A DNA stretch of 64,000 bases from Epithemia pelagica (lineage: Eukaryota > Protista > Bacillariophyta): the NCBI GenBank assembly GCA_946965045.2, contig OX337229.1, forward strand, positions 6,262,001-6,326,000, read 5' to 3'. Made by a program: the position numbers and the translations under genes. The notes under the pieces are model-generated. The model saw only the letters and a program-made list of their open reading frames with translations. It was not told the origin of the DNA and ran no database searches. Positions 1 to 64,000 of this stretch are shown piece after piece (positions within the stretch are counted from its first letter, which is position 1; every line of letters starts with the position of its first letter).

Positions 1-1
1 T

Positions 2-3000
2 ACCCAGTTCGTACACCAGGCTATTGCATCGACAGATATCAATCATCCAGCATCTGACCTCAGCAACATCTTGTCAACTTCTACGACAAAATCAAGTCCT
101 AAAGTCAAGTTCAAGTCTTCTGCTGATCACAAGCAAAAGGTTCATATGTCACGATATCTATTCTCCCGCAAATCCACCTTTTCTGGTAATCAACTCATCG
201 ATCGAGGTGCCAATGGAGACCTTGCAGGATCTGACATGCGTATCCTTGCCAAAACCGGACGTCATATTACCATCGTAGGTATTGACAATCATGAATTGAC
301 TGGCCTTCCAGTTGTTACCTGTGCTGCCAAGTTTGATACAAGTGATGGACCCATTATTGGTATCTTCAATGAGTATGCCCACTATGGAAAGGGTTTATCT
401 ATCCATGCCCCAGCGCAATTTGAACATTTCGGCCTATCTGTCGACGAACGATCCGTCAAGGTTGATGGCAAACAACGCATTACTACCCTTGATGGACGCG
501 CATTGCCCTTACGAATCAAGGATGGCCTTGCATACATTCAATCTCTGGGAATCCCTTCTGATGACGATATGGATAACTATCCGCATATTGTGTTCACTTC
601 ACCCCATATCTGGGATCCTTCTGTACTTGACCATACCCATCCAGACCCCCATCAAGACCCTGCACCGAACTGGACATCTGTGGAGACTGATGGTAGTATG
701 GAAACGTACCCCTATGACCAATATGGGGAGTATACCGATCGCGTTGTATGCACTTTGAATCTCCTCCTTGATCTCCCATATGATCATGGCCCCGATACAC
801 CTTCCTTCTTTTCCATCTATGCTGATCAAGATGGCAACGACCCCACACTTCATGCGTCTGTCCACAAACTCTACAAGGAACAATACGACTGGAAGAAATT
901 TCGCCCTTTCTTTGGGTGGCAATCGGAAGACGTAATCGCCGATACGTTCAAGCATACAACTCGTCATGGACACATTTCCTTTGACCAGGATACCTTGAAG
1001 AAACACTTTAAGGCCCGGAATCCTATCCTTAACCTTCCACGACGGCATGAACCCGTTGCCACTGACTCCATCTTCTCCGACACCCCGGCTGTTAACCATG
1101 GTGGCAAGATTGCTCAGATTTTTGTTGGTCGTGATACTTTGGTTACTGACATTTATGGTATCAAGTCTACCAAGCAATTCGTCAATACCCTCCAGGATAA
1201 CATTCGTACACGTGGTGTCATGGAGACTTTGATCAGTGATGGTGGTTCGTCACTTATTTCCCACAAGGTCAAGGATATTCTTCGCACCCTTCTGATTGGT
1301 GAATACTGTTCCGAGCCCTATCATCAACACCAGAACAAAGCTGAGAACCGCTATCAGACCGTTAAGCGTATGACCAATGCTATCATGAATGCATCTGGTT
1401 GCCCTGCTTCTGCATGGTTACTTTGTTTAGAATATGTGTGTGACCTCCTCAATCACACTTCCTCTCCCACCCACTCTGGCCGCACCCCTCTTGAGGCTCT
1501 TACCGGTACCCCACCCGACATTACCCATCTCCTTTTCTTTCCTTTCTGGGATGAGGTCTACTATCGTGTCGACCCTTCTGAACCTACCTCCGGTTCTTAC
1601 CCTTCGTCTCCCGACGAGAAGATTGGCCACTGGGTTGGTTTTGCCCACAATGTTGGTGATGCCTTTACTTGGAAGATCCTCACTGCCGACAACGTCATCA
1701 TCTACCGTTCCGCTGTCCGTCGCGTTGCCTCCACTACCCCCAACCTTCGTGTGGATATCTCTTCAGGGGAGGAGTCGCCGCATAAACCCACTGACAAGCA
1801 AGGTGACACTGTCTTTATTCGCAGCAGAAGTGAAGACCCATCCACACCTATGCCAACAATTGACTACGACGATTTAGTTGGACGCACATTCCTTTGTGAC
1901 ACTGAAGAAAATGGGGAGCGCCACCGAGCACGAGTAATCAAACGAGTTGTCGACCTGGAACAAGATGCAACCAAACAAGAAGACCGACTCAAATATATCT
2001 TTCGCAAGTCTAACTCCAATGTTGATGAGATGATCTCCTACAACCAGCTCATGGAATACATTGAAAGGGATAATCAAGCCCAAACGACAGGGGATAGTCT
2101 CTTCCGATTCAGAGACGTTATTGCACACCAAGGACCTTTGAACTCAAGCGACCCAGACTATAAAGGGAGTAAATATAATGTCCTTGTTGATTGGGAGACT
2201 GGGGAGACGACATACGAACCTCTATCTCTTATTGCAAATGATGACCCCATCACAGTCGCCATCTATGCCAAGAAAAATGGTTTGCTGGACCTACCTGGAT
2301 GGAAACATCTCAAGCGATACGTCAAGACAAGCAAAAGACTCATTCGAGCAGCTAAACAATCCAGGATCAAACAAGTTCGTCGCTCTATCAAGTACAAGTT
2401 TGGTTTCCAAGTACCTCGCACCTATGAAGAAGCAGTGGAACTAGACAAGCAATTTGGGAACACGAAATGGCAAGACGCAACAGAATTGGAACTCTCACAG
2501 ATCCAATCGTATAACACTTTCAAGGACCATGGAAAAGCCAAGTTCATTAATGGGAAATTGGCCAATGCACCAGAAGGATATCATAAGATAAGAGTACATC
2601 TGGTCTTTGATGTCAAGCATGACGGAAGGCACAAGGCACGACTTGTCGCAGATGGACATCTCACCAAGGAACCCGTTGAGACCATCTATTCAGGGGTTGT
2701 CTCCATTTGCAACCTTCGCATTGCCATATTTCTTGGAACCATGAACGACATGGAAATATGGGGAGCAGATATTGGGAACGCATACCTAGAAGCATTGACA
2801 GGAGAGAAGATTTTCATCATTGCAGGACCAGAGTTCAAGGAGTTAGAAGGACATATCTTGATCATCTACAAGGCATTATATGGTCTCAAATCCTCAGGTG
2901 CTCGCTGGCATGACAAACTGTTTGATGTTCTCATTGATATGGGATTTTCTCCAAGCAAGGCTGACCCTGATATTTGGATGAAGAAGGCTCCTGGAGAAGA

Positions 3001-4150
3001 CTGTTATGAATACATCGCTGTATATGTTGATGACTTAGCTATCGTTGCCATGGACCCTGAAGCTGTCTGCAAGATCTTTACAGAAAAATACAACTTCAAA
3101 CTCAAAGGAGTCGGACCTATCGAGTATCATTTGGGGTGTCGTTATACCAAAGATCCAGACGGTACACTTGTGTCTGACCCACGAAGGTACATCGAGAAGA
3201 TGATGGATACCTATGAACGATTGTTCAATGAGAAACCCAAGAAAGCAAAGCCGCCAGTCATTGCTAACGATCATCCTGAACTTGATGACTCTGAGCTTTT
3301 AGATGAAGAAGGGATCCAGCATTTCCAGACTCTTATTGGACAACTGCAATGGCTAATTACCATTGGCCGTTTTGATGTCTTCCCTGCTACCATGACTCTA
3401 TCAAGGTTCAGAGCTGCTCCAAGGATTGGTCATTTGAAGCGAGCTAAGCGCATCTATGGATACCTCATGTCATTTCCTGATGGGTCTATCAGATTCCGCA
3501 CTGGGGAGCCAGATTTATCAGCTTTACCTATCCAAGAATACGATTGGAGTCGTACCGTATACATGGACGCCAAGGAACGTATCCCTGAGGACTGTCCAAC
3601 CCCACTTGGGCGTTTTGTGACAACTATACATTATGTCGACGCAAATCTCATGCATGATATGGTTACTGGGAAAGCAGTTACAGCCATCCTGCATTTTGTA
3701 AACGGTACACCCGTGGACTGGTACAGTAAGCGACAAGCCACAGTGGAGACAGCCACGTATGGATCTGAATTTGTTGCCGCAAGGACTGCAGTTGATCAGA
3801 TCACGGAGCTACGCCTTACACTCCGATACTTGGGAGTCCCTCTACGAGAGAAGAGCTACATGTTTGGAGATAACCGCTCTGTCGTTATCAATAGCACCGC
3901 ACCACACTCAATCATCTCCAAGAGGCACCATCTCCTATCCTATCACCGAGTCCGTGAAGCTATCGCTGCAAAGTACGTCGCATTCTACTGGAAAGATGGA
4001 AAGACAAACCCAGCTGATATCCTCAGTAAACATTGGGAATTCGCCGCAGTTTGGCCCATGCTCAGATCTTTGTTATTCTGGAGAGGAAAAATCCAGGAAA
4101 GTGATGAGGGAATTGACAATCCTCATTCGACGAATTGTGGGGAGTGTTAG
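2..4150 (+). CDS. pol: Copia pol polyprotein (5'-incomplete; frame is open from base 2)
   Basis: Protease LIDRGANG; integrase D-D-E (VATDSIFS / LISDGG / NKAENR); RT GADIGNAYL, ALYGLKSSG, YVDDL; RNase H YVDANL, TYGSEFVA, FGDNRSV, NPADILSK. No stops or frameshifts. Confidence 0.95.
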   Translation, partial: TQFVHQAIASTDINHPASDLSNILSTSTTKSSPKVKFKSSADHKQKVHMSRYLFSRKSTFSGNQLIDRGANGDLAGSDMRILAKTGRHITIVGIDNHELTGLPVVTCAAKFDTSDGPIIGIFNEYAHYGKGLSIHAPAQFEHFGLSVDERSVKVDGKQRITTLDGRALPLRIKDGLAYIQSLGIPSDDDMDNYPHIVFTSPHIWDPSVLDHTHPDPHQDPAPNWTSVETDGSMETYPYDQYGEYTDRVVCTLNLLLDLPYDHGPDTPSFFSIYADQDGNDPTLHASVHKLYKEQYDWKKFRPFFGWQSEDVIADTFKHTTRHGHISFDQDTLKKHFKARNPILNLPRRHEPVATDSIFSDTPAVNHGGKIAQIFVGRDTLVTDIYGIKSTKQFVNTLQDNIRTRGVMETLISDGGSSLISHKVKDILRTLLIGEYCSEPYHQHQNKAENRYQTVKRMTNAIMNASGCPASAWLLCLEYVCDLLNHTSSPTHSGRTPLEALTGTPPDITHLLFFPFWDEVYYRVDPSEPTSGSYPSSPDEKIGHWVGFAHNVGDAFTWKILTADNVIIYRSAVRRVASTTPNLRVDISSGEESPHKPTDKQGDTVFIRSRSEDPSTPMPTIDYDDLVGRTFLCDTEENGERHRARVIKRVVDLEQDATKQEDRLKYIFRKSNSNVDEMISYNQLMEYIERDNQAQTTGDSLFRFRDVIAHQGPLNSSDPDYKGSKYNVLVDWETGETTYEPLSLIANDDPITVAIYAKKNGLLDLPGWKHLKRYVKTSKRLIRAAKQSRIKQVRRSIKYKFGFQVPRTYEEAVELDKQFGNTKWQDATELELSQIQSYNTFKDHGKAKFINGKLANAPEGYHKIRVHLVFDVKHDGRHKARLVADGHLTKEPVETIYSGVVSICNLRIAIFLGTMNDMEIWGADIGNAYLEALTGEKIFIIAGPEFKELEGHILIIYKALYGLKSSGARWHDKLFDVLIDMGFSPSKADPDIWMKKAPGEDCYEYIAVYVDDLAIVAMDPEAVCKIFTEKYNFKLKGVGPIEYHLGCRYTKDPDGTLVSDPRRYIEKMMDTYERLFNEKPKKAKPPVIANDHPELDDSELLDEEGIQHFQTLIGQLQWLITIGRFDVFPATMTLSRFRAAPRIGHLKRAKRIYGYLMSFPDGSIRFRTGEPDLSALPIQEYDWSRTVYMDAKERIPEDCPTPLGRFVTTIHYVDANLMHDMVTGKAVTAILHFVNGTPVDWYSKRQATVETATYGSEFVAARTAVDQITELRLTLRYLGVPLREKSYMFGDNRSVVINSTAPHSIISKRHHLLSYHRVREAIAAKYVAFYWKDGKTNPADILSKHWEFAAVWPMLRSLLFWRGKIQESDEGIDNPHSTNCGEC
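4139..4144 (+). promoter_or_regulatory. Short polypurine tract (GGGGAG) directly before the 3' LTR
   Basis: Immediately precedes TGTTAG at 4145, the expected PPT position. Confidence 0.55.
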
Positions 4151-4902
4151 GATTCTCACCGAAAACTAGGTGGCGAAACCTACAACTCATCGAATGATGC
4201 TAGTATTTTATGACATCCGATGACATTTTCCTAAAAGTGAGAAAAGAATGTCGGCATGCTCGCGAAACTATAAATTTGGCCACGGCATGCTCGCAGTGCA
4301 CGCGTTATCGGCGACCGCTCGGATATTAACTATGGCCCAACACGTGCGCGCCCAAAACTATCAAGTGCGCGCCTCTACTATCCGAGTACGCGCATCCACG
4401 ATTCGACCTAACGGTCTATGTAATCAAAGCACGAATCACGATCACGCGAGACCATATCTCTGTTCCCACAAATCCAAGAATGCAAACAGCAACGCGCCCA
4501 GGACAAGACTTATACCACGACAAAGCAAGAGCTGTTGCATCCCATACACGTTATCCATCACCCTATACATTCAATATACACCAATGCCGGTCTACTCCAA
4601 CCAGTGAGGACCTATCACACCAGATCCATGGCCGTATGCAAGAGCCAGGACTTCGACACCATCAACCACCTTAGTTAGTAATCGTCTCACAATCATTAAT
4701 ATCACCATTTTAACACTCATCTTAAGACTAACCTCTTATCAGTGGACCGACTGCCCCCACCCACGGCGGACTTCGACTTGCAACTCTTCTCTGACCCGTG
4801 GAGGATTGTTGTATCGGTTGGTGATTCGATTGTCGGCTCAACGAGCCTTTTACCTATCCTACCTATCTGTCTAACCCCTGTTGAATCGAGAGAAGTTTAT
4901 CA
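4145..4902 (+). repeat. 3' LTR (about 758 bp)
   Basis: Starts TGTTAGGATTCTC and ends GAGAAGTTTATCA (9/13 match to the reverse complement of the start). The 5' LTR is not in the window, so the right boundary cannot be confirmed. Confidence 0.68.
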
Positions 4903-5132
4903 GGTGGGGAGGGTCGTTTAGTGGACTGTCGTTTTCTCTGTTCACAATCCGTACCCTGTACTCAGAAGTTTTCACACAAAGAAGAAACTATAATGAGAGA
5001 ACTGATTCATTCTCTCAACAAAGACAAAAATACAACCGTACCTTTCTCTTTTTTGGAGGGGAACTTTTGCCCTGCTACCAAACACACCAAAGATCAGTTC
5101 ACCACGATTGTTCACAAACAAAGAAAACCTTG

Positions 5133-7245
5133 TCACAATATACGCACCTTGCCCACGTCTACCTCTCTTGCACCTTTCGACGAGTCGCGAGTATTCTCGG
5201 TTCTTGTTTGTTCCTGGACATTTTCATGTTCCAACGGAAGAACAGTGTTCAATCTTTCATCTAACTGAGATTGCCCATCCACAAGCACGGCCTGTACCTG
5301 ATTTTTTTCCTTTTTATTCCGTAGAGCAACGTCACTGCTCTCATTCCTCTGCGTATCCAGTGAATCCTGTCTATGGGCACTCTCTTTCGAAAGGAGTGTT
5401 GTTTGCCCCTGGCTGTTTCTGTTTTGTGTCGTTAGAGCACAACCCCCGCTCTCCTGTACTTCTTTCGAAAGGAGTGTTGTTTGCCCCTGGCTGTTTCTGT
5501 TTTGTGTCGTTAGAGCACAATCCCCGCTCTCCTGTACCTGCGTAACCAACGATTCTTGATCTTGTACATTTTTACCATTAGATCGAGCTGTCTTCGAAAG
5601 ATTTGTATTATCTTGTGTATCAGAATTCCTCTCTCTGTCTTTACCGGCATGACCATCTGTCGTTCCCATTGCCATAACAATCGGATCATCTGATTCTTGC
5701 TCAAAGTCCTTACGTGTTTCCGACATCTTCTGCATGGCAACTGTGTTATCTCTGTTGATTGCATTTGCTACGTCTTCGAACAAAGGTTGTGACACATCTA
5801 TACTCTCTGAATCAATTGACTCGTGCTCGGCTATCTCCTCATTGTGATTTTCCTCTATCTCACAGGCAGCCACACCCAATGGAACTGATGCGTTTGTTGA
5901 AATCGCCCCGCCATTCGAAGGACTTATCTCCTTTGGCGTCGAATTTTTACGAGCCATTTCAATAAGTTGTGTTTCCTTATTGACATTCTCACTCCTGATT
6001 ACCCTCGTTGCTCGATCATCTTGAATTGGATGCCGTACTGGAATGCGGGATACATCCCCTGATTCTTCGTTTCCTTTTTCAGTAAGATCCGATATTTCGG
6101 CCGGATTACGTTGAACGACTAACTCTTTGCCCGTCATATTTACTTTGATAGCATTCAGTTGCTTCGGGACAAAGCAACTCGCCCACAACTTTCTAACGCA
6201 CACTTCGTCAATTCGTACTCCAATCGTTTCCGTAAAAATTTGACTGGCCCGTTCAAAATCGGGCGTAGCACTATCGACTTCGATTACATTCGAGTCCGTG
6301 TTTGTTTCCTTGACAGACATACAACAAATTAGGCATAGCATTCTTGGAATAACGTATAGAATCCCAATTCTGACGACGTACCTTTTTTTCTTGGGTGACC
6401 ACGTAGAACGACTGCGACTGGTTGTATTGTACCTTTGTCTCATAATTGTGCTTCTTTCCTTGATTTTTCGTCAAGGAAACACTCCATCCAGCATTACGCA
6501 ACATTGGAGCCATAAGCCCTCCAACAATGGCAGATTTTGCAGATCTTGCAACCGCCGAGAAGCCACCTCTATCCGTTGGGCAGATGCGGGTTCTTTTTCC
6601 GTTCACAAACTTTGGCTTATGCAGCGGGGCCATTGTCATTCCTTCTTTGTCAAACCACCGATCAATAGCATGGGCCAACCAATGTCGATCCTTGTGAAAC
6701 TGCAGTACCAACTCAAAAACCATTCGTTGATTAGCCAATGTACATGGAAGTTCATTTAGAATTTTGCGGAAATCAGTCAAGTGCACCGGAAAAGCTGCTT
6801 TTCCGGGCATCTGGATATCCAACTCTTTTGCACGATCACGAAGACCATTTTCATAAGTTCTCTGTATATGCGCATGGAGACTGTCTCTGATTTCTTTTAT
6901 TTCTTGCAGCATTAAGTTTCCATCTGGAGGTTCAGTATCGGCCAATCCGTCAGTTCGCCTTCCTTTCCTGTATATCCACAACAGTGCTGCTTCTTCCGAA
7001 GTTGATGGACCCACACCTGTCTCCTGATGGAAAAAATTTCTTGGATATTCCAACAATACACGTGGGGAAGTTGATCCTGTCGACGTGTGTGAATCTTGGA
7101 CATTCGGAGTCTCCATATTGCGAATAGAGTAAGGTTCAGTTTGTCTTGCTTCTTGATTACCAAGTTGATTGCCGGTACTGTCTTGTGGTATGGCGTTATT
7201 CAATGGAATACTCGTTGCCTCTGTCTGACGATTAAGAGATGGCAC
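5133..7245 (-). CDS. Unknown protein, at least two exons (7245-6382 and 6308-5133, about 679 aa); further 3' exons possibly cut by the copia insertion
   Basis: Two overlapping ORFs join in frame (phase 0) across a 73-nt GTACGT...CAAG intron at 6381-6309. N-half looks globular, C-half is low-complexity and acidic. Confidence 0.6.
5383..5537. repeat. Near-perfect 78-bp tandem duplication (26 aa, frame-preserving)
   Basis: TCTTTCGAAAGGAGTGTTGTTTGCCCC... starts at 5383 and again at 5461. Confidence 0.92.
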
Positions 7246-7949
7246 ACCTCCATTGATATGAGAAATAAGAGACTACACAGAAAATACAGAAACATTCGTT
7301 GAGTCTTTCGACAATACCACTATAACGTAAGGATATGCATCCAACTTACCATACTATCAATTGGCAAACCTAGCTTTTGTAATGCGGATGGTATATTTCG
7401 AATCAAAGCGATATGTCCATGGCAATGAGACGAAGTTGAAAAAAGGGTGTTGCCAAAGAATCAAGAACATCACACATGCCGCACAGAAAAAAGGACGAGA
7501 ACCACACACCATCGTGTTTGATTTTCATTCGAAACAAAGAACGAGCAACGGTTTCTCAGAGTCACGAACGGTACTTGGCTGTCTAAGTACCATTGTTTCA
7601 CGAGACTAAAGTATGTCACTTTGGTTAATTGGTCGATTACCGTATCCTGAATCAGAGTACCGTCTGCTGATGAACTAAGCCATATGCCTATGTATTTTCA
7701 AATTTTGAGTACCTATCAGACATGATTTTGGATACCGTGAGATGAAAGTAATAAGTATCAATCATGTCACATATCGTTTTGGGGGATGAGAGTCATCGCG
7801 TCGTGTGGGGGATTGTGGTTCCGAGATAAACTCATAATACCGACAATGAACGACGAGACATCCAAAAGATCTCGGAAGTACATTCATTGACAGTGATTCG
7901 CCATTGCAGGATTTCCTTTGTCCCCACCCTGTTCCATCGCTATAGTGCA

Positions 7950-10900
7950 ATGAGTAATGACCAACTCAATGAAAGCCGATCGATCACCGTTCTTTGTAGG
8001 GAATGCTCCATGGAAGTTGTCTGTCTCCCAGCCAAAACATCTCCTCCCGGTATGGAGACATATCTTTATGAAGGTTCTTGTTCCAATTCCATTGCCAATT
8101 GCCGGGTTTCGTCGACCAATTTCTTTTCTTGTCGACTTTGTATCCAAAGTCAAGAGAGGACTGGGAAGTCTTCGGGGTACATTGCCCAGTGGAAATACGT
8201 CCAACGACACTCACAGACGTCATTCCATCAAAAGAAGGTGGAGCAAGAGTCTATTCATCAATCTTCACCGCCTGTTGATGACCAAAATGGCTTAGACTGT
8301 TTTGATTCCGACCAAATGAGTCAAATTTCATCTCCACAACCGATACTGGATGCAACAGACCAAATTCCGACTGAAATGGAACTATTCCAAATGGGGTTTG
8401 ACCGAAAATCGACTACGCCAAAGTATCTCATTCAAGAAGCAAAAGAGAAAGGCAGTGGTATACGCTGGTTGACTGCCAATGCTTTTGGTCTGAGTTCCGC
8501 ACAAGTTTCTACAGAGGAATCAATATTTTGTCTAAAGATTTCGTCTCTGTTGGTACAACTAACAGAACAACAGAAGAAGATATTTGCTGAAATTTTGACC
8601 ACGGCAGGAAATAGTGGCCATAGCCAGCTATCCATTTTCCAAAACATCAGACTTCCATCAACAACTGAAGATTTTGATCGGTTCTTTTTAACAGGAAAGA
8701 ATGCGATTCTTCCCAATCTGCCACACCCAATTCCCAAAACGACGCCGGATGGCAGTCACTCATATGTTTCTCTGTACGATTTATTGGCCAACGAGATAGG
8801 TAAAGCTACCGAGTACGATGATTTTGATTTCATGGCAAAATTGCAAATTGCTCCAGACGACGCTGTTCCGAGTGTTTCTAGCACACAATGTGCCAAGTCA
8901 CTGTTGTTCTCCATGAAAGAAGAACAAAAAAGAACTGGTAACGGTTCAGATCAATTTACATTGTATCTATGGCTTCGCGAATGGCGCGATGATTTCGATC
9001 CAAACAACACAAAATCATCGCGGAATCAAGTTTGGTGTAATACATATACACTATGTCCTCCTCATCAATCAACGAATGTGCGTGGATCAACAACTTACTA
9101 CATTGGTCTATCGAGTAAAGGAGAAGACCACAACAAGATTGAAGAGATAATGACCAAAGAATTGGATACATTATCGTCGACAGGTCTCCGACTATATCAT
9201 GGTGGATTGAAGAAAGTTATACATGTTATGGTTGGGAAGCTGTTGATCTCTGTCGATCGACCTGAACGGACAACCATATTCCGTATCGGAGACCACAATG
9301 GTTCGTATTCGGCTTTTTGGGGGTATGCTACCAATGTAGATGGTACTTGCCAAATAAACCATTTACCATCGTGTACAGAGTGTAAGAAAAGACGACTCCA
9401 GCGTCTGCAATGCGGATTCCAAGTTGGTAACACGGCTCGTGATATATGCGAGTCATGCTCTGACTGGAGAATCGAAGACCCGAACTTCGTTTTCGTAGCA
9501 CCAGCCGATTACCCGCAGGTCTATGATCAATCGCCAAATGCTCCTAAGCCCCCAATTCTCCGCGATTTGTGGCACCGTATCGAGGACATACCAGTGAGCG
9601 AGACAGATCCTTCTTCCGAGGTGACCGATGATGTTGTTACCGTGGTGGATAGCAACAATGACGTCGTTGGCCAGGTTCGAAAGAAACGTCGGAAGAAGTC
9701 AAGAAAGAAACCGACCAAAAGAATCCTTCTTCGATCCGTTAAGCTTACGGTTAGTTGGCTCAAACAAGCTGTTCTGTTCGCATGTCACAACGTGACCCAT
9801 CAGACAATACAGAGCGATGGTTCGAGGAAAAAATTCTGGACGAAAGGAAATTTCAATGCGTTCTTAAAGACTTGCGCACTTACAAACCGCATGACAGAGT
9901 CAATATACCAACAATGCACGACTTCCGAAGGAGATATATGCTTCCCAACAAGTTGGAAGGAGATTGGAGCACTGGCCAAATGCCATTTCGCTCCGATGCA
10001 CATGCTCTTTTTGGGCCACGCGAAAAGTAATTTGGAGATGGTGTCGAAATGGCTTGGGAAATACAATCGTCTTGCTCCTTTTGGTAAGCAAGTGAACAAA
10101 GTGCTGGAGGGCATCAGGTCGCTGCGGGCGACGAAGTTCTTTTGTGCGCAGCCACTATCCACGTCCTCTTGGGGTACTGGAGTTTGGGTGTCCGAGAATT
10201 ATTTACTCGGTGCAAGAATTTGGAGGTTTCTGATGTCGCTTCCAAGTATATGTGACAGTCGATGGTTCCGCACTCCAGGGTACAAGGACGAATGGCGCTC
10301 ACTTAGCCGCTTTATAACCAGCATGGCCATGTGCTTGGGACGGATAATGACAAATTGCAAGACCATCGGTCACTTGGAAGATTATATCCACTTGTATATG
10401 GATCATATGGCGGAGGTAGATCTCATTCTCTTCGAGTCTGATCGACAGAAGAAAAATCCCAATTTTACTAAGTCCAATTCTTTGGGTATCCTATCGTGCG
10501 CTACAGCTCATTCCGAGATGGGTCCAGCGATACTACACTGGGAAGGGGGGTGGGAGGGCGAGAGAAAGATTCAACAAGTCAAACCATTGTTATCCATTAA
10601 GAGGAGCACAGCTGATTGGACCACCATAACAATGTGAAAACTATACCAATACGACACACTACAGTGGATGCTGAACCAAGCAGATGCATCAAAGGAGAAG
10701 TCTCGAATGAATAGGGAAAGTGATTCGATGATAAGGATCTTCAAAAGCCGTTCCGAAATGGAGGACCATTTATCCGAGAATGGTATTCTTTGTGGTGTAC
10801 TTGGCCGTGATAACAATGCTTACATAGCATATAGACCCATTGGTGAAGAAACTGGTAATACCAGGCGCCTGGTAAAATTGTGCCGATTACGCTTCCAAGA

Positions 10901-11165
10901 TGAAATAGGAGAATGGACACAAACAATGTGTTGGGTGGCACCGGTGTTGGGGACAAGCGAAACACGTCTATTCCAGTCTGTTGCTGAGATGAAGAAGGAT
11001 TTTGTGCAAGAAGTATTGCTCCTTATACCACTGACATCGTCAACGACTGGGAATTTTATTAACTCATACTACACCGTTGGGAATCTATGGAGAGAAAGGT
11101 GGAATGATGGATCATATCGACTGGTCCCCATCGAAGCTATCACGAATAATGTGGACAATAGTTGA
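7950..11165 (+). pseudogene. CMC/EnSpm-like DDE transposase interrupted by one in-frame TGA (10635-10637)
   Basis: N-terminal CxxC...H...H zinc-finger-like motif (CRLC...RHSQTSFH); EWRDDFD (8979-8999), VDRPER (9252-9269), PMHMLFLGHAK (9993-10025) and HWEGGWEGERKIQQVK resemble CACTA-family motifs. ORF 10668-11165 continues in the same frame after the stop. Confidence 0.7.
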
Positions 11166-11221
11166 ACTATATTGGCTTATATATTACTATAGATATACTT
11201 CGTATGGAGACGTTGCGAGAA

Positions 11222-12667
11222 TCATTCGTTCGGGGAATGTTCAATGGGAGTAACTTGCCATGGATAGTTGAGACGGTCAGATATAATGGACCATCCATGT
11301 AGTCGACGGTGGGTTTTCATTTGTTTCCTGAGATACCCACATCTCTCGATAGCACGGAGGATAGAGGTTGTGAATCGTAGACTTTCTTGTTCATGTTCGT
11401 CACTTGCCTTTGTCACTTGCTCGTGTAATTCAGACGATGTGATCCAACCACCAGGTACATGGTGCTCAACAAGAAAGCAAATCATGTGATAAAGACACAG
11501 TATCTTTGAATCCAGAGAGAAGTTACTTGAAATGAACGAGACTTGATTTGTCCATTTTAGTACACAAGAAAGAGTGCGGCGACTTACACTAGCTCTGCTC
11601 CATGTTGGTTCCGGTATCGACTTGATGTTATCTGGCGGCGTGTTATTCAGTAATGGTAGCAACCTGTTTTTCGTTCCAGCTCTGGTACCGAGGCAACGGC
11701 GAGGGATGAAGATGATAAGACCAATGCCCCAGGTTTCATGGGAGCTCATGGACGTAAACTTAGCGATGCATCTTGTTCGTCGATCTGGAATTGTTGGAAG
11801 AAGTTCCTGGACTTTGCGAAAATAAGGCAAGGGATTAGAGCAATTGAGACCTGTTGTTACTCCACGTGGGTCCATCCGGTTTTTAGACGATTGTAGATGT
11901 GAGTCATAGTGATATCCAGACAAAACCACACCGCATTTACACCATTTACCGAGTGTGACGAAAGCCACGCGGTCAATAAATTCCTTTGGTCCATTCATTG
12001 TTAAAAGCATTGTGTCCATTCGAGCACCGGTGAGTATTTCATCAACGATGATATGAAAATCATGATGCTTCGACAACAGACCGACTCTTTTTAGAAATCG
12101 ATTGCTCAATGTGCAACCATTCGAGGCCAACAGTAGCTCGAGGAAAAGAACAGTCACGCGCTGGCCGATTGCTTCTTGGTAAATACATCTCTTGTGAAGA
12201 CCTTGGAGACATAAATCCTCGTAGGAAATTTGTCCTCGTTCTCCCATGACACCTTCAATGCAGTAGGGTAGGGCGATGGTCCTCGACCGTGCTGGGACAG
12301 AGATATCATTGCTTGTGGGTTCATGAATGTAAGATGGGCCTTCATTGACGCGGAAGTCGGCTGTAGACCAGGGTTGTAAAGGACCCAAATCTCCAGCGAC
12401 ATAACTTCCACAGCCAATGAGGACACCATGAGTGTCCCCGTTGCATAAGCTTGTAATAGCGAACAAATTGGCGTCGGATCCATTGGGAGTAAGTTTCTCT
12501 AAATTGAAATATCCATTTGTAGTGTTCTTGATAATCGCACGAAGTTCGATCTCTGATCTCTTGTCGGATGATATATAAGAATCAACTGCTTTACGTTTCG
12601 TTGACTGCCGGCGTAAATCGGGTAGAACATACGACGCACCCCAGTTATTTGCAAAATCGTCCGCCAT
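11222..12667 (-). CDS. Class III PLP-dependent aminotransferase-fold protein with possible C-terminal winged helix (481 aa)
   Basis: Class III motifs in correct order: NGSDANLFAI, GSYVAG, LFLELLLASNG, IIVDEILTGAR, VTLGKW (candidate PLP lysine at 11945-11947). Confidence 0.75.
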   Translation of the reverse strand: MADDFANNWGASYVLPDLRRQSTKRKAVDSYISSDKRSEIELRAIIKNTTNGYFNLEKLTPNGSDANLFAITSLCNGDTHGVLIGCGSYVAGDLGPLQPWSTADFRVNEGPSYIHEPTSNDISVPARSRTIALPYCIEGVMGERGQISYEDLCLQGLHKRCIYQEAIGQRVTVLFLELLLASNGCTLSNRFLKRVGLLSKHHDFHIIVDEILTGARMDTMLLTMNGPKEFIDRVAFVTLGKWCKCGVVLSGYHYDSHLQSSKNRMDPRGVTTGLNCSNPLPYFRKVQELLPTIPDRRTRCIAKFTSMSSHETWGIGLIIFIPRRCLGTRAGTKNRLLPLLNNTPPDNIKSIPEPTWSRASVSRRTLSCVLKWTNQVSFISSNFSLDSKILCLYHMICFLVEHHVPGGWITSSELHEQVTKASDEHEQESLRFTTSILRAIERCGYLRKQMKTHRRLHGWSIISDRLNYPWQVTPIEHSPNE

Positions 12668-13334
12668 TAGATGGACTGTTGTATGACTGTTGAATGGAAT
12701 GCTTCAACGACTGTTTAGTAGAAGAAAAGGATATAACTTGAAACAAACGATACAGAATGTGATCTTAAAAATAAGCATGTGAAAAAAAGGAAACGAGAGA
12801 GAGATGAGAGAGACGAGACGAGAGACACACACACAAAAATATCTTTTGAAATATACAGGGTCCTTGAAAAAAGTGAGGCGAAATATGCACGAAAGGAAAG
12901 AAGGGTCGGCTTACTTTTGATTGTTGTTGCAAGACCAAATGAGTTCAAAACCGTGAATGACTTCTTTTGTAATATTTGCTATACTGATTTGATTTAACAA
13001 TATTCGTCTTACTACCTAGAAGTTGTGTTATTTGATTTGAGTGGGAGCATGAAAACTGCTCTACGTAAAATCGTTTCAAACGAAGGAGTATGAATATGAA
13101 TATTATACAAATATTGCATAACTGGCCTATCGTATAGGGGAATATGGGTGTATGGTGTAAAATTACATAAGGGTCATTGAAAGAGTTGAATATTGATATA
13201 TATATAACCCCATGGTTTGAAACGATATATAAGTATTATTGTGTTTCTTAGGACATGTGTTGTCAGGCGTATGAGTCAACTTAGACCATACGCATGTCTG
13301 TTAGTAAAATACATAGACAAAATCAAAACAATCA

Positions 13335-14612
13335 TTGGATGTCAGTGGTTTGGAATATCATACAATATTGCAGACTAACGATATATGCACGCCGGATGAG
13401 CATGAGAACGCGGGTTATAGAGAGAGAGGACCACACACATGGTATAAAGGATGTGTAGGTGTAAAACTGTGTGGTGAGCAGAAATCCAAAAATATGTCTG
13501 TGTCGTCCTCGTCGTCTTCGTCTTCGTCTTCGTCTTCGTCGCCAGGGTATGGAAATACCGTTTATGTGAACGACGTCCCGTATTTCGATTGGACATTAAT
13601 GGATAATATCCGGATTGGCTCGTTTATGGCCATTCAATTGCGAGAGGACGACGAGGATTCGAAGGAAATAACTATCGCGCGGTTGGAGGAACGGGTGAAA
13701 GATGAAGATGATGATCCAGATTCAGAAAAAACCACTATCAGAATTCGGCTGTTTCTTCCATTGTTTCGCAGTAATCGCTTGAAGTGGTATCCAAATCTTC
13801 CATCACACACGCGCAACAAGATACAGAACGGGTGTGGATCTAAGAACGATGAAGTTTACGAATCAAGAGAAGTTCTGTGGATTGATGGGGAAAAACCAGA
13901 CTACAAAGTAAAGTTGCTATTTCCGGTTTTTGTTTTTACTCTACGTGAGTTGGAGAAAAGTGGTAATGCATGGGCAGAAGGAATGTGCAACGTGTATGTC
14001 GTCAGATTTTGGCATAACACGATCAATTCTTATGTGAAGCCTACAAGACATCGCCTCGAGGAACTCCCACCTACGGTTACTATGGGTTTCCCAAATACCC
14101 ATCCTGGGTATGACCATCCATCGAATCTTGTGGTTCCAAGACGATGTCTACATCGTAGTATTTGGATTGGATTATACAATCTACAAAAAAAAATGGACAA
14201 GGAATTGAACAAACTGGGCGGTCTATCAACTACTTCTACTCAACGAGAAGTGTCGTTGAAGGTTGGGTATTATTTTCCGAATGAATGCATTCAATATATC
14301 CATACAGTGGCTAATTCGGTTGTATCTCGTCAGAGTCTTGTTATGTCCTGCCATGGAGGGATTCTGAGTTTTGAGAAACATGAAGACTTGTTGTATCTCA
14401 ATTCCCTTTTCGGAAAACATGCGAGTTCGTCATCGGGAGTGCGTTCTATCCCTGTTGGTGGATCGATCAGTGAAAAACCACTCAAGCGACGACTACATCT
14501 TAACAATGATGCGGAAAAAGAGAATGCCGAGAAAAATGATAAAAAGGAAAGTAGTGTTGCTGATGCTTCTGACGATGGTAAACGTCGACGACGATGTGAC
14601 GAGAGAAAATAA
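13335..14612 (+). CDS. Protein with a BAH-like beta domain; likely ATG at 13494
   Basis: Long ORF. The pattern IRIGSFMAIQL...IARL...IRIRLFLPL...EVYESREVLWID...VFVF...NVYVVRF resembles bromo-adjacent-homology domains; basic C-terminus (KRRRR). The family call is by eye only. Confidence 0.45.
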   Translation: MDVSGLEYHTILQTNDICTPDEHENAGYRERGPHTWYKGCVGVKLCGEQKSKNMSVSSSSSSSSSSSSSPGYGNTVYVNDVPYFDWTLMDNIRIGSFMAIQLREDDEDSKEITIARLEERVKDEDDDPDSEKTTIRIRLFLPLFRSNRLKWYPNLPSHTRNKIQNGCGSKNDEVYESREVLWIDGEKPDYKVKLLFPVFVFTLRELEKSGNAWAEGMCNVYVVRFWHNTINSYVKPTRHRLEELPPTVTMGFPNTHPGYDHPSNLVVPRRCLHRSIWIGLYNLQKKMDKELNKLGGLSTTSTQREVSLKVGYYFPNECIQYIHTVANSVVSRQSLVMSCHGGILSFEKHEDLLYLNSLFGKHASSSSGVRSIPVGGSISEKPLKRRLHLNNDAEKENAEKNDKKESSVADASDDGKRRRRCDERK

Positions 14613-14707
14613 AACCACAAAAGGATAAAAATATAACGAAGACGATTAAACGGTTAGATGTGAACGGACTTAACTTTCAAGCAGTTAGTATCGACCGATT
14701 TATAAAT

Positions 14708-14853
14708 TATTCGGTTTGAAATTTTGTTTATTTGGTATTCGGTTAGCAATAAATCGAATTGGAAATGTTCGGTCGTTGTAACTGGATAAAAATGGAGGGA
14801 AGTGTCGTTCGCCTTATTCGGTTAGGGTTGGATCGATTAATTAATATTCGGTT
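14708..14853 (+). repeat. Four copies of TATTCGGTT (candidate subterminal repeats)
   Basis: Copies at 14708, 14736, 14815 and 14845 in AT-rich non-coding DNA. Confidence 0.75.
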
Positions 14854-15604
14854 AACAGAATAGTTACTCAGTCTAGAAATGACTTGCAGTGTAGAGGAGA
14901 AGACTCATCTATCTATTATCCCACCTTTTGCTATGTGTTCTAGCTCCCGAGATTAGGGGTGCAAAGGGCAATATCAATAGGCAATATTATTCTAGATAAC
15001 TCAATCTCCTACAATAAGGAAATGGAATGAACTCAGACTGGATCTTAGTATTTACTATGGCCCTCGTGAATAATATCCAGTAGGGGCTTATCAGAGAACA
15101 ATTTTACCGTAAGGACCCAGTCAAATTGTTTCGTGAGCAAGCACAATCATAAAAGCTAACTGGGAAGGAAAACATCCAATGATGGTATCTGCACTTAGTG
15201 AATGAGTCGGCCATGGTCCCCGTACTGCCATGCCGTATCAATGACATCTTACGCCCATACTCTCCAACCCATCTTCAAGGATTGACTTCACCCGTGAGTG
15301 ACCCGGCGTGAGAGCAACAAACCAATTGCTTCGGAAGATTGTAATCGCTTGACCGAGAGATGTCCTCATTTTTTTCGGGAGAGGTCAAGGACCAACCGAT
15401 ACATGCAAATCGGTAGGTGCACTTCTCGCCAATTGACCTCCGTGCCACTGATTCTTCAAAACCTTTTGGGCGCCCTTGTTTCGATCGACCTGCCCTCATC
15501 TTTTCTTTGTCTTTTTTTCTTGAAGGAAATTCAAGTCTTTACGCTATCTTTTGAATCCTTTTCCATCGTCTTTCACGTGGCATTTTTGCAGATCGGTTTC
15601 CACC

Positions 15605-17745
15605 ATGAAAGTTGCATCACTTCCACATTATGGCTCTTTCTCTCTTGGCCCCAGCACGCTCCTCTGCTTTTTCTTGGTGGCTTTGAACTGTAAGGCATTT
15701 GCAATGGACAACACTGCGTCCTCGTTCGACCAAGACGAGCAAAGTCGACGTGAGCGCAAACTCAATTTCTTGCGAACAGCAGAACGCCTCTCGCTTGAGA
15801 AGTTTATCAAGAAAAACAGAATCAAGGACAAAGACCCAGACCATCTTCCCCTCGTACTAGTCGAAAAACAAGATACTGGAGTGTGGTTCGATGAATGCTT
15901 CGTCTCGTTCGACAAAAGTCTTCTAAAAGAAATCAAGCTGTTTGGCCATGAGTCACATGTTATTGTTGACAATGTGGAGCAAACCACCAACATTCCCGCT
16001 ATTTACAAGAGCAAAGACTGCGATGCAGCTGTTACTTTCACATCCGAAGGCGCTTTGCATGCAGTGACATCATCAAGGAGCTCCGATGAAATCATCAAGG
16101 TGGGCCAGCATACTTATGTTCTTCTGAAGAAAGAAATCGCCGAAAAGCGCGAATTCTCTGGCCGGGTACTCCATGCGGTACACCCTCCTTCCAATGCCAC
16201 TACGGGATCCAATCTTCGTCGACGGCAACAGACCGTAGCTCTCGAAGACATGATGATTCCAGGCCGTGCCCTAACGGAATCAACCTGTGATTCATACTGG
16301 GAGGTTGAGGTAATTTTCGTTGTCGATTCCCGAACGTGCCTAGACCTGGGGGGTACAGATGAATTGGTCAAACTTGTATTCGTTCAGGTTCTAGAGAAAG
16401 TCAATGAGATTTATGATGCACTCTGCATCAAAATCTTGCCGAAGGATCTTATCATCTTTTGCGACCAAAACACTGATCCCATCCACCAGATGATCCAAGA
16501 CAACCAGAACAACCTTTGCTCCAAAGGCCAAGGCCTTCTCAGGGAGTTCAGGAACGAACTTGTGAGTTCTTCGGGTATTGCAGGGCTTCGATTCAACGAA
16601 TCAGATATCTGGCACCTGTACTATGGCTATGATTATGGAGATACTATCGGCTGCGCGTATGTCAACACGCTTTGTCACGGCAATGGCTACAATCTGGCTG
16701 GTAGCGAGCTGATGTTCAGCGATATCATTGCTGATTTAGCTGCTCTCACAGCCCGTAAGTGATTCGCGCTTCGAATGCAATAATTCAAAACATGGTTCTC
16801 ATAACTAACAATTGTAACTAACATTCGCCTGCAGATGAGATTGGACACAACTTTAACGGAGCACACGGCCTAGCTGATAGTGAAACCATAATGCAGGCTA
16901 GTATTTGCGATGCGTGTTCGACGTTCTCGCATGATAACACGGTAATTATCACGGACACTATGATAAACCATGAGGGACCGAGTTGCGTTGCCACATCCGA
17001 AGAATCGTTCTTTGACGACGACACCACACCTGCCCCCACCGATTCCCCCACCTTGGCCCCTACTGATTCTCCGACAACTCAACCCACGGATTCACCTACA
17101 TCTCGACCAACTCATGATCCAACCATGTCTCCGACAATGTTACCTACGGCTGTTCCTACGTTGATGCCTACCGCAAGTCCCTCCTTTGCGCCAACTTCTT
17201 CAACTGCCATGCCGATTGCACCGCCGTCGCCCGCCCCGACCAATTTACCTACTGGGGTACCCACCGAATGGCCGACTTCGCCGCCTACCGAACAACCGAC
17301 CCTGACGCCTACGGCAAGGCCCACGTTGAAACCAACATCAACACCCACATCAAGCCCAACCCCTGTGCCCACTGTTTCGCCTACTTCGGCACGGCCGACT
17401 TCGCCGCCTACCGAACAACCGACATCGACGCCAACAGAAAGGCCCACGTCGAGCCCAACATCAACACCAACATTGAGCCCAACCCCTGTGCCCACTGTTT
17501 CGCCTACTTCTACGCCAACATCGTCTCCGGTGACTCCGGTGCCCACTGTTTCGCCTACTTCTACGCCAACATCGTCTCCGGTGACTCCGGTGCCCACTGT
17601 TTCGCCTACCTCTAGGCCAACATCTTCTCCCGAGGAACACAATGAAAAGAAGCCCAAGAGCGAGAAGAGCGAGAAGAGCGAGAAAAGTCGTAGGATCCGT
17701 TTGCGTTTTCTGCGACGAAATGGTGTACATCACTCATTACGTTGA
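15605..17745 (+). CDS. Secreted metzincin (M12B/reprolysin-like) zinc metalloprotease with Pro/Thr-rich tail; exons 15605-16754 and 16835-17745
   Basis: Hydrophobic signal-like N-terminus; prodomain; EVEVIFVVDS; TIGCAYVNTLC. Splicing rebuilds HEIGHNFNGAH followed by a Met-turn (TIMQ). Confidence 0.85.
16755..16834 (+). other. 80-nt spliceosomal intron
   Basis: GTAAGT donor, CTAAC branch-like motifs, CTGCAG acceptor; removal restores the frame and the zinc-binding motif. Confidence 0.9.
17025..17620 (+). repeat. Coding PTxxPT mucin-like repeats, including about 123-bp and 51-bp internal duplications
   Basis: Repeated GTGCCCACTGTTTCGCCTAC units encoding PVPTVSPTSTPTSSPVT. Confidence 0.85.
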
Positions 17746-17963
17746 AGAAGCTGTGAAGTCAATGCATGATACATAACCGCTTTCCTTCTCTACTCGCTAT
17801 TATGCGACGGGTTGTACCATTCCATCTTCCTGGACGTCAATGAATGCGAAAAGTTTTCAGAGAAGAGACTGCCAATCACTACACCCTTTTCATTCATATA
17901 TGAATCAACCCATCTTAGAAATCATCAAGTAGACTCTTCATAACCTTCGTGGAACTAAATATC

Positions 17964-20594
17964 TTAGTTGTCTTTCGTAACGACCATTCCACGAAACATG
18001 TTGCGGGGATCGTTAATGTACTTTGCTCCATCCGGCATTTCCGTTGTCACAGACTCTTCACCACCCAGTTCATGCAATCGCTCGTCCATCAGTTTTCCCA
18101 ACTGCTCACGTTCTACAATGGAAAGGGGCTCGTCATTGCAATCATGAGTTGGAACTCCTGAGGAATCAAACCACGTGTACTTTGGATGCTTGTGCTTCTT
18201 TCGATACCTCGTTTCTGTCGGATCAAATCCATGCTCCTTTGCACCAAATAAGGCCCAGACCGGTGTTGGGGCTGTGTAGTCCCGAACGGTGAAAGCATAT
18301 TTTGAAGCATCGGAGGGATTCTCTGTCATTGCTTTGGAATGTCGTTTGGCCAACTCATGGAACTTATCGTAATCGATCCATGTGTTCCATTGAACCACCT
18401 TTCCTGTCGCAGGATCCGTGTCTGCAAAGAGATCCACGCGGGCCAAGAGGACACTGCACGAGTGCTGATGTTCACATGCCAAACCATATTCTGGCAAGAC
18501 TTGTTCGTTCTTGTCCCCTGATTTCAATTGCTGTTCTCGAATCTTTTGTAGCTCACGTTGCAGCTGCTGTGTCAAGGCCACGACTTCGTGGTGCCATGGT
18601 GTATTGGACATGTTCAAATTGGACGCATCCGACTTTCCGCAGAACGTTACACCCTTGACTTCTACCAGAGTCACGTGGCCCAATGCAATTAATTGCGCAT
18701 ACCCCTGTAGTTCATCCAAGTTCCAGCCCTTGACCACTGTTAACCTAGCGACGGTTCGTTGTCCCTTGTCCTTGAGATATTTCAAAGATTCCCGCAACCG
18801 TTCCCATGCATCTTTAAAAAGGGGACGGTCAATTTCAATCAAACTCTGTTTGGTGGGTGCATCGACACTGACGTATAATTGGGTTATGGGGCGCAAGGTT
18901 TCAATGGCGGCTGGATGCTGTCCATTGGTTACCAAAAACGTGGATATTCTTCGGTCATGCAATTCACCCAGTAATTCATGAATGCGTGGGTACATTATGG
19001 GTTCGCCTACCAAACTTAAAGCACAGTGACGAACAGTATGTGCCTCCTGCCATCGATCCATTCGTACTCCGGGAATACCCCGGGTTTCTTGAATCATTTT
19101 AATGTGTGTCTGCACGGCTTGCTCCACGATAAAGTCGGGATCATCCGTCTTCCATCTCCACTCCTTGCCCACGGGATTCTTGTGGTGTCTCCAACAAAAG
19201 ACGCATTTGTTGCCACAGGCCAAACTGGGTGTCGCTTCCATGCACTGGTAACTGATAATTCCATAGAAACTGTGCTTGTAACAGCCCCCTCTACCGCGTA
19301 ATTGATGCTTTGTCCAGCGACAAAGTTTCACCGCACTGTGGGTACCAATCAATTTGTACCCCTCTTTTTTCAAGGCGGCTGCCTGACTGGGAGTTACCAT
19401 CTCACGCGGCTCGTTGGTATTCTCACAAGTTTGTCCATTCTTGCTTTTACTACTACGAGCCATAGCATCACCCATATCTTCCATATCCATGATTTCGGGT
19501 TCCTCCTGCTCCTCGTCCGAAAAGTCGTCCTCGTCGTCGAATACATCCTCCTCCTCATCGTCTTCCTCCAGAACGTCCTGCCGCTGGTCCTTGGATTGAC
19601 AGCATCCTTCTTCCTTGCCATTTGTATTAGTGTCTGTTTTACATCCACACGAAGAATCCTTGCCCTCGTCCACCGTTTGGAGTGTCGTCGTCGGAATCTG
19701 CCTCTTGGTACGCTGTGCTGGTTCCTTTTTTTGAATTTGTTGCACGAGATTTGCCAACCACGATTGGTAGGTGTCCCAGGCATGCGTTCCCACAGCCGAA
19801 TCTCCCACTTGCAATCGTACAATGCACTTGGCTCCCAAGGTTTGCAGCTGTCGGACGGCTTCTCGTGCCGGTCGTCCTAGAGTGCCATCGTCGTAGGCCG
19901 ACGAGCCCACACCCAAAATACCCACCTGAATCTTGCCCTTGAGGGGATGTTTGGCAATCCGCCAATCCGTATCCAATTCTTGCAAGGCAGATTGCAAGGG
20001 AACAGAGGGTGGCGTCCAGGCTCCTTCCGTATACGTGGGCAACAAAATTAGCAAAATTGGCAAGGCGTTGGTCGTTGATCGTTTGGAAAGGCCAGTGTCA
20101 TCGTCTTGACTGTCATCGTTGATGAGTTCATCCCACCAATCAATTTCTGGAATGGCCGCCAGTTGCACATGACGATGAGGAAACTTTGTTTGCCTTCCTT
20201 GTTGCATAAATTCCAAAAAGGCTTGCCACAAAATATCTCGATCTTGTTCTTCTTGTACCGGTCCATTGGTCCCATTTGTTCCCAACAAGGCTCGAATATA
20301 AATATCTTGCGCCTTGCGTTTGCGTTCTCGATCTTGCGCAAATTGGGCAAAGGACAACCACACGGTTCCGACACTACCCGCCACTGGACAATGCGTCGCT
20401 TGTTCGTAGGCTTCCATGGCCGACTTGAATTGTTGACAAGAGGACAAAAATTCGGCATAGGCGAGCCAGAGTGTCACAATGGCTTGTTGCAGAGTATCAT
20501 ACTCCATGCGGTTGTTATTGTTGTTGTTGTTGGCCAATAGTTCGCGAGCATCGTCCACCCACGTCAACAAGGCCGATTGAAAATTCAAAGTCAT
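17964..20594 (-). CDS. TYW1: tRNA wybutosine-synthesising radical SAM enzyme TYW1 (partial flavodoxin + radical SAM), N-terminally fused to a HAT/TPR-like fragment
   Basis: GYKLIGTHSAVKLCRWTK, GGCYKHSFYGI, CMEATPSLACGNKCVFCWRHH (CxxxCxxC), HCALSLVGEP, STFLVTNGQHP, EVKGVTFCG. Confidence 0.92.
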   Translation of the reverse strand: MTLNFQSALLTWVDDARELLANNNNNNNRMEYDTLQQAIVTLWLAYAEFLSSCQQFKSAMEAYEQATHCPVAGSVGTVWLSFAQFAQDRERKRKAQDIYIRALLGTNGTNGPVQEEQDRDILWQAFLEFMQQGRQTKFPHRHVQLAAIPEIDWWDELINDDSQDDDTGLSKRSTTNALPILLILLPTYTEGAWTPPSVPLQSALQELDTDWRIAKHPLKGKIQVGILGVGSSAYDDGTLGRPAREAVRQLQTLGAKCIVRLQVGDSAVGTHAWDTYQSWLANLVQQIQKKEPAQRTKRQIPTTTLQTVDEGKDSSCGCKTDTNTNGKEEGCCQSKDQRQDVLEEDDEEEDVFDDEDDFSDEEQEEPEIMDMEDMGDAMARSSKSKNGQTCENTNEPREMVTPSQAAALKKEGYKLIGTHSAVKLCRWTKHQLRGRGGCYKHSFYGIISYQCMEATPSLACGNKCVFCWRHHKNPVGKEWRWKTDDPDFIVEQAVQTHIKMIQETRGIPGVRMDRWQEAHTVRHCALSLVGEPIMYPRIHELLGELHDRRISTFLVTNGQHPAAIETLRPITQLYVSVDAPTKQSLIEIDRPLFKDAWERLRESLKYLKDKGQRTVARLTVVKGWNLDELQGYAQLIALGHVTLVEVKGVTFCGKSDASNLNMSNTPWHHEVVALTQQLQRELQKIREQQLKSGDKNEQVLPEYGLACEHQHSCSVLLARVDLFADTDPATGKVVQWNTWIDYDKFHELAKRHSKAMTENPSDASKYAFTVRDYTAPTPVWALFGAKEHGFDPTETRYRKKHKHPKYTWFDSSGVPTHDCNDEPLSIVEREQLGKLMDERLHELGGEESVTTEMPDGAKYINDPRNMFRGMVVTKDN

Positions 20595-21159
20595 ACTTTT
20601 CCGTTTACTTGTTTTGAGCCGCTTGAATCACCACATTGGGGTCGTATTTGTTGGTGGATTGTTGCAATTCGTTTGTCGAGGACATGTTGAGTGTCTTTGT
20701 GGCTCGCTGCTGGTGAGTCTGTGAGAGGTGAACAGCGGATGCGTTTCATGGAGCTGTGGATGGAGTCTCTGTGGGGTAAGGTATCGTCTCCGGAGTTTTT
20801 GGCTGATGAATCCAGTATAAAATCAAGAATAAATGGAATTTGGACGGAAAAAAGCCAAAATCTATTTCAAATTTGAAATCACGTTTCGGAATCAAGTTTT
20901 CCAAAGAGATCCATACGCACACAATGGGTTGATCCACACAGATCTTTCCACCTTCGTCCTTTCTACTCCATTTCTCAACGTTATGCTCTCTACGGAAATC
21001 CTCTCTCAGCGTGTCCACTTAGCAGCAGCAAAAGCAGAATGTCCAACCGGAATGGAAAATGGTGCTTTCGGTACGACCGACCTTCCTCATCGCCCCATCT
21101 GGTACGTGATTGTGTCGAGCGTGTGGTGGTGGTTGTGGTTGTTTTGCCTCTCACTCTCT

Positions 21160-21446
21160 TTTTCCTGGACGAACGGCCGTCATGACCATTCATGACATGG
21201 GACGAGTCCAAGAAAAGATTCTCTTGCATACGCTCGCCACCAAACAAGATATGCATGCCTTGATGCAGCGCAAGGGATTTGTCCAAAAGAAGCCAAGTTT
21301 GCAATCCGAACAAACGACACGGGCGACACTCGAACGGTTGAAACAATCATCAACAATCGATTTAACGACACGGTCCATTCTTCGAAGTGGTGCCGCCAGT
21401 ACAACGGCAAATAATCTCGCACAACGCCATACGGACGAGGAATTGC
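21160..21446 (+). pseudogene. Sep15/SelM(SelF)-like thioredoxin-fold C-terminal fragment
   Basis: PGRTAVMTIHDMGRVQEKILLHTLATKQDMHALMQRKGF resembles the Sep15/SelM C-half and is followed by HTDEEL (ER-retention-like). The N-terminal redox motif is absent and no stop follows EEL. Confidence 0.4.
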
Positions 21447-23406
21447 TCCGACTGGTGGGGGGAGACGGTCGTGAAATGGTTGTGTATGTCGTCGATGGGG
21501 AGTCGCTAAATGGTAAAACAAACTGGGGAATATCCCAACGGTCCACGGACCTACAAACGGTCTGTTGAGCCAATTGGAAATGAGATGTGTAATCAATGGG
21601 ATGGAACGCATACACCATTCATAGCGATGCAGAATAACTGTTGCGTCCAAGAATAAGCGACTTGTTTTGTTTTGCAAAGCAGGCATGATAACGCAGCTCG
21701 CTTTTGCAAGCCTCGTTTTCATGACTTGATCTATACTTGGCTTCATCTTTTGCTTCAACGTCATGGGCTGAAACAAAGGTGCCCTCCAAGTACAAGAGCA
21801 CGACAGCGGCATTCGTGTTGGAAAGTTCCATCTCTCGTCGGGATCCCATTGCTGTTTCACCACAAACAACAACAAAAACGAATGTTTGTTACAGGGTTTG
21901 ATGAAACAGCCGTGAGTTGTCGCATGCAAGTGAGGCTCCTCCATTCCCAAACGCATCACTACTGATCTGAGTCAAGTCTATGAGGATGCGATGGCGCGTT
22001 GAAATCGAGCAGACTCAAGTCTCAATATTGCTATACGAAGACCCCCTTTCCAAAGTTTGGTCCCATGCTGTCGAGCCGTCTGGTATCGATCCTACCCGAG
22101 TACCTACCTAGTTTCGCAAGGACACGTCATCATGTGTCATGAGTCTCTGGGTGGTCACACGACCCCGCACTGCAGGACGATACCAAAAGAGGCAGTGACT
22201 CTCTCCGACCCACCACCACCACCACCCTCTGTGTGTGGTAACACCACTCGACACACTCCATTCCATTCCGATACTCTTCCACCCACCCACCCACACAACC
22301 AACCACAACAACAGGATATCTCGATGGACAACGGTCCACAGCGTGTCGCGTTGGGTATATCGCCTGACCAGAAACCTAGTTCCGTCGGTACTCTCAAACC
22401 ACCAGCACCCTCGGTCAGTACCCAATACAACGCATACGAATACGAAACCCCATTTTTAGGGACACACATGTAGGAATGGTTCTGGAATGCGTCTAGGGAG
22501 GCAAAAAGTCCTACTAGTGGTCCCGAGCATGTGCACCATGGTTGTGGACGATTCTTCCAGGCGCACACAACTCTTCTAGCTAGTCGCTATCCCTAGGGTT
22601 TGTTGTGGTTGTTGTATTCGCAAGGCAGGTAGATGATTGTTTCTTGGGAGTGTATTCCAAAGTCCATCCTGGTGGCAATGCTTCTCTTCTCTACTAGGAG
22701 TAGGCTGGATGATGGGAGTAGAGGCGTGTTCTTTGAAGGAATGTGTAGCTAGGAGAATGCCAAAAAATGGCGACACAAAAAGGGGAGAGGCCCAGCCTTT
22801 TTTCGACACACCATAACAAAAGGCCATTGAGGCGGCCCTTTTGGTTGTTTTGTGTTCCACGTGTCGATTGTGGGAGTCGCGTGTGGTACTCGCTTCCAAC
22901 AACCCTGCATCCCCTTTTTCCCGTCTCAATTTCCGAGTCTACCCAGGAAAATGCCGTTTATGTAGGATAAAATGTGTAGTTTCTCTCCTCGTCGGCCTTG
23001 GAACGGGAAAAAGATCCTCGACATATCCAGCAAACGGGACGGAATGTGCCGGGAAATTGATGACGCGCTGCTTTTTCGTTCGTCCGTTCCACACTCACGT
23101 CAGTGACTTTGCACTACGTTCCAGCAGACAGAACTTTTGAATTCACACTATGGAGTATAGTATACAATTCTGTGTTGGTTGAGGATTAAGGCTTTTCGGG
23201 CTCAAAAGGAGCCGTGTCTGACAAACAGCCGGTCGATGCGACATCGTGGCAGAGATTCGTCCCCGTCGCAAGATTCCAAAAGTGCACCACGCACGACGAA
23301 GGATAGCATTCGACTGCAACCCTTGACGGCCACACGATACCTTCCACTTCTCACTCATTCTCATTGCAAGATCCTGGTACGTGCAACGCTCTCTCGTCTT
23401 TTTTTT

Positions 23407-23440
<34 letters not shown>

Positions 23441-23470
23441 TTTCACGATCCAGCACGACGACGACGACAA
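23407..23470 (+). repeat. (GAC)n microsatellite upstream of the aldolase
   Basis: Direct reading: long CGA/GAC run with a short interruption. Confidence 0.9.
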
Positions 23471-23566
23471 CCCGCCCTTACTCATTGGTCATTGCTTGTT
23501 CCTTTTTCTATTCTCTTGCTGCTCTCATAATCTCTTGGAATCCTTTTTTAGTAAATCATCTTCATC

Positions 23567-24457
23567 ATGCCCAACGCGGAACAAACGGAAAAGATTGCTT
23601 CCGGTCAAGGTTTCTTGGCCGCCTTGGACCAATCGGGTGGGAGTACCCCCAAGGCCTTGGGCTTGTACGGTGTGACCGAAGACATGTTTACGCCCGACAC
23701 CATGTTTGATGTCATTCACGAAATGCGTACCCGCATCATGACAGCCAAGGGCTTTACCGGCGACCGTGTCTTGGGTGCCATTTTGTTTGAAAATACCATG
23801 GACCGGACCGTCGAGGGCAAGCCGAGTGCCGAATACTTGTGGGACGTCAAGCAAGTGGTGCCCTTTTTGAAATGCGACAAGGGCTTGCAAGAATTGGCCA
23901 ATGGCGTGCAACTCATGAAACCCATGCCGCATTTGGACGACTTGATGGAACGGGCCTCCAAGGCGGGCATTTTTGGCACCAAGATGCGCAGTGTCATTAA
24001 GGAAGCCAATGAAGAAGGCATCCAGGCCATTGTTGCGCAACAATTTGAAATTGGCAAGCAAATTTTGAGCCATGGATTGGTGCCCATCATTGAACCCGAA
24101 GTCGACATTAAAAGTCCCACCAAGCAAGAATGCGAAGACATTCTCAAGGCGGCCATTCTCAAGGAATTGGATGCCTTGGACGACGGCATTCAAGTCATGT
24201 TGAAATTGTCCTTGCCCAGCACGGTCAACTTTTACAAGGAATGCGTCGATCATCCCAAATGCCTCAAGGTCGTGGCCTTGTCGGGTGGTTATGCCCGGGA
24301 GGAGGCCAATGCCATTTTGGCCCAACAAACGGGCATGATTGGATCCTTTTCGCGAGCCTTGACGGAAGGTTTGACCAAGCAAATGTCGGATGACGACTTT
24401 GAAGCCACCTTGGACAAGACCATTCAAGGCATTTACGAAGCCTCCATTGCCGGTTAA
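23567..24457 (+). CDS. FBA: Class I fructose-1,6-bisphosphate aldolase, bacterial type, no targeting peptide (296 aa)
   Basis: GFLAALDQSGGSTPKAL, GAILFENTM, VPFLKCDKG, FGTKMRSVI, VPIIEPEVDI, VMLKLSLP, VVALSGGY, SFSRAL; strongly biased codon usage. Confidence 0.96.
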   Translation: MPNAEQTEKIASGQGFLAALDQSGGSTPKALGLYGVTEDMFTPDTMFDVIHEMRTRIMTAKGFTGDRVLGAILFENTMDRTVEGKPSAEYLWDVKQVVPFLKCDKGLQELANGVQLMKPMPHLDDLMERASKAGIFGTKMRSVIKEANEEGIQAIVAQQFEIGKQILSHGLVPIIEPEVDIKSPTKQECEDILKAAILKELDALDDGIQVMLKLSLPSTVNFYKECVDHPKCLKVVALSGGYAREEANAILAQQTGMIGSFSRALTEGLTKQMSDDDFEATLDKTIQGIYEASIAG

Positions 24458-24465
24458 GTGCTGGC

Positions 24466-24487
24466 GTGTGTGTGTGTGTGTGTGTGA
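24466..24487 (+). repeat. (TG)n microsatellite
   Basis: Direct reading just 3' of the aldolase stop codon. Confidence 0.9.
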
Positions 24488-26275
24488 GCCATGGTTGGAG
24501 GAAGTGTGTGTGTGTAATGTTCCATGACATACACAAGGACGACGACCAGGATCCATACCCTACTGCCTAACAGTATCCCCAAACGACGACTATAAAAGAA
24601 ACGCGCGCTATGGAATTGAACGAACTTGTAGAATCCATACATGGAATCGTATGTTGATAACACAAACTAATGATACCTTGCCTGTGCGATCCGACTAGAG
24701 TGACATACAAGAGAGAAGCAAACTCTTCCTGAATGTCTTGGCCACGAGGCGCAGTCACTCATCTTTGATTCGCCGTAGGATTGGTCCAAGCTCACCCATC
24801 AATTCGTCTTGTTGGCAACGACCAAAAAAAGGGAACGACCAAGTGCAAGGACCTCGTCGTTCACAACTTCTCGTTCGCGCGCTAGTCGGCGTTCCACCTT
24901 CCAACGTTCAAGGGATTTCTGCCGGACGGTCATTCTGTAGTAGGTCGTCCAGATAAAAGAAAGAGTCCCTCGAGCGTCTAGAAACAGATGGAATCTATCA
25001 AGACGAGACACCCCAAACGCTCGAGTTGGACAAAGGAGCCTCCTTTGTCCAAATCGAGCGATTCGGGTGTCTCGTTTTGGTAGATTCCATCTCCAGCCAG
25101 GGATAGAATTCCAAATCACATCACAGTGGCACTCCACTGCGGATGATTGCACTCCCGTTTCCGGTCCGTCTGGTCCGCAAAAAGCCGTCACAGGACTTTG
25201 TGGTGGGAGTCGTTTGGTATGTGTTGTGGTTGCCGCGAGGAGTATATTCTCTCGTCCTTGACCACCACCACCACCACCACCACGACTCTTATGCTGGGCG
25301 AAACCAACCGACTGGAGGAGCAAACCGCATTCGCAACACAAGAACAAGAAGGAGGAGGTGCTGGTCGTGTCAAACTACTCATTCGGATGGGTTCCCCCAA
25401 AACATCACTGCTGGTCTTGCCACACGAGTAATAGAGGGGTTCCTTCTTGGAGAGACAAGGGAAACTAGTACGGCGAAAGCAGTGTTGTGTGGTCCCACAC
25501 ACAACGAATGCTCTAGCTAGACGCAGTTTCCCGAATTTCGTTTTACAACTTGTCGTTGTTGTTGTTGTTGTTGAGAACCAGTAACAACACTTGTCCTCCT
25601 CCGCGTTCCACCACAAGCTCCCAATGGGTGGACGTACATTGACTGGATCATTCAGTAGGAGGAATCGCAGCACTACTTCTGGCGCGGCAAATCCTAATTT
25701 GGTTCCAGAGTTGGGGGACACAACGAGAACAGAAGAAGAAGAAGAGGAAGGATGGGAGTACTTGGTTGTGTGCGTCTTGGTCCATTCGACAACAACAACA
25801 ACAACAGAATATGTAATATATACCTAGTCTCTTGTGTTGTGCATCCAAGACTTGAGCGATTTTGTGTGTCACACAACACGATATCCTTTGCTCATCTCTT
25901 GGGGCCTTTTCGTGGTTTGGGCATATACAACATTTGAAATCACAATGACTCCACCTATGGATTTGGAGCCGTTGGGACTGTAGAAAGTATACTTTAGTAC
26001 GATGTCAAGGGTCATTGGTAATAGAGTTCGTTCCCCCCGTTTCCCCTAACAACTAATAACGCCGTCACGCGCATCAACAACAGAACAATATAGCACCTTT
26101 GTAATACCTTCCTCCCCTCCAATTGCTCGTTTGGAAAGGCTCTTTTGTGTCCGACAACAACAAGAACAAGAAGAACAACAACAAGAACGATCGGGCTTGT
26201 GTGTGTGTCCAGATCTCTGTTTGATTCTTGTTGTGATTGCCAAAGAGCGAAACGAGAAATCTTGCTAGGTATTAG

Positions 26276-29200
26276 TTGCAGTTTTTTTGTGAAATCGAGA
26301 AAATGGTGTCATCACCACTACTCCAACCACCACCACAACCTTTGAAGCGACGACGGCGGCAACCGCCGAGTACCAACCACAACCACAACAACAACCGGGG
26401 ACGACAAGAGGACCACCCATTGTGGTTTGAGTGCCAGAATCGAAACGACAACAACCACAAGAACCTCTGTACGAACCACTGGAATGGGTGGTGGTTCTGT
26501 TTCTTCCACAATCCAGACGACAAGTGTCCAGGGGGAATAGGACCTTGTCGTCGTCTGGAGGGTGACCGAGTTTGGAACAGCAACAAGAAGGGAATTCGAG
26601 CCGAAATGACAGGGAACACAACCAAAACAACGATACGAAGAAGGCGCAGTCGCAACCGCCATGAGACTCCACTCTACGGGCGGTTCGGTTTCGTTTGGCT
26701 CGTGGTATGGTTGTCGGTTCTGGGAACCGCTGCAGTTGCAGCAGTAACCACACACGACGAACCCCAACAAGCACAAGAAGAAGGACATGCGCAAGAACAA
26801 ACACGACAACGACGACTGGGTCGAGGAATGATGGGTGCCACACCTCCACCATCACCACCATTGTCTCCAACGACCCGACGGAGCAGCAGGAGGATTGGTT
26901 CTTCTTCTTCTTCTTCACCACCCGAGCTAGTACACTCGCAGCAAACTCAAACGCAACCACACAAAAAGCAACCACAACAACAACCACAAGGATACATTCG
27001 ACGTGCCAATCGAGCCCTCCGCGATTCGCAAAAGCCTCGACATGACGACAACGACACTAACGAGTCTACTACGACGACAACAACAACAACCACTCGACAC
27101 ACTCGGCGAAACTTGCGTTCGTCGTCGTCCTCCTCCTCTTTGTCTATTCCTAGGGCCAATAGCAACCACAAGAGTGACAAGAATCACGACCACAAGGTCC
27201 CGGAGCAACGGTCCACCAATATTCGTAGAAAAAGGAGGAAGAGTGACACCACCAATCATTCTCCTGCTGGTACCAACAACCACAACAATACCAGCAACAG
27301 TTCTGTCACGACAACCACCACCACAATACAACAACAACAACGAGCGTTGCGTCGTCCCTCGAACCGTCATGCGAATGCGGAACGAGTCCTTCTTACCACG
27401 AATACGACTCATCGCATTTACTTTGACGCGGTGCAGGTGCAAATCAATATGGTCTTGCCCATTGCCTGTACCGATGCGGGGGCGGCCACGGTTCGCAATG
27501 CGGCTCAGGTCGTGTTGCACACGGTACTTGTGGACACTGCGGCCAATGACACGAATACGACGACTTGTGAAACACAATGGAATCAATTGCAACTCGTCTT
27601 GTTTCCCAATGCCAGTAGTGCCACGACGACTACGACGACGACGAGGGATTGGACGCCGGTCGATTTGATTGTGGGAGTTCCTGGTACCTGTCTCAACAAC
27701 CAGAACGCCACCAGCAACATGTGGATTGAGTTGCCCGGAGGCGTCTTGGAATACGAAACCACTCGAGTAATACCTCTCGTCGTCAATGATTCTCTGGTGG
27801 AGGCACAAGCTTCGGCCTTGGTCCAAGACTGTGTGGAATCCATTTTGGGTTCGACCGCCATGGTCTCGGAATTGCAATCCAGTTATGCCTTTGTGTCGGG
27901 CGTCCAAGTGGTGCCCGACCCCACCCTGGCTCCTTCGGTACAACCATCGGCGGTCCCCACGGCATCCGTGGCGCCTTCCACGACAGCTCCCACAATCACA
28001 CCCACTACAGTTCCCACAATGACAGCTCCCACAACGGCAGTTCCCAGTCGTAGTCCCACAACTGCACCTATCACAGCCATACCCACGACCAGTAGGCCCA
28101 CAACGAGCGCACCCGTGTCGTCGCCATCGTTGGTACCCACAACATCACCAGTGGCCAGCACCAACGTGCCGTCGGAACGTCCGTCGGAACAACAAGCCTT
28201 GTTACAACCGTCTCCCACGGCCGCTCCTTCCCAGACTGCAGCAACCTCAACAACTGTTCCGACGAGTTCCTCCACAGTACCCCCGACGAATAACCGGCCA
28301 ACAACGACAATGCCCACGCCACAAGGTTCCAGTAGCAGTACCACCCAAATGCCAACTTCTGCACCAAGTAGTAGTACTACGACCACAACACCATCGTCGC
28401 CGAACGTACCCACGGCTCCACCCACACCAACACCATCCTTGGTGGTGGTCCCCAACGTACCCACTGCCTTACCCACCCAGCCATCTACCGGTACAGACTT
28501 TCCAAGCTTTTCAGCGACAAGAGGGAGTCCCTCTCCCACGGCGACCACTGCTGTACCAACCACAACACCCTCCAGTGTTCCGACCGTGATTCAAAATCTC
28601 CCTCCTTCGTCGGGAGGGACTGGTACTACTCCTACTACCCCTACAGTACCTCCATCGTCGTTGGGGATGACAAAGGCTCCGACCAACCTTCCATCCACGG
28701 TACCATCATCAGTTCCCTCACTGCATCCCGAACAGACACCGGTCGTGGTGGCACAGCAACAAGGCACGAACGACGACGATGAATTTGACGAACAAGTGGC
28801 CGTTTCGGATCGAACCAATGAGATTGCGGCTTCCAACAATGACAATGACAAAGATGGACGGTGGAGTCCCCGACGGTTAGCTCTTGTGGTGATTTGTGGA
28901 AGTATCCTTGTTTACTTGCTGCCCTTTACCGTGTCGCTCGTGTATGCGTCGGCTCGCACGCAGTATCAAAAGGCCAAGACGAAAAAAGAGGAGCAAGAAA
29001 AACAACAACAACAAATGCTACTTCTACAGGCTGGCAATGTCCGGTTGGATGATCAGGACGACTCGTCGTCGTCATCGTCTGGTACATCGTTGGTGGTCGA
29101 ACACTTGTTGCACAGAGATGATCGCCATGGACCGGATGGGGCGGCGGGGTCTAGTCTGGATACCAGTTACACTTATGAAAGTTTCCCTTCCATGGTCTCC

Positions 29201-32200
29201 TTGAGCGGCAATTCCAAAAAGAACGACGACGGCAAGACCAGACGAGGACGACGCCAAACGAAGAACAAGAAGCAATTTCCGCGTCAAGTGCAACGTGAAC
29301 AACAAGCTCAACAAGAAGGAGAGCGACCCGAGCAACGTCCCATGGCGGGTACTACCACCACGACAAGTCGTAGTATTCATTTCCATGCATCACCAACCGA
29401 CGAAAGGGACGACCGGTTCGAACTAGAGGAGGATGGTCAGACGGTCGAGTCGGTCACAATCCGACACAGCAACCGTGCTCTCGATCACGATCCTATGCAT
29501 GACTACTTTGATATTACCACCGACGAAGACGACGAAGATGTCATCGAAAGCGAGGAAAGTGAAGAGGAACAGTTTTACGATGAACTGATGGAACCCGCCC
29601 GACGGCATACCGTGGTACCCATAGGATTGGGAACCCTTCCCAACCGCACTCTGGAACGGAACCAGGATTCGCTACAAAGCAGCAGGAGAGCGCTTCAACC
29701 GGAGGAGCGAATGCAAAAAGCTCCTACGCACAATCCGCCGTTTCATCCCAAGCCCGAAGCAACGAAACCGTTGCGGTATGAGGAAAATAAAGATGCGGTG
29801 CTATACCAAAAAGCCAACGATTACCTTGGTAGACCTGCGGCTGGCTCTAAGGATGAGCTCGTCACCTCTAATACGAGTATGAGAGAAAAACAGCAGCTGC
29901 CTCTTCAAGAAGCAGGTCGACATGGCTATGCATTGGCAGCTCATGACAAGGATCAAATTGCTCTGGTGGAATCCGCAGAGTTTACAAGTCCCAGTGAGCA
30001 CGACATTTCAGATCGTACAGCAAATCACTCCATCGAGGCTTCCGAGTCCCCAATCAAGATGCGGTACCCTCAACGTCACAGCATTGGTGCGAGACCACCC
30101 GACGACGATGGGAAGATTCTCTTGGTAGACACAGTCATGATGCAGCCAAGTTATTTCGATGACAAGGACACGGAAAAGATGGAACCATTGACAACACCAG
30201 AAAGCGTCCCGCAACCAAGTTCACCATGGTTGGTGCAGTTGCAACGACGCCGACATAGCTGTGCTGGTAATCTGGAACAGCCGAAAACATCATCATCATC
30301 ATCTTCTTCTTCTTCTTCTCCTGGGGACAAAACTACCGAGGTCATGAAACAATCACCATTGGTTCCAGACAAACAAGCATCCATAGAAGAAGATGCAGAT
30401 GGTGCGGAGAGCATTGCCAGTATTCATCCGTTGGCTGCTGCTCAGGTAATTCCTGGGACGGAAACGAGTTGGGCGCATTTGTCCTTTGGGCAAATGTCGG
30501 CACATCCTTCGCCGCGATCCACTTCTTTGTTGAGATCACCCGATGACGATACAACGACAAGCAGCGCCAGCGATTGGATGTCACCGGCTTCCCCACATTT
30601 GTCGAGACAACAGTCTCCTCGCTCGAAACCGGATCAAGGTGCGGAGACAACTGAGGTAATTGTCTCTTCTCCGACTCAGCAAGTTCATGTCGAGAAGCGA
30701 TCCGTTGGCACTCTTACAAACCTTCTCCATCAAATATCAAAGAGGCAAATGGAAAATTATCCTCACATGGTTACTGCCCAAGAAGGCTCATCAGAAGGCT
30801 CTGCAAGTGACAGCAATAGCAGCGATACATCAAATCTCCACATCCACGTGGGCTCTGTTTCACTGAACGAGGATGGTGTGGAACATTCCGAGCCGGCATT
30901 GCGAGCATCTTTGCAACAAAACAATGAGATGCTGGTCTTACAGAGCAGTGAATCACAGAAGATGGACGAATCAGGCTCAGATTCCGATGAATCCCAGTCA
31001 CGGGGATATTTCATGGGTGTAGATCAAACTACATCAAAAGGACAGAAATCAGCGGACAAGGTAGACGACGCTGAAAGTATTGTTAGCATTGAGCCACCTA
31101 CAGTCACGGGTGCCACTCCCGGCACGGAAACCAGCTGGGCCCACCTCTCACTAGGGCAGCTAGGTTCTAAATCTCCACCAACCCCAACATCATCTTTGTT
31201 GGGCAATAAGACAGCACCTGGCGATGAAAGCCCACAAAGGAGCGCGAGCAGTTGGATCTCATCGGATTCCCCACAACAACGGTCTGTTCAAGGATCACTT
31301 CGTCCGGAGTTGGATGGAAACAGATCCGAGAGGCAAGCTGTCACATCGCTACGCCGAGGCACACAAAGACCGACCGGCAACCTGACGAACCTTCTTCGTG
31401 AATTATCGCTCAGAGATATGGAGAACAGCGGTAAAAACAGTCATCAAATCGCAATGGCAGCCCTTTCGCAAAATGTCAGCAACAGCAGTGACTCGACTGG
31501 TCTTCATATCGACCTTGCTTCTGTCTCTACGACGGATCATTCGGAACATCATGAATCGTTGTTACAAGCCACCTTGCAACAAAGTAACGACATGTTGATC
31601 TTACGAAGCGGTATCGACGAATCAAGCTCATTTGGGGAAAACTCTGTTGGTGAATCTGACTTTCTCCCTACCGATGAAAAAAGTGAGCTCTTACATCCAG
31701 GATCGTCAGCGTTAGATGTGGATCCGACTAGTTCCGTTAGATTCGAGGAGAGTACCCACTTGTCAAGTGGTATCAGCCCCCGTTCAGAACAGACAAGCAA
31801 TTATGCAACCGATTTATCGAACGCCCCGAATTCCAGAGATACGATGGTCGTTCTTGGTCAACCGTCGCCAAGGGAAATATCATCTCAAACTTACGACAGC
31901 TGCAGTGTAGATAGTCCCCTGGTTGATATCCATTCCGTCTCCTCGATGGATCAGTCTTCAGCGATGTCCCAAAGTTCGATGCCTCAAGACACTCACACAC
32001 GACGTTTGAACTACGAGCCTGTTGGTGATCCTATCATTTCAAGTAGCGACATGGATGGCACAGTGGCTGATACCACGGATTCCCCCTTGAAAAACGATGA
32101 TCTACCTCGCAATGATGAAGCCGACATCGCCATTACAGCATCACAGTCAAGTGGCCTCCAACCACGCATCGACGATACTTCGGCGGATGAAAAACTACGA

Positions 32201-35200
32201 CTTGAGGAACAGAAAAGTCTTGTTCTTGGCAAAACGTTGAAAGATGCAAAGTCCTTAGACAACAACCATAAGGACATTTGTGAGACAAATGTGGTCTTGG
32301 ATGATCCTATATCAGATGGGTCAGAAAGACGACACTCGCACGATGGGATGTCCTCACAGCATAGCCCCGAGAAACCAATCCATTATTGGCAGCGGCCCTA
32401 TGCGCGATCAATGGAACATATGCTTATTACAGATCAAGAGATGGAGCAGGTTGACGGGTCCTTGAGCCACACCAATAGTGATAGTCCTTACCACATGACG
32501 CTGATTCCACAGACGAGCCATGATTTGTCGGAGATAGCCCAAGATAATGAACAACTATTGTCAGAGAAGGATCGAGCCAACCCATCGTCTGTTCTACACG
32601 AATCCAGCGTTCCAAACGCCTCCTCCGAGCAGGATACCTTCTCTCTCTCCGTTTGTGGAGATGAAACAGCAGATGGCGACCATCAACAACCACTTGTGGT
32701 TTACGAAAGTGCCCCACCACAAACCTCACCTCTAGAGTCAAGAACAGACCAGGTAGTTGATAGCGACAACGACAACATCGATGACGAATATAGATGCGGC
32801 CAGACTGAACTGAAGTTCTTCGAGGAGGAACCTCCGTTTGCCAGACAAAAAGAAGGAGCAGTAGCTTTTGACGATGTTTCAACGAATGAAACAGCAGATG
32901 GCGACCATCTACCACCACTTGGGGTTTCCGAAAGTGCCCCACCAACACAAACCTCACCTCTAGAGTCAAGAACAGACCAGCGAGGCGATAGCGACAACTT
33001 CAACGACAGCATCGATGTCGAATATAAACGCGGCCAGACTGAATTGAAGCTCCACGAGGAGGAACCTGTAGCTCTTTTCGATGATTTCACGAAGCAAGTC
33101 GACGAAAGAGTGCACGATATCGACGAGCAACGAGGATTTGAGAACAATACAGAAAAGGCAAATTTCTTGTCTGAGATGGTATTGGAATCTAATGCCATGG
33201 CTATCTTGGACGAGATGCTCGACAGCGATGCTAAAGGAGGCACTTGTGACTCGCCTAGTCTTAGCGAGGATGACCACAATGCTTTCGGGGATGAGTTGTC
33301 GAACAGCAAGCCATCAGGCGATACCGAAAGTCCTGTAGAGTTTGCGGAATCACCAGAAACGATCATTGCCTATTCGGACCATCAACAAGAGGATGAAAAC
33401 GATGGCAATATTTCTGTTCCGCAGTCGTTATGTGCCGCGTTGCTGTCTCCTGTCGCAATGGAGAAGACATCGGGCAACCAACATCACCATGAAGATAAAG
33501 AGGAAGACTTGGTCGTTAACGAGGAAAACGAAAATCAAATTTTGAACATATCGCGAGATTCTCTTAATGAGATGTCCGCACAGCATAGTCCCGAGCATCC
33601 AATCAAGTACTGGCAACGGCCATACGCTCGATCGATGGAAGATGGCGTGGTTCCAGATCATGGAACGGAAGAGGATGACAGGTTTTGGAGCACGAGCAGT
33701 AATGAAAGTACAGGGCTACCTGATATGGAACGAGGTCCAGAAACTGGCGAACATTTGTTGAACTCATCCTTAAATGATAAAGTCCACCAGCCAGTCGATC
33801 AAAACGCGAATTCAAAGCCGAATAAAGCGGTAATCGATTTTATGAACTCGGAAAATGAACCAACTGATGACGTCGGTGCATTCCAGCATTCGTCTCCATC
33901 TTTAGACTCTGGAAACTCATCTTCTTCTCCCGTGGTAGCGTACAAGACGTCACATGACGAAACCGATCCTGAAAATATTGAACATGGCATGTTACATATG
34001 AATCAAACTTTGACCTTATCAAACACGCAAGCCTCACTCCATGACGGACCCCAACATTTGAGAGAGAAGTCGGAAGGTCAAGATGCCATCAATTCAACTT
34101 CTCAATTACAAGATGAGGAGCAGAAGAAGGGCACCATCGTCAATGACTCTCGCTCTCCAATGCCGTATCCTGAAGATATCGCTATAAACAGCTCTTTGGA
34201 TTCACAGCACCACAGACAACACGAAGACAAGCAGATGCAAGGAGCGCGACAAGAAATTGACAGCTCAACTACAACCTCAGGGGTAGTAAGCATACAAGAC
34301 TCACAAACCACATCCGTATCGGAGCCATCACAAAACGACTACCCTGAGAAAGATACATCTCAGGCTTTCTCGCTTCTTTTCCCAAAACCTTCACTCATGC
34401 ATTCGGACAGTTCATCCATGCATCCCGATACTTGGGACGACAACGGCGAGTCCAATGTGATGGTACCTTTGAAACCACTCTCTTCTTCTGCTGAGGATAA
34501 TGAGACTTCGGCTGAACCGAACGATCGCGAAGAATCAAGCGAGGCTTCTTTCGTGCCCCTGGACGACATGTCAATCCGTGCGAGTAATAAAAAGGACAAC
34601 AATCCACCCAATGCGAGGGCACCATTATCCCCGCAAGTGCTTCCAGCAAGAGATAGCGAGTCTTTCGATACATCGGACGGAGAATCTCAATCCATTGAGA
34701 CTTCTTTTGTGCCCTTGGACGATTTATCAGTTCGTCCTAGTAGTATGGATGACAGAAATGAGCCAAATCAGCAGATTGCGCTTTTATCCCCTATCTTTCC
34801 GACAGCCCAACACACCGACTCAATGGCTGAGAAGGACGCTGGAACTCAATCAAGCGAAACTTCTTTTGTGCCATTGGACGACATGTCAGTTCGTCCCTGT
34901 AGTAGCGAGAATACGTTTCACCAAGAGGTAATGGAACCGACGCTACAACCCTCATCAGCTTCCCAAGACACCATGGCTTCAGTAGAAGTAGAGGAAAAAT
35001 CTCAATCAAGCGAGCCTTTGAATGAATCAGAGGGAAAAGGCCAATCGAGTGACACTTCCTTTGTTCCACTGGACGATTCCTTTATGCTTGCTGAAACTGA
35101 AGGCAACAAGTTTGAACCAAATTTGATGACACGGCTATCGCCGGTGGGCAACGAGGCTTTGGCAGAAACGGAGGCCAAAGGCCAATCGAGTGACACTTCC

Positions 35201-38200
35201 TTCGTTCCACTGGACGATTCCTCGATGCTTGCTGATACTGAAGCCAGCAAGTTTGATCCAAATGCAATTGTACCGACATCTCCGCCGGTGTCCTCCTACG
35301 GGGAGATCGAATATATGACTCATACAGACGAACCAGGTGAGTCAAATGATGTTTATCCTATCCCATGGGGAAATTCTGTTTCGGACGAAAACGACGAACA
35401 GGTGTTGGACAAGGATTGGAACGAAGCGGGCCATGTTGCCACAGACGACGAAGAGGAGGTTGTTAAGGTTATTGAAGTTGACGATGTGAATCCGTCGATT
35501 TCGTCGTTTGCGTCGTCGTCGTTATCTACCTGGAATGATGGAGATAGCAATGAAGTTTCGAGCCAGAAAAATGACGCGAGTAATCACAACTCAGGCACGT
35601 GGCACTCTCCCCGATCGTCCGCACCATCTTCGTTGGGACACAGCAACAACAGTGACAATTCTTCATATGACACACCTGTGGATTCGGATCCTATTCCGAA
35701 CACCTCGTCTTCGTTTATGGACTGTTTCAATGTCTTGGGGAAATTGGGTGGACATACGCCATCAGAAGGTTCGGGTTCTTCTTCATCTTCCTTTGAGGGT
35801 TCCTCTTCAAGTTCATCGAATAGCACGGTCAGTCATCACAAAAACGATACAATGACTGACGACGACGTCGAAGATCCGCCATTGGACATGTCCCTAGAGA
35901 GTCTTTCCGAACCCAACCTCAATGGATCTTTGACTCCCTCTGTTTTATCCGAAACAGCCAGGACAATTGATGAAAGAGAACGAGCCGAACACAATAAGAC
36001 GACGGCGTCCACCGAACAGTTGGAGGATCCATCGTTGCACAGAAACAGTCTGTGTAGTGGTGGTGCTAGCGTTGCCTCTTCCTCACAAGAATTTAGCGGC
36101 TCGTCGCAGCACCCGAGAGCCACGGAAAATGACTCGTACGCGGATACTGTGTCGTTTGACGACGGTGTGTCGAGTACCACTACCATGGAACTGCTTCAAG
36201 GCGAAGCCATTTTTCTTCCATCGCCTCTGCCGTCCACAAACAAGCAGGACGGTAAGAATGATGATCGTGGCGTATCCCCGCTGGCGCATTCATTGGTCAT
36301 GGCACGGAAAGCAGCCAATGCAGCTCGTGGCAATGCTGCTCATGGCGGGGAGGGCTCTTCTTCTTTGCCCACCAGTGACGATGAGCAGGACAAAACTGAT
36401 ATCAACCAGAACCTCAAAGGAGCTTCGTCCACTTCGGCGTCATCATTATCCTTTTCCATGTCGTCTATCTGGACCGGTGGATACCTGTCCTACTCATCCG
36501 GCTCTACTCGCAGGTTCGCCATGGACCTGCCCTTACCGGATTCTGACCATGACAGTTACAATGCTGGTGACGACGCAGGAGATCAAGATTTGACGTTCCT
36601 ATCCACTCCCAAACCGAGATATGACCGTGGTGATGTTCGTGACGACTGGTCAGACTCAGGTTTGGGTTATGTGAGCCCCTCTGGATTGTCGCTTGCGGCT
36701 TCGACTACCAATTCGGAACTGTTTGCGGTTTCAGTCGCAGATGAAGAAGCTGCAAGCGCGCCTGCCTCTCCCGCAATCGAGCATGTCGTGCCTCAATCAC
36801 GACTAAAACAGGACGCGCCGGCATCGTCGGTTGGAAATCTCTTTGCGTTTCCAGTCGCAGATGAAGAAACTGCAAGCACACCTGCCTTTCCCGCAGTCGA
36901 GCAAGCCGTGCCTCAACCGCGACCAAAACAGGACGCGCCGGCATCGTCGATCAGGAATCTCAAAATGGATCAACGCAACAGCAACAATGACGAAAATGAG
37001 CATGGGGAATGGCCTCAAGTATCCGAACGGAACATCATAGGCGATGCCTTGTCGCCACAGGCACCAACGTCATTACAGCTGGATTCTTTACATTTGCTGG
37101 ATCAACAAGAGCGTCCTCAACCAAAGCAAGAACAACCATCGGTTGAAGACAAAAAGTTCCTTCCTGAAGCACCGCTGAACTCGTCCTCCCATGCCCACCC
37201 GCCAGCTGCTTCTACGGACGAGGAGGACGATGACCCGTTGGTCGTCTCTTCCTTTAGTAGTGACTACTCAGGCAGCGACCAAGAAGAGGATGTGCAAGAC
37301 GATGCCAATGTGAACATTCCAGACCAGAACGCTTCGACGCCTCCAGGATCCACCAATCCGGTTGCCACCATTGATCAGACTCCATCGTTCAACGACGATC
37401 AGCAGCAAAAGGGCGAAACACAACTTGACCAAGCTTCCACGGCAGTCGCTGCTCCGTCCTCTCCAACGGCTAATCGACAAGAAGCAAAAGTGTGTCCTCT
37501 GGATGTGTTTGATGCCATGGGAGGAGCATCCGAGAAACTCACCATGCCGCTCTCTCCCGAGTCGGATCCAGAGTCGGAATCACCAAGACATTGGATGGAA
37601 GCCGAGGATATGGACGCCTCGATTCAACAATGGTACCACCATGAATCCATCTCTGACGTCTCTTCGGCAATACAACAAGCGTTACAGGCACAAGAACGAA
37701 AGAACGACGACAACAATTATGAAGCCTTTCAGGCAAATGAATCGGATAGTTTCATCGAAGAAGAAGTCTTGGACGAAGAAGACGTCACAGAAGAAGAGAT
37801 TCTGGAAGAAGTCATTGAAGATCATCAAGCAGAGGACGACGTACTGGAAGAAGTTATCGTCGAGGAACATGCCGAAGGAGAAGAGATCCTGGAGGAGGAA
37901 ATAATAGAGGAACTGGTCTCCTCGTCGTTTCTGGATATGGGCAGCTTTATTGAAGAAGTTATCCTCGAGGAAGACGAAGCCGAGGTCTTGAACGAACTGG
38001 CTGACACTGTCATCTCCCCTTTGAAACAGGATGAGAAAACGAAAGAACCTCTATCTCCAGTCCGTGAGTCACAAGGCTTGGAAAACTTGGCGCCCGTATC
38101 GCCACAAATGGGTGCCTCCATTCAGCGTTGGGAAAACCAGTTCGTCGACAAGGTTCAAGAAGAAATCCATGATCCTGTTGCGGCAGATGTGGGAAGTATG

Positions 38201-41200
38201 CTCGATAACGAAACGCGAAAGGACATGGTCTCGGACACACCGGGTAACAATCTTGTAGAAGACATGAGGCAGGAAAAGGACTTGGATACTGCGTTGGAAT
38301 CTGCTCCTTCCGTTGAGTCTATGAGCAACACGGAGCTTCCTTTGTCACCAGTGTCGGAACCCAATGCTATGGTTGACTTGGCACCAATTTCTCCTCAAAT
38401 GAATTCAGTTCTTCGACAGTGGGAAAATCGGTTTGCCGACAACGCGGAAGCTCAAATTCAAGACCATGCTAACGCAGAGGCTAGTCGTGCTCGTACGGAA
38501 ACGGAAACTGTCATGGACTCGTATACCCTGGAAGAAGACTTGATGGAGGACGAGATGGAACATGACGATGAGCTAGATGGTGTGTTGGAATCGATCACGG
38601 CCTCGATCGAGTCCTACCAAGCTTTGGAAATACCACTCTCGCCGGTCTCGGAACCTGAAGAAATGATGGACTTGGCACCCATTTCGCCGCAAATGAATTC
38701 AGTAATTCAACAATGGGAAAACCGATTCGCCAAGAACGACGAGGACGATACCCACCATGCAGACGACGACGATGAAGCAATCGAATCCAGATCCGCTGGT
38801 AGCTCTGTTATGGAAGAAGATCTCGAGGATGACGACGAGTTCGAAGCCATTTCTCGATCCATGGAGCCAACAGATGATCTCGCACAACCAGAGTCGCCCA
38901 TTGCAGACCCCGAAGGCATGTTGGAGCTGACTCCAATGTCCCGAGAAACGAGTGCCCTCATTGAGGATTGGGACAATCTTAGGCAGCAACAAACACAACT
39001 GGCCACGTCGGATGCACCGGGTGGTTTGGGACAAGAGGAAGAACCTTTGACTGACACTGCCGATGCCAGTTCTCGATCGATTGAATCGTATGAATCCGTC
39101 ACTGCGTCACAAACGTCCTTGGCTGAGTCCGAAGGATTAATGGACCTGGCGCCAATATCATCACAAATGAATAATTCTATTCAACTTTGGGAAAGCTTCG
39201 TTGCGGACAATTCGCAAGAAATCAATTTTGACCACTCGTCACCTGCTGTCGAAGTTCCTCCCGACGACGTGGAAAATGACATGGCATCGATCCCAGCGGA
39301 CATGTCCTCGCAGACGTCCTTGTCGGAGTCGGAAGGACTGATGGACCTTGCTCCAATATCATCACAAATGAATAATTCTATTCAACATTGGGAAAGCTTC
39401 ATTGCCGGCAATTCGCAAGAAATCAACTTTGACATCACATCTCCAACTGTCGAAGTTCCTCACGACGACGTGGAAAATGACATGGCATCGATTCCAGCGG
39501 ACATGTCCTCACAGACGTCCTTGTCGGAGTCGGAAGGACTGATGGACCTTGCTCCAATATCATCACAAATGAATAATTCTATTCAACATTGGGAAAGCTT
39601 CGTTGCGGACAATTCGCAAGAAATCAATTTTGACCACTCGTCACCTGCTGTCGAAGTTCCTCCCGACGACGTGGAAAATGACATGGCATCGATCCCAGCG
39701 GATATGTCCTCACAGACGTCCTTGTCGGAGTCGGAAGGACTGATGGACCTTGCTCCAATATCATCACAAATGAATAATTCTATTCAACATTGGGAAAGTT
39801 TCATTGCGGGCAATTCGCAAGAAATCAATTTTGACCACACATCACCTGCTGTCGAAGTTCCTCACGACGACGTGGAAAATGACACGGTATCGATTCCAGC
39901 GGACATGTCGTCGCAGACGTCCTTGTCGGAGTCGGAAGGACTGATGGACCTTGCGCCAATATCATCACAAATGAATAATTCTATTCAACATTGGGAAAGC
40001 TTCATTGCGGACAATTCGCAAGAAATCAACTTTGACAACACATCTCCAACTGTCGATAAGTCGCGTCCAGAAGAAAAGAACCATGCGGAAACAAAGTCGC
40101 AGTCTGCTGCAGCAAATGAAGAGGTCGGTAAGAACGAGTTGGAAGACATCAATTCTTCTATGGAGACAAATGAGTCGTTAGCACAACCAACGTCACCTGC
40201 TTCAGAGCCAGAATCGCTCGTTGATCACAATCCAGGGTCCAGTGAAATTGATGCAGCTATCCGGCGATGGGAAAATCGATTTGCCGAGGACGCCACTTGG
40301 GATGATGGAAAGATCGTCGGGGAGAAAACGAAAGTTATGAAGCAGTCACCAGAATCTGATCAAGATCCTCGTGATGAAACGTTCTTAGATGGTCCAGAAC
40401 TTTCCAGCGCCGCCAGATCCATCCCTCACGAGTTTGAGTACGAGTCGGTAAGGTTTGTTGTTAGACGACCATATGGTGCAGAGATGGATCAAGCCTTGTG
40501 GTTTGAAAACGGCCAGCTTGGAGCCAAAGTCTATCAACAACACGCATCGGCACACAGTGTGGAAACAATTGAGATTCTTGGACTCCGTGATGCTGACGGC
40601 TCAAAATTTGTGCTGTATGGCCATGATACCATTCGTCATGGAACTCAGGATGGCGTATGGAGTAAGTCTTCCGACAATCATATCAAACTTGAAAATAAGG
40701 AAGAAGAACAACATGATGCGAAAAATCCGACACCACCACTTGATGAACACTATCAACGCGCCATATCAATCCGTATAAAATACTGTACGACTCTTCTCTC
40801 AGCTGCGACAAAAATGTCACCAACTGACGCTTACAGCCCTATTCAGCCAGATGTTGGAAGTGACAAAGACGACTCTGCGAAGAAAGCTGTTTCTGTTATG
40901 AGTGATGTCACTGACCAAAAAAGAAAATCTAGAATGTCCACGCTAATGGCACCAGCAGACGAAAAGCAAAACGATGGGAATTCAAAGCATCCAACTAGTT
41001 TGGTTCCCAAGGTGAAAACGAGGGACATGCCACCGTTTTTGGACAAGCTCAAGAAACGTACCGTGCCATCCAATGAAAAATCTGTGGCTACTTCTCCTAT
41101 CGTTCCTGTACGGGATGACGATACCGATGTTGCTACTCGTGTTGGTAATGGTGCTCTGTCGCAACGAGATGCTGGTAGTCCATCAAAGCCAACGACACCA

Positions 41201-44200
41201 GAACAGGAAAAGCAAAACGACGAGGATTCAAAGCATCCAACTAGTTTGGTTCCCAAGGTGAAAACGAGGGACATGCCACCGTTTTTGGACAAGCTCAAGA
41301 AACGTACCGTGCCATCCAATGAAAAATCTGTGGCAACTTCTCCTATCGTTCCTGTACGGGATGACGATACCGATGTTGCTACTCGTGTTGGTGATGGTGC
41401 TCTGTCGCAACGAGATGCTGGTAGTCCATCAAAGCCAACGACACCAGAAGAGGAGAAGCAAAACGACGAGGATTCAAAGCATCCAACTAGTTTGGTTCCC
41501 AAGGTCAAAACGAGGGACATGCCACCGTTTTTGGACAAGCTCAAGAAACGTACCGTGCCATCCAATGAAAAATCTGTGGCAACTTCTCCTATCGTTCCTG
41601 TACGGGATGACGATACCGATGTTGCTACTCGTGTTGGTGATGGTGCTCTGTCGCAACGAGATGCTGGTAGTCCATCAAAGCCAACGACACCAGAACAGGA
41701 AAAGCAAAATGACGAGGATTCAAAGCATCCAACTAGTTTGGTTCCCAAGGTGAAAACGAGGGACATGCCACCGTTTTTGGACAAGCTCAAGAAACGTACC
41801 GTGCCATCCAATGAAAAATCTGTGGCTACTTCTCCTATCGTTCCTGTACGGGATGACGATACCGATGTTGCTACTCGTGTTGGTGATGGTGCTCTGTCGC
41901 AACGAGATGCTGGTAGTCCATCAAAGCCAACGACACCAGAACAGGAAAAGCAAAATGACGAGGATTCAAAGCGTCCAACTAGTTTGGTTCCCAAGGTGAA
42001 AACGAGGGACATGCCACCGTTTTTGGACAAGCTCAAGAAACGTACCGTGCCATCCAATGAAAAATCTGTGGCAACTTCTCCTATCGTTCCTGTACGGGAT
42101 GACGATACCGATGTTGCTACTCGTGTTGGTGATGGTGCTCTGTCGCAACGAGATGCTGGTAGTCCATCAAAGCCAACGACACCAGAACAGGAAAAGCAAA
42201 ATGACGAGGATTCAAAGCGTCCAACTAGTTTGGTTCCCAAGGTGAAAACGAGGGACATGCCACCGTTTTTGGACAAGCTCAAGAAACGTACTGGCAATGA
42301 AAAATCTGTGGCAACTTCTCCTATCGTTCCTGTACGGGATAACGATACCGATGTTGCTATTTGTGTTGGTGATGGTGCTCTGTCGCAACGAGATGCTGGT
42401 AGTCCATCAAAGCCAACGACACCAGAACAGGAAAAGCAAAATGACGAGGATTCAAAGCATCCAACTAGTTTGGTTCCCAAGGTGAAAACGAGGGACATGC
42501 CACCGTTTTTGGACAAGCTCAAGAAACGTACCGTGCCATCCAATGAAAAATCTGTGGCTACTTCTCCTATCGTTCCTGTACGGGATGACGATACCGATGT
42601 TGCTACTCGTGTTGGTGATGGTGCTCTGTCGCAACGAGATGCTGGTAGTCCATCAAAGCCAACGACACCAGAACAGGAAAAGCAAAATGACGAGGATTCA
42701 AAGCGTCCAACTAGTTTGGTTCCCAAGGTGAAAACGAGGGACATGCCACCGTTTTTGGACAAGCTCAAGAAACGTACCGTGCCATCCAATGAAAAATCTG
42801 TGGCAACTTCTCCTATCGTTCCTGTACGGGATGACGATACCGATGTTGCTACTCGTGTTGGTGATGGTGCTCTGTCGCAACGAGATGCTGGTAGTCCATC
42901 AAAGCCAACGACACCAGAACAGGAAAAGCAAAATGACGAGGATTCAAAGCGTCCAACTAGTTTGGTTCCCAAGGTGAAAACGAGGGACATGCCACCGTTT
43001 TTGGACAAGCTCAAGAAACGTACTGGCAATGAAAAATCTGTGGCAACTTCTCCTATCGTTCCTGTACGGGATAACGATACCGATGTTGCTACTCGTGTTG
43101 GTGATGGTGCTCTGTCGCAACGAGATGCTGGTAGTCCATCAAAGCCAACGACACCAGAACAGGAAAAGCAAAATGACGAGGATTCAAAGCGTCCAACTAG
43201 TTTGGTTCCCAAGGTGAAAACGAGGGACATGCCACCGTTTTTGGACAAGCTCAAGAAACGTACTGGCAATGAAAAATCTGTGGCAACTTCTCCTATCGTT
43301 CCTGTACGGGATGACGATACCGATGTTGCTATTTGTGTTGGTGATGGTGCTCTGTCGCAACGAGATGCTGGTAGTCCATCAAAGCCAACGACACCAGAAC
43401 AGGAAAAGCAAAATGACGAGGATTCAAAGCATCCAACTAGTTTGGTTCCCAAGGTGAAAACGAGGGACATGCCACCGTTTTTGGACAAGCTCAAGAAACG
43501 TACCGTGCCATCCAATGAAAAATCTGTGGCAACTTCTCCTATCGTTCCTGTACGGGATGACGATACCGATGTTGCTACTCGTGTTGGTGATGGTGCTCTG
43601 TCGCAACGAGATGCTGGTAGTCCATCAAAGCCAACGACACCAGAACAGGAAAAGCAAAATGACGAGGATTCAAAGCGTCCAACTAGTTTGGTTCCCAAGG
43701 TGAAAACGAGGGACATGCCACCGTTTTTGGACAAGCTCAAGAAACGTACCGTGCCATCCAATGAAAAATCTGTGGCAACTTCTCCTATCGTTCCTGTACG
43801 GGATGACGATACCGATGTTGCTATTTGTGTTGGTGATGGTGCTCTGTCGCAACGAGATGCTGGTAGTCCATCAAAGCCAACGACACCAGAACAGGAAAAG
43901 CAAAATGACGAGGATTCAAAGCGTCCAACTAGTTTGGTTCCCAAGGTGAAAACGAGGGACATGCCACCGTTTTTGGACAAGCTCAAGAAACGTACTGGCA
44001 ATGAAAAATCTGTGGCAACTTCTCCTATCCTCCCTGTACGGGATGACGATACCGATGTTGCTACTCGTGTTGGTTATGGTGCTCTGTCGCAACGAGATGC
44101 TGGTAGTCCATCAAAGCCAACGACACCAGAACAGGAAAAGCAAAATGACGAGGATTCAAAGCGTCCAACTAGTTTGGTTCCCAAGGTGAAAACGAGGGAC

Positions 44201-47200
44201 ATGCCACCGTTTTTGGACAAGCTCAAGAAACGTACCGTGCCATCCAATGAAAAATCTGTGGCAACTTCTCCTATCGTTCCTGTACGGGATGACGATACCG
44301 CTGTTGCTACTTGTGTTGGTGATGGTGCTCTGTCGCAACGAGATGCTGGTAGTCCATCAAAGCCAACGAAACCAGAAGAGGAAAAGCAAAACGACGAGGA
44401 TTCAAAGCATCCAACTTGTTTGGCTCCCAAGGTGAAAACGAGGGACATGCCACCGTTTTTGGACAAGCTCAAGAAACGTACCGTGCCATCCAATGAAAAA
44501 TCTGTGGCAACTTCTCCTATCGTTCCTGTACGGGATGACGATACCGCTGTGGCTACTTGTGTTGGTGATGGTGCTCTGTCGCAACGAGATGCTGGTAGTC
44601 CATCAAAGCCAACGACACCAGAAGAGGAAAAGCAAAATGACGAGGATTCAAAGCATCCAACTAGTTTGGTTCCCAAGGTGAAAACGAGGGACATGCCACC
44701 GTTTTTGGACAAGCTCAAGAAACGTACCGTGCCATCCAATGAAAAATCTGTGGCAACTTCTCCTATCGTTCCTGTACGGGATGACGATACCGCTGTTGCT
44801 ACTTGTGTTGGTGATGGTGCTCTGTCGCAACGAGATGCTGGTAGTCCATCAAAGCCAACGACACCAGAAGAGGAAAAGCAAAACGACGAGGATTCAAAAC
44901 ATCCAACTAGTTTGGTTCCCAAGGTGAAAACGAGGGACATGCCACCGTTTTTGAACAAGCTCAAGAAACGTACTGGCAATGAAAAATCTGTGGCAACTTC
45001 TCCTATCGTTCCTGTACGGGATGACGATACCGATGTTGCTACTTGTGTTGGTGATGGTGCTCTGTCGCAACGAGATGCTGGTAGTCCATCAAAGCCAACG
45101 ACACCAGAACAGGAAAAGCAAAACGACGAGGATTCAAAGCATCCAACTAGTTTGGTTCCCAAGGTGAAAACGAGGGACATGCCACCGTTTTTGGACAAGC
45201 TCAAGAAACGTACCGTGCCATCCAATGAAAAATCTGTGGCTACTTCTCCTATCCTTCCTGTACGGGATGACGATACCGATGTTGCTACTCGTGTTGGTGA
45301 TGGTGCTCTGTCGCAACGAGATGCTGGTAGTCCATCAAAGCCAACGACACCAGAACAGGAAAAGCAAAATGACGAGGATTCAAAGCATCCAACTAGTTTG
45401 GTTCCCAAGGTGAAAACGAGGGACATGCCACCGTTTTTGGACAAGCTCAAGAAACGTACCGTGCCATCCAATGAAAAATCTGTGGCAACTTCTCCTATCG
45501 TTCCTGTACGGGATGACGATACCGATGTTGCTACTCGTGTTGGTGATGGTGCTCTGTCGCAACGAGATGCTGGTAGTCCATCAAAGCCAACGACACCAGA
45601 ACAGGAAAAGCAAAATGACGAGGATTCAAAGCATCCAACTAGTTTGGTTCCCAAGGTGAAAACGAGGGACATGCCACCGTTTTTGGACAAGCTCAAGAAA
45701 CGTACCGTGCCATCCAATGAAAAATCTGTGGCAACTTCTCCTATCGTTCCTGTACGGGATGACGATACCGATGTTGCTATTTGTGTTGGTGATGGTGCTC
45801 TGTCGCAACGAGATGCTGGTAGTCCATCAAAGCCAACGACACCAGAAGAGGAAAAGCAAAACGACGAGGATTCAAAGCATCCAACTAGTTTGGTTCCCAA
45901 GGTGAAAACGAGGGACATGCCACCGTTTTTGAACAAGCTCAAGAAACGTACCGTGCCATCCAATGAAAAATCTGTGGCAACTTCTCCTATCGTTCCTGTA
46001 CGGGATGACGATACCGATGTTGCTACTTGTGTTGGTTATGGTGCTCTGTCGCAACGAGATGCTGGTAGTCCATCAAAGCCAACGACACCAGAAGAGGAAA
46101 AGCAAAACGACGAGGATTCAAAGCATCCAACTAGTTTGGTTCCCAAGGTGAAAACGAGGGACATGCCACCGTTTTTGGACAAGCTCAAGAAACGTACCGT
46201 GCCATCCAATGAAAAATCTGTGGCAACTTCTCCTATCCTTCCTGTACGGGATGACGATACCGATGTTGCTACTCGTGTTGGTGATGGTGCTCTGTCGCAA
46301 CGAGATGCTGGTAGTCCATCAAAGCCAACGACACCAGAACAGGAAAAGCAAAATGACGAGGATTCAAAGCGTCCAACTAGTTTGGTTCCCAAGGTGAAAA
46401 CGAGGGACATGCCACCGTTTTTGGACAAGCTCAAGAAACGTACCGTGCCATCCAATGAAAAATCTGTGGCAACTTCTCCTATCGTTCCTGTACGGGATGA
46501 CGATACCGATGTTGCTATTTGTGTTGGTGATGGTGCTCTGTCGCAACGAGATGCTGGTAGTCCATCAAAGCCAACGACACCAGAAGAGGAAAAGCAAAAC
46601 GACGAGGATTCAAAGCATCCAACTAGTTTGGTTCCCAAGGTGAAAACGAGGGACATGCCACCGTTTTTGGACAAGCTCAAGAAACGTACTGGCAATGAAA
46701 AATCTGTGGCAACTTCTCCTATCCTTCCTGTACGGGATAACGATACCGATGTTGCTACTCGTGTTGGTGATGGTGCTCTGTCGCAACGAGATGCTGGTAG
46801 TCCATCAAAGCCAACGACACCAGAACAGGAAAAGCAAAATGACGAGGATTCAAAGCATCCAACTAGTTTGGTTCCCAAGGTGAAAACGAGGGACATGCCA
46901 CCGTTTTTGGACAAGCTCAAGAAACGTACCGTGCCATCCAATGAAAAATCTGTGGCTACTTCTCCTATCGTTCCTGTACGGGATGACGATACCGATGTTG
47001 CTACTCGTGTTGGTGATGGTGCTCTGTCGCAACGAGATGCTGGTAGTCCATCAAAGCCATCGACACCAGAAGAGGAAAAGCAAAACGACGAGGATTCAAA
47101 GCATCCAACTACTAGTTTGGTTCCCAAGGTGAAAACGAGGGACATGCCACCGTTTTTGGACAAGCTCAAGAAACGTACCGTGCCATCCAATGAAAAATCT

Positions 47201-50200
47201 GTGGCAACTTCTCCTATCCTTCCTGTACGGGATAACGATACCGATGTTGCTACTCGTGTTGGTAATGGTGCTCTGTCGCAACGAGATGCTGGTAGTCCAT
47301 CAAAGCCAACGACACCAGAACAGGAAAAGCAAAATGACGAGGATTCAAAGCATCCAACTAGTTTGGTTCCCAAGGTGAAAACGACGGACATGCCACCGTT
47401 TTTGGACAAGCTCAAGAAACGTACCGTGCCATCCAATGAAAAATCTGTGGCAACTTCTCCTATCGTTCCTGTACGGGATGACGATACCGATGTTGCTATT
47501 TGTGTTGGTGATGGTGCTCTGTCGCAACGAGATGCTGGTAGTCCATCAAAGCCAACGACACCAGAAGAGGAAAAGCAAAACGACGAGGATTCAAAGCGTC
47601 CAACTAGTTTGGTTCCCAAGGTGAAAACGAGGGACATGCCACCGTTCTTGGACAAGCTCAAGAAACGTACCGTGCCATCCAATGAAAAATGTGTGGCTAC
47701 TTCTCCTATCGTTCCTGTATGGGATGACGATACCGATGTTGCTACTCGTGTTAATGATGGTGCTCTGTCGCAACGAGATGCTGGTAGTCCATCAAAGCCA
47801 ACGACACCAGAACAGGAAAAGCAAAACGACGAGGATTCAAAGCATCCGACTAGTTTGGTTCCCAAGGTGAAAACGAGGGACATGCCACCGTTTTTGGACA
47901 AGCTCAAGAAACGTACCGTGCCATCCAATGAAAAATCTGTGGCTACTTCTCCTATCGTTCCTGTACGGGATGACGATACCGATGTTGCTACTCGTGTTGG
48001 TGATGGTGCTCTGTCGCAACGAGATGCTGGTAGTCCATCAAAGCCATCGACACCAGAAGAGGAAAAGCAAAACGACGAGGATTCAAAGCATCCAACTACT
48101 AGTTTGGTTCCCAAGGTGAAAACGAGGGACATGCCACCGTTTTTGGACAAGCTCAAGAAACGTACCGTGCCATCCAATGAAAAATCTGTGGCAACTTCTC
48201 CTATCGTTCCTGTACGGGATGACGATACCGCTGTTGCTACTTGTGTTGGTGATGGTGCTCTGTCGCAACGAGATGCTGGTAGTCCATCAAAGCCAACGAC
48301 ACCAGAACAGGAAAAGCAAAACGACGAGGATTCAAAGCATCCAACTAGTTTGGTTCCCAAGGTGAAAACGAGGGACATGCCACCGTTTTTGGACAAGCTC
48401 AAGAAACGTACCGTGCCATCCAATGAAAAATCTGTGGCAACTTCTCCTATCGTTCCTGTACGGGATGACGATACCGCTGTTGCTACTTGTGTTGGTGATG
48501 GTGCTCTGTCGCAACGAGATGCTGGTAGTCCATCAAAGCCAACGACACCAGAACAGGAAAAGCAAAACGACGAGGATTCAAAGCATCCAACTAGTTTGGT
48601 TCCCAAGGTGAAAACGAGGGACATGCCACCGTTTTTGGACAAGCTCAAGAAACGTACCGTGCCATCCAATGAAAAATCTGTGGCAACTTCTCCTATCGTT
48701 CCTGTACGGGATGACGATACCGATGTTGCTACTCGTGTTGGTGATGGTGCTCTGTCGCAACGAGATGCTGGTAGTCCATCAAAGCCAACGACACCAGAAC
48801 AGGAAAAGCAAAACGACGAGGATTCAAAGCATCCAACTAGTTTGGTTCCCAAGGTGAAAACGAGGGACATGCCACCGTTTTTGGACAAGCTCAAGAAACG
48901 TACTGGCAATGAAAAATCTGTGGCAACTTCTCCTATCGTTCCTGTACGGGATGACGATACCGATGTTGCTACTCGTGTTGGTGATGGTGCTCTGTCGCAA
49001 CGAGATGCTGGTAGTCCATCAAAGCCAACGACACCAGAACAGGAAAAGCAAAATGACGAGAATTCAAAGCATCCAACTAGTTTGGTTCCCAAGGTGAAAA
49101 CGAGGGACATGCCACCGTTTTTGGACAAGCTCAAGAAACGTACCGTGCCATCCAATGAAAAATCTGTGGCAACTTCTCCTATCGTCCGTGCAGAGCATGG
49201 CGGTACTCCATGGAATGTGTCTGAAACTAAACCTGTGGACGGTTTCTGTGTTTTGTCCGATGAATTGAAGTCTGAATCAACCGTGATCGATGCAATTGAT
49301 CGAAATCCAATTTTCGCTTGTTCCCAAAGAAACAGCTTACATGAAAGTTTTAGTGAGCATACGTTCGAGGTTCGAGAAGATGGCCAGTTGCTCTCATTCA
49401 TTGATTTATCAATTTCAGATGGCGGCGATGAATCAAAACGAGACAATAGAGTCGTGGATATGAGTTCCCGAAGGAACTCGATTACTTCTGTTGCTTCACT
49501 CGGTGATCCGACAAGGCTTGATGAGAGATTTGTTAGTGTTGTCGCTTTAGATGATCTTGAACCCGATAATGGCTCCAAGACCAGTGAAAATGAGTCTGCG
49601 ACCTTTTTAAAACAGCCGCCTCAATCGGATGACGAGAATTCGTTCAGCGAGGAAGAGATTATGGAATGTGAAGAAGAAGCGGTGCTGCGAACAGCTGGAG
49701 TGGAAGTGTTACCCCTTTGTCATGGCCATGACTCTTTTGTTGAGGAAGAGATATCGGAGACTGAGGAAGAACGTTTAATTTCAGAATTCAATGGAAATGA
49801 GTCTTTTATCGAAGAAGAAATATGTGAACTTGACGATGGTTTCAAACCACCAGGGTTCAATGGGAATGAATCCTTTATTGAAGAAGAGATTTCTGAGACG
49901 GACGATGTTGTGTCGCCAAGAACGCACCTTCCGGTTAGTCCTGAAACCCCGTTGTCAGAGACTGCTACATCTCTTGACATGTGGGACCAAGTGAAAGAAC
50001 TTGATCTTGATTGCTCGTCAGAGTCACTGGAAGACCAATCGGTATCTATGGATTCTGTTGAAACAGAGACATCTGAGGAGGATATGTTTGAAGAAGTTAT
50101 TGAAGAAGAGGTGTTGGATGATGAGGGCAGTTTCTTCAAGTCGCCATCAAAAGCTACAGAAAAGAAGCAACTGATGTTACTTTCGCCCATTTCTGAAGTA

Positions 50201-51808
50201 ACCTCTGATGACAGCGTTGAAGCGACACCCAAAGGAATAATTCAAAAAACAAGGGTGCAAGCCGAAGCTTCTGTTGCTCCCATACCAGTATGTGAAATGA
50301 GTGAAAGTCTTCAAAAAGACGTTTCATCATTACCATCAGCTTTTCCTGAAGTCGCGGCCTTGGTACCTCACAGGTTCGATTCTGATATGGCGACTTTCGT
50401 TGTGAGAAAACCATATGGCGCTGAGACTGACCAAAGTATTTGGTTCGAGAACGGGGAACTTGGGGCTAAAGTTTACCAGCAACATGCATCAGTACACAAT
50501 GTGAACACTATCGAGGTTGTTGCACAAATTCATGTCGATGGGTCCAAATTTCTACTTCATGGGCATGGTTCAATTCGTCACGGTAGTTCAGACGGAGTGT
50601 GGCGTGATTACTCTGGCCAACAGCCATATGGTGACGATCTGAACGAACTGGGCTATGTGTCATGCGTCGACAAAGATGGAAACGACAGCACATATTCTCT
50701 TGATGAACTGTATGAACGTGCTCTATCGATTCGTGAACGTTATTGCAACTCGCTGCTTTTGGCGGCAAGAGAACTTTCGGAAAAGGAAGAAAACTCAATG
50801 GACCCAAGTAAGGAAAACCTGCCATCAATGGACTATTCTCAGCAAGAGCCTTTTTCAGGTAATGAAACTTCCGAACACGACGCGGCACACACCGAACCGT
50901 TTTGTGAGTTGGACGATAACGAGGAGAGACGAAATGCCGATGACGCCGTCGACCTTGCGATGCCAATCGATCAACCCAAGTTGGTTGAAGATTTGGCTCC
51001 CATGTCTACATCCATGAAATCAGCCATCAAACAATTGGAGCATCTTCTTTCTATGAGAGACGCCAAAGTGCTGGCTTCAAAGAATCCCTCGGGAGGGTCA
51101 GCTCATTTGTTACATGATGTCCCAGCTGGAGACGATGCCGTTGGTACAGAGGGGCTTGTGGATATTAGCACTGCAGGAGAATCCTCCCTGTCTGACAGCG
51201 ACACCCATGTGTCAGCCAGTCTTGTACAAAATCAATCGCAAGGATCACCTCAAGTTTCGCTTGCAGTTGTAGAACAGTTGCCACCAGTATCGCCATCCAT
51301 GAAAGCCTCGATGATGCAGTTGTCGCAGCTTCTTCGTGACCGTCATCTGGATGGTTTTCACGCTATGGCTGCGGCATTTGACCCACCAACTGAACAGGAT
51401 ACACACACTGCTTTGGATTCTCTTGAGGGATCTCATGTCGAAAATGAGATAGGAGGATTGGACGAAGAACCTAGCAATGTTCAAAACACGCCACAGATCC
51501 AGAATGTACCAATCCCGAGCACTTCACCAATGCCATCTTTGATTGACAAATGGCACAAGTTCTCCAAGTCGGGTGACGTACGTGGAGTCGATGGCGCAAC
51601 CTTAGCTGGAACGAAAGCTGGAGATTTGGCTTCCCCGCAGGAAGGGACCAAATCTATGGCATCTGACTCTATTGTACAAGGGAGTTCTTCGACCAATGAT
51701 CCCGTGGATTGTGAAATGGAGGGAAACCCATCCACATGCCTGAATGGAGATGCAATATCTGATGTTATGGAACATGTCACTGGCGAAGGAGAATCACCCA
51801 GTGTCTAA
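26276..51808 (+). CDS. Giant intron-free predicted single-pass membrane protein (ORF 8,510 aa; about 8,400 aa from ATG 26606)
   Basis: 25.5 kb without an in-frame stop. Signal-like segment after M at 26606 (RRRR...FGFVWLVVWLSVLGTAAVAA), a roughly 190-aa globular region, a P/T/S-rich stalk, one hydrophobic helix followed by basic residues, then a very long acidic repetitive tail. Confidence 0.85.
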   Translation: MQFFCEIEKMVSSPLLQPPPQPLKRRRRQPPSTNHNHNNNRGRQEDHPLWFECQNRNDNNHKNLCTNHWNGWWFCFFHNPDDKCPGGIGPCRRLEGDRVWNSNKKGIRAEMTGNTTKTTIRRRRSRNRHETPLYGRFGFVWLVVWLSVLGTAAVAAVTTHDEPQQAQEEGHAQEQTRQRRLGRGMMGATPPPSPPLSPTTRRSSRRIGSSSSSSPPELVHSQQTQTQPHKKQPQQQPQGYIRRANRALRDSQKPRHDDNDTNESTTTTTTTTTRHTRRNLRSSSSSSSLSIPRANSNHKSDKNHDHKVPEQRSTNIRRKRRKSDTTNHSPAGTNNHNNTSNSSVTTTTTTIQQQQRALRRPSNRHANAERVLLTTNTTHRIYFDAVQVQINMVLPIACTDAGAATVRNAAQVVLHTVLVDTAANDTNTTTCETQWNQLQLVLFPNASSATTTTTTTRDWTPVDLIVGVPGTCLNNQNATSNMWIELPGGVLEYETTRVIPLVVNDSLVEAQASALVQDCVESILGSTAMVSELQSSYAFVSGVQVVPDPTLAPSVQPSAVPTASVAPSTTAPTITPTTVPTMTAPTTAVPSRSPTTAPITAIPTTSRPTTSAPVSSPSLVPTTSPVASTNVPSERPSEQQALLQPSPTAAPSQTAATSTTVPTSSSTVPPTNNRPTTTMPTPQGSSSSTTQMPTSAPSSSTTTTTPSSPNVPTAPPTPTPSLVVVPNVPTALPTQPSTGTDFPSFSATRGSPSPTATTAVPTTTPSSVPTVIQNLPPSSGGTGTTPTTPTVPPSSLGMTKAPTNLPSTVPSSVPSLHPEQTPVVVAQQQGTNDDDEFDEQVAVSDRTNEIAASNNDNDKDGRWSPRRLALVVICGSILVYLLPFTVSLVYASARTQYQKAKTKKEEQEKQQQQMLLLQAGNVRLDDQDDSSSSSSGTSLVVEHLLHRDDRHGPDGAAGSSLDTSYTYESFPSMVSLSGNSKKNDDGKTRRGRRQTKNKKQFPRQVQREQQAQQEGERPEQRPMAGTTTTTSRSIHFHASPTDERDDRFELEEDGQTVESVTIRHSNRALDHDPMHDYFDITTDEDDEDVIESEESEEEQFYDELMEPARRHTVVPIGLGTLPNRTLERNQDSLQSSRRALQPEERMQKAPTHNPPFHPKPEATKPLRYEENKDAVLYQKANDYLGRPAAGSKDELVTSNTSMREKQQLPLQEAGRHGYALAAHDKDQIALVESAEFTSPSEHDISDRTANHSIEASESPIKMRYPQRHSIGARPPDDDGKILLVDTVMMQPSYFDDKDTEKMEPLTTPESVPQPSSPWLVQLQRRRHSCAGNLEQPKTSSSSSSSSSSPGDKTTEVMKQSPLVPDKQASIEEDADGAESIASIHPLAAAQVIPGTETSWAHLSFGQMSAHPSPRSTSLLRSPDDDTTTSSASDWMSPASPHLSRQQSPRSKPDQGAETTEVIVSSPTQQVHVEKRSVGTLTNLLHQISKRQMENYPHMVTAQEGSSEGSASDSNSSDTSNLHIHVGSVSLNEDGVEHSEPALRASLQQNNEMLVLQSSESQKMDESGSDSDESQSRGYFMGVDQTTSKGQKSADKVDDAESIVSIEPPTVTGATPGTETSWAHLSLGQLGSKSPPTPTSSLLGNKTAPGDESPQRSASSWISSDSPQQRSVQGSLRPELDGNRSERQAVTSLRRGTQRPTGNLTNLLRELSLRDMENSGKNSHQIAMAALSQNVSNSSDSTGLHIDLASVSTTDHSEHHESLLQATLQQSNDMLILRSGIDESSSFGENSVGESDFLPTDEKSELLHPGSSALDVDPTSSVRFEESTHLSSGISPRSEQTSNYATDLSNAPNSRDTMVVLGQPSPREISSQTYDSCSVDSPLVDIHSVSSMDQSSAMSQSSMPQDTHTRRLNYEPVGDPIISSSDMDGTVADTTDSPLKNDDLPRNDEADIAITASQSSGLQPRIDDTSADEKLRLEEQKSLVLGKTLKDAKSLDNNHKDICETNVVLDDPISDGSERRHSHDGMSSQHSPEKPIHYWQRPYARSMEHMLITDQEMEQVDGSLSHTNSDSPYHMTLIPQTSHDLSEIAQDNEQLLSEKDRANPSSVLHESSVPNASSEQDTFSLSVCGDETADGDHQQPLVVYESAPPQTSPLESRTDQVVDSDNDNIDDEYRCGQTELKFFEEEPPFARQKEGAVAFDDVSTNETADGDHLPPLGVSESAPPTQTSPLESRTDQRGDSDNFNDSIDVEYKRGQTELKLHEEEPVALFDDFTKQVDERVHDIDEQRGFENNTEKANFLSEMVLESNAMAILDEMLDSDAKGGTCDSPSLSEDDHNAFGDELSNSKPSGDTESPVEFAESPETIIAYSDHQQEDENDGNISVPQSLCAALLSPVAMEKTSGNQHHHEDKEEDLVVNEENENQILNISRDSLNEMSAQHSPEHPIKYWQRPYARSMEDGVVPDHGTEEDDRFWSTSSNESTGLPDMERGPETGEHLLNSSLNDKVHQPVDQNANSKPNKAVIDFMNSENEPTDDVGAFQHSSPSLDSGNSSSSPVVAYKTSHDETDPENIEHGMLHMNQTLTLSNTQASLHDGPQHLREKSEGQDAINSTSQLQDEEQKKGTIVNDSRSPMPYPEDIAINSSLDSQHHRQHEDKQMQGARQEIDSSTTTSGVVSIQDSQTTSVSEPSQNDYPEKDTSQAFSLLFPKPSLMHSDSSSMHPDTWDDNGESNVMVPLKPLSSSAEDNETSAEPNDREESSEASFVPLDDMSIRASNKKDNNPPNARAPLSPQVLPARDSESFDTSDGESQSIETSFVPLDDLSVRPSSMDDRNEPNQQIALLSPIFPTAQHTDSMAEKDAGTQSSETSFVPLDDMSVRPCSSENTFHQEVMEPTLQPSSASQDTMASVEVEEKSQSSEPLNESEGKGQSSDTSFVPLDDSFMLAETEGNKFEPNLMTRLSPVGNEALAETEAKGQSSDTSFVPLDDSSMLADTEASKFDPNAIVPTSPPVSSYGEIEYMTHTDEPGESNDVYPIPWGNSVSDENDEQVLDKDWNEAGHVATDDEEEVVKVIEVDDVNPSISSFASSSLSTWNDGDSNEVSSQKNDASNHNSGTWHSPRSSAPSSLGHSNNSDNSSYDTPVDSDPIPNTSSSFMDCFNVLGKLGGHTPSEGSGSSSSSFEGSSSSSSNSTVSHHKNDTMTDDDVEDPPLDMSLESLSEPNLNGSLTPSVLSETARTIDERERAEHNKTTASTEQLEDPSLHRNSLCSGGASVASSSQEFSGSSQHPRATENDSYADTVSFDDGVSSTTTMELLQGEAIFLPSPLPSTNKQDGKNDDRGVSPLAHSLVMARKAANAARGNAAHGGEGSSSLPTSDDEQDKTDINQNLKGASSTSASSLSFSMSSIWTGGYLSYSSGSTRRFAMDLPLPDSDHDSYNAGDDAGDQDLTFLSTPKPRYDRGDVRDDWSDSGLGYVSPSGLSLAASTTNSELFAVSVADEEAASAPASPAIEHVVPQSRLKQDAPASSVGNLFAFPVADEETASTPAFPAVEQAVPQPRPKQDAPASSIRNLKMDQRNSNNDENEHGEWPQVSERNIIGDALSPQAPTSLQLDSLHLLDQQERPQPKQEQPSVEDKKFLPEAPLNSSSHAHPPAASTDEEDDDPLVVSSFSSDYSGSDQEEDVQDDANVNIPDQNASTPPGSTNPVATIDQTPSFNDDQQQKGETQLDQASTAVAAPSSPTANRQEAKVCPLDVFDAMGGASEKLTMPLSPESDPESESPRHWMEAEDMDASIQQWYHHESISDVSSAIQQALQAQERKNDDNNYEAFQANESDSFIEEEVLDEEDVTEEEILEEVIEDHQAEDDVLEEVIVEEHAEGEEILEEEIIEELVSSSFLDMGSFIEEVILEEDEAEVLNELADTVISPLKQDEKTKEPLSPVRESQGLENLAPVSPQMGASIQRWENQFVDKVQEEIHDPVAADVGSMLDNETRKDMVSDTPGNNLVEDMRQEKDLDTALESAPSVESMSNTELPLSPVSEPNAMVDLAPISPQMNSVLRQWENRFADNAEAQIQDHANAEASRARTETETVMDSYTLEEDLMEDEMEHDDELDGVLESITASIESYQALEIPLSPVSEPEEMMDLAPISPQMNSVIQQWENRFAKNDEDDTHHADDDDEAIESRSAGSSVMEEDLEDDDEFEAISRSMEPTDDLAQPESPIADPEGMLELTPMSRETSALIEDWDNLRQQQTQLATSDAPGGLGQEEEPLTDTADASSRSIESYESVTASQTSLAESEGLMDLAPISSQMNNSIQLWESFVADNSQEINFDHSSPAVEVPPDDVENDMASIPADMSSQTSLSESEGLMDLAPISSQMNNSIQHWESFIAGNSQEINFDITSPTVEVPHDDVENDMASIPADMSSQTSLSESEGLMDLAPISSQMNNSIQHWESFVADNSQEINFDHSSPAVEVPPDDVENDMASIPADMSSQTSLSESEGLMDLAPISSQMNNSIQHWESFIAGNSQEINFDHTSPAVEVPHDDVENDTVSIPADMSSQTSLSESEGLMDLAPISSQMNNSIQHWESFIADNSQEINFDNTSPTVDKSRPEEKNHAETKSQSAAANEEVGKNELEDINSSMETNESLAQPTSPASEPESLVDHNPGSSEIDAAIRRWENRFAEDATWDDGKIVGEKTKVMKQSPESDQDPRDETFLDGPELSSAARSIPHEFEYESVRFVVRRPYGAEMDQALWFENGQLGAKVYQQHASAHSVETIEILGLRDADGSKFVLYGHDTIRHGTQDGVWSKSSDNHIKLENKEEEQHDAKNPTPPLDEHYQRAISIRIKYCTTLLSAATKMSPTDAYSPIQPDVGSDKDDSAKKAVSVMSDVTDQKRKSRMSTLMAPADEKQNDGNSKHPTSLVPKVKTRDMPPFLDKLKKRTVPSNEKSVATSPIVPVRDDDTDVATRVGNGALSQRDAGSPSKPTTPEQEKQNDEDSKHPTSLVPKVKTRDMPPFLDKLKKRTVPSNEKSVATSPIVPVRDDDTDVATRVGDGALSQRDAGSPSKPTTPEEEKQNDEDSKHPTSLVPKVKTRDMPPFLDKLKKRTVPSNEKSVATSPIVPVRDDDTDVATRVGDGALSQRDAGSPSKPTTPEQEKQNDEDSKHPTSLVPKVKTRDMPPFLDKLKKRTVPSNEKSVATSPIVPVRDDDTDVATRVGDGALSQRDAGSPSKPTTPEQEKQNDEDSKRPTSLVPKVKTRDMPPFLDKLKKRTVPSNEKSVATSPIVPVRDDDTDVATRVGDGALSQRDAGSPSKPTTPEQEKQNDEDSKRPTSLVPKVKTRDMPPFLDKLKKRTGNEKSVATSPIVPVRDNDTDVAICVGDGALSQRDAGSPSKPTTPEQEKQNDEDSKHPTSLVPKVKTRDMPPFLDKLKKRTVPSNEKSVATSPIVPVRDDDTDVATRVGDGALSQRDAGSPSKPTTPEQEKQNDEDSKRPTSLVPKVKTRDMPPFLDKLKKRTVPSNEKSVATSPIVPVRDDDTDVATRVGDGALSQRDAGSPSKPTTPEQEKQNDEDSKRPTSLVPKVKTRDMPPFLDKLKKRTGNEKSVATSPIVPVRDNDTDVATRVGDGALSQRDAGSPSKPTTPEQEKQNDEDSKRPTSLVPKVKTRDMPPFLDKLKKRTGNEKSVATSPIVPVRDDDTDVAICVGDGALSQRDAGSPSKPTTPEQEKQNDEDSKHPTSLVPKVKTRDMPPFLDKLKKRTVPSNEKSVATSPIVPVRDDDTDVATRVGDGALSQRDAGSPSKPTTPEQEKQNDEDSKRPTSLVPKVKTRDMPPFLDKLKKRTVPSNEKSVATSPIVPVRDDDTDVAICVGDGALSQRDAGSPSKPTTPEQEKQNDEDSKRPTSLVPKVKTRDMPPFLDKLKKRTGNEKSVATSPILPVRDDDTDVATRVGYGALSQRDAGSPSKPTTPEQEKQNDEDSKRPTSLVPKVKTRDMPPFLDKLKKRTVPSNEKSVATSPIVPVRDDDTAVATCVGDGALSQRDAGSPSKPTKPEEEKQNDEDSKHPTCLAPKVKTRDMPPFLDKLKKRTVPSNEKSVATSPIVPVRDDDTAVATCVGDGALSQRDAGSPSKPTTPEEEKQNDEDSKHPTSLVPKVKTRDMPPFLDKLKKRTVPSNEKSVATSPIVPVRDDDTAVATCVGDGALSQRDAGSPSKPTTPEEEKQNDEDSKHPTSLVPKVKTRDMPPFLNKLKKRTGNEKSVATSPIVPVRDDDTDVATCVGDGALSQRDAGSPSKPTTPEQEKQNDEDSKHPTSLVPKVKTRDMPPFLDKLKKRTVPSNEKSVATSPILPVRDDDTDVATRVGDGALSQRDAGSPSKPTTPEQEKQNDEDSKHPTSLVPKVKTRDMPPFLDKLKKRTVPSNEKSVATSPIVPVRDDDTDVATRVGDGALSQRDAGSPSKPTTPEQEKQNDEDSKHPTSLVPKVKTRDMPPFLDKLKKRTVPSNEKSVATSPIVPVRDDDTDVAICVGDGALSQRDAGSPSKPTTPEEEKQNDEDSKHPTSLVPKVKTRDMPPFLNKLKKRTVPSNEKSVATSPIVPVRDDDTDVATCVGYGALSQRDAGSPSKPTTPEEEKQNDEDSKHPTSLVPKVKTRDMPPFLDKLKKRTVPSNEKSVATSPILPVRDDDTDVATRVGDGALSQRDAGSPSKPTTPEQEKQNDEDSKRPTSLVPKVKTRDMPPFLDKLKKRTVPSNEKSVATSPIVPVRDDDTDVAICVGDGALSQRDAGSPSKPTTPEEEKQNDEDSKHPTSLVPKVKTRDMPPFLDKLKKRTGNEKSVATSPILPVRDNDTDVATRVGDGALSQRDAGSPSKPTTPEQEKQNDEDSKHPTSLVPKVKTRDMPPFLDKLKKRTVPSNEKSVATSPIVPVRDDDTDVATRVGDGALSQRDAGSPSKPSTPEEEKQNDEDSKHPTTSLVPKVKTRDMPPFLDKLKKRTVPSNEKSVATSPILPVRDNDTDVATRVGNGALSQRDAGSPSKPTTPEQEKQNDEDSKHPTSLVPKVKTTDMPPFLDKLKKRTVPSNEKSVATSPIVPVRDDDTDVAICVGDGALSQRDAGSPSKPTTPEEEKQNDEDSKRPTSLVPKVKTRDMPPFLDKLKKRTVPSNEKCVATSPIVPVWDDDTDVATRVNDGALSQRDAGSPSKPTTPEQEKQNDEDSKHPTSLVPKVKTRDMPPFLDKLKKRTVPSNEKSVATSPIVPVRDDDTDVATRVGDGALSQRDAGSPSKPSTPEEEKQNDEDSKHPTTSLVPKVKTRDMPPFLDKLKKRTVPSNEKSVATSPIVPVRDDDTAVATCVGDGALSQRDAGSPSKPTTPEQEKQNDEDSKHPTSLVPKVKTRDMPPFLDKLKKRTVPSNEKSVATSPIVPVRDDDTAVATCVGDGALSQRDAGSPSKPTTPEQEKQNDEDSKHPTSLVPKVKTRDMPPFLDKLKKRTVPSNEKSVATSPIVPVRDDDTDVATRVGDGALSQRDAGSPSKPTTPEQEKQNDEDSKHPTSLVPKVKTRDMPPFLDKLKKRTGNEKSVATSPIVPVRDDDTDVATRVGDGALSQRDAGSPSKPTTPEQEKQNDENSKHPTSLVPKVKTRDMPPFLDKLKKRTVPSNEKSVATSPIVRAEHGGTPWNVSETKPVDGFCVLSDELKSESTVIDAIDRNPIFACSQRNSLHESFSEHTFEVREDGQLLSFIDLSISDGGDESKRDNRVVDMSSRRNSITSVASLGDPTRLDERFVSVVALDDLEPDNGSKTSENESATFLKQPPQSDDENSFSEEEIMECEEEAVLRTAGVEVLPLCHGHDSFVEEEISETEEERLISEFNGNESFIEEEICELDDGFKPPGFNGNESFIEEEISETDDVVSPRTHLPVSPETPLSETATSLDMWDQVKELDLDCSSESLEDQSVSMDSVETETSEEDMFEEVIEEEVLDDEGSFFKSPSKATEKKQLMLLSPISEVTSDDSVEATPKGIIQKTRVQAEASVAPIPVCEMSESLQKDVSSLPSAFPEVAALVPHRFDSDMATFVVRKPYGAETDQSIWFENGELGAKVYQQHASVHNVNTIEVVAQIHVDGSKFLLHGHGSIRHGSSDGVWRDYSGQQPYGDDLNELGYVSCVDKDGNDSTYSLDELYERALSIRERYCNSLLLAARELSEKEENSMDPSKENLPSMDYSQQEPFSGNETSEHDAAHTEPFCELDDNEERRNADDAVDLAMPIDQPKLVEDLAPMSTSMKSAIKQLEHLLSMRDAKVLASKNPSGGSAHLLHDVPAGDDAVGTEGLVDISTAGESSLSDSDTHVSASLVQNQSQGSPQVSLAVVEQLPPVSPSMKASMMQLSQLLRDRHLDGFHAMAAAFDPPTEQDTHTALDSLEGSHVENEIGGLDEEPSNVQNTPQIQNVPIPSTSPMPSLIDKWHKFSKSGDVRGVDGATLAGTKAGDLASPQEGTKSMASDSIVQGSSSTNDPVDCEMEGNPSTCLNGDAISDVMEHVTGEGESPSV
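27920..28740 (+). repeat. Mucin-like PT/PS-rich coding region (predicted extracellular stalk)
   Basis: Dense PTxxP repeats in the translation. Confidence 0.8.
28877..28948 (+). other. Predicted transmembrane helix of the giant protein
   Basis: LALVVICGSILVYLLPFTVSLVYA followed by RTQYQKAKTKK (positive-inside pattern). Confidence 0.75.
39105..40055 (+). repeat. Coding tandem repeat, 201-bp (67-aa) unit, about 4.7 copies
   Basis: ATGGACCT(G/T)GC (MDLAPISSQMNNSIQHWESF) at 39140, 39341, 39542, 39743 and 39944. Confidence 0.93.
40427..40816 (+). other. Unknown globular domain, copy 1 (FVVRRPYGAE...WFENGQLGAKVYQQH)
   Basis: Clear protein similarity to 50369-50776; the two copies flank the big array. 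Confidence 0.75.
40960..49186 (+). repeat. Coding tandem array, 246-bp (82-aa) unit, about 33.5 copies
   Basis: 34 occurrences of the NEKSVATSP position (41073 to 49155); spacings are 246 bp, with seven of 240 bp and two of 249 bp. Confidence 0.97.
50369..50776 (+). other. Unknown globular domain, copy 2 (FVVRKPYGAE...WFENGELGAKVYQQH)
   Basis: Aligns with copy 1 through GSKF.L.GH..IRHG..DGVW and LDE.Y.RA.SIR..YC..LL.AA. Confidence 0.75.
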
Positions 51809-52630
51809 CTGGCGACTGACGGGCCATTGAATGTCTTGCCCGCGTCCGCCATTATACCCATAGAAAAAGGAGAACCAACCTGCATCTAGGGGAGGTGCAT
51901 TAAACGCACACATTGAAATGAGATTGAATGCTGGGACGCCTGCTCCAAGCACGTGCTAACAGCAACAACACGGGGATAGAATTCACAATGTGTTGTACGG
52001 ATAGATAGTACGGGGGGATGTACTACGCATGTTTGTTAAAATACTATGTAACATGATGTGAGTCTATACTTGAGCAAATTGCACAATAGAATGCACTCGT
52101 CCTCATGTCTCCAAGTTCAAGGATCCAAATCCGGAAAAGTTTCGTCATTTGGAAGGACTGAAACGAAGACGATTGATTCACAATGACTTTCGTGCGATCA
52201 TTACAACCTATGGAATCTCGAAATAGAATGGAATCGCATTGACTTTCTCAGGGGCTGTGTCCACGTCGAGTGTTTTCGAGTTCTGCATGTGACAGGATTT
52301 CGAAAGAGGAGAAAGAGAAGGCTCGCCCCGCGCTTGTGTATCGAAGAAACAGTACAAAGCATCGGTCGCATCTTTCTTGTGCTCCGCACGTCGGGTGGTG
52401 CGAAGTACGAACACTATTTGCATATTGCTCGATGGGACCGAATAAATAATGTTGTGGTGGTTAAAAGATCGGCGGGCGGGCCGGGCCGTTGGTCACGCTA
52501 GCGTGCCTTCAGTCGCTTGGCGACGCAGTATTATTTCTCTCTGGAATGCGCCTTCATGGTTCATGGTGCTCACTTTTCTTGAGTAAAGTGAGTTGTGTGT
52601 ATCTCTCTATATAGAATCTTTTGTGTTTCC

Positions 52631-54043
52631 ATGTCTGCACCAGCAGAAGAGTTCATCATGACACGTTCCAGTCCAACAACCAAACGTAATAGGTTTTTCA
52701 CCAATTGCACCAAGCCTAGGCTGATGGCTTTCGTTTTTATTGCCTGGGTGTTCCTTCTTCAGATTGCAAATCTTTCTTTCTTTTCGGGCGCGATTGTCAC
52801 TTACAACAATCAATCTTCCTCCTTTGCCGCAAACCCGCCCACAAGGAAGGGGTCGTCCATTCTGGATGACGACAACAAGACTTTGAGTGCTCCTCCGCGT
52901 GCTTCTGCAAACGTGGTAAATGATACACCCATCGGGGAGAAAACACAGTCGTTGCCGCTTCCTTCTGCTGGCTTGCGCCTAGATTGGACGCAATTGGACC
53001 TGCACTCATCCATGGCCAAACGAATCGCCGCTCATCAAAGTTCTTGTGACCTACCCGAGGCAATATTTCCATGGCGCAACGTTGCTGGAATGGGCAGTGA
53101 TTTCACCCTGTGGTCGTATGCCATGTGCAAAGGCTTGCAGCTGGGTCAGCGCCTCATCTCTCCTCGACCGTGGATTCACTGGAGCCAACTCAGCTGTCCC
53201 AGCAACGACAGCTCGGCCATGACGTGCTACTTTCCACAATCTGAAGATTTCTGTCCCAGACCGGACGAGCAGCCTGTCGCCAAGAAGGACGACAACACAA
53301 GCCATCCTCCACGCTCTCAACTAAGAATTCAACCAGATGGAAGAGTTCGCGATGAATGCCGATCTACTTTACAGCAAGCAAACCTCACCATAAAAGATTT
53401 TGTCGGATCGGCCACGGAGTTTTTGTTTTCAAGTCTTTCTCCCAGAGTAGTCGACTCTGCCGTGGAGAGGCTCCCACTGGTCTTTCCACCTCATGGCATT
53501 GTGCCACCCAATTTGATCACCGTACACATTCGATGGGGAGACAAAGCAAGGGAAATGCATTTAGTGGACATTCATTCCTACATTGATGCCTGTCATCAGA
53601 TTCTACAACGACGCAGAGACCAAGTCACAGGGTCTCAGGGTACGAACAAGACCAACTTGGCGAACAGTGCAGCCATTTACACCAACAACAGCGGTAGCAG
53701 CCAGGACGAAGATCCGGTGCACATTTATTTGGCCACGGAAGATCCAACTGCAATTCAAGCCATGCGTGAGAACATGCCATCGCATTGGAACTTGTATGTT
53801 GATCCCTATGTCAACGAGTTTTCCCAATATCGTCAAACGAGCTTCAATGGGAATGCCAAAATGACCAAAGCTCACAGAGGAGCACCGGCATTGTCTGGAT
53901 TGGCATCACTCCTCATTGCCATGGAGGCCAACGACTTTGTTCTGACTACAAGAAGCAACTGGAGTCGACTCATGAATGACATTCGACGTTTCATTGTGCA
54001 ACACCACTTTGCAACCACCGTTATTGACTTGCGGCACAACTGA
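52631..54043 (+). CDS. GT23 (FUT8/NodZ-like) fucosyltransferase-fold type II membrane protein
   Basis: N-terminal anchor (LMAFVFIAWVFLLQIANLSFF); motifs AGMGSD, ITVHIRWGDK, IYLATEDP, EANDFVLTTRSNWSRL. Donor and acceptor specificity unknown. Confidence 0.8.
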   Translation: MSAPAEEFIMTRSSPTTKRNRFFTNCTKPRLMAFVFIAWVFLLQIANLSFFSGAIVTYNNQSSSFAANPPTRKGSSILDDDNKTLSAPPRASANVVNDTPIGEKTQSLPLPSAGLRLDWTQLDLHSSMAKRIAAHQSSCDLPEAIFPWRNVAGMGSDFTLWSYAMCKGLQLGQRLISPRPWIHWSQLSCPSNDSSAMTCYFPQSEDFCPRPDEQPVAKKDDNTSHPPRSQLRIQPDGRVRDECRSTLQQANLTIKDFVGSATEFLFSSLSPRVVDSAVERLPLVFPPHGIVPPNLITVHIRWGDKAREMHLVDIHSYIDACHQILQRRRDQVTGSQGTNKTNLANSAAIYTNNSGSSQDEDPVHIYLATEDPTAIQAMRENMPSHWNLYVDPYVNEFSQYRQTSFNGNAKMTKAHRGAPALSGLASLLIAMEANDFVLTTRSNWSRLMNDIRRFIVQHHFATTVIDLRHN

Positions 54044-54399
54044 GTCTCCTTCCATGCGTGCCAAATGAGAGAATCAACTCTCTGTAGTTGCACTCTTGCT
54101 CCAGGGGATCCGCCCTTTGTTGATTTTCTTCGTATTAGATGATGCCATAATCGGAAACAAGTGTAAAGTAGCTTTCCGTAAAGAATTTCCTTTTTTATGA
54201 ACATCTATTTTACGGTTGCTTCTAGTACAAGTTTCCTCTAGGTAGCTGCCGTTCGCAATGGTGATCAACAAAATGTCAATGGCAGTTCCATCGAAGGAGG
54301 AGTAAGTAGTGGAAACAGCCTCTCAGCCCTCCTCGAGAGCCAGGGCTTTTTGTTGAGACAACTTTTATCGATACGATTGCTCCATGTCGAGCTTTGGCC

Positions 54400-54565
54400 A
54401 GTCTGCAAAGAAGCACTGTACATGAAAGCTTTAGTGAACACATGTTGGACTGCCATGATGGTGACCAGGTGCTCTCATTCATCCATGTCGTATTGATTTC
54501 TGACGACGGAGAGAAGTATTCAATCGGGACAATAACGTCGTGGATATGAGTTCCCGAAGCATCTA
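54400..54565 (+). pseudogene. Degenerate duplicate of the giant gene segment at about 49320-49475
   Basis: TACATGAAAGCTTTAGTGAACA vs TACATGAAAGTTTTAGTGAGCA; shared GTCGTGGATATGAGTTCCCGAAG; translation HESFSEH...LSFI; frameshifted. Confidence 0.8.
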
Positions 54566-55347
54566 TTGTTGTCGCCTCAGACCGACAGTGGGTCCAAATG
54601 TGGAACCAGTGAGAAAATATTGATTCACAATGACTTTCGTGCGGTCATTGCCTTGGCCGTGATGGAGTGGATCCACTTGAATGGCGAGAAAAGCACGGGT
54701 CGAGAAAAAGACACGTTCATGAAGATTTCCTCTTTGTTGGATGTCGATTATGAAGTGGCGTCCATGAGATTTGATCGCGCGCTATGAAAAACGCGTCGAT
54801 CCGCAATTCAAGCCCAGCGTTGACGCACGATGACGTTCCTTCTCCAGTGCATTTCTGGGGCGTGGACCACAGCCTTTCTTCTGGCGTTCTCCATTGGACA
54901 CCATATGGCGTCCCTGAGGGAAGACCTTGTTGGGACACCCGATTCCCAACAAGAAACAACAGCCACGACAGACAGTATCTAGGATTGGACGAAGTCACCC
55001 GACTACTAAGTTCTGAAGGTTATAGTCTCCACGGAATCTCGAAGCTGACTGGAATCGTATCGGATTCTCTCGTCGTGCTGCTGTGTCGTTGACAACTGAC
55101 TGTAAAGGAAGACTCGTGCCGCGCTTTTCGGGGTCAAAGTCTGAGCGGATGGCAGGAGTATAGCTGGGGTAGCAAGCTTATACTCGGCAACAAGACTCAT
55201 CAATCACGAATGATGAGCGACGTAGATGTGAACGAATGGATGGAATGACTCATCCAAAAGATATTGAAGAAAAGATCCAAGTGAATTTAGTGAGAATTTA
55301 GGACTCTAACATAATAGTGATTATCAGAATAAGTATCCTTTTACGGA

Positions 55348-56427
55348 TTGCTCAATGGGAAAGAGACCGCCGTTCTTTTCCACTACTCGCACACGACGAC
55401 GACCGTTGTGTTCCCAAGAAGGAAGAGTCTGGGAATCTTGTCGTCGTCCCTTGCACAACAACAACAACCGGATAAAGAATCAGGGGCACTGAAAAAAGAG
55501 CTCGATGCTGCGAAAGCGCTCCTCAGTGTCGACGAGTATTCCTTGCTGGAAAAATTGATTCGAAATCCAGACGCCGACATTGCCAATGTTATCGGCCAAT
55601 GTTATCGGCGTCTGGATTTTGAATCAATTTTTCCAGCAAGGAATACTCGATAGTCGTAGCATCGACAATGAGGGCAGCAGCAGCTGCAGCAGTGCCAGTG
55701 ACGTAAATGTTCACAGCAGAGCAAACGTCGACCAACCCTTGAGTTACCAAGATTTTCTAGCCTATGCGTTGAATGCTCTGGTGGACGACAAAAAGTGGAT
55801 GAATCTGGATTCCGTTATTGTTGACAGGAGACGTTTATTTGTAGCAAAGGATTATGGCTCAGCAGAGAAACTCTTGGTGGCGGCAACCGATACGACCGTC
55901 GAAGGAGAAAGAATAATAGTGGCTTTTGAGAGCAATGAAAACAAACTAGACTTTTGCTTCTATCGAGACAAAGACGACTACACCAGGTACACCGCCGACA
56001 AGGCACTGGGCCGAATCAAGGGAAACAGGGACGAATTCAAGTAATTTTGCGAGTCGCAGCTCCTACTTATCCAAGATAGCGATAAGAATGGCGTTCTCCC
56101 ACAAGAAGGACCTACGTTCAAGTCCATGGCGTCAATGAATTTGACAATCTAGACAGCGACATTCAAAAAGACAAATCGTATGCGTTGGTGGTGGCGGGAG
56201 AAAGCGGCAGTGGTAAATCAGTATTTTCTTGCCTTGAATCAATGGAGCGTGGTTTTATCCCTATATACATGTGGCTACGCTTGCGGAAAAACAAAAGGGA
56301 GAACGAGGGAGAGGACAAGAAAGGGGACGAAGAAAGCAAGATGGAGGAGACAGGAGAAGAAAAGAACCAGATGGGGCACGATGCTTCCGAGGTCTACACC
56401 AGGAAACCAGAAAGCGAGACGATGTGA
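55348..56427 (+). pseudogene. Disrupted P-loop NTPase gene fragment within a roughly 1.3-kb insertion (55127-56423)
   Basis: Broken ORFs 55348-55653, 55580-56044 and 56185-56427; the last has Walker A after a hydrophobic strand (LVVAGESGSGKS). Confidence 0.55.
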
Positions 56428-56718
56428 ATCGAAGGAACAGTAAAAAATGCGTTGGTCGCATTTCGTGTGCACCGCAGCCACGTCGCGCGGTGCTAAGTGC
56501 CATGAATGTACCTGCTGCTCACTATTTGCACATATTGTTCGAGGAGACCGAATAAATGTGGTGGCGGAAAGATTAGCGGGCGGGCCGGTGGGCACGCCAG
56601 TGTGCCTAGTGAGCCGCTTGGCGACGCAGTATATTTAGCGATAACTTTATGCGCTCACTTTCTTGCTGTATGCTCATCTCGGAACTACACCGTTAGTCGA
56701 ATCATCTTTTGTGTTCCC

Positions 56719-58122
56719 ATGTCTGTTCCAGCAGAAGAGTTCATCATGACACGTTCCAGTCCAACAACCAAACGCAATGGGGTTCCCACCATTTGCACCA
56801 AGGCTAGGCTGATGGCTTTCGTTTTTATTGCGGGGGCGTTCTTTCTTCAGATTGCAAATCTTTCTCTTTTTATGCGGGCCTCCTTCTTTTCCGGCGAGAT
56901 TGCCACTTTCAATCAATCTTCCTCCTTGGCCACAAATCCCCTAGATGACGACAATAAGACTTTGAGTGCACCTGCTCGTGCTTCTTCAATCGTCGCGAAT
57001 GATACAACGCCCATTATTGATGGGGAGGAGGAAACAAATTTGTTGCCGGTTCCTTCTGCCGGTTTGCGCCTGGATTGGACACACTTGGACCTGCACTCTC
57101 CCATGGCGCAACGAATCGCTGCTCATCAACGTTCGTGTGACCTCCCCGAGGCGATCTTTCCCTGGCGAAACAATGCGGGAATGGGCAGTGATTTAACCCT
57201 CTGGTCCTATGGCATGTGACAAGGCCTGCAACTCGGTCAGCGTCTCTTTTCGCGTCGACCATGGATTCATTGGAGCCAACTCACGTGTTCCCCCAACGAT
57301 ACGTCGTCCATGACGTGCTACTTTCCGCAATCGGAGGATTTGTGTCCTCCCACATCGGACGAGCCCGCCAACGCCAAGAAGGACAATACAAGCCATCATC
57401 CTCCAAGCTCTGAACTTAGGATTGATCAGATGGATAGAGGTGTTCGCGATGAATGCCAATCTACTCTACAACAGGCCAACCTCAGCTTGTCCGAGTTTGT
57501 CGGATCGGCCACCGAGTTTTGTTTTCCAGTCTTTCTCCCAGAATAGTCGACTCGGCCGTGGAGAGGCTCCCACTGGTCTTTCCACCTCATGGCATCACTG
57601 TTCACATTCGGTGGGGAGACAAGGGACTGGAGATGGAGTTGGTGGATATTCACTCCTACATTGATGCCTGTCATCAGATTCTACAACAACGAAGAGACCG
57701 AGTCTCGGCGTCTCTGGGGGACACAACAAACCAGACCAACTTGGCGAACAGCGCACCCCTAGTCACAACCAACAGTGGCAGTAGCCAGGACGAAGACCCA
57801 GTGCACATTTATTTGGCCACGGAAGATCCAACTGCCGTTCAAGCCATGCGTGAGAACATGCCATCGCATTGGAACTTGTATGTGGATCCCTACGTCACAG
57901 AGGTTTCCCAATATGGTCTCACAGGGTTCAATAGAAATGTCCGATTGGTCAAGGCTCACAGGGGATCGCCTGCCGTGTTTGCACTGGCCTCCCTTCTCAT
58001 TGGAGGCCAACGACTTTGTTCTGACGACCGCCAGCAACTGGAGTCGACTCATGAATGATCTTCGACGATTCATTGTAGAGCAGCACTACTCAACCACTGT
58101 GATTGATTTGCGGAAAGCATGA
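56719..58122 (+). pseudogene. Second, disrupted copy of the GT23-like fucosyltransferase
   Basis: Collinear with 52631-54043; TGA at 57217-57219, a 1-bp deletion near 57520 and a 5-bp deletion near 58000. Confidence 0.88.
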
Positions 58123-59203
58123 ATCCATTGAACCGTTGTGGGACAGTGTGCGTGAAAGGACTTTGTGAAGGTGTGTCAAAACAACACTAGTAACGGCAAA
58201 CTATCAGTGGAATAACGGCAGCGGGAAGTGTCGTCGTTGGCCTGGTCGATGAGAAGAGAATGATAAACGAATCACAAGCTTTACCGGCAACGACGGAATG
58301 GCAATACCAATATCCTTCCGTCCATGATGATGGTACACGTGTGTTGTTGTGGAAAATGGACGGACAACACCCACCAGAATACAAAAACGAACAAGAACAA
58401 ATTCCATCGGACGACCAGTCATTTGGAAATCCAGACGTTGCAATGGAAAAGCCGTCTGGTTGAAAGTATGGACACACTCAAGCAAGCCATACTTCGACAC
58501 GAGGTGGTGGTTGGGGATGTCGCAGCACTGCCATGGTCGTTTTCGCCTTCCTCCGTGATAGTGCCATGGGAAAGTGGCTACTTTACGCACTGTGATTGTT
58601 CTTGTTGATGATCCCCATGGACCGATAACTATGGACTGTCAACGAGCCACTACTGAGAGACTGATTGCTGTATCGATGCAAGCAAATTGCCGACCTCATG
58701 ATAAAGTATAGTTGCTGTATTGGAGAAAATATCGAACACGACGGTGTCACAAATTCCAAAGGATTTGCAAATGCCCTGTCACCCGAAACCACAAGCGTCG
58801 AGAGACGGCGTACTGTCCTCTCACACAGACATGGGCCATAAAGGGACCGGACCCCACAATTCGTCACATGGTCGGAACGAAGACGACCGTCCAAACGAGT
58901 CGCTGCGCTTAGTGTTGCAGGCACGCAACCATATAATCTTCCACAGCAAGATAACTTGACTCATTGACCAGCAGCGAGGCATGGTACCATGGGCATCTAT
59001 ACCCAAGGCCTGGCTCCACTCCTGTTTGCGGTGTCATGCCGGATAGTGTAACTTTCGTTTTCTACTAGGTAGTACAACGGTGTACATGCTATCTCTATAG
59101 GTCGCAATGCCATCAAGAAAACAATCCAACTACTGTTTGAGAGTAAAATGATACTGCTATAGTTCCACTATTACTAGGACATACATGCAATACGTTGCAA
59201 ATT

Positions 59204-60418
59204 TCAAGTTCCATCCTTCCCTTCATCACCACGGTGCGCATTGGACCTTGCGCGTTTACGAGCTGATGTCAAGGTGGAGAAGGGTGAAATATGATCATGT
59301 CGGATATCCATTCCTTCCCGAAAAAGACACCATCTGTTGGGCTGCTGTTCACAGAGTCGTCGAAAACACCACGAATTCTTGTCCAGAAGTGGCAATGTCG
59401 CACAGGTAGGATTGATCAATCCTCCAATCGCGGCAATTTGATTGGCAACAGTAACCATACTGAAGCGTTCAAGGCGAGATCCGAATGGTGGGAGATTCCA
59501 CATGCGGTTGTGATGCGTATCCAAGACCTCCACGGATAATTCGTATCCTCCCGTCACCACCAGACAGGATCCCACGGAAACCACTGCACAAGAGGCACGA
59601 TGGTCGGAAAGTACCAAATCAGAGTGAATGGTCCAAGCGGACGAGAAGGAAATGGCTGTAGCCAAAGTTTCGACCATTGAATCGTCCAAATACTCCACCG
59701 AATCAAGTACATTGTCATCGTTTCGGCCTCCAACAACAAAGATGCGGTGACCAACGACCGCACTGGCACACCATGCTCGTGGAACAGTCATGGATGGTCC
59801 GGAAATGAGAGTGTGATTGCTGGTATCAACAATATTTACTGACGACAAACAGCGATAATTGTAGCCACCTATCACAACAATGAATCGGTTGTGCACCGCA
59901 ACAGCACCAAATCCACATCGTGGCGTTGATAATCGACATGTCAATGTCGTCCAATGACGTTCATGTGTGGTGCTGGTTGTCAAAGATGATTGCAGCAAAT
60001 CATTGGAATGAATTCTTTCGATGCAATTCAAAATTCTTTCATTGTTGTATCCTCCCATGACGTAGACGCCGCCATTGCACACAACAGCGGCAAGTTCGTC
60101 ACGTTTCTTGTTCATGGGCGGTCCTTCTCGCCATTGTTTGTCTGGGTCTGTCAGATTCAATAACAGAACGGAATTGGTGGCACCTTGGGCATGTTGAAAT
60201 CCGCCCATCACGACGACGGTTTGTTCCTTGTTGTGATTGTCGTCTTTATCGGGATGATCCAGTACGACCGAACTATGACGAAGACGCCATCCACCCTCAA
60301 GAGGAGGCCAGTCTCTTTCATTCCATTCTACTGCGTCATCTACAAGGACAAGGCCCGACTGCCATGCTTGCTTTTGCAGAGTCGTTGTCATGGTCACGGC
60401 GCTTTCCAATGTCGACAA
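59204..60418 (-). CDS. Kelch-repeat beta-propeller protein (404 aa)
   Basis: Repeated GG kelch blades: VVVMGG, VYVMGGY, IVVIGGY, IFVVGG, LVVTGG, IAAIGG, with W..GPPM / GPSM..PR linkers. Confidence 0.9.
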   Translation of the reverse strand: MSTLESAVTMTTTLQKQAWQSGLVLVDDAVEWNERDWPPLEGGWRLRHSSVVLDHPDKDDNHNKEQTVVVMGGFQHAQGATNSVLLLNLTDPDKQWREGPPMNKKRDELAAVVCNGGVYVMGGYNNERILNCIERIHSNDLLQSSLTTSTTHERHWTTLTCRLSTPRCGFGAVAVHNRFIVVIGGYNYRCLSSVNIVDTSNHTLISGPSMTVPRAWCASAVVGHRIFVVGGRNDDNVLDSVEYLDDSMVETLATAISFSSAWTIHSDLVLSDHRASCAVVSVGSCLVVTGGYELSVEVLDTHHNRMWNLPPFGSRLERFSMVTVANQIAAIGGLINPTCATLPLLDKNSWCFRRLCEQQPNRWCLFREGMDIRHDHISPFSTLTSARKRARSNAHRGDEGKDGT

Positions 60419-60648
60419 GAAATGGCAGCAAGAGAGGGTTCCGTATTATTTGTAACAGAGCAACGCGTGGAAGCGTGGAGACAGAAGGGGTGGGCCTGTC
60501 CTGCGTACGAAATGGTGAAGGGCAATCAATCGCACATAGATTACCCCCTACCCCTCTCGCTCCAAAATTGCGGGGCGATCCTCGCGGTCGCACCCCGAAT
60601 ACCAAGCCCTAAGTATTTTCCCCTTTTTTGGCATGTTTTAGTGGGTCT

Positions 60649-60747
60649 CTACTGTAAGTCATAAACTCAAAAAAGCATAAATCCTACATTTACGTTCGGA
60701 AAACACATTTTTAGTATAAGACGATGACTGCTACTGTAAGTCATAAA
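60649..60747 (+). repeat. 17-bp direct repeat CTACTGTAAGTCATAAA x2, candidate subterminal repeats of the Harbinger element
   Basis: Copies at about 60649 and 60731, upstream of the transposase. Confidence 0.7.
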
Positions 60748-60930
60748 ACCTAACCAGTGTCATTCTTTGGACAACCCAACGCACGTTATAGGATATACAC
60801 AACCATATATATGCATTGGCATGTCGCGCCATTTTTCCCCCACGAGACTCCCTCCACCTCGACACGCCTTTCGGCCTCATCGTCATCCTCTTTTCGACTA
60901 ACCTGTAGTAATATTTGTTGTTGTAATACC

Positions 60931-61704
60931 ATGGATGAAGACGATGCATTGATCCTTCTCCTCCTGGAGGAGGAGAAGAAGAAGAAGAAGCTTCGTCTTG
61001 AGGAAGCACAGCGTGTTCGTAATCGTTCGGGAGGGATTCGTCGCGCTGCTCTCCAACATCCAAAATACTCTTCCTTCATGAGACTTTACAATAGTGGCGA
61101 TGACCCCTCGTTGATAGCTTTGTGTGGCTTTGATCATGAGTCATTTGAGAGTCTGCTAAAGCTGTTCACGCCACTGTTTAACAGTTGGAGTCCCTATCCA
61201 CAGAAAGCGAACAAAAAGTTTCACATGAGACGCGTTCGACAAACTGGGAGAACAGGACGGAAACGGCAAATAGACGCAACGATATGTCTAGGATTAGTGC
61301 TCGCCTGGACGCGTACTCGTGGTTCAACGATCCCCTTGCAGGTCATCTTTGGGATGACTGCGAACCCAGTTTCTGTTTGGTTGCGCTTTGGGCGTCGTCT
61401 TCTGGTCAAAGTCCTCCAGAACCATCCGGACGCCGAGGTGAGAATGCCAACGCGAAGCGAAATAGCGAGCTTCAAGGCGGTTATTAGGGAGAAATACCCT
61501 GTGCTCAAGAATGTGTGGGGAGCGATGGACGGACTCAAAGTCCTCATCGAAGCTAACCCTGATCTTGAAAACATCTTCTATAATGGATGGAAATGCGATC
61601 ACTATATTTCAAACCTTTTTGTTTTTTCACCAGATGGAAGGATCCGGGCGTGTTACATCAACGCGCCTGGATCCTGGCACGATTCTACGTTGGCCCACAT
61701 CTAA
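60931..61704 (+). pseudogene. PIF/Harbinger (DDE_Tnp_4-like) transposase, 3'-truncated
   Basis: LCGFDHESFESLL, HTH-like LQVIFGMT..VSVWLRFG, VWGAMDGLK, FYNGWKCDHY..N.FVFSPDG.I, PGSWHDS; the ORF stops before the third catalytic residue. Confidence 0.85.
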
Positions 61705-61793
61705 GGAAGGAACGGTACGCCAGTTTATGGCGGTTTAATTATCGATAAGAAAGCACCCCTAAGCGCATCCTACTAGAATCATCCGCGCGCAGG

Positions 61794-61998
61794 ACACGCG
61801 CACACCTACAAGAACACGCGCACACCTACAAGAACATGCGCATGGCCCTTCCTCACGTTATTACTAAAAATGTGCTTTCCAGAACCAGCAAGCGCATGAC
61901 CCACATTTCACCAACTTCAACACCATGCACAGTCAAGAACCAATAGTCATCACATCCCTCCACCTTCATGCACAGTCAAGAACCAACAGTCATCACAT
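61794..61998 (+). repeat. Short tandem duplications (20-bp x2 and 32-bp x2 at a 43-bp spacing)
   Basis: ACACGCGCACACCTACAAGA at 61794 and 61814; CATGCACAGTCAAGAACCAA(T/C)AGTCATCACAT at 61924 and 61967. Confidence 0.85.
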
Positions 61999-62205
61999 AC
62001 CCTCCTATGTATGCACTCATCCTTGATTGTGTCACATCACCATCATGCGCATTACTCCAGCATCAAGTGCAAGCAAGTTGAACACAGTGCATTTAACTAA
62101 CACCATGCACACACTCCCACTAACAACCAGCGAATGAATGGAACACAATACATGTAGCTATATAGGAGTAGTATATGAAATGAAACCAATTGTCACTCTG
62201 ATCAA

Positions 62206-64000
62206 TCACTGCCACGACCGTTTTCGTGGCCTTTTAGAAGGCCTTGTCACAGCATCATCATCTGCATACCCCATTCGAGAGCGATATTGCCCATTGAGAA
62301 ACATCATGAAACAGATACCGCGGTCGCCTGCTCTGTCTTCACGAGCGATTTTCTCTTCCATATCCTCAAAATAGTCCATACCATCCTCATTCATACATCC
62401 ACTTGAGTTCCAACTGCCTGAATATTTGAAGCGAGGATACCTTGCTGAGGATGTATCAATCATTTGATCAACACCATTTTCATTGTACCACCTTGGATTT
62501 AATTCAAATAGTTTCGCCTTGAAAGTGGTCTTGCCCATGTGAGTCCACACATCCCAGCAATCCACAAGGATGGTCAATATGAACGCCTCGTCACTTGAAG
62601 TGAATAACTTCAAGGCCTTTTCGCAATGTTCCTTTCCCTGCTGCTCAGTGTGGTCACCAAAATTGAAATCAATCACGGTTTTATGCATATTCTCACAATA
62701 GACACATGGACCAAACAATTGCAAGAGATATGAATAGGCATAGTTGTCACACTTCTCTCCTCTCAATAACAGAAATTCTTCCAGGGTAGGCATTGGCCCA
62801 AAGTCTTCACAGTCGTTCAAAAGGCATGGATACCTCCGCTGGAAATTACTGTCACGCCATAGATCAAGACCCACGTGTTCTAGATTCAGCAACAAATTAT
62901 CTCACATCTCTTTATGAGAAGACGACGTGATGAACCAACACATTCACTCTTCGATTGACACTTACTTATGAATGCTTTTCGCATGGAAGCCAGAACATTT
63001 GATCGTTTGCTTCGGAACTTGTCAAGCATATAAGGTGAATGTTCAATCCACCACTCCTCTTGTTGTTTTGCATCCGTAATACCTTTGCCTTTGAAATAGT
63101 GCTCAGTAAAATATGTTTTGCCATACTTCCCCCAAAGACCATTCGGATCTGCCTTAGTATCTTCGGACATGGAGAAATACTTGACATAACGCCATGCCAC
63201 CTTCCGAACAAATGTATCAAAGAACTTCTCCGATACCACCTCAGGCTTTTTCTTCGGCTTTTGCTTCTTATTCTTGTCCTTTTCAACAGAACCTTTGTGT
63301 GTAGTGGATGTTACAATCGTACTTGTCGGGCAAGATGATTGATTATGGTGTACTGTTGTTGTCTGTGTTTCCTGTGCCAACTGATTTTGAATATCGTCTT
63401 GTAGAAGAGTTTCCATTGCCTGATCAGGCCCTGTTGTTAGCAAAGTAGATGACGAAGATGACAACATATCCAAAAGGGAAGAAACGTCGTTAGCAAAGGT
63501 ATCACCTGATGCATTCAACCCACAAACACCCCCGTCATTAGAGCCGTCTCACCGACAAATTGTCCTCCTCCATTTTGTGCATCTAACAACTTACTGACAA
63601 GTCCTCCAGCAGGAAAATGTCTCTCATTAGGATCAAAATCATCTCCATCATACTCACTGGGTCCATTGCTCATATTCTGCAATGCTCGTTGCATTTCAGA
63701 ATATTTACACCGACGTCGTCTTCCTCCATGTTATTAACTTCCGTGTTTGTTGGTTGCGCAAAACCAGATGATGGTTGTGTTCTCAGCCCACCCTGTTCAT
63801 TATTGCTATCATCTGCTGAAGTCACATCAGCTCCATCTCTTTCTGAATTTGTTGCCTGCTCCAAAAGATTACCACTCCCTTCCACAGTTGTGCCTTCTTG
63901 TGCTTGTGCTTGATCGTTGTTCATCGAGATCTGTTCCTCTTCTTCCTCGTCATCAGAACTATCTTCTTGGAGTACTAAACCTCCATTGGTTGCCGCAATA
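62206..64000 (-). pseudogene. Degraded multi-exon gene of unknown function, probably TE-associated; 5' end outside window
   Basis: Consecutive minus-strand ORFs 63924-63670, 63518-62886 and 62895-62206; GTAAGT donor at 62965; SDEAFILTILVDCW motif; frame breaks and an in-frame TGA near the likely acceptor. Confidence 0.5.

Follow-up and report, generated by a model that had tools for sequence, protein, structure and literature searches.

A 25.5-kb open reading frame of the diatom Epithemia pelagica encodes a predicted giant membrane protein with two copies of a diatom-wide domain

Animal transmembrane mucins carry a SEA domain and have short tails. The tails of the apicomplexan adhesin TRAP, about 45 aa long with a conserved Trp at the end, depend on a large connector that is a protein of its own; the ectodomains carry vWA/TSR domains. 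Pf332 of Plasmodium falciparum consists of a small N-terminal folded domain, one transmembrane (TM) helix and a very large acidic cytosolic region of Glu-rich degenerate repeats, with no mucin stalk. In known ER-phagy receptors, a membrane anchor occurs together with a LIR motif and a long disordered region. In diatoms, the CAA-domain adhesive-trail proteins of C. australis (Trailins) are described as having no membrane anchor, and silicalemma-associated proteins (SAPs) begin with a hydrophobic leader, continue with RxL sites and Ser-rich runs, and after a single TM segment have a cytoplasmic part (PMC5647440). Mechanical compliance has been inferred in the diatom gliding machinery by Davutoglu et al.

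The window analysed here comprises 64,000 nucleotides of Epithemia pelagica DNA (contig OX337229.1, positions 6,262,001 to 6,326,000), of which 25.5 kb on the forward strand is a single open reading frame (ORF; Table 1). Frame 1 contained 0 stops per 3-kb bin, compared with 11–87 per bin in the other two forward frames, and GC1 exceeded GC2 in the ORF as it did in the neighbouring gene. An in-frame TAG (26273–26275) directly precedes the ORF, and the ATG at 26303 is the probable start codon. The product would then be 8,501 aa long with a mass of about 926 kDa, which would rank among the largest algal membrane proteins known to us. A search of the literature found no paper describing this protein or its one conserved domain.

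Table 1 Features of the giant ORF, in window coordinates.
Feature	Position	Strand	Remarks
Whole ORF	26276..51808	+	8,510 codons plus stop
N-terminal segment, 126 aa	26303..26680	+	Basic, pI 10.8; 5 Cys, several Trp/His
Hydrophobic segment 1, aa 136–160	26681..26755	+	Kyte-Doolittle maximum 2.26
Predicted exoplasmic basic Arg/Ser/Thr-rich stretch, aa 161–394	26756..27457	+	pI 11.7, K+R 15.8%
Putative small exoplasmic knob, aa 395–590	27458..28045	+	4 Cys, 5 N-x-S/T sequons, 29% hydrophobic residues
P/T/S/A mucin-like stalk, aa 591–863	28046..28864	+	P 18.3%, T 20.9%, S 16.5%
Hydrophobic segment 2, aa 864–893, predicted TM helix before tail	28865..28954	+	Kyte-Doolittle maximum 2.48
Tail, aa 894–8510, 7,617 aa	28955..51805	+	pI 4.6, net charge -604, S 12.7%, D+E 18.4%
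Duplicated ~220-aa module	30398..31678	+	Copies 43–44% identical; T-E-T-S-W-A-H-L motif in each
Five diverged ~55-aa repeats	34406..35380	+	30–36% identity; common S-F-V-P-L-D-D core
About ten repeats, 67–100 aa	37973..40294	+	Core D-L-A-P-I-S-P-Q-M-N-x-x-I-x-x-W-E-N
Polo-box-like domain copy 1	40421..40825	+	More diverged; conserved L-G...Y hairpin residues of the family lost
246-nt (82-aa) tandem array	40950..49185	+	33.6 copies, 96% identity
Very acidic stretch	49187..50362	+	D+E 24.5%; three S-F-[IV]-E-E-E-I motifs
Polo-box-like domain copy 2	50363..50785	+	Copy nearest the family consensus
Acidic C-terminal 340 aa	50786..51805	+	Two or three degenerate L-A-P-x-S...M copies; no hydrophobic segment

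Alleles of the gene were found on contigs from three samples, with indels of 3 nt only. The 40 SNPs listed comprised 14 synonymous and 26 non-synonymous changes and no stops, and a pN/pS of roughly 0.6 indicates weak constraint. Old internal duplicates, diverged down to 27–45% identity, still keep the frame open. Given the stop-free frame, these frame-keeping duplicates and allelic indels of 3 nt without stops, we conclude that the ORF is a real, maintained gene, and probably a single one. The locus is contained in four sequencing runs, none recorded as RNA, whose longest contigs (443–509 kb) suggest that this organism's genome was assembled in each; ENA contig ctg1245l showed 0 mismatches to the window over 22.6 kb and is thus not independent support. 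Candidate joints in the runs were rejected as introns, being matches of 20–23 nt within low-complexity A/C-rich sequence.

The weak constraint among allelic changes, seen again among the variable sites of the 82-aa array (7 synonymous, 16 non-synonymous), would also suit a fast-drifting gene with little or no function, be it a young, runaway repeat expansion, an assembly-inflated array or a set of adjacent coding units sharing a frame by chance. The lack of homologues outside one domain and an array copy number drawn from one assembly only point the same way. We nevertheless consider this explanation rather improbable: the absence of stops extends across non-repetitive sequence, the old duplicates conserve their motif cores as well as their frame, the allelic indels are multiples of three in all three samples, and separate genes in one stop-free frame over 25 kb would be very unlikely.

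A Kyte-Doolittle scan revealed only two hydrophobic segments in the protein. If translation starts at 26303, the 126-aa segment preceding the first of them is predicted to be cytosolic; the three SNPs listed within it are all non-synonymous, one of them Cys-to-Arg, so that it may be under weak constraint or be a 5' leader. Segment 1 is flanked by six Arg on its N-terminal side and by acidic residues on its C-terminal side, which predicts an N-in orientation. It begins 126 residues past the first ATG and 25 past a later ATG (nt 26606), with a hydrophobic core of about 21 residues, and because of these distances and this core it looks more like a signal-anchor (TM1) than a classic cleaved signal peptide. 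Alternatively, with translation from the ATG at 26606, it could be the h-region of a signal peptide. Segment 2 is followed directly by a Lys-rich flank. By hydrophobicity and the positive-inside rule, the protein may therefore be a two-pass hairpin (N-in, C-in) and not strictly type I, and the tail is predicted to be cytosolic under either topology. The first-pass annotation had described a signal-like N-terminus and a single pass; its hydrophobic segment is present, but its position and core length make a classic cleaved signal, and with it a strict type I arrangement, less likely.

The composition of the region between the two segments agreed with the Arg-rich region and P/T stalk described earlier (Table 1). 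Multibasic sites and runs of Ser and of Thr occur in the basic stretch, which also has five RxL motifs, against 1.2 expected (P=0.003), an enrichment that is partly a consequence of the Arg-rich composition together with a few Leu. A small globular ectodomain had also been proposed, and the composition of the knob (Cys, sequons and hydrophobic residues) suggests such a domain; its single-sequence AlphaFold (AF2) model had a pLDDT of 37.5 and was unusable. No relatives of the knob were found in a whole-protein homologue search (region 380–900), a knob-alone search or a metagenome scan, the homologue searches of the ectodomain covering limited length windows, and there was no Pfam match at E<=10. 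An ESM Atlas feature match with an unnamed diatom cluster, scoring 0.90, was sub-threshold and serves as a lead only.

The luminal side is ordered as in SAPs (PMC5647440), and together with the RxL enrichment and the poly-Ser runs this would suit a silicalemma (silica-deposition-vesicle) protein of the SAP/silicanin kind, whose RxL/Ser-rich part would be luminal and clipped and whose tail would connect the vesicle with structures in the cytoplasm while the wall forms. However, no sequence similarity to any family was found in the Pfam and homologue searches, the region is Arg-rich and not Lys-rich, with no K-x-x-K clusters, and the RxL signal is in part compositional. SAPs, moreover, have short tails in which a conserved segment of 28 aa directly follows the TM, and we regard this assignment as quite unlikely.

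Downstream of segment 2, the tail appears from its composition to be an acidic, Ser-rich, largely disordered chain, mostly poor in hydrophobic residues and with no hydrophobic segment after aa 893. It is built from at least seven repeat families, in line with the several families noticed in the first-pass annotation, whose broader picture of a mucin-like exterior and a TM segment before a giant acidic repetitive tail was borne out by hydrophobicity, composition and repeat analysis. The 67–100-aa repeats each combine an SP-rich acidic lead-in with an amphipathic helix-like stretch (a pattern match) and include a 201-nt tandem array at 39107–40056. Their L-A-P-I-S-P-Q-M...W motif occurs in about 10–13 copies in the tail, and a metagenome scan with an alignment of L-A-P-I-S-P-Q-M motifs found no relatives. 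The very acidic stretch before domain copy 2 is paralogous to that preceding copy 1 (aa 4397–4965 vs 7759–8309: 27% identity, E 5e-40). Readings of tail motifs as IQ motifs or FFAT were rejected on inspection because the spacing was wrong.

The core shared by the ~55-aa repeats resembles a LIR/AIM motif by pattern, with F-x-x-L behind a Ser/acidic run. The pattern [DEST]x3-[WFY]-x-x-[LIV] had eight matches in the tail, seven of them within aa 894–4715 against 1.4 expected in shuffles (P=0.0005), a statistic inflated by matches that are non-independent repeat copies of about three independent origins. The S-F-V-P-L and S-W-A-H-L cores are unchanged within repeats otherwise diverged to 30–44% identity. 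Such conservation, the pattern excess and a layout like that of known ER-phagy receptors might be taken to indicate a membrane-anchored ATG8-binding scaffold or selective-autophagy receptor, its long disordered arm bridging membrane or cargo to the phagophore. The evidence consists of short-motif matches whose independent origins are few, however, and this function would leave the 82-aa array, the polo-box-like domains and the mucin-like ectodomain unexplained; we find it highly improbable.

The 82-aa array is preceded by an additional degenerate copy beginning near 40830. Its unit is a P/D/K/T/V/S polyampholyte with a net charge of about 0, and the near-identity of the copies (Table 1) implies that the array expanded recently. 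A single unit matched no Pfam family at E<=10, WH2 and thymosin included, and the repeat matched no PDB sequence at E<=10. Matches of CART, DUF1398 and ACT to the array were rejected as summed weak matches over repeats with 0 significant stretches.

In the whole protein, a domain of ~140 aa, present in two copies, was the only part for which relatives were found. The copies share 64% identity over 80 aa and match P0002, a protein from the same assembly as the window that shares only this domain with the giant, at 44% identity (E 3e-33) for copy 1 and 53% (E 2e-48) for copy 2. An exhaustive phmmer search returned 166 clusters (E 2.9e-42 to 1e-3), all aligned within query positions 231–610, with the domain core at about 383–540; a homologue search with P0003 returned only itself and P0028. 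The invariant R-x-P, Y, L, R and Y of the family are all kept in copy 2. Of 150 listed family members, 122 have a hydrophobic region <=60 aa from the C-terminus, and the species identified among them are Pseudo-nitzschia multistriata, Nitzschia sp. Nitz4 and the centric, non-gliding Thalassiosira profunda. A syntenic orthologue of P0002 is present in assembly ERZ25042306. The domain thus defines an undescribed, diatom-wide family, normally adjoining a C-terminal membrane anchor, and its occurrence in T. profunda lends no support to a specific link with gliding. The family is the firmest new result of this study and supplies a concrete partner hypothesis open to a binding assay.

Phylogenetic analysis gave the tree (P0003,(P0001,(P0002,(copy2,copy1)))), with supports of 97/86, 97/78 and 97/95 and a branch length of 0.7 for copy 1. 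Both copies nest within the family. As they lie beside P0002, the tree suggests that the domain was copied into the giant gene recently and that its closest relative is the tail-anchored paralogue of its own genome.

Structural modelling of domain copy 2 with AF2 gave a pLDDT of 94.2. In VIA-align comparisons of the domain model, the top 8 rows were all polo boxes, with Z 5.0–6.6 over 77–92 of 159 residues, values below 8 that can reflect a common arrangement. Polo boxes also filled the top rows of a Foldseek search (E 0.05, TM-scores about 0.2), while an atlas fold search reached TM<=0.43. Pfam, POLO_box included, matched neither domain copy at E<=10 and none of ten full-length family members, and a full-length profile of the tail-anchored family returned only coiled-coil noise from the PDB. 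The beta-sheet-plus-helix fold may resemble polo boxes most closely, though weakly.

Pfam searches of five pieces covering all non-array sequence and of four repeat units gave nothing above threshold (E<=1–10 across all parts searched), NCBIfam gave no match, and feature searches of the ESM Atlas gave sub-threshold matches only. Homologue, phmmer and metagenome searches found no relatives of the ectodomain, nor of any tail sequence beyond the domain, with Pseudo-nitzschia and Nitzschia proteins in the searched library. The giant's own public gene call of 7,713 aa was missing from the phmmer matches, so that this library may lack proteins of such length, or fail to show them, and orthologues of the giant could have been missed. 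The searched sequences make the giant protein look lineage-restricted.

These distributions bear on the role put forward in the first-pass annotation, that of a connector or cortical spacer/scaffold. A spacer or scaffold in the general sense fits the sequence, whereas the link to adhesion, actin and gliding found no support, no actin- or myosin-binding family having been matched. If the giant were the connector across the membrane in the adhesion-motility complex of raphid diatoms, adhesive strands in the raphe would be held or formed by its mucin-like ectodomain and the tail would couple to raphe actin/myosin, perhaps elastically. The topology and scale are appropriate, the literature names no such connector, and the 2,700-aa P/D/K/V-rich polyampholyte array could supply the compliance inferred by Davutoglu et al. 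The L-K-K-R-T string of the 82-aa repeat also recalls the LKKT motif of WH2/thymosin. In WH2, an amphipathic helix of about three turns is followed a few residues later by L-K-K-[TV]. By eye, however, the D-M-P-P-F-L-D-K before L-K-K offers only about 8 residues for such a helix, two of them prolines, and the sequence searches above likewise recovered neither WH2/thymosin nor a PDB match. The array, furthermore, expanded recently; the only conserved domain also occurs in a centric diatom and, as the tree suggests, entered the gene recently; and no ectodomain or tail orthologue was recognisable in the searched library. A connector serving gliding in raphid diatoms at large ought to be conserved across them, and the apparent restriction to one lineage speaks against so general a role; we hold this assignment to be very unlikely. 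Because its topology is right, the giant gene can still legitimately be proposed, although unsupported, as the missing link across the membrane in gliding, and equally well for other roles.

We tentatively favour, with somewhat less than even confidence, a lineage-restricted membrane glycoprotein acting as a multivalent membrane-anchored scaffold or long tether. In this model, a cytosolic N-terminus and TM1 would be followed by about 700 aa outside the cell or in a vesicle lumen, comprising the multibasic/RxL-rich stretch, which is possibly clipped, the small, Cys-bonded, N-glycosylated knob and the O-glycosylated P/T/S stalk. TM2 would then lead into the cytosolic tail, which grew via successive rounds of tandem duplication with the frame open throughout and could span a cytoplasmic distance of tens to hundreds of nanometres. 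Its motif arrays (5 LIR-like, about 10–13 amphipathic and about 34 82-aa units) might recruit many copies of a few partners, and the two polo-box-like domains could conceivably bind one another, or else the tail-anchored paralogues of a second membrane.

A narrower form of the scaffold or tether model, which we judge unlikely, is a long-range membrane-membrane or membrane-cortex tether. Its N-terminal part would anchor it to a secretory vesicle or to the plasma membrane, its disordered tail of roughly micrometre contour would dock via the polo-box-like domains on the tail-anchored paralogues in another membrane, and the 34-unit array would serve as an entropic spring. Were this true and the docking partner located at the raphe cortex, the tether would be the elastic transmembrane element of the gliding machinery.

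In layout, the giant protein shares with transmembrane mucins and with diatom mucin-like surface and trail proteins (CaFAP1, Trailins) a P/T/S-rich stalk with predicted O-glycosylation and a small Cys-containing module, but has no SEA, CAA, GDPH or vWA domain, and 90% of it is predicted to be cytosolic. With SAPs and Silicanin-1 it has in common the order of leader, RxL, Ser-rich, TM and cytoplasmic parts; its leader is atypical, however, and its features are compositional only, and SAPs are small proteins with a short tail where that of the giant would extend over 7,617 aa. In apicomplexan gliding adhesins (TRAP/MIC2) with the glideosome-associated connector, a membrane protein has an adhesive exterior and an acidic tail in the cytosol for which coupling to actomyosin is proposed, an arrangement that the giant would resemble; the giant protein has neither the short Trp-ended tail of TRAP nor its vWA/TSR domains. 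Pf332, from a different organism and unrelated in sequence, is an analogy of layout only. Giant tethers of the KASH/nesprin type have a C-terminal TM segment and a short luminal KASH peptide, whereas both hydrophobic segments of the giant lie in its first 893 aa and its C-terminus is hydrophilic.

For the domain itself, polo boxes (Plk1/Plk2 PBD, Plk4 cryptic polo box and PB3, ZYG-1, Cdc5 and kinetoplastid KKT3), whose fold is a six-stranded antiparallel sheet plus a helix, were the best structural match by two independent aligners, the domain model likewise having a beta-sheet followed by a helix. Unlike polo boxes, the two copies show no sequence similarity to that family and are separate single domains instead of a PB1-PB2 pair, and Pfam found no kinase domain anywhere in the giant ORF. 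The domain is shared with the diatom tail-anchored family (P0002, VEU43224.1 of Pseudo-nitzschia multistriata and KAL9180491.1 of Thalassiosira profunda), which is unnamed and without a Pfam entry. Its members, of 300–1,250 aa, consist of a Pro-rich N-terminal part, a coiled coil, the domain and, 60–100 aa further on, a C-terminal hydrophobic hairpin. The giant protein, in contrast, has two copies of the domain with no hydrophobic segment after either, and its predicted membrane anchor is N-terminal.

The giant ORF, which encodes a predicted membrane protein with a very long acidic tail, was recovered from the ORF listing of the window as one uninterrupted frame, as the first-pass annotation had claimed. 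This frame contains no stop codon in any 3-kb bin, compared with 11-87 per bin in the other two forward frames, and its GC1 is higher than its GC2, a pattern that the TYW1-like gene nearby also shows. The first ATG lies in A-rich sequence and would give a product of 8,501 aa, about 926 kDa. All three listed allelic SNPs between this codon and the first hydrophobic segment alter the residue, one of them from Cys to Arg, which casts doubt on the start, leaving ATG 26303 and ATG 26606 as candidates. An ENA contig containing the locus (ERZ21939226, ctg1245l) is identical to the window across 22.6 kb and thus counts as the same sequence. At window 27883-28667, the public automatic gene call on it, of 7,713 aa, departs from the giant ORF: it begins at aa 798 and omits the entire leader, the ectodomain and most of the stalk, because the 5' part was assigned to a 226-aa antisense ORF. 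Among the neighbouring loci, the aldolase-like ORF may represent part of a split gene, or else a pseudogene.

Coordinates and properties of the giant ORF, its parts and neighbouring loci (nt, window positions; aa, codons counted from nt 26276).
Feature	Position	Strand	Description
PT-repeat ORF	nt 16891-17745	+	284 aa; PT disordered-repeat match, E 4e-14
TYW1-like ORF	nt 17964-20594	-	876 aa; Radical_SAM and Wyosine_form; weak TPR/HAT-like matches at N-terminus
Aldolase-like ORF	nt 23567-24457	+	296 aa; class-I fructose-bisphosphate aldolase, first half alone (profile positions 10-193 of 349)
Antisense ORF	nt 23525-24556	-	longer than the aldolase-like ORF, which it overlaps
In-frame TAG	nt 26273-26275	+	directly 5' of giant ORF
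Giant ORF	nt 26276-51808	+	8,510 aa
First ATG	nt 26303	+	
Leading stretch	nt 26303-26680	+	126 aa ahead of first hydrophobic segment; rich in Cys/Trp/His
Hydrophobic segment 1	aa 136-160	+	six Arg directly before, acidic stretch after
Basic part, predicted exoplasmic		+	Arg/Ser/Thr-rich; pI 11.7; multibasic sites; 5 RxL vs 1.2 expected (P=0.003)
Cys-containing part, predicted exoplasmic		+	196 aa; 4 Cys; 5 N-x-S/T sequons; 29% hydrophobic residues
Stalk, predicted exoplasmic		+	273 aa; P 18%, T 21%, S 16.5%
Hydrophobic segment 2	aa 864-893	+	Lys-rich stretch directly after
Tail	aa 894-8510	+	pI 4.6; net charge -604; Ser 12.7%; Asp+Glu 18.4%
Duplicated module	aa 1375-1801	+	~220 aa; 43-44% identity between copies
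Repeat pair		+	52 aa; Y-W-Q-R-P-Y-A
Repeat pair		+	64 aa; 72% identity
Five repeats		+	~55 aa; 30-36% identity; common S-F-V-P-L-D-D core
About ten repeats		+	67-100 aa; around D-L-A-P-I-S-P-Q-M-N..I..W-E-N
Acidic motifs		+	S-F-[IV]-E-E-E within very acidic tail stretches
LIR/AIM-like motifs	nt 30398-31678	+	T-E-T-S-W-A-H-L, n=2
LIR/AIM-like motifs	nt 34406-35380	+	Ser/acidic run then F-V-P-L, n=5
~140-aa domain, copy 1	nt 40421-40825	+	one side of 82-aa array
82-aa array	nt 40950-49185	+	246-nt unit; 33.6 copies; 96% identity; one degenerate extra copy ahead
~140-aa domain, copy 2	nt 50363-50785	+	other side of 82-aa array
Antisense ORFs	nt 40843-44001, 44074-45963, 46036-49578	-	629-1,180 aa; wholly within 82-aa array
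Kelch-repeat protein	nt 59204-60418	-	adjoins the following ORF
Transposase-like ORF	nt 60757-61704	+	C-terminal end matches beginning of DDE_Tnp_4 (Harbinger-type) domain

Four sequencing runs (one study, three samples), none recorded as RNA, also contain the giant stretch. Compared over window 25801-31800, their contigs (longest records 443-509 kb) behave as genomic sequence from this same organism; they carry allelic SNPs and a pair of 3-nt indels. Candidate intron joints in these contigs had sides of 20-23 nt in A/C-rich low-complexity sequence and were rejected. The 40 listed SNPs comprise 14 synonymous and 26 non-synonymous changes, none creating a stop, and purifying selection is weak, with pN/pS roughly 0.6 as estimated from these SNPs. 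The frame has been kept open through duplications now at 27-45% identity, in which short cores are still conserved; no other evidence at hand speaks as strongly for selection on the tail as a protein, and it makes a near-neutral ORF without function an unlikely explanation.

The enormous acidic tail with several repeat families, noted at first reading, is borne out by its charge and by repeat analysis. Alignment of aa 4397-4965 with aa 7759-8309 (27% identity, E 5e-40) indicates an old duplication of a whole block of motif array plus domain, and the final 4.7 copies of the D-L-A-P-I-S-P-Q-M-N repeats form a young 201-nt tandem array. In the 82-aa array, 23 of the 32 complete units are 82 aa long, seven are 80 aa, with T-G-N-E-K replacing T-V-P-S-N-E-K, and the remaining two have 83 residues. 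Linked variants (H/R, T-R/I-C, Q/E) recur blockwise, which hints at multi-unit duplications. Its variable sites (7 synonymous, 16 non-synonymous) are close to neutral, as expected from recent expansion. The antisense ORFs within the array are most likely a by-product of the stop-free repeat unit rather than genes.

The canonical LIR/AIM pattern has eight matches in the tail, seven of them in aa 894-4715 versus 1.4 expected, although the copies can be traced to about three origins and these statistics therefore overstate the enrichment. As the cores are conserved inside diverged repeats, ATG8 binding by the tail is a testable lead.

To search for relatives, the last 871 aa of the giant were compared by exhaustive phmmer with 1.84 billion representatives. 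This yielded 166 clusters, in which every best stretch falls inside query positions 231-610, in or around copy 2 of the ~140-aa domain. The giant's own public 7,713-aa product was absent from the listing; the library may therefore lack or hide very long proteins, and orthologues of the giant may exist. Pfam gave no family on any part of the giant, including SEA, vWA and polo box, and NCBIfam gave no match. No relatives of the ectodomain were detected in word-indexed protein searches (two length windows) or a JGI metagenome scan, and none in a metagenome scan with an L-A-P-I-S-P-Q-M motif alignment; an Atlas feature search with the ectodomain yielded only a lead, at 0.90, pointing to a diatom cluster that has no name.

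Members of the domain family range from 300 to 1,250 aa and match nothing in Pfam. Of the 150 listed, 122 carry a hydrophobic region of 45-55 aa that lies at most 60 aa from the C-terminus and follows the domain after about 60-100 aa, while in a smaller group the domain is followed by a TM and a long C-terminal extension. In the closest members the order of features is a Pro-rich N-terminal part bearing short conserved motifs, then a coiled coil, R-R-R-x-P-T-P-H-P-K, the domain, a linker rich in Pro, a hydrophobic hairpin in two parts and, at the end, a conserved N-x-P-G-I. The family appears to be undescribed: neither Pfam nor NCBIfam has a model of it, and no paper describing it was found. 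Members occur in Pseudo-nitzschia multistriata, Nitzschia sp. Nitz4, MMETSP transcripts and the centric Thalassiosira profunda; the family is therefore diatom-wide rather than confined to raphids.

An AlphaFold model of the domain, built from a 72-sequence alignment (pLDDT 94.2, pTM 0.87), shows a beta-sheet into which two short helices are inserted and which a C-terminal helix of 33 residues closes off. The best PDB rows in Foldseek were Plk1 polo-box domains, as weak matches (E 0.05, TM about 0.2). VIA-align, run independently against 48,161 representative chains, placed eight different polo boxes first (among them Plk4 CPB and PB3, Plk1, Plk2, Cdc5, ZYG-1 and KKT3), with 77-92 residues aligned at Z 5.0-6.6, where the tool warns that Z<8 may reflect a common arrangement; unrelated folds followed at Z 4.7. 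An Atlas fold search reached TM<=0.43, and the domain profile found no related sequence in the PDB, its one marginal match (E 0.021) being an uncharacterised protein. The modelled fold is thus tentatively described as polo-box-like and not classed as a polo box.

The same assembly encodes a tail-anchored member of 840 aa, P0002 (contig ctg1228l, L004:2001-4523), which shares nothing with the giant but the domain (53% and 44% identity). P0001, from another assembly, is likewise followed by a PMSR gene (78% identity), although its upstream gene differs; it was taken as the P0002 orthologue of a related species. A maximum-likelihood tree over 72 domain sequences gave (P0003,(P0001,(P0002,(copy 2, copy 1)))), with supports of 97/86, 97/78 and 97/95. 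This suggests that the giant acquired its domain from the P0002 lineage, once that lineage had separated from the P0001 species, and that the domain was then duplicated within the gene, an order short of proof because support for the node joining P0002 and the giant falls just under the stricter cut-off and the branches leading to the giant's copies are long. Copy 1 lacks the family's conserved L-G...Y hairpin residues.

The first-pass annotation had proposed the giant as a candidate transmembrane connector between secreted adhesive and cortical actin-myosin in raphid gliding, or as a cortical spacer or scaffold. The literature backs the premise: the adhesion-motility-complex model requires the plasma membrane to be bridged by a continuum, which is depicted as a putative 'transmembrane complex' (PMC11420354; PMC13056149), and the known CAA-domain trail proteins of C. 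australis have no membrane anchor. In the giant, however, no feature pointed specifically to actin or myosin, with no WH2, thymosin or myosin/actin-related match in Pfam. Any conserved core component of gliding should have recognisable counterparts among raphid diatoms, and none was detected in a library where very long proteins may be missing or hidden; moreover, the 82-aa array is very young. The gliding role is considered highly improbable. The 82-aa unit, which contains L-K-K-R-T, was also considered as a split WH2/thymosin module. Against this, Pfam gave neither match at E<=10, phmmer matched no PDB chain at E<=10, and two prolines fall in the would-be helix.

A Kyte-Doolittle scan located exactly two hydrophobic segments. 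By the positive-inside rule, their flanking charges predict an N-in, C-in protein with aa 161-863 exoplasmic. The first segment lies 126 residues downstream of the first ATG, and its hydrophobic core spans about 21 residues, which fits a signal anchor better than a classic signal peptide; only initiation at ATG 26606 would make it a signal peptide, and then a long one. The single TM proposed ahead of the tail is supported, while the proposed signal-like N-terminus is better described as an anchor, and with either start the tail would be cytosolic. The Arg-rich region after the leader and the P/T stalk were both found as proposed.

Our favoured reading, held at slightly less than even confidence, is that the giant is a real, lineage-restricted membrane glycoprotein whose tail serves as a disordered multivalent scaffold or tether. 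The cytosolic tail would present arrays of short docking motifs together with two polo-box-like domains derived from a tail-anchored membrane protein family. Most economically, these domains might pair mutually or with tail-anchored paralogues, which would tie the giant's membrane to a second membrane or a cortical structure. The analysis demonstrates the ORF, its composition and repeats, and the domain family with its modelled fold and phylogeny, whereas topology, glycosylation, disorder, domain pairing and all functional roles are predictions. Among known proteins, the giant may be likened, in composition only, to the silicalemma-associated proteins, whose luminal order of leader, RxL, Ser runs and TM is similar to its own.
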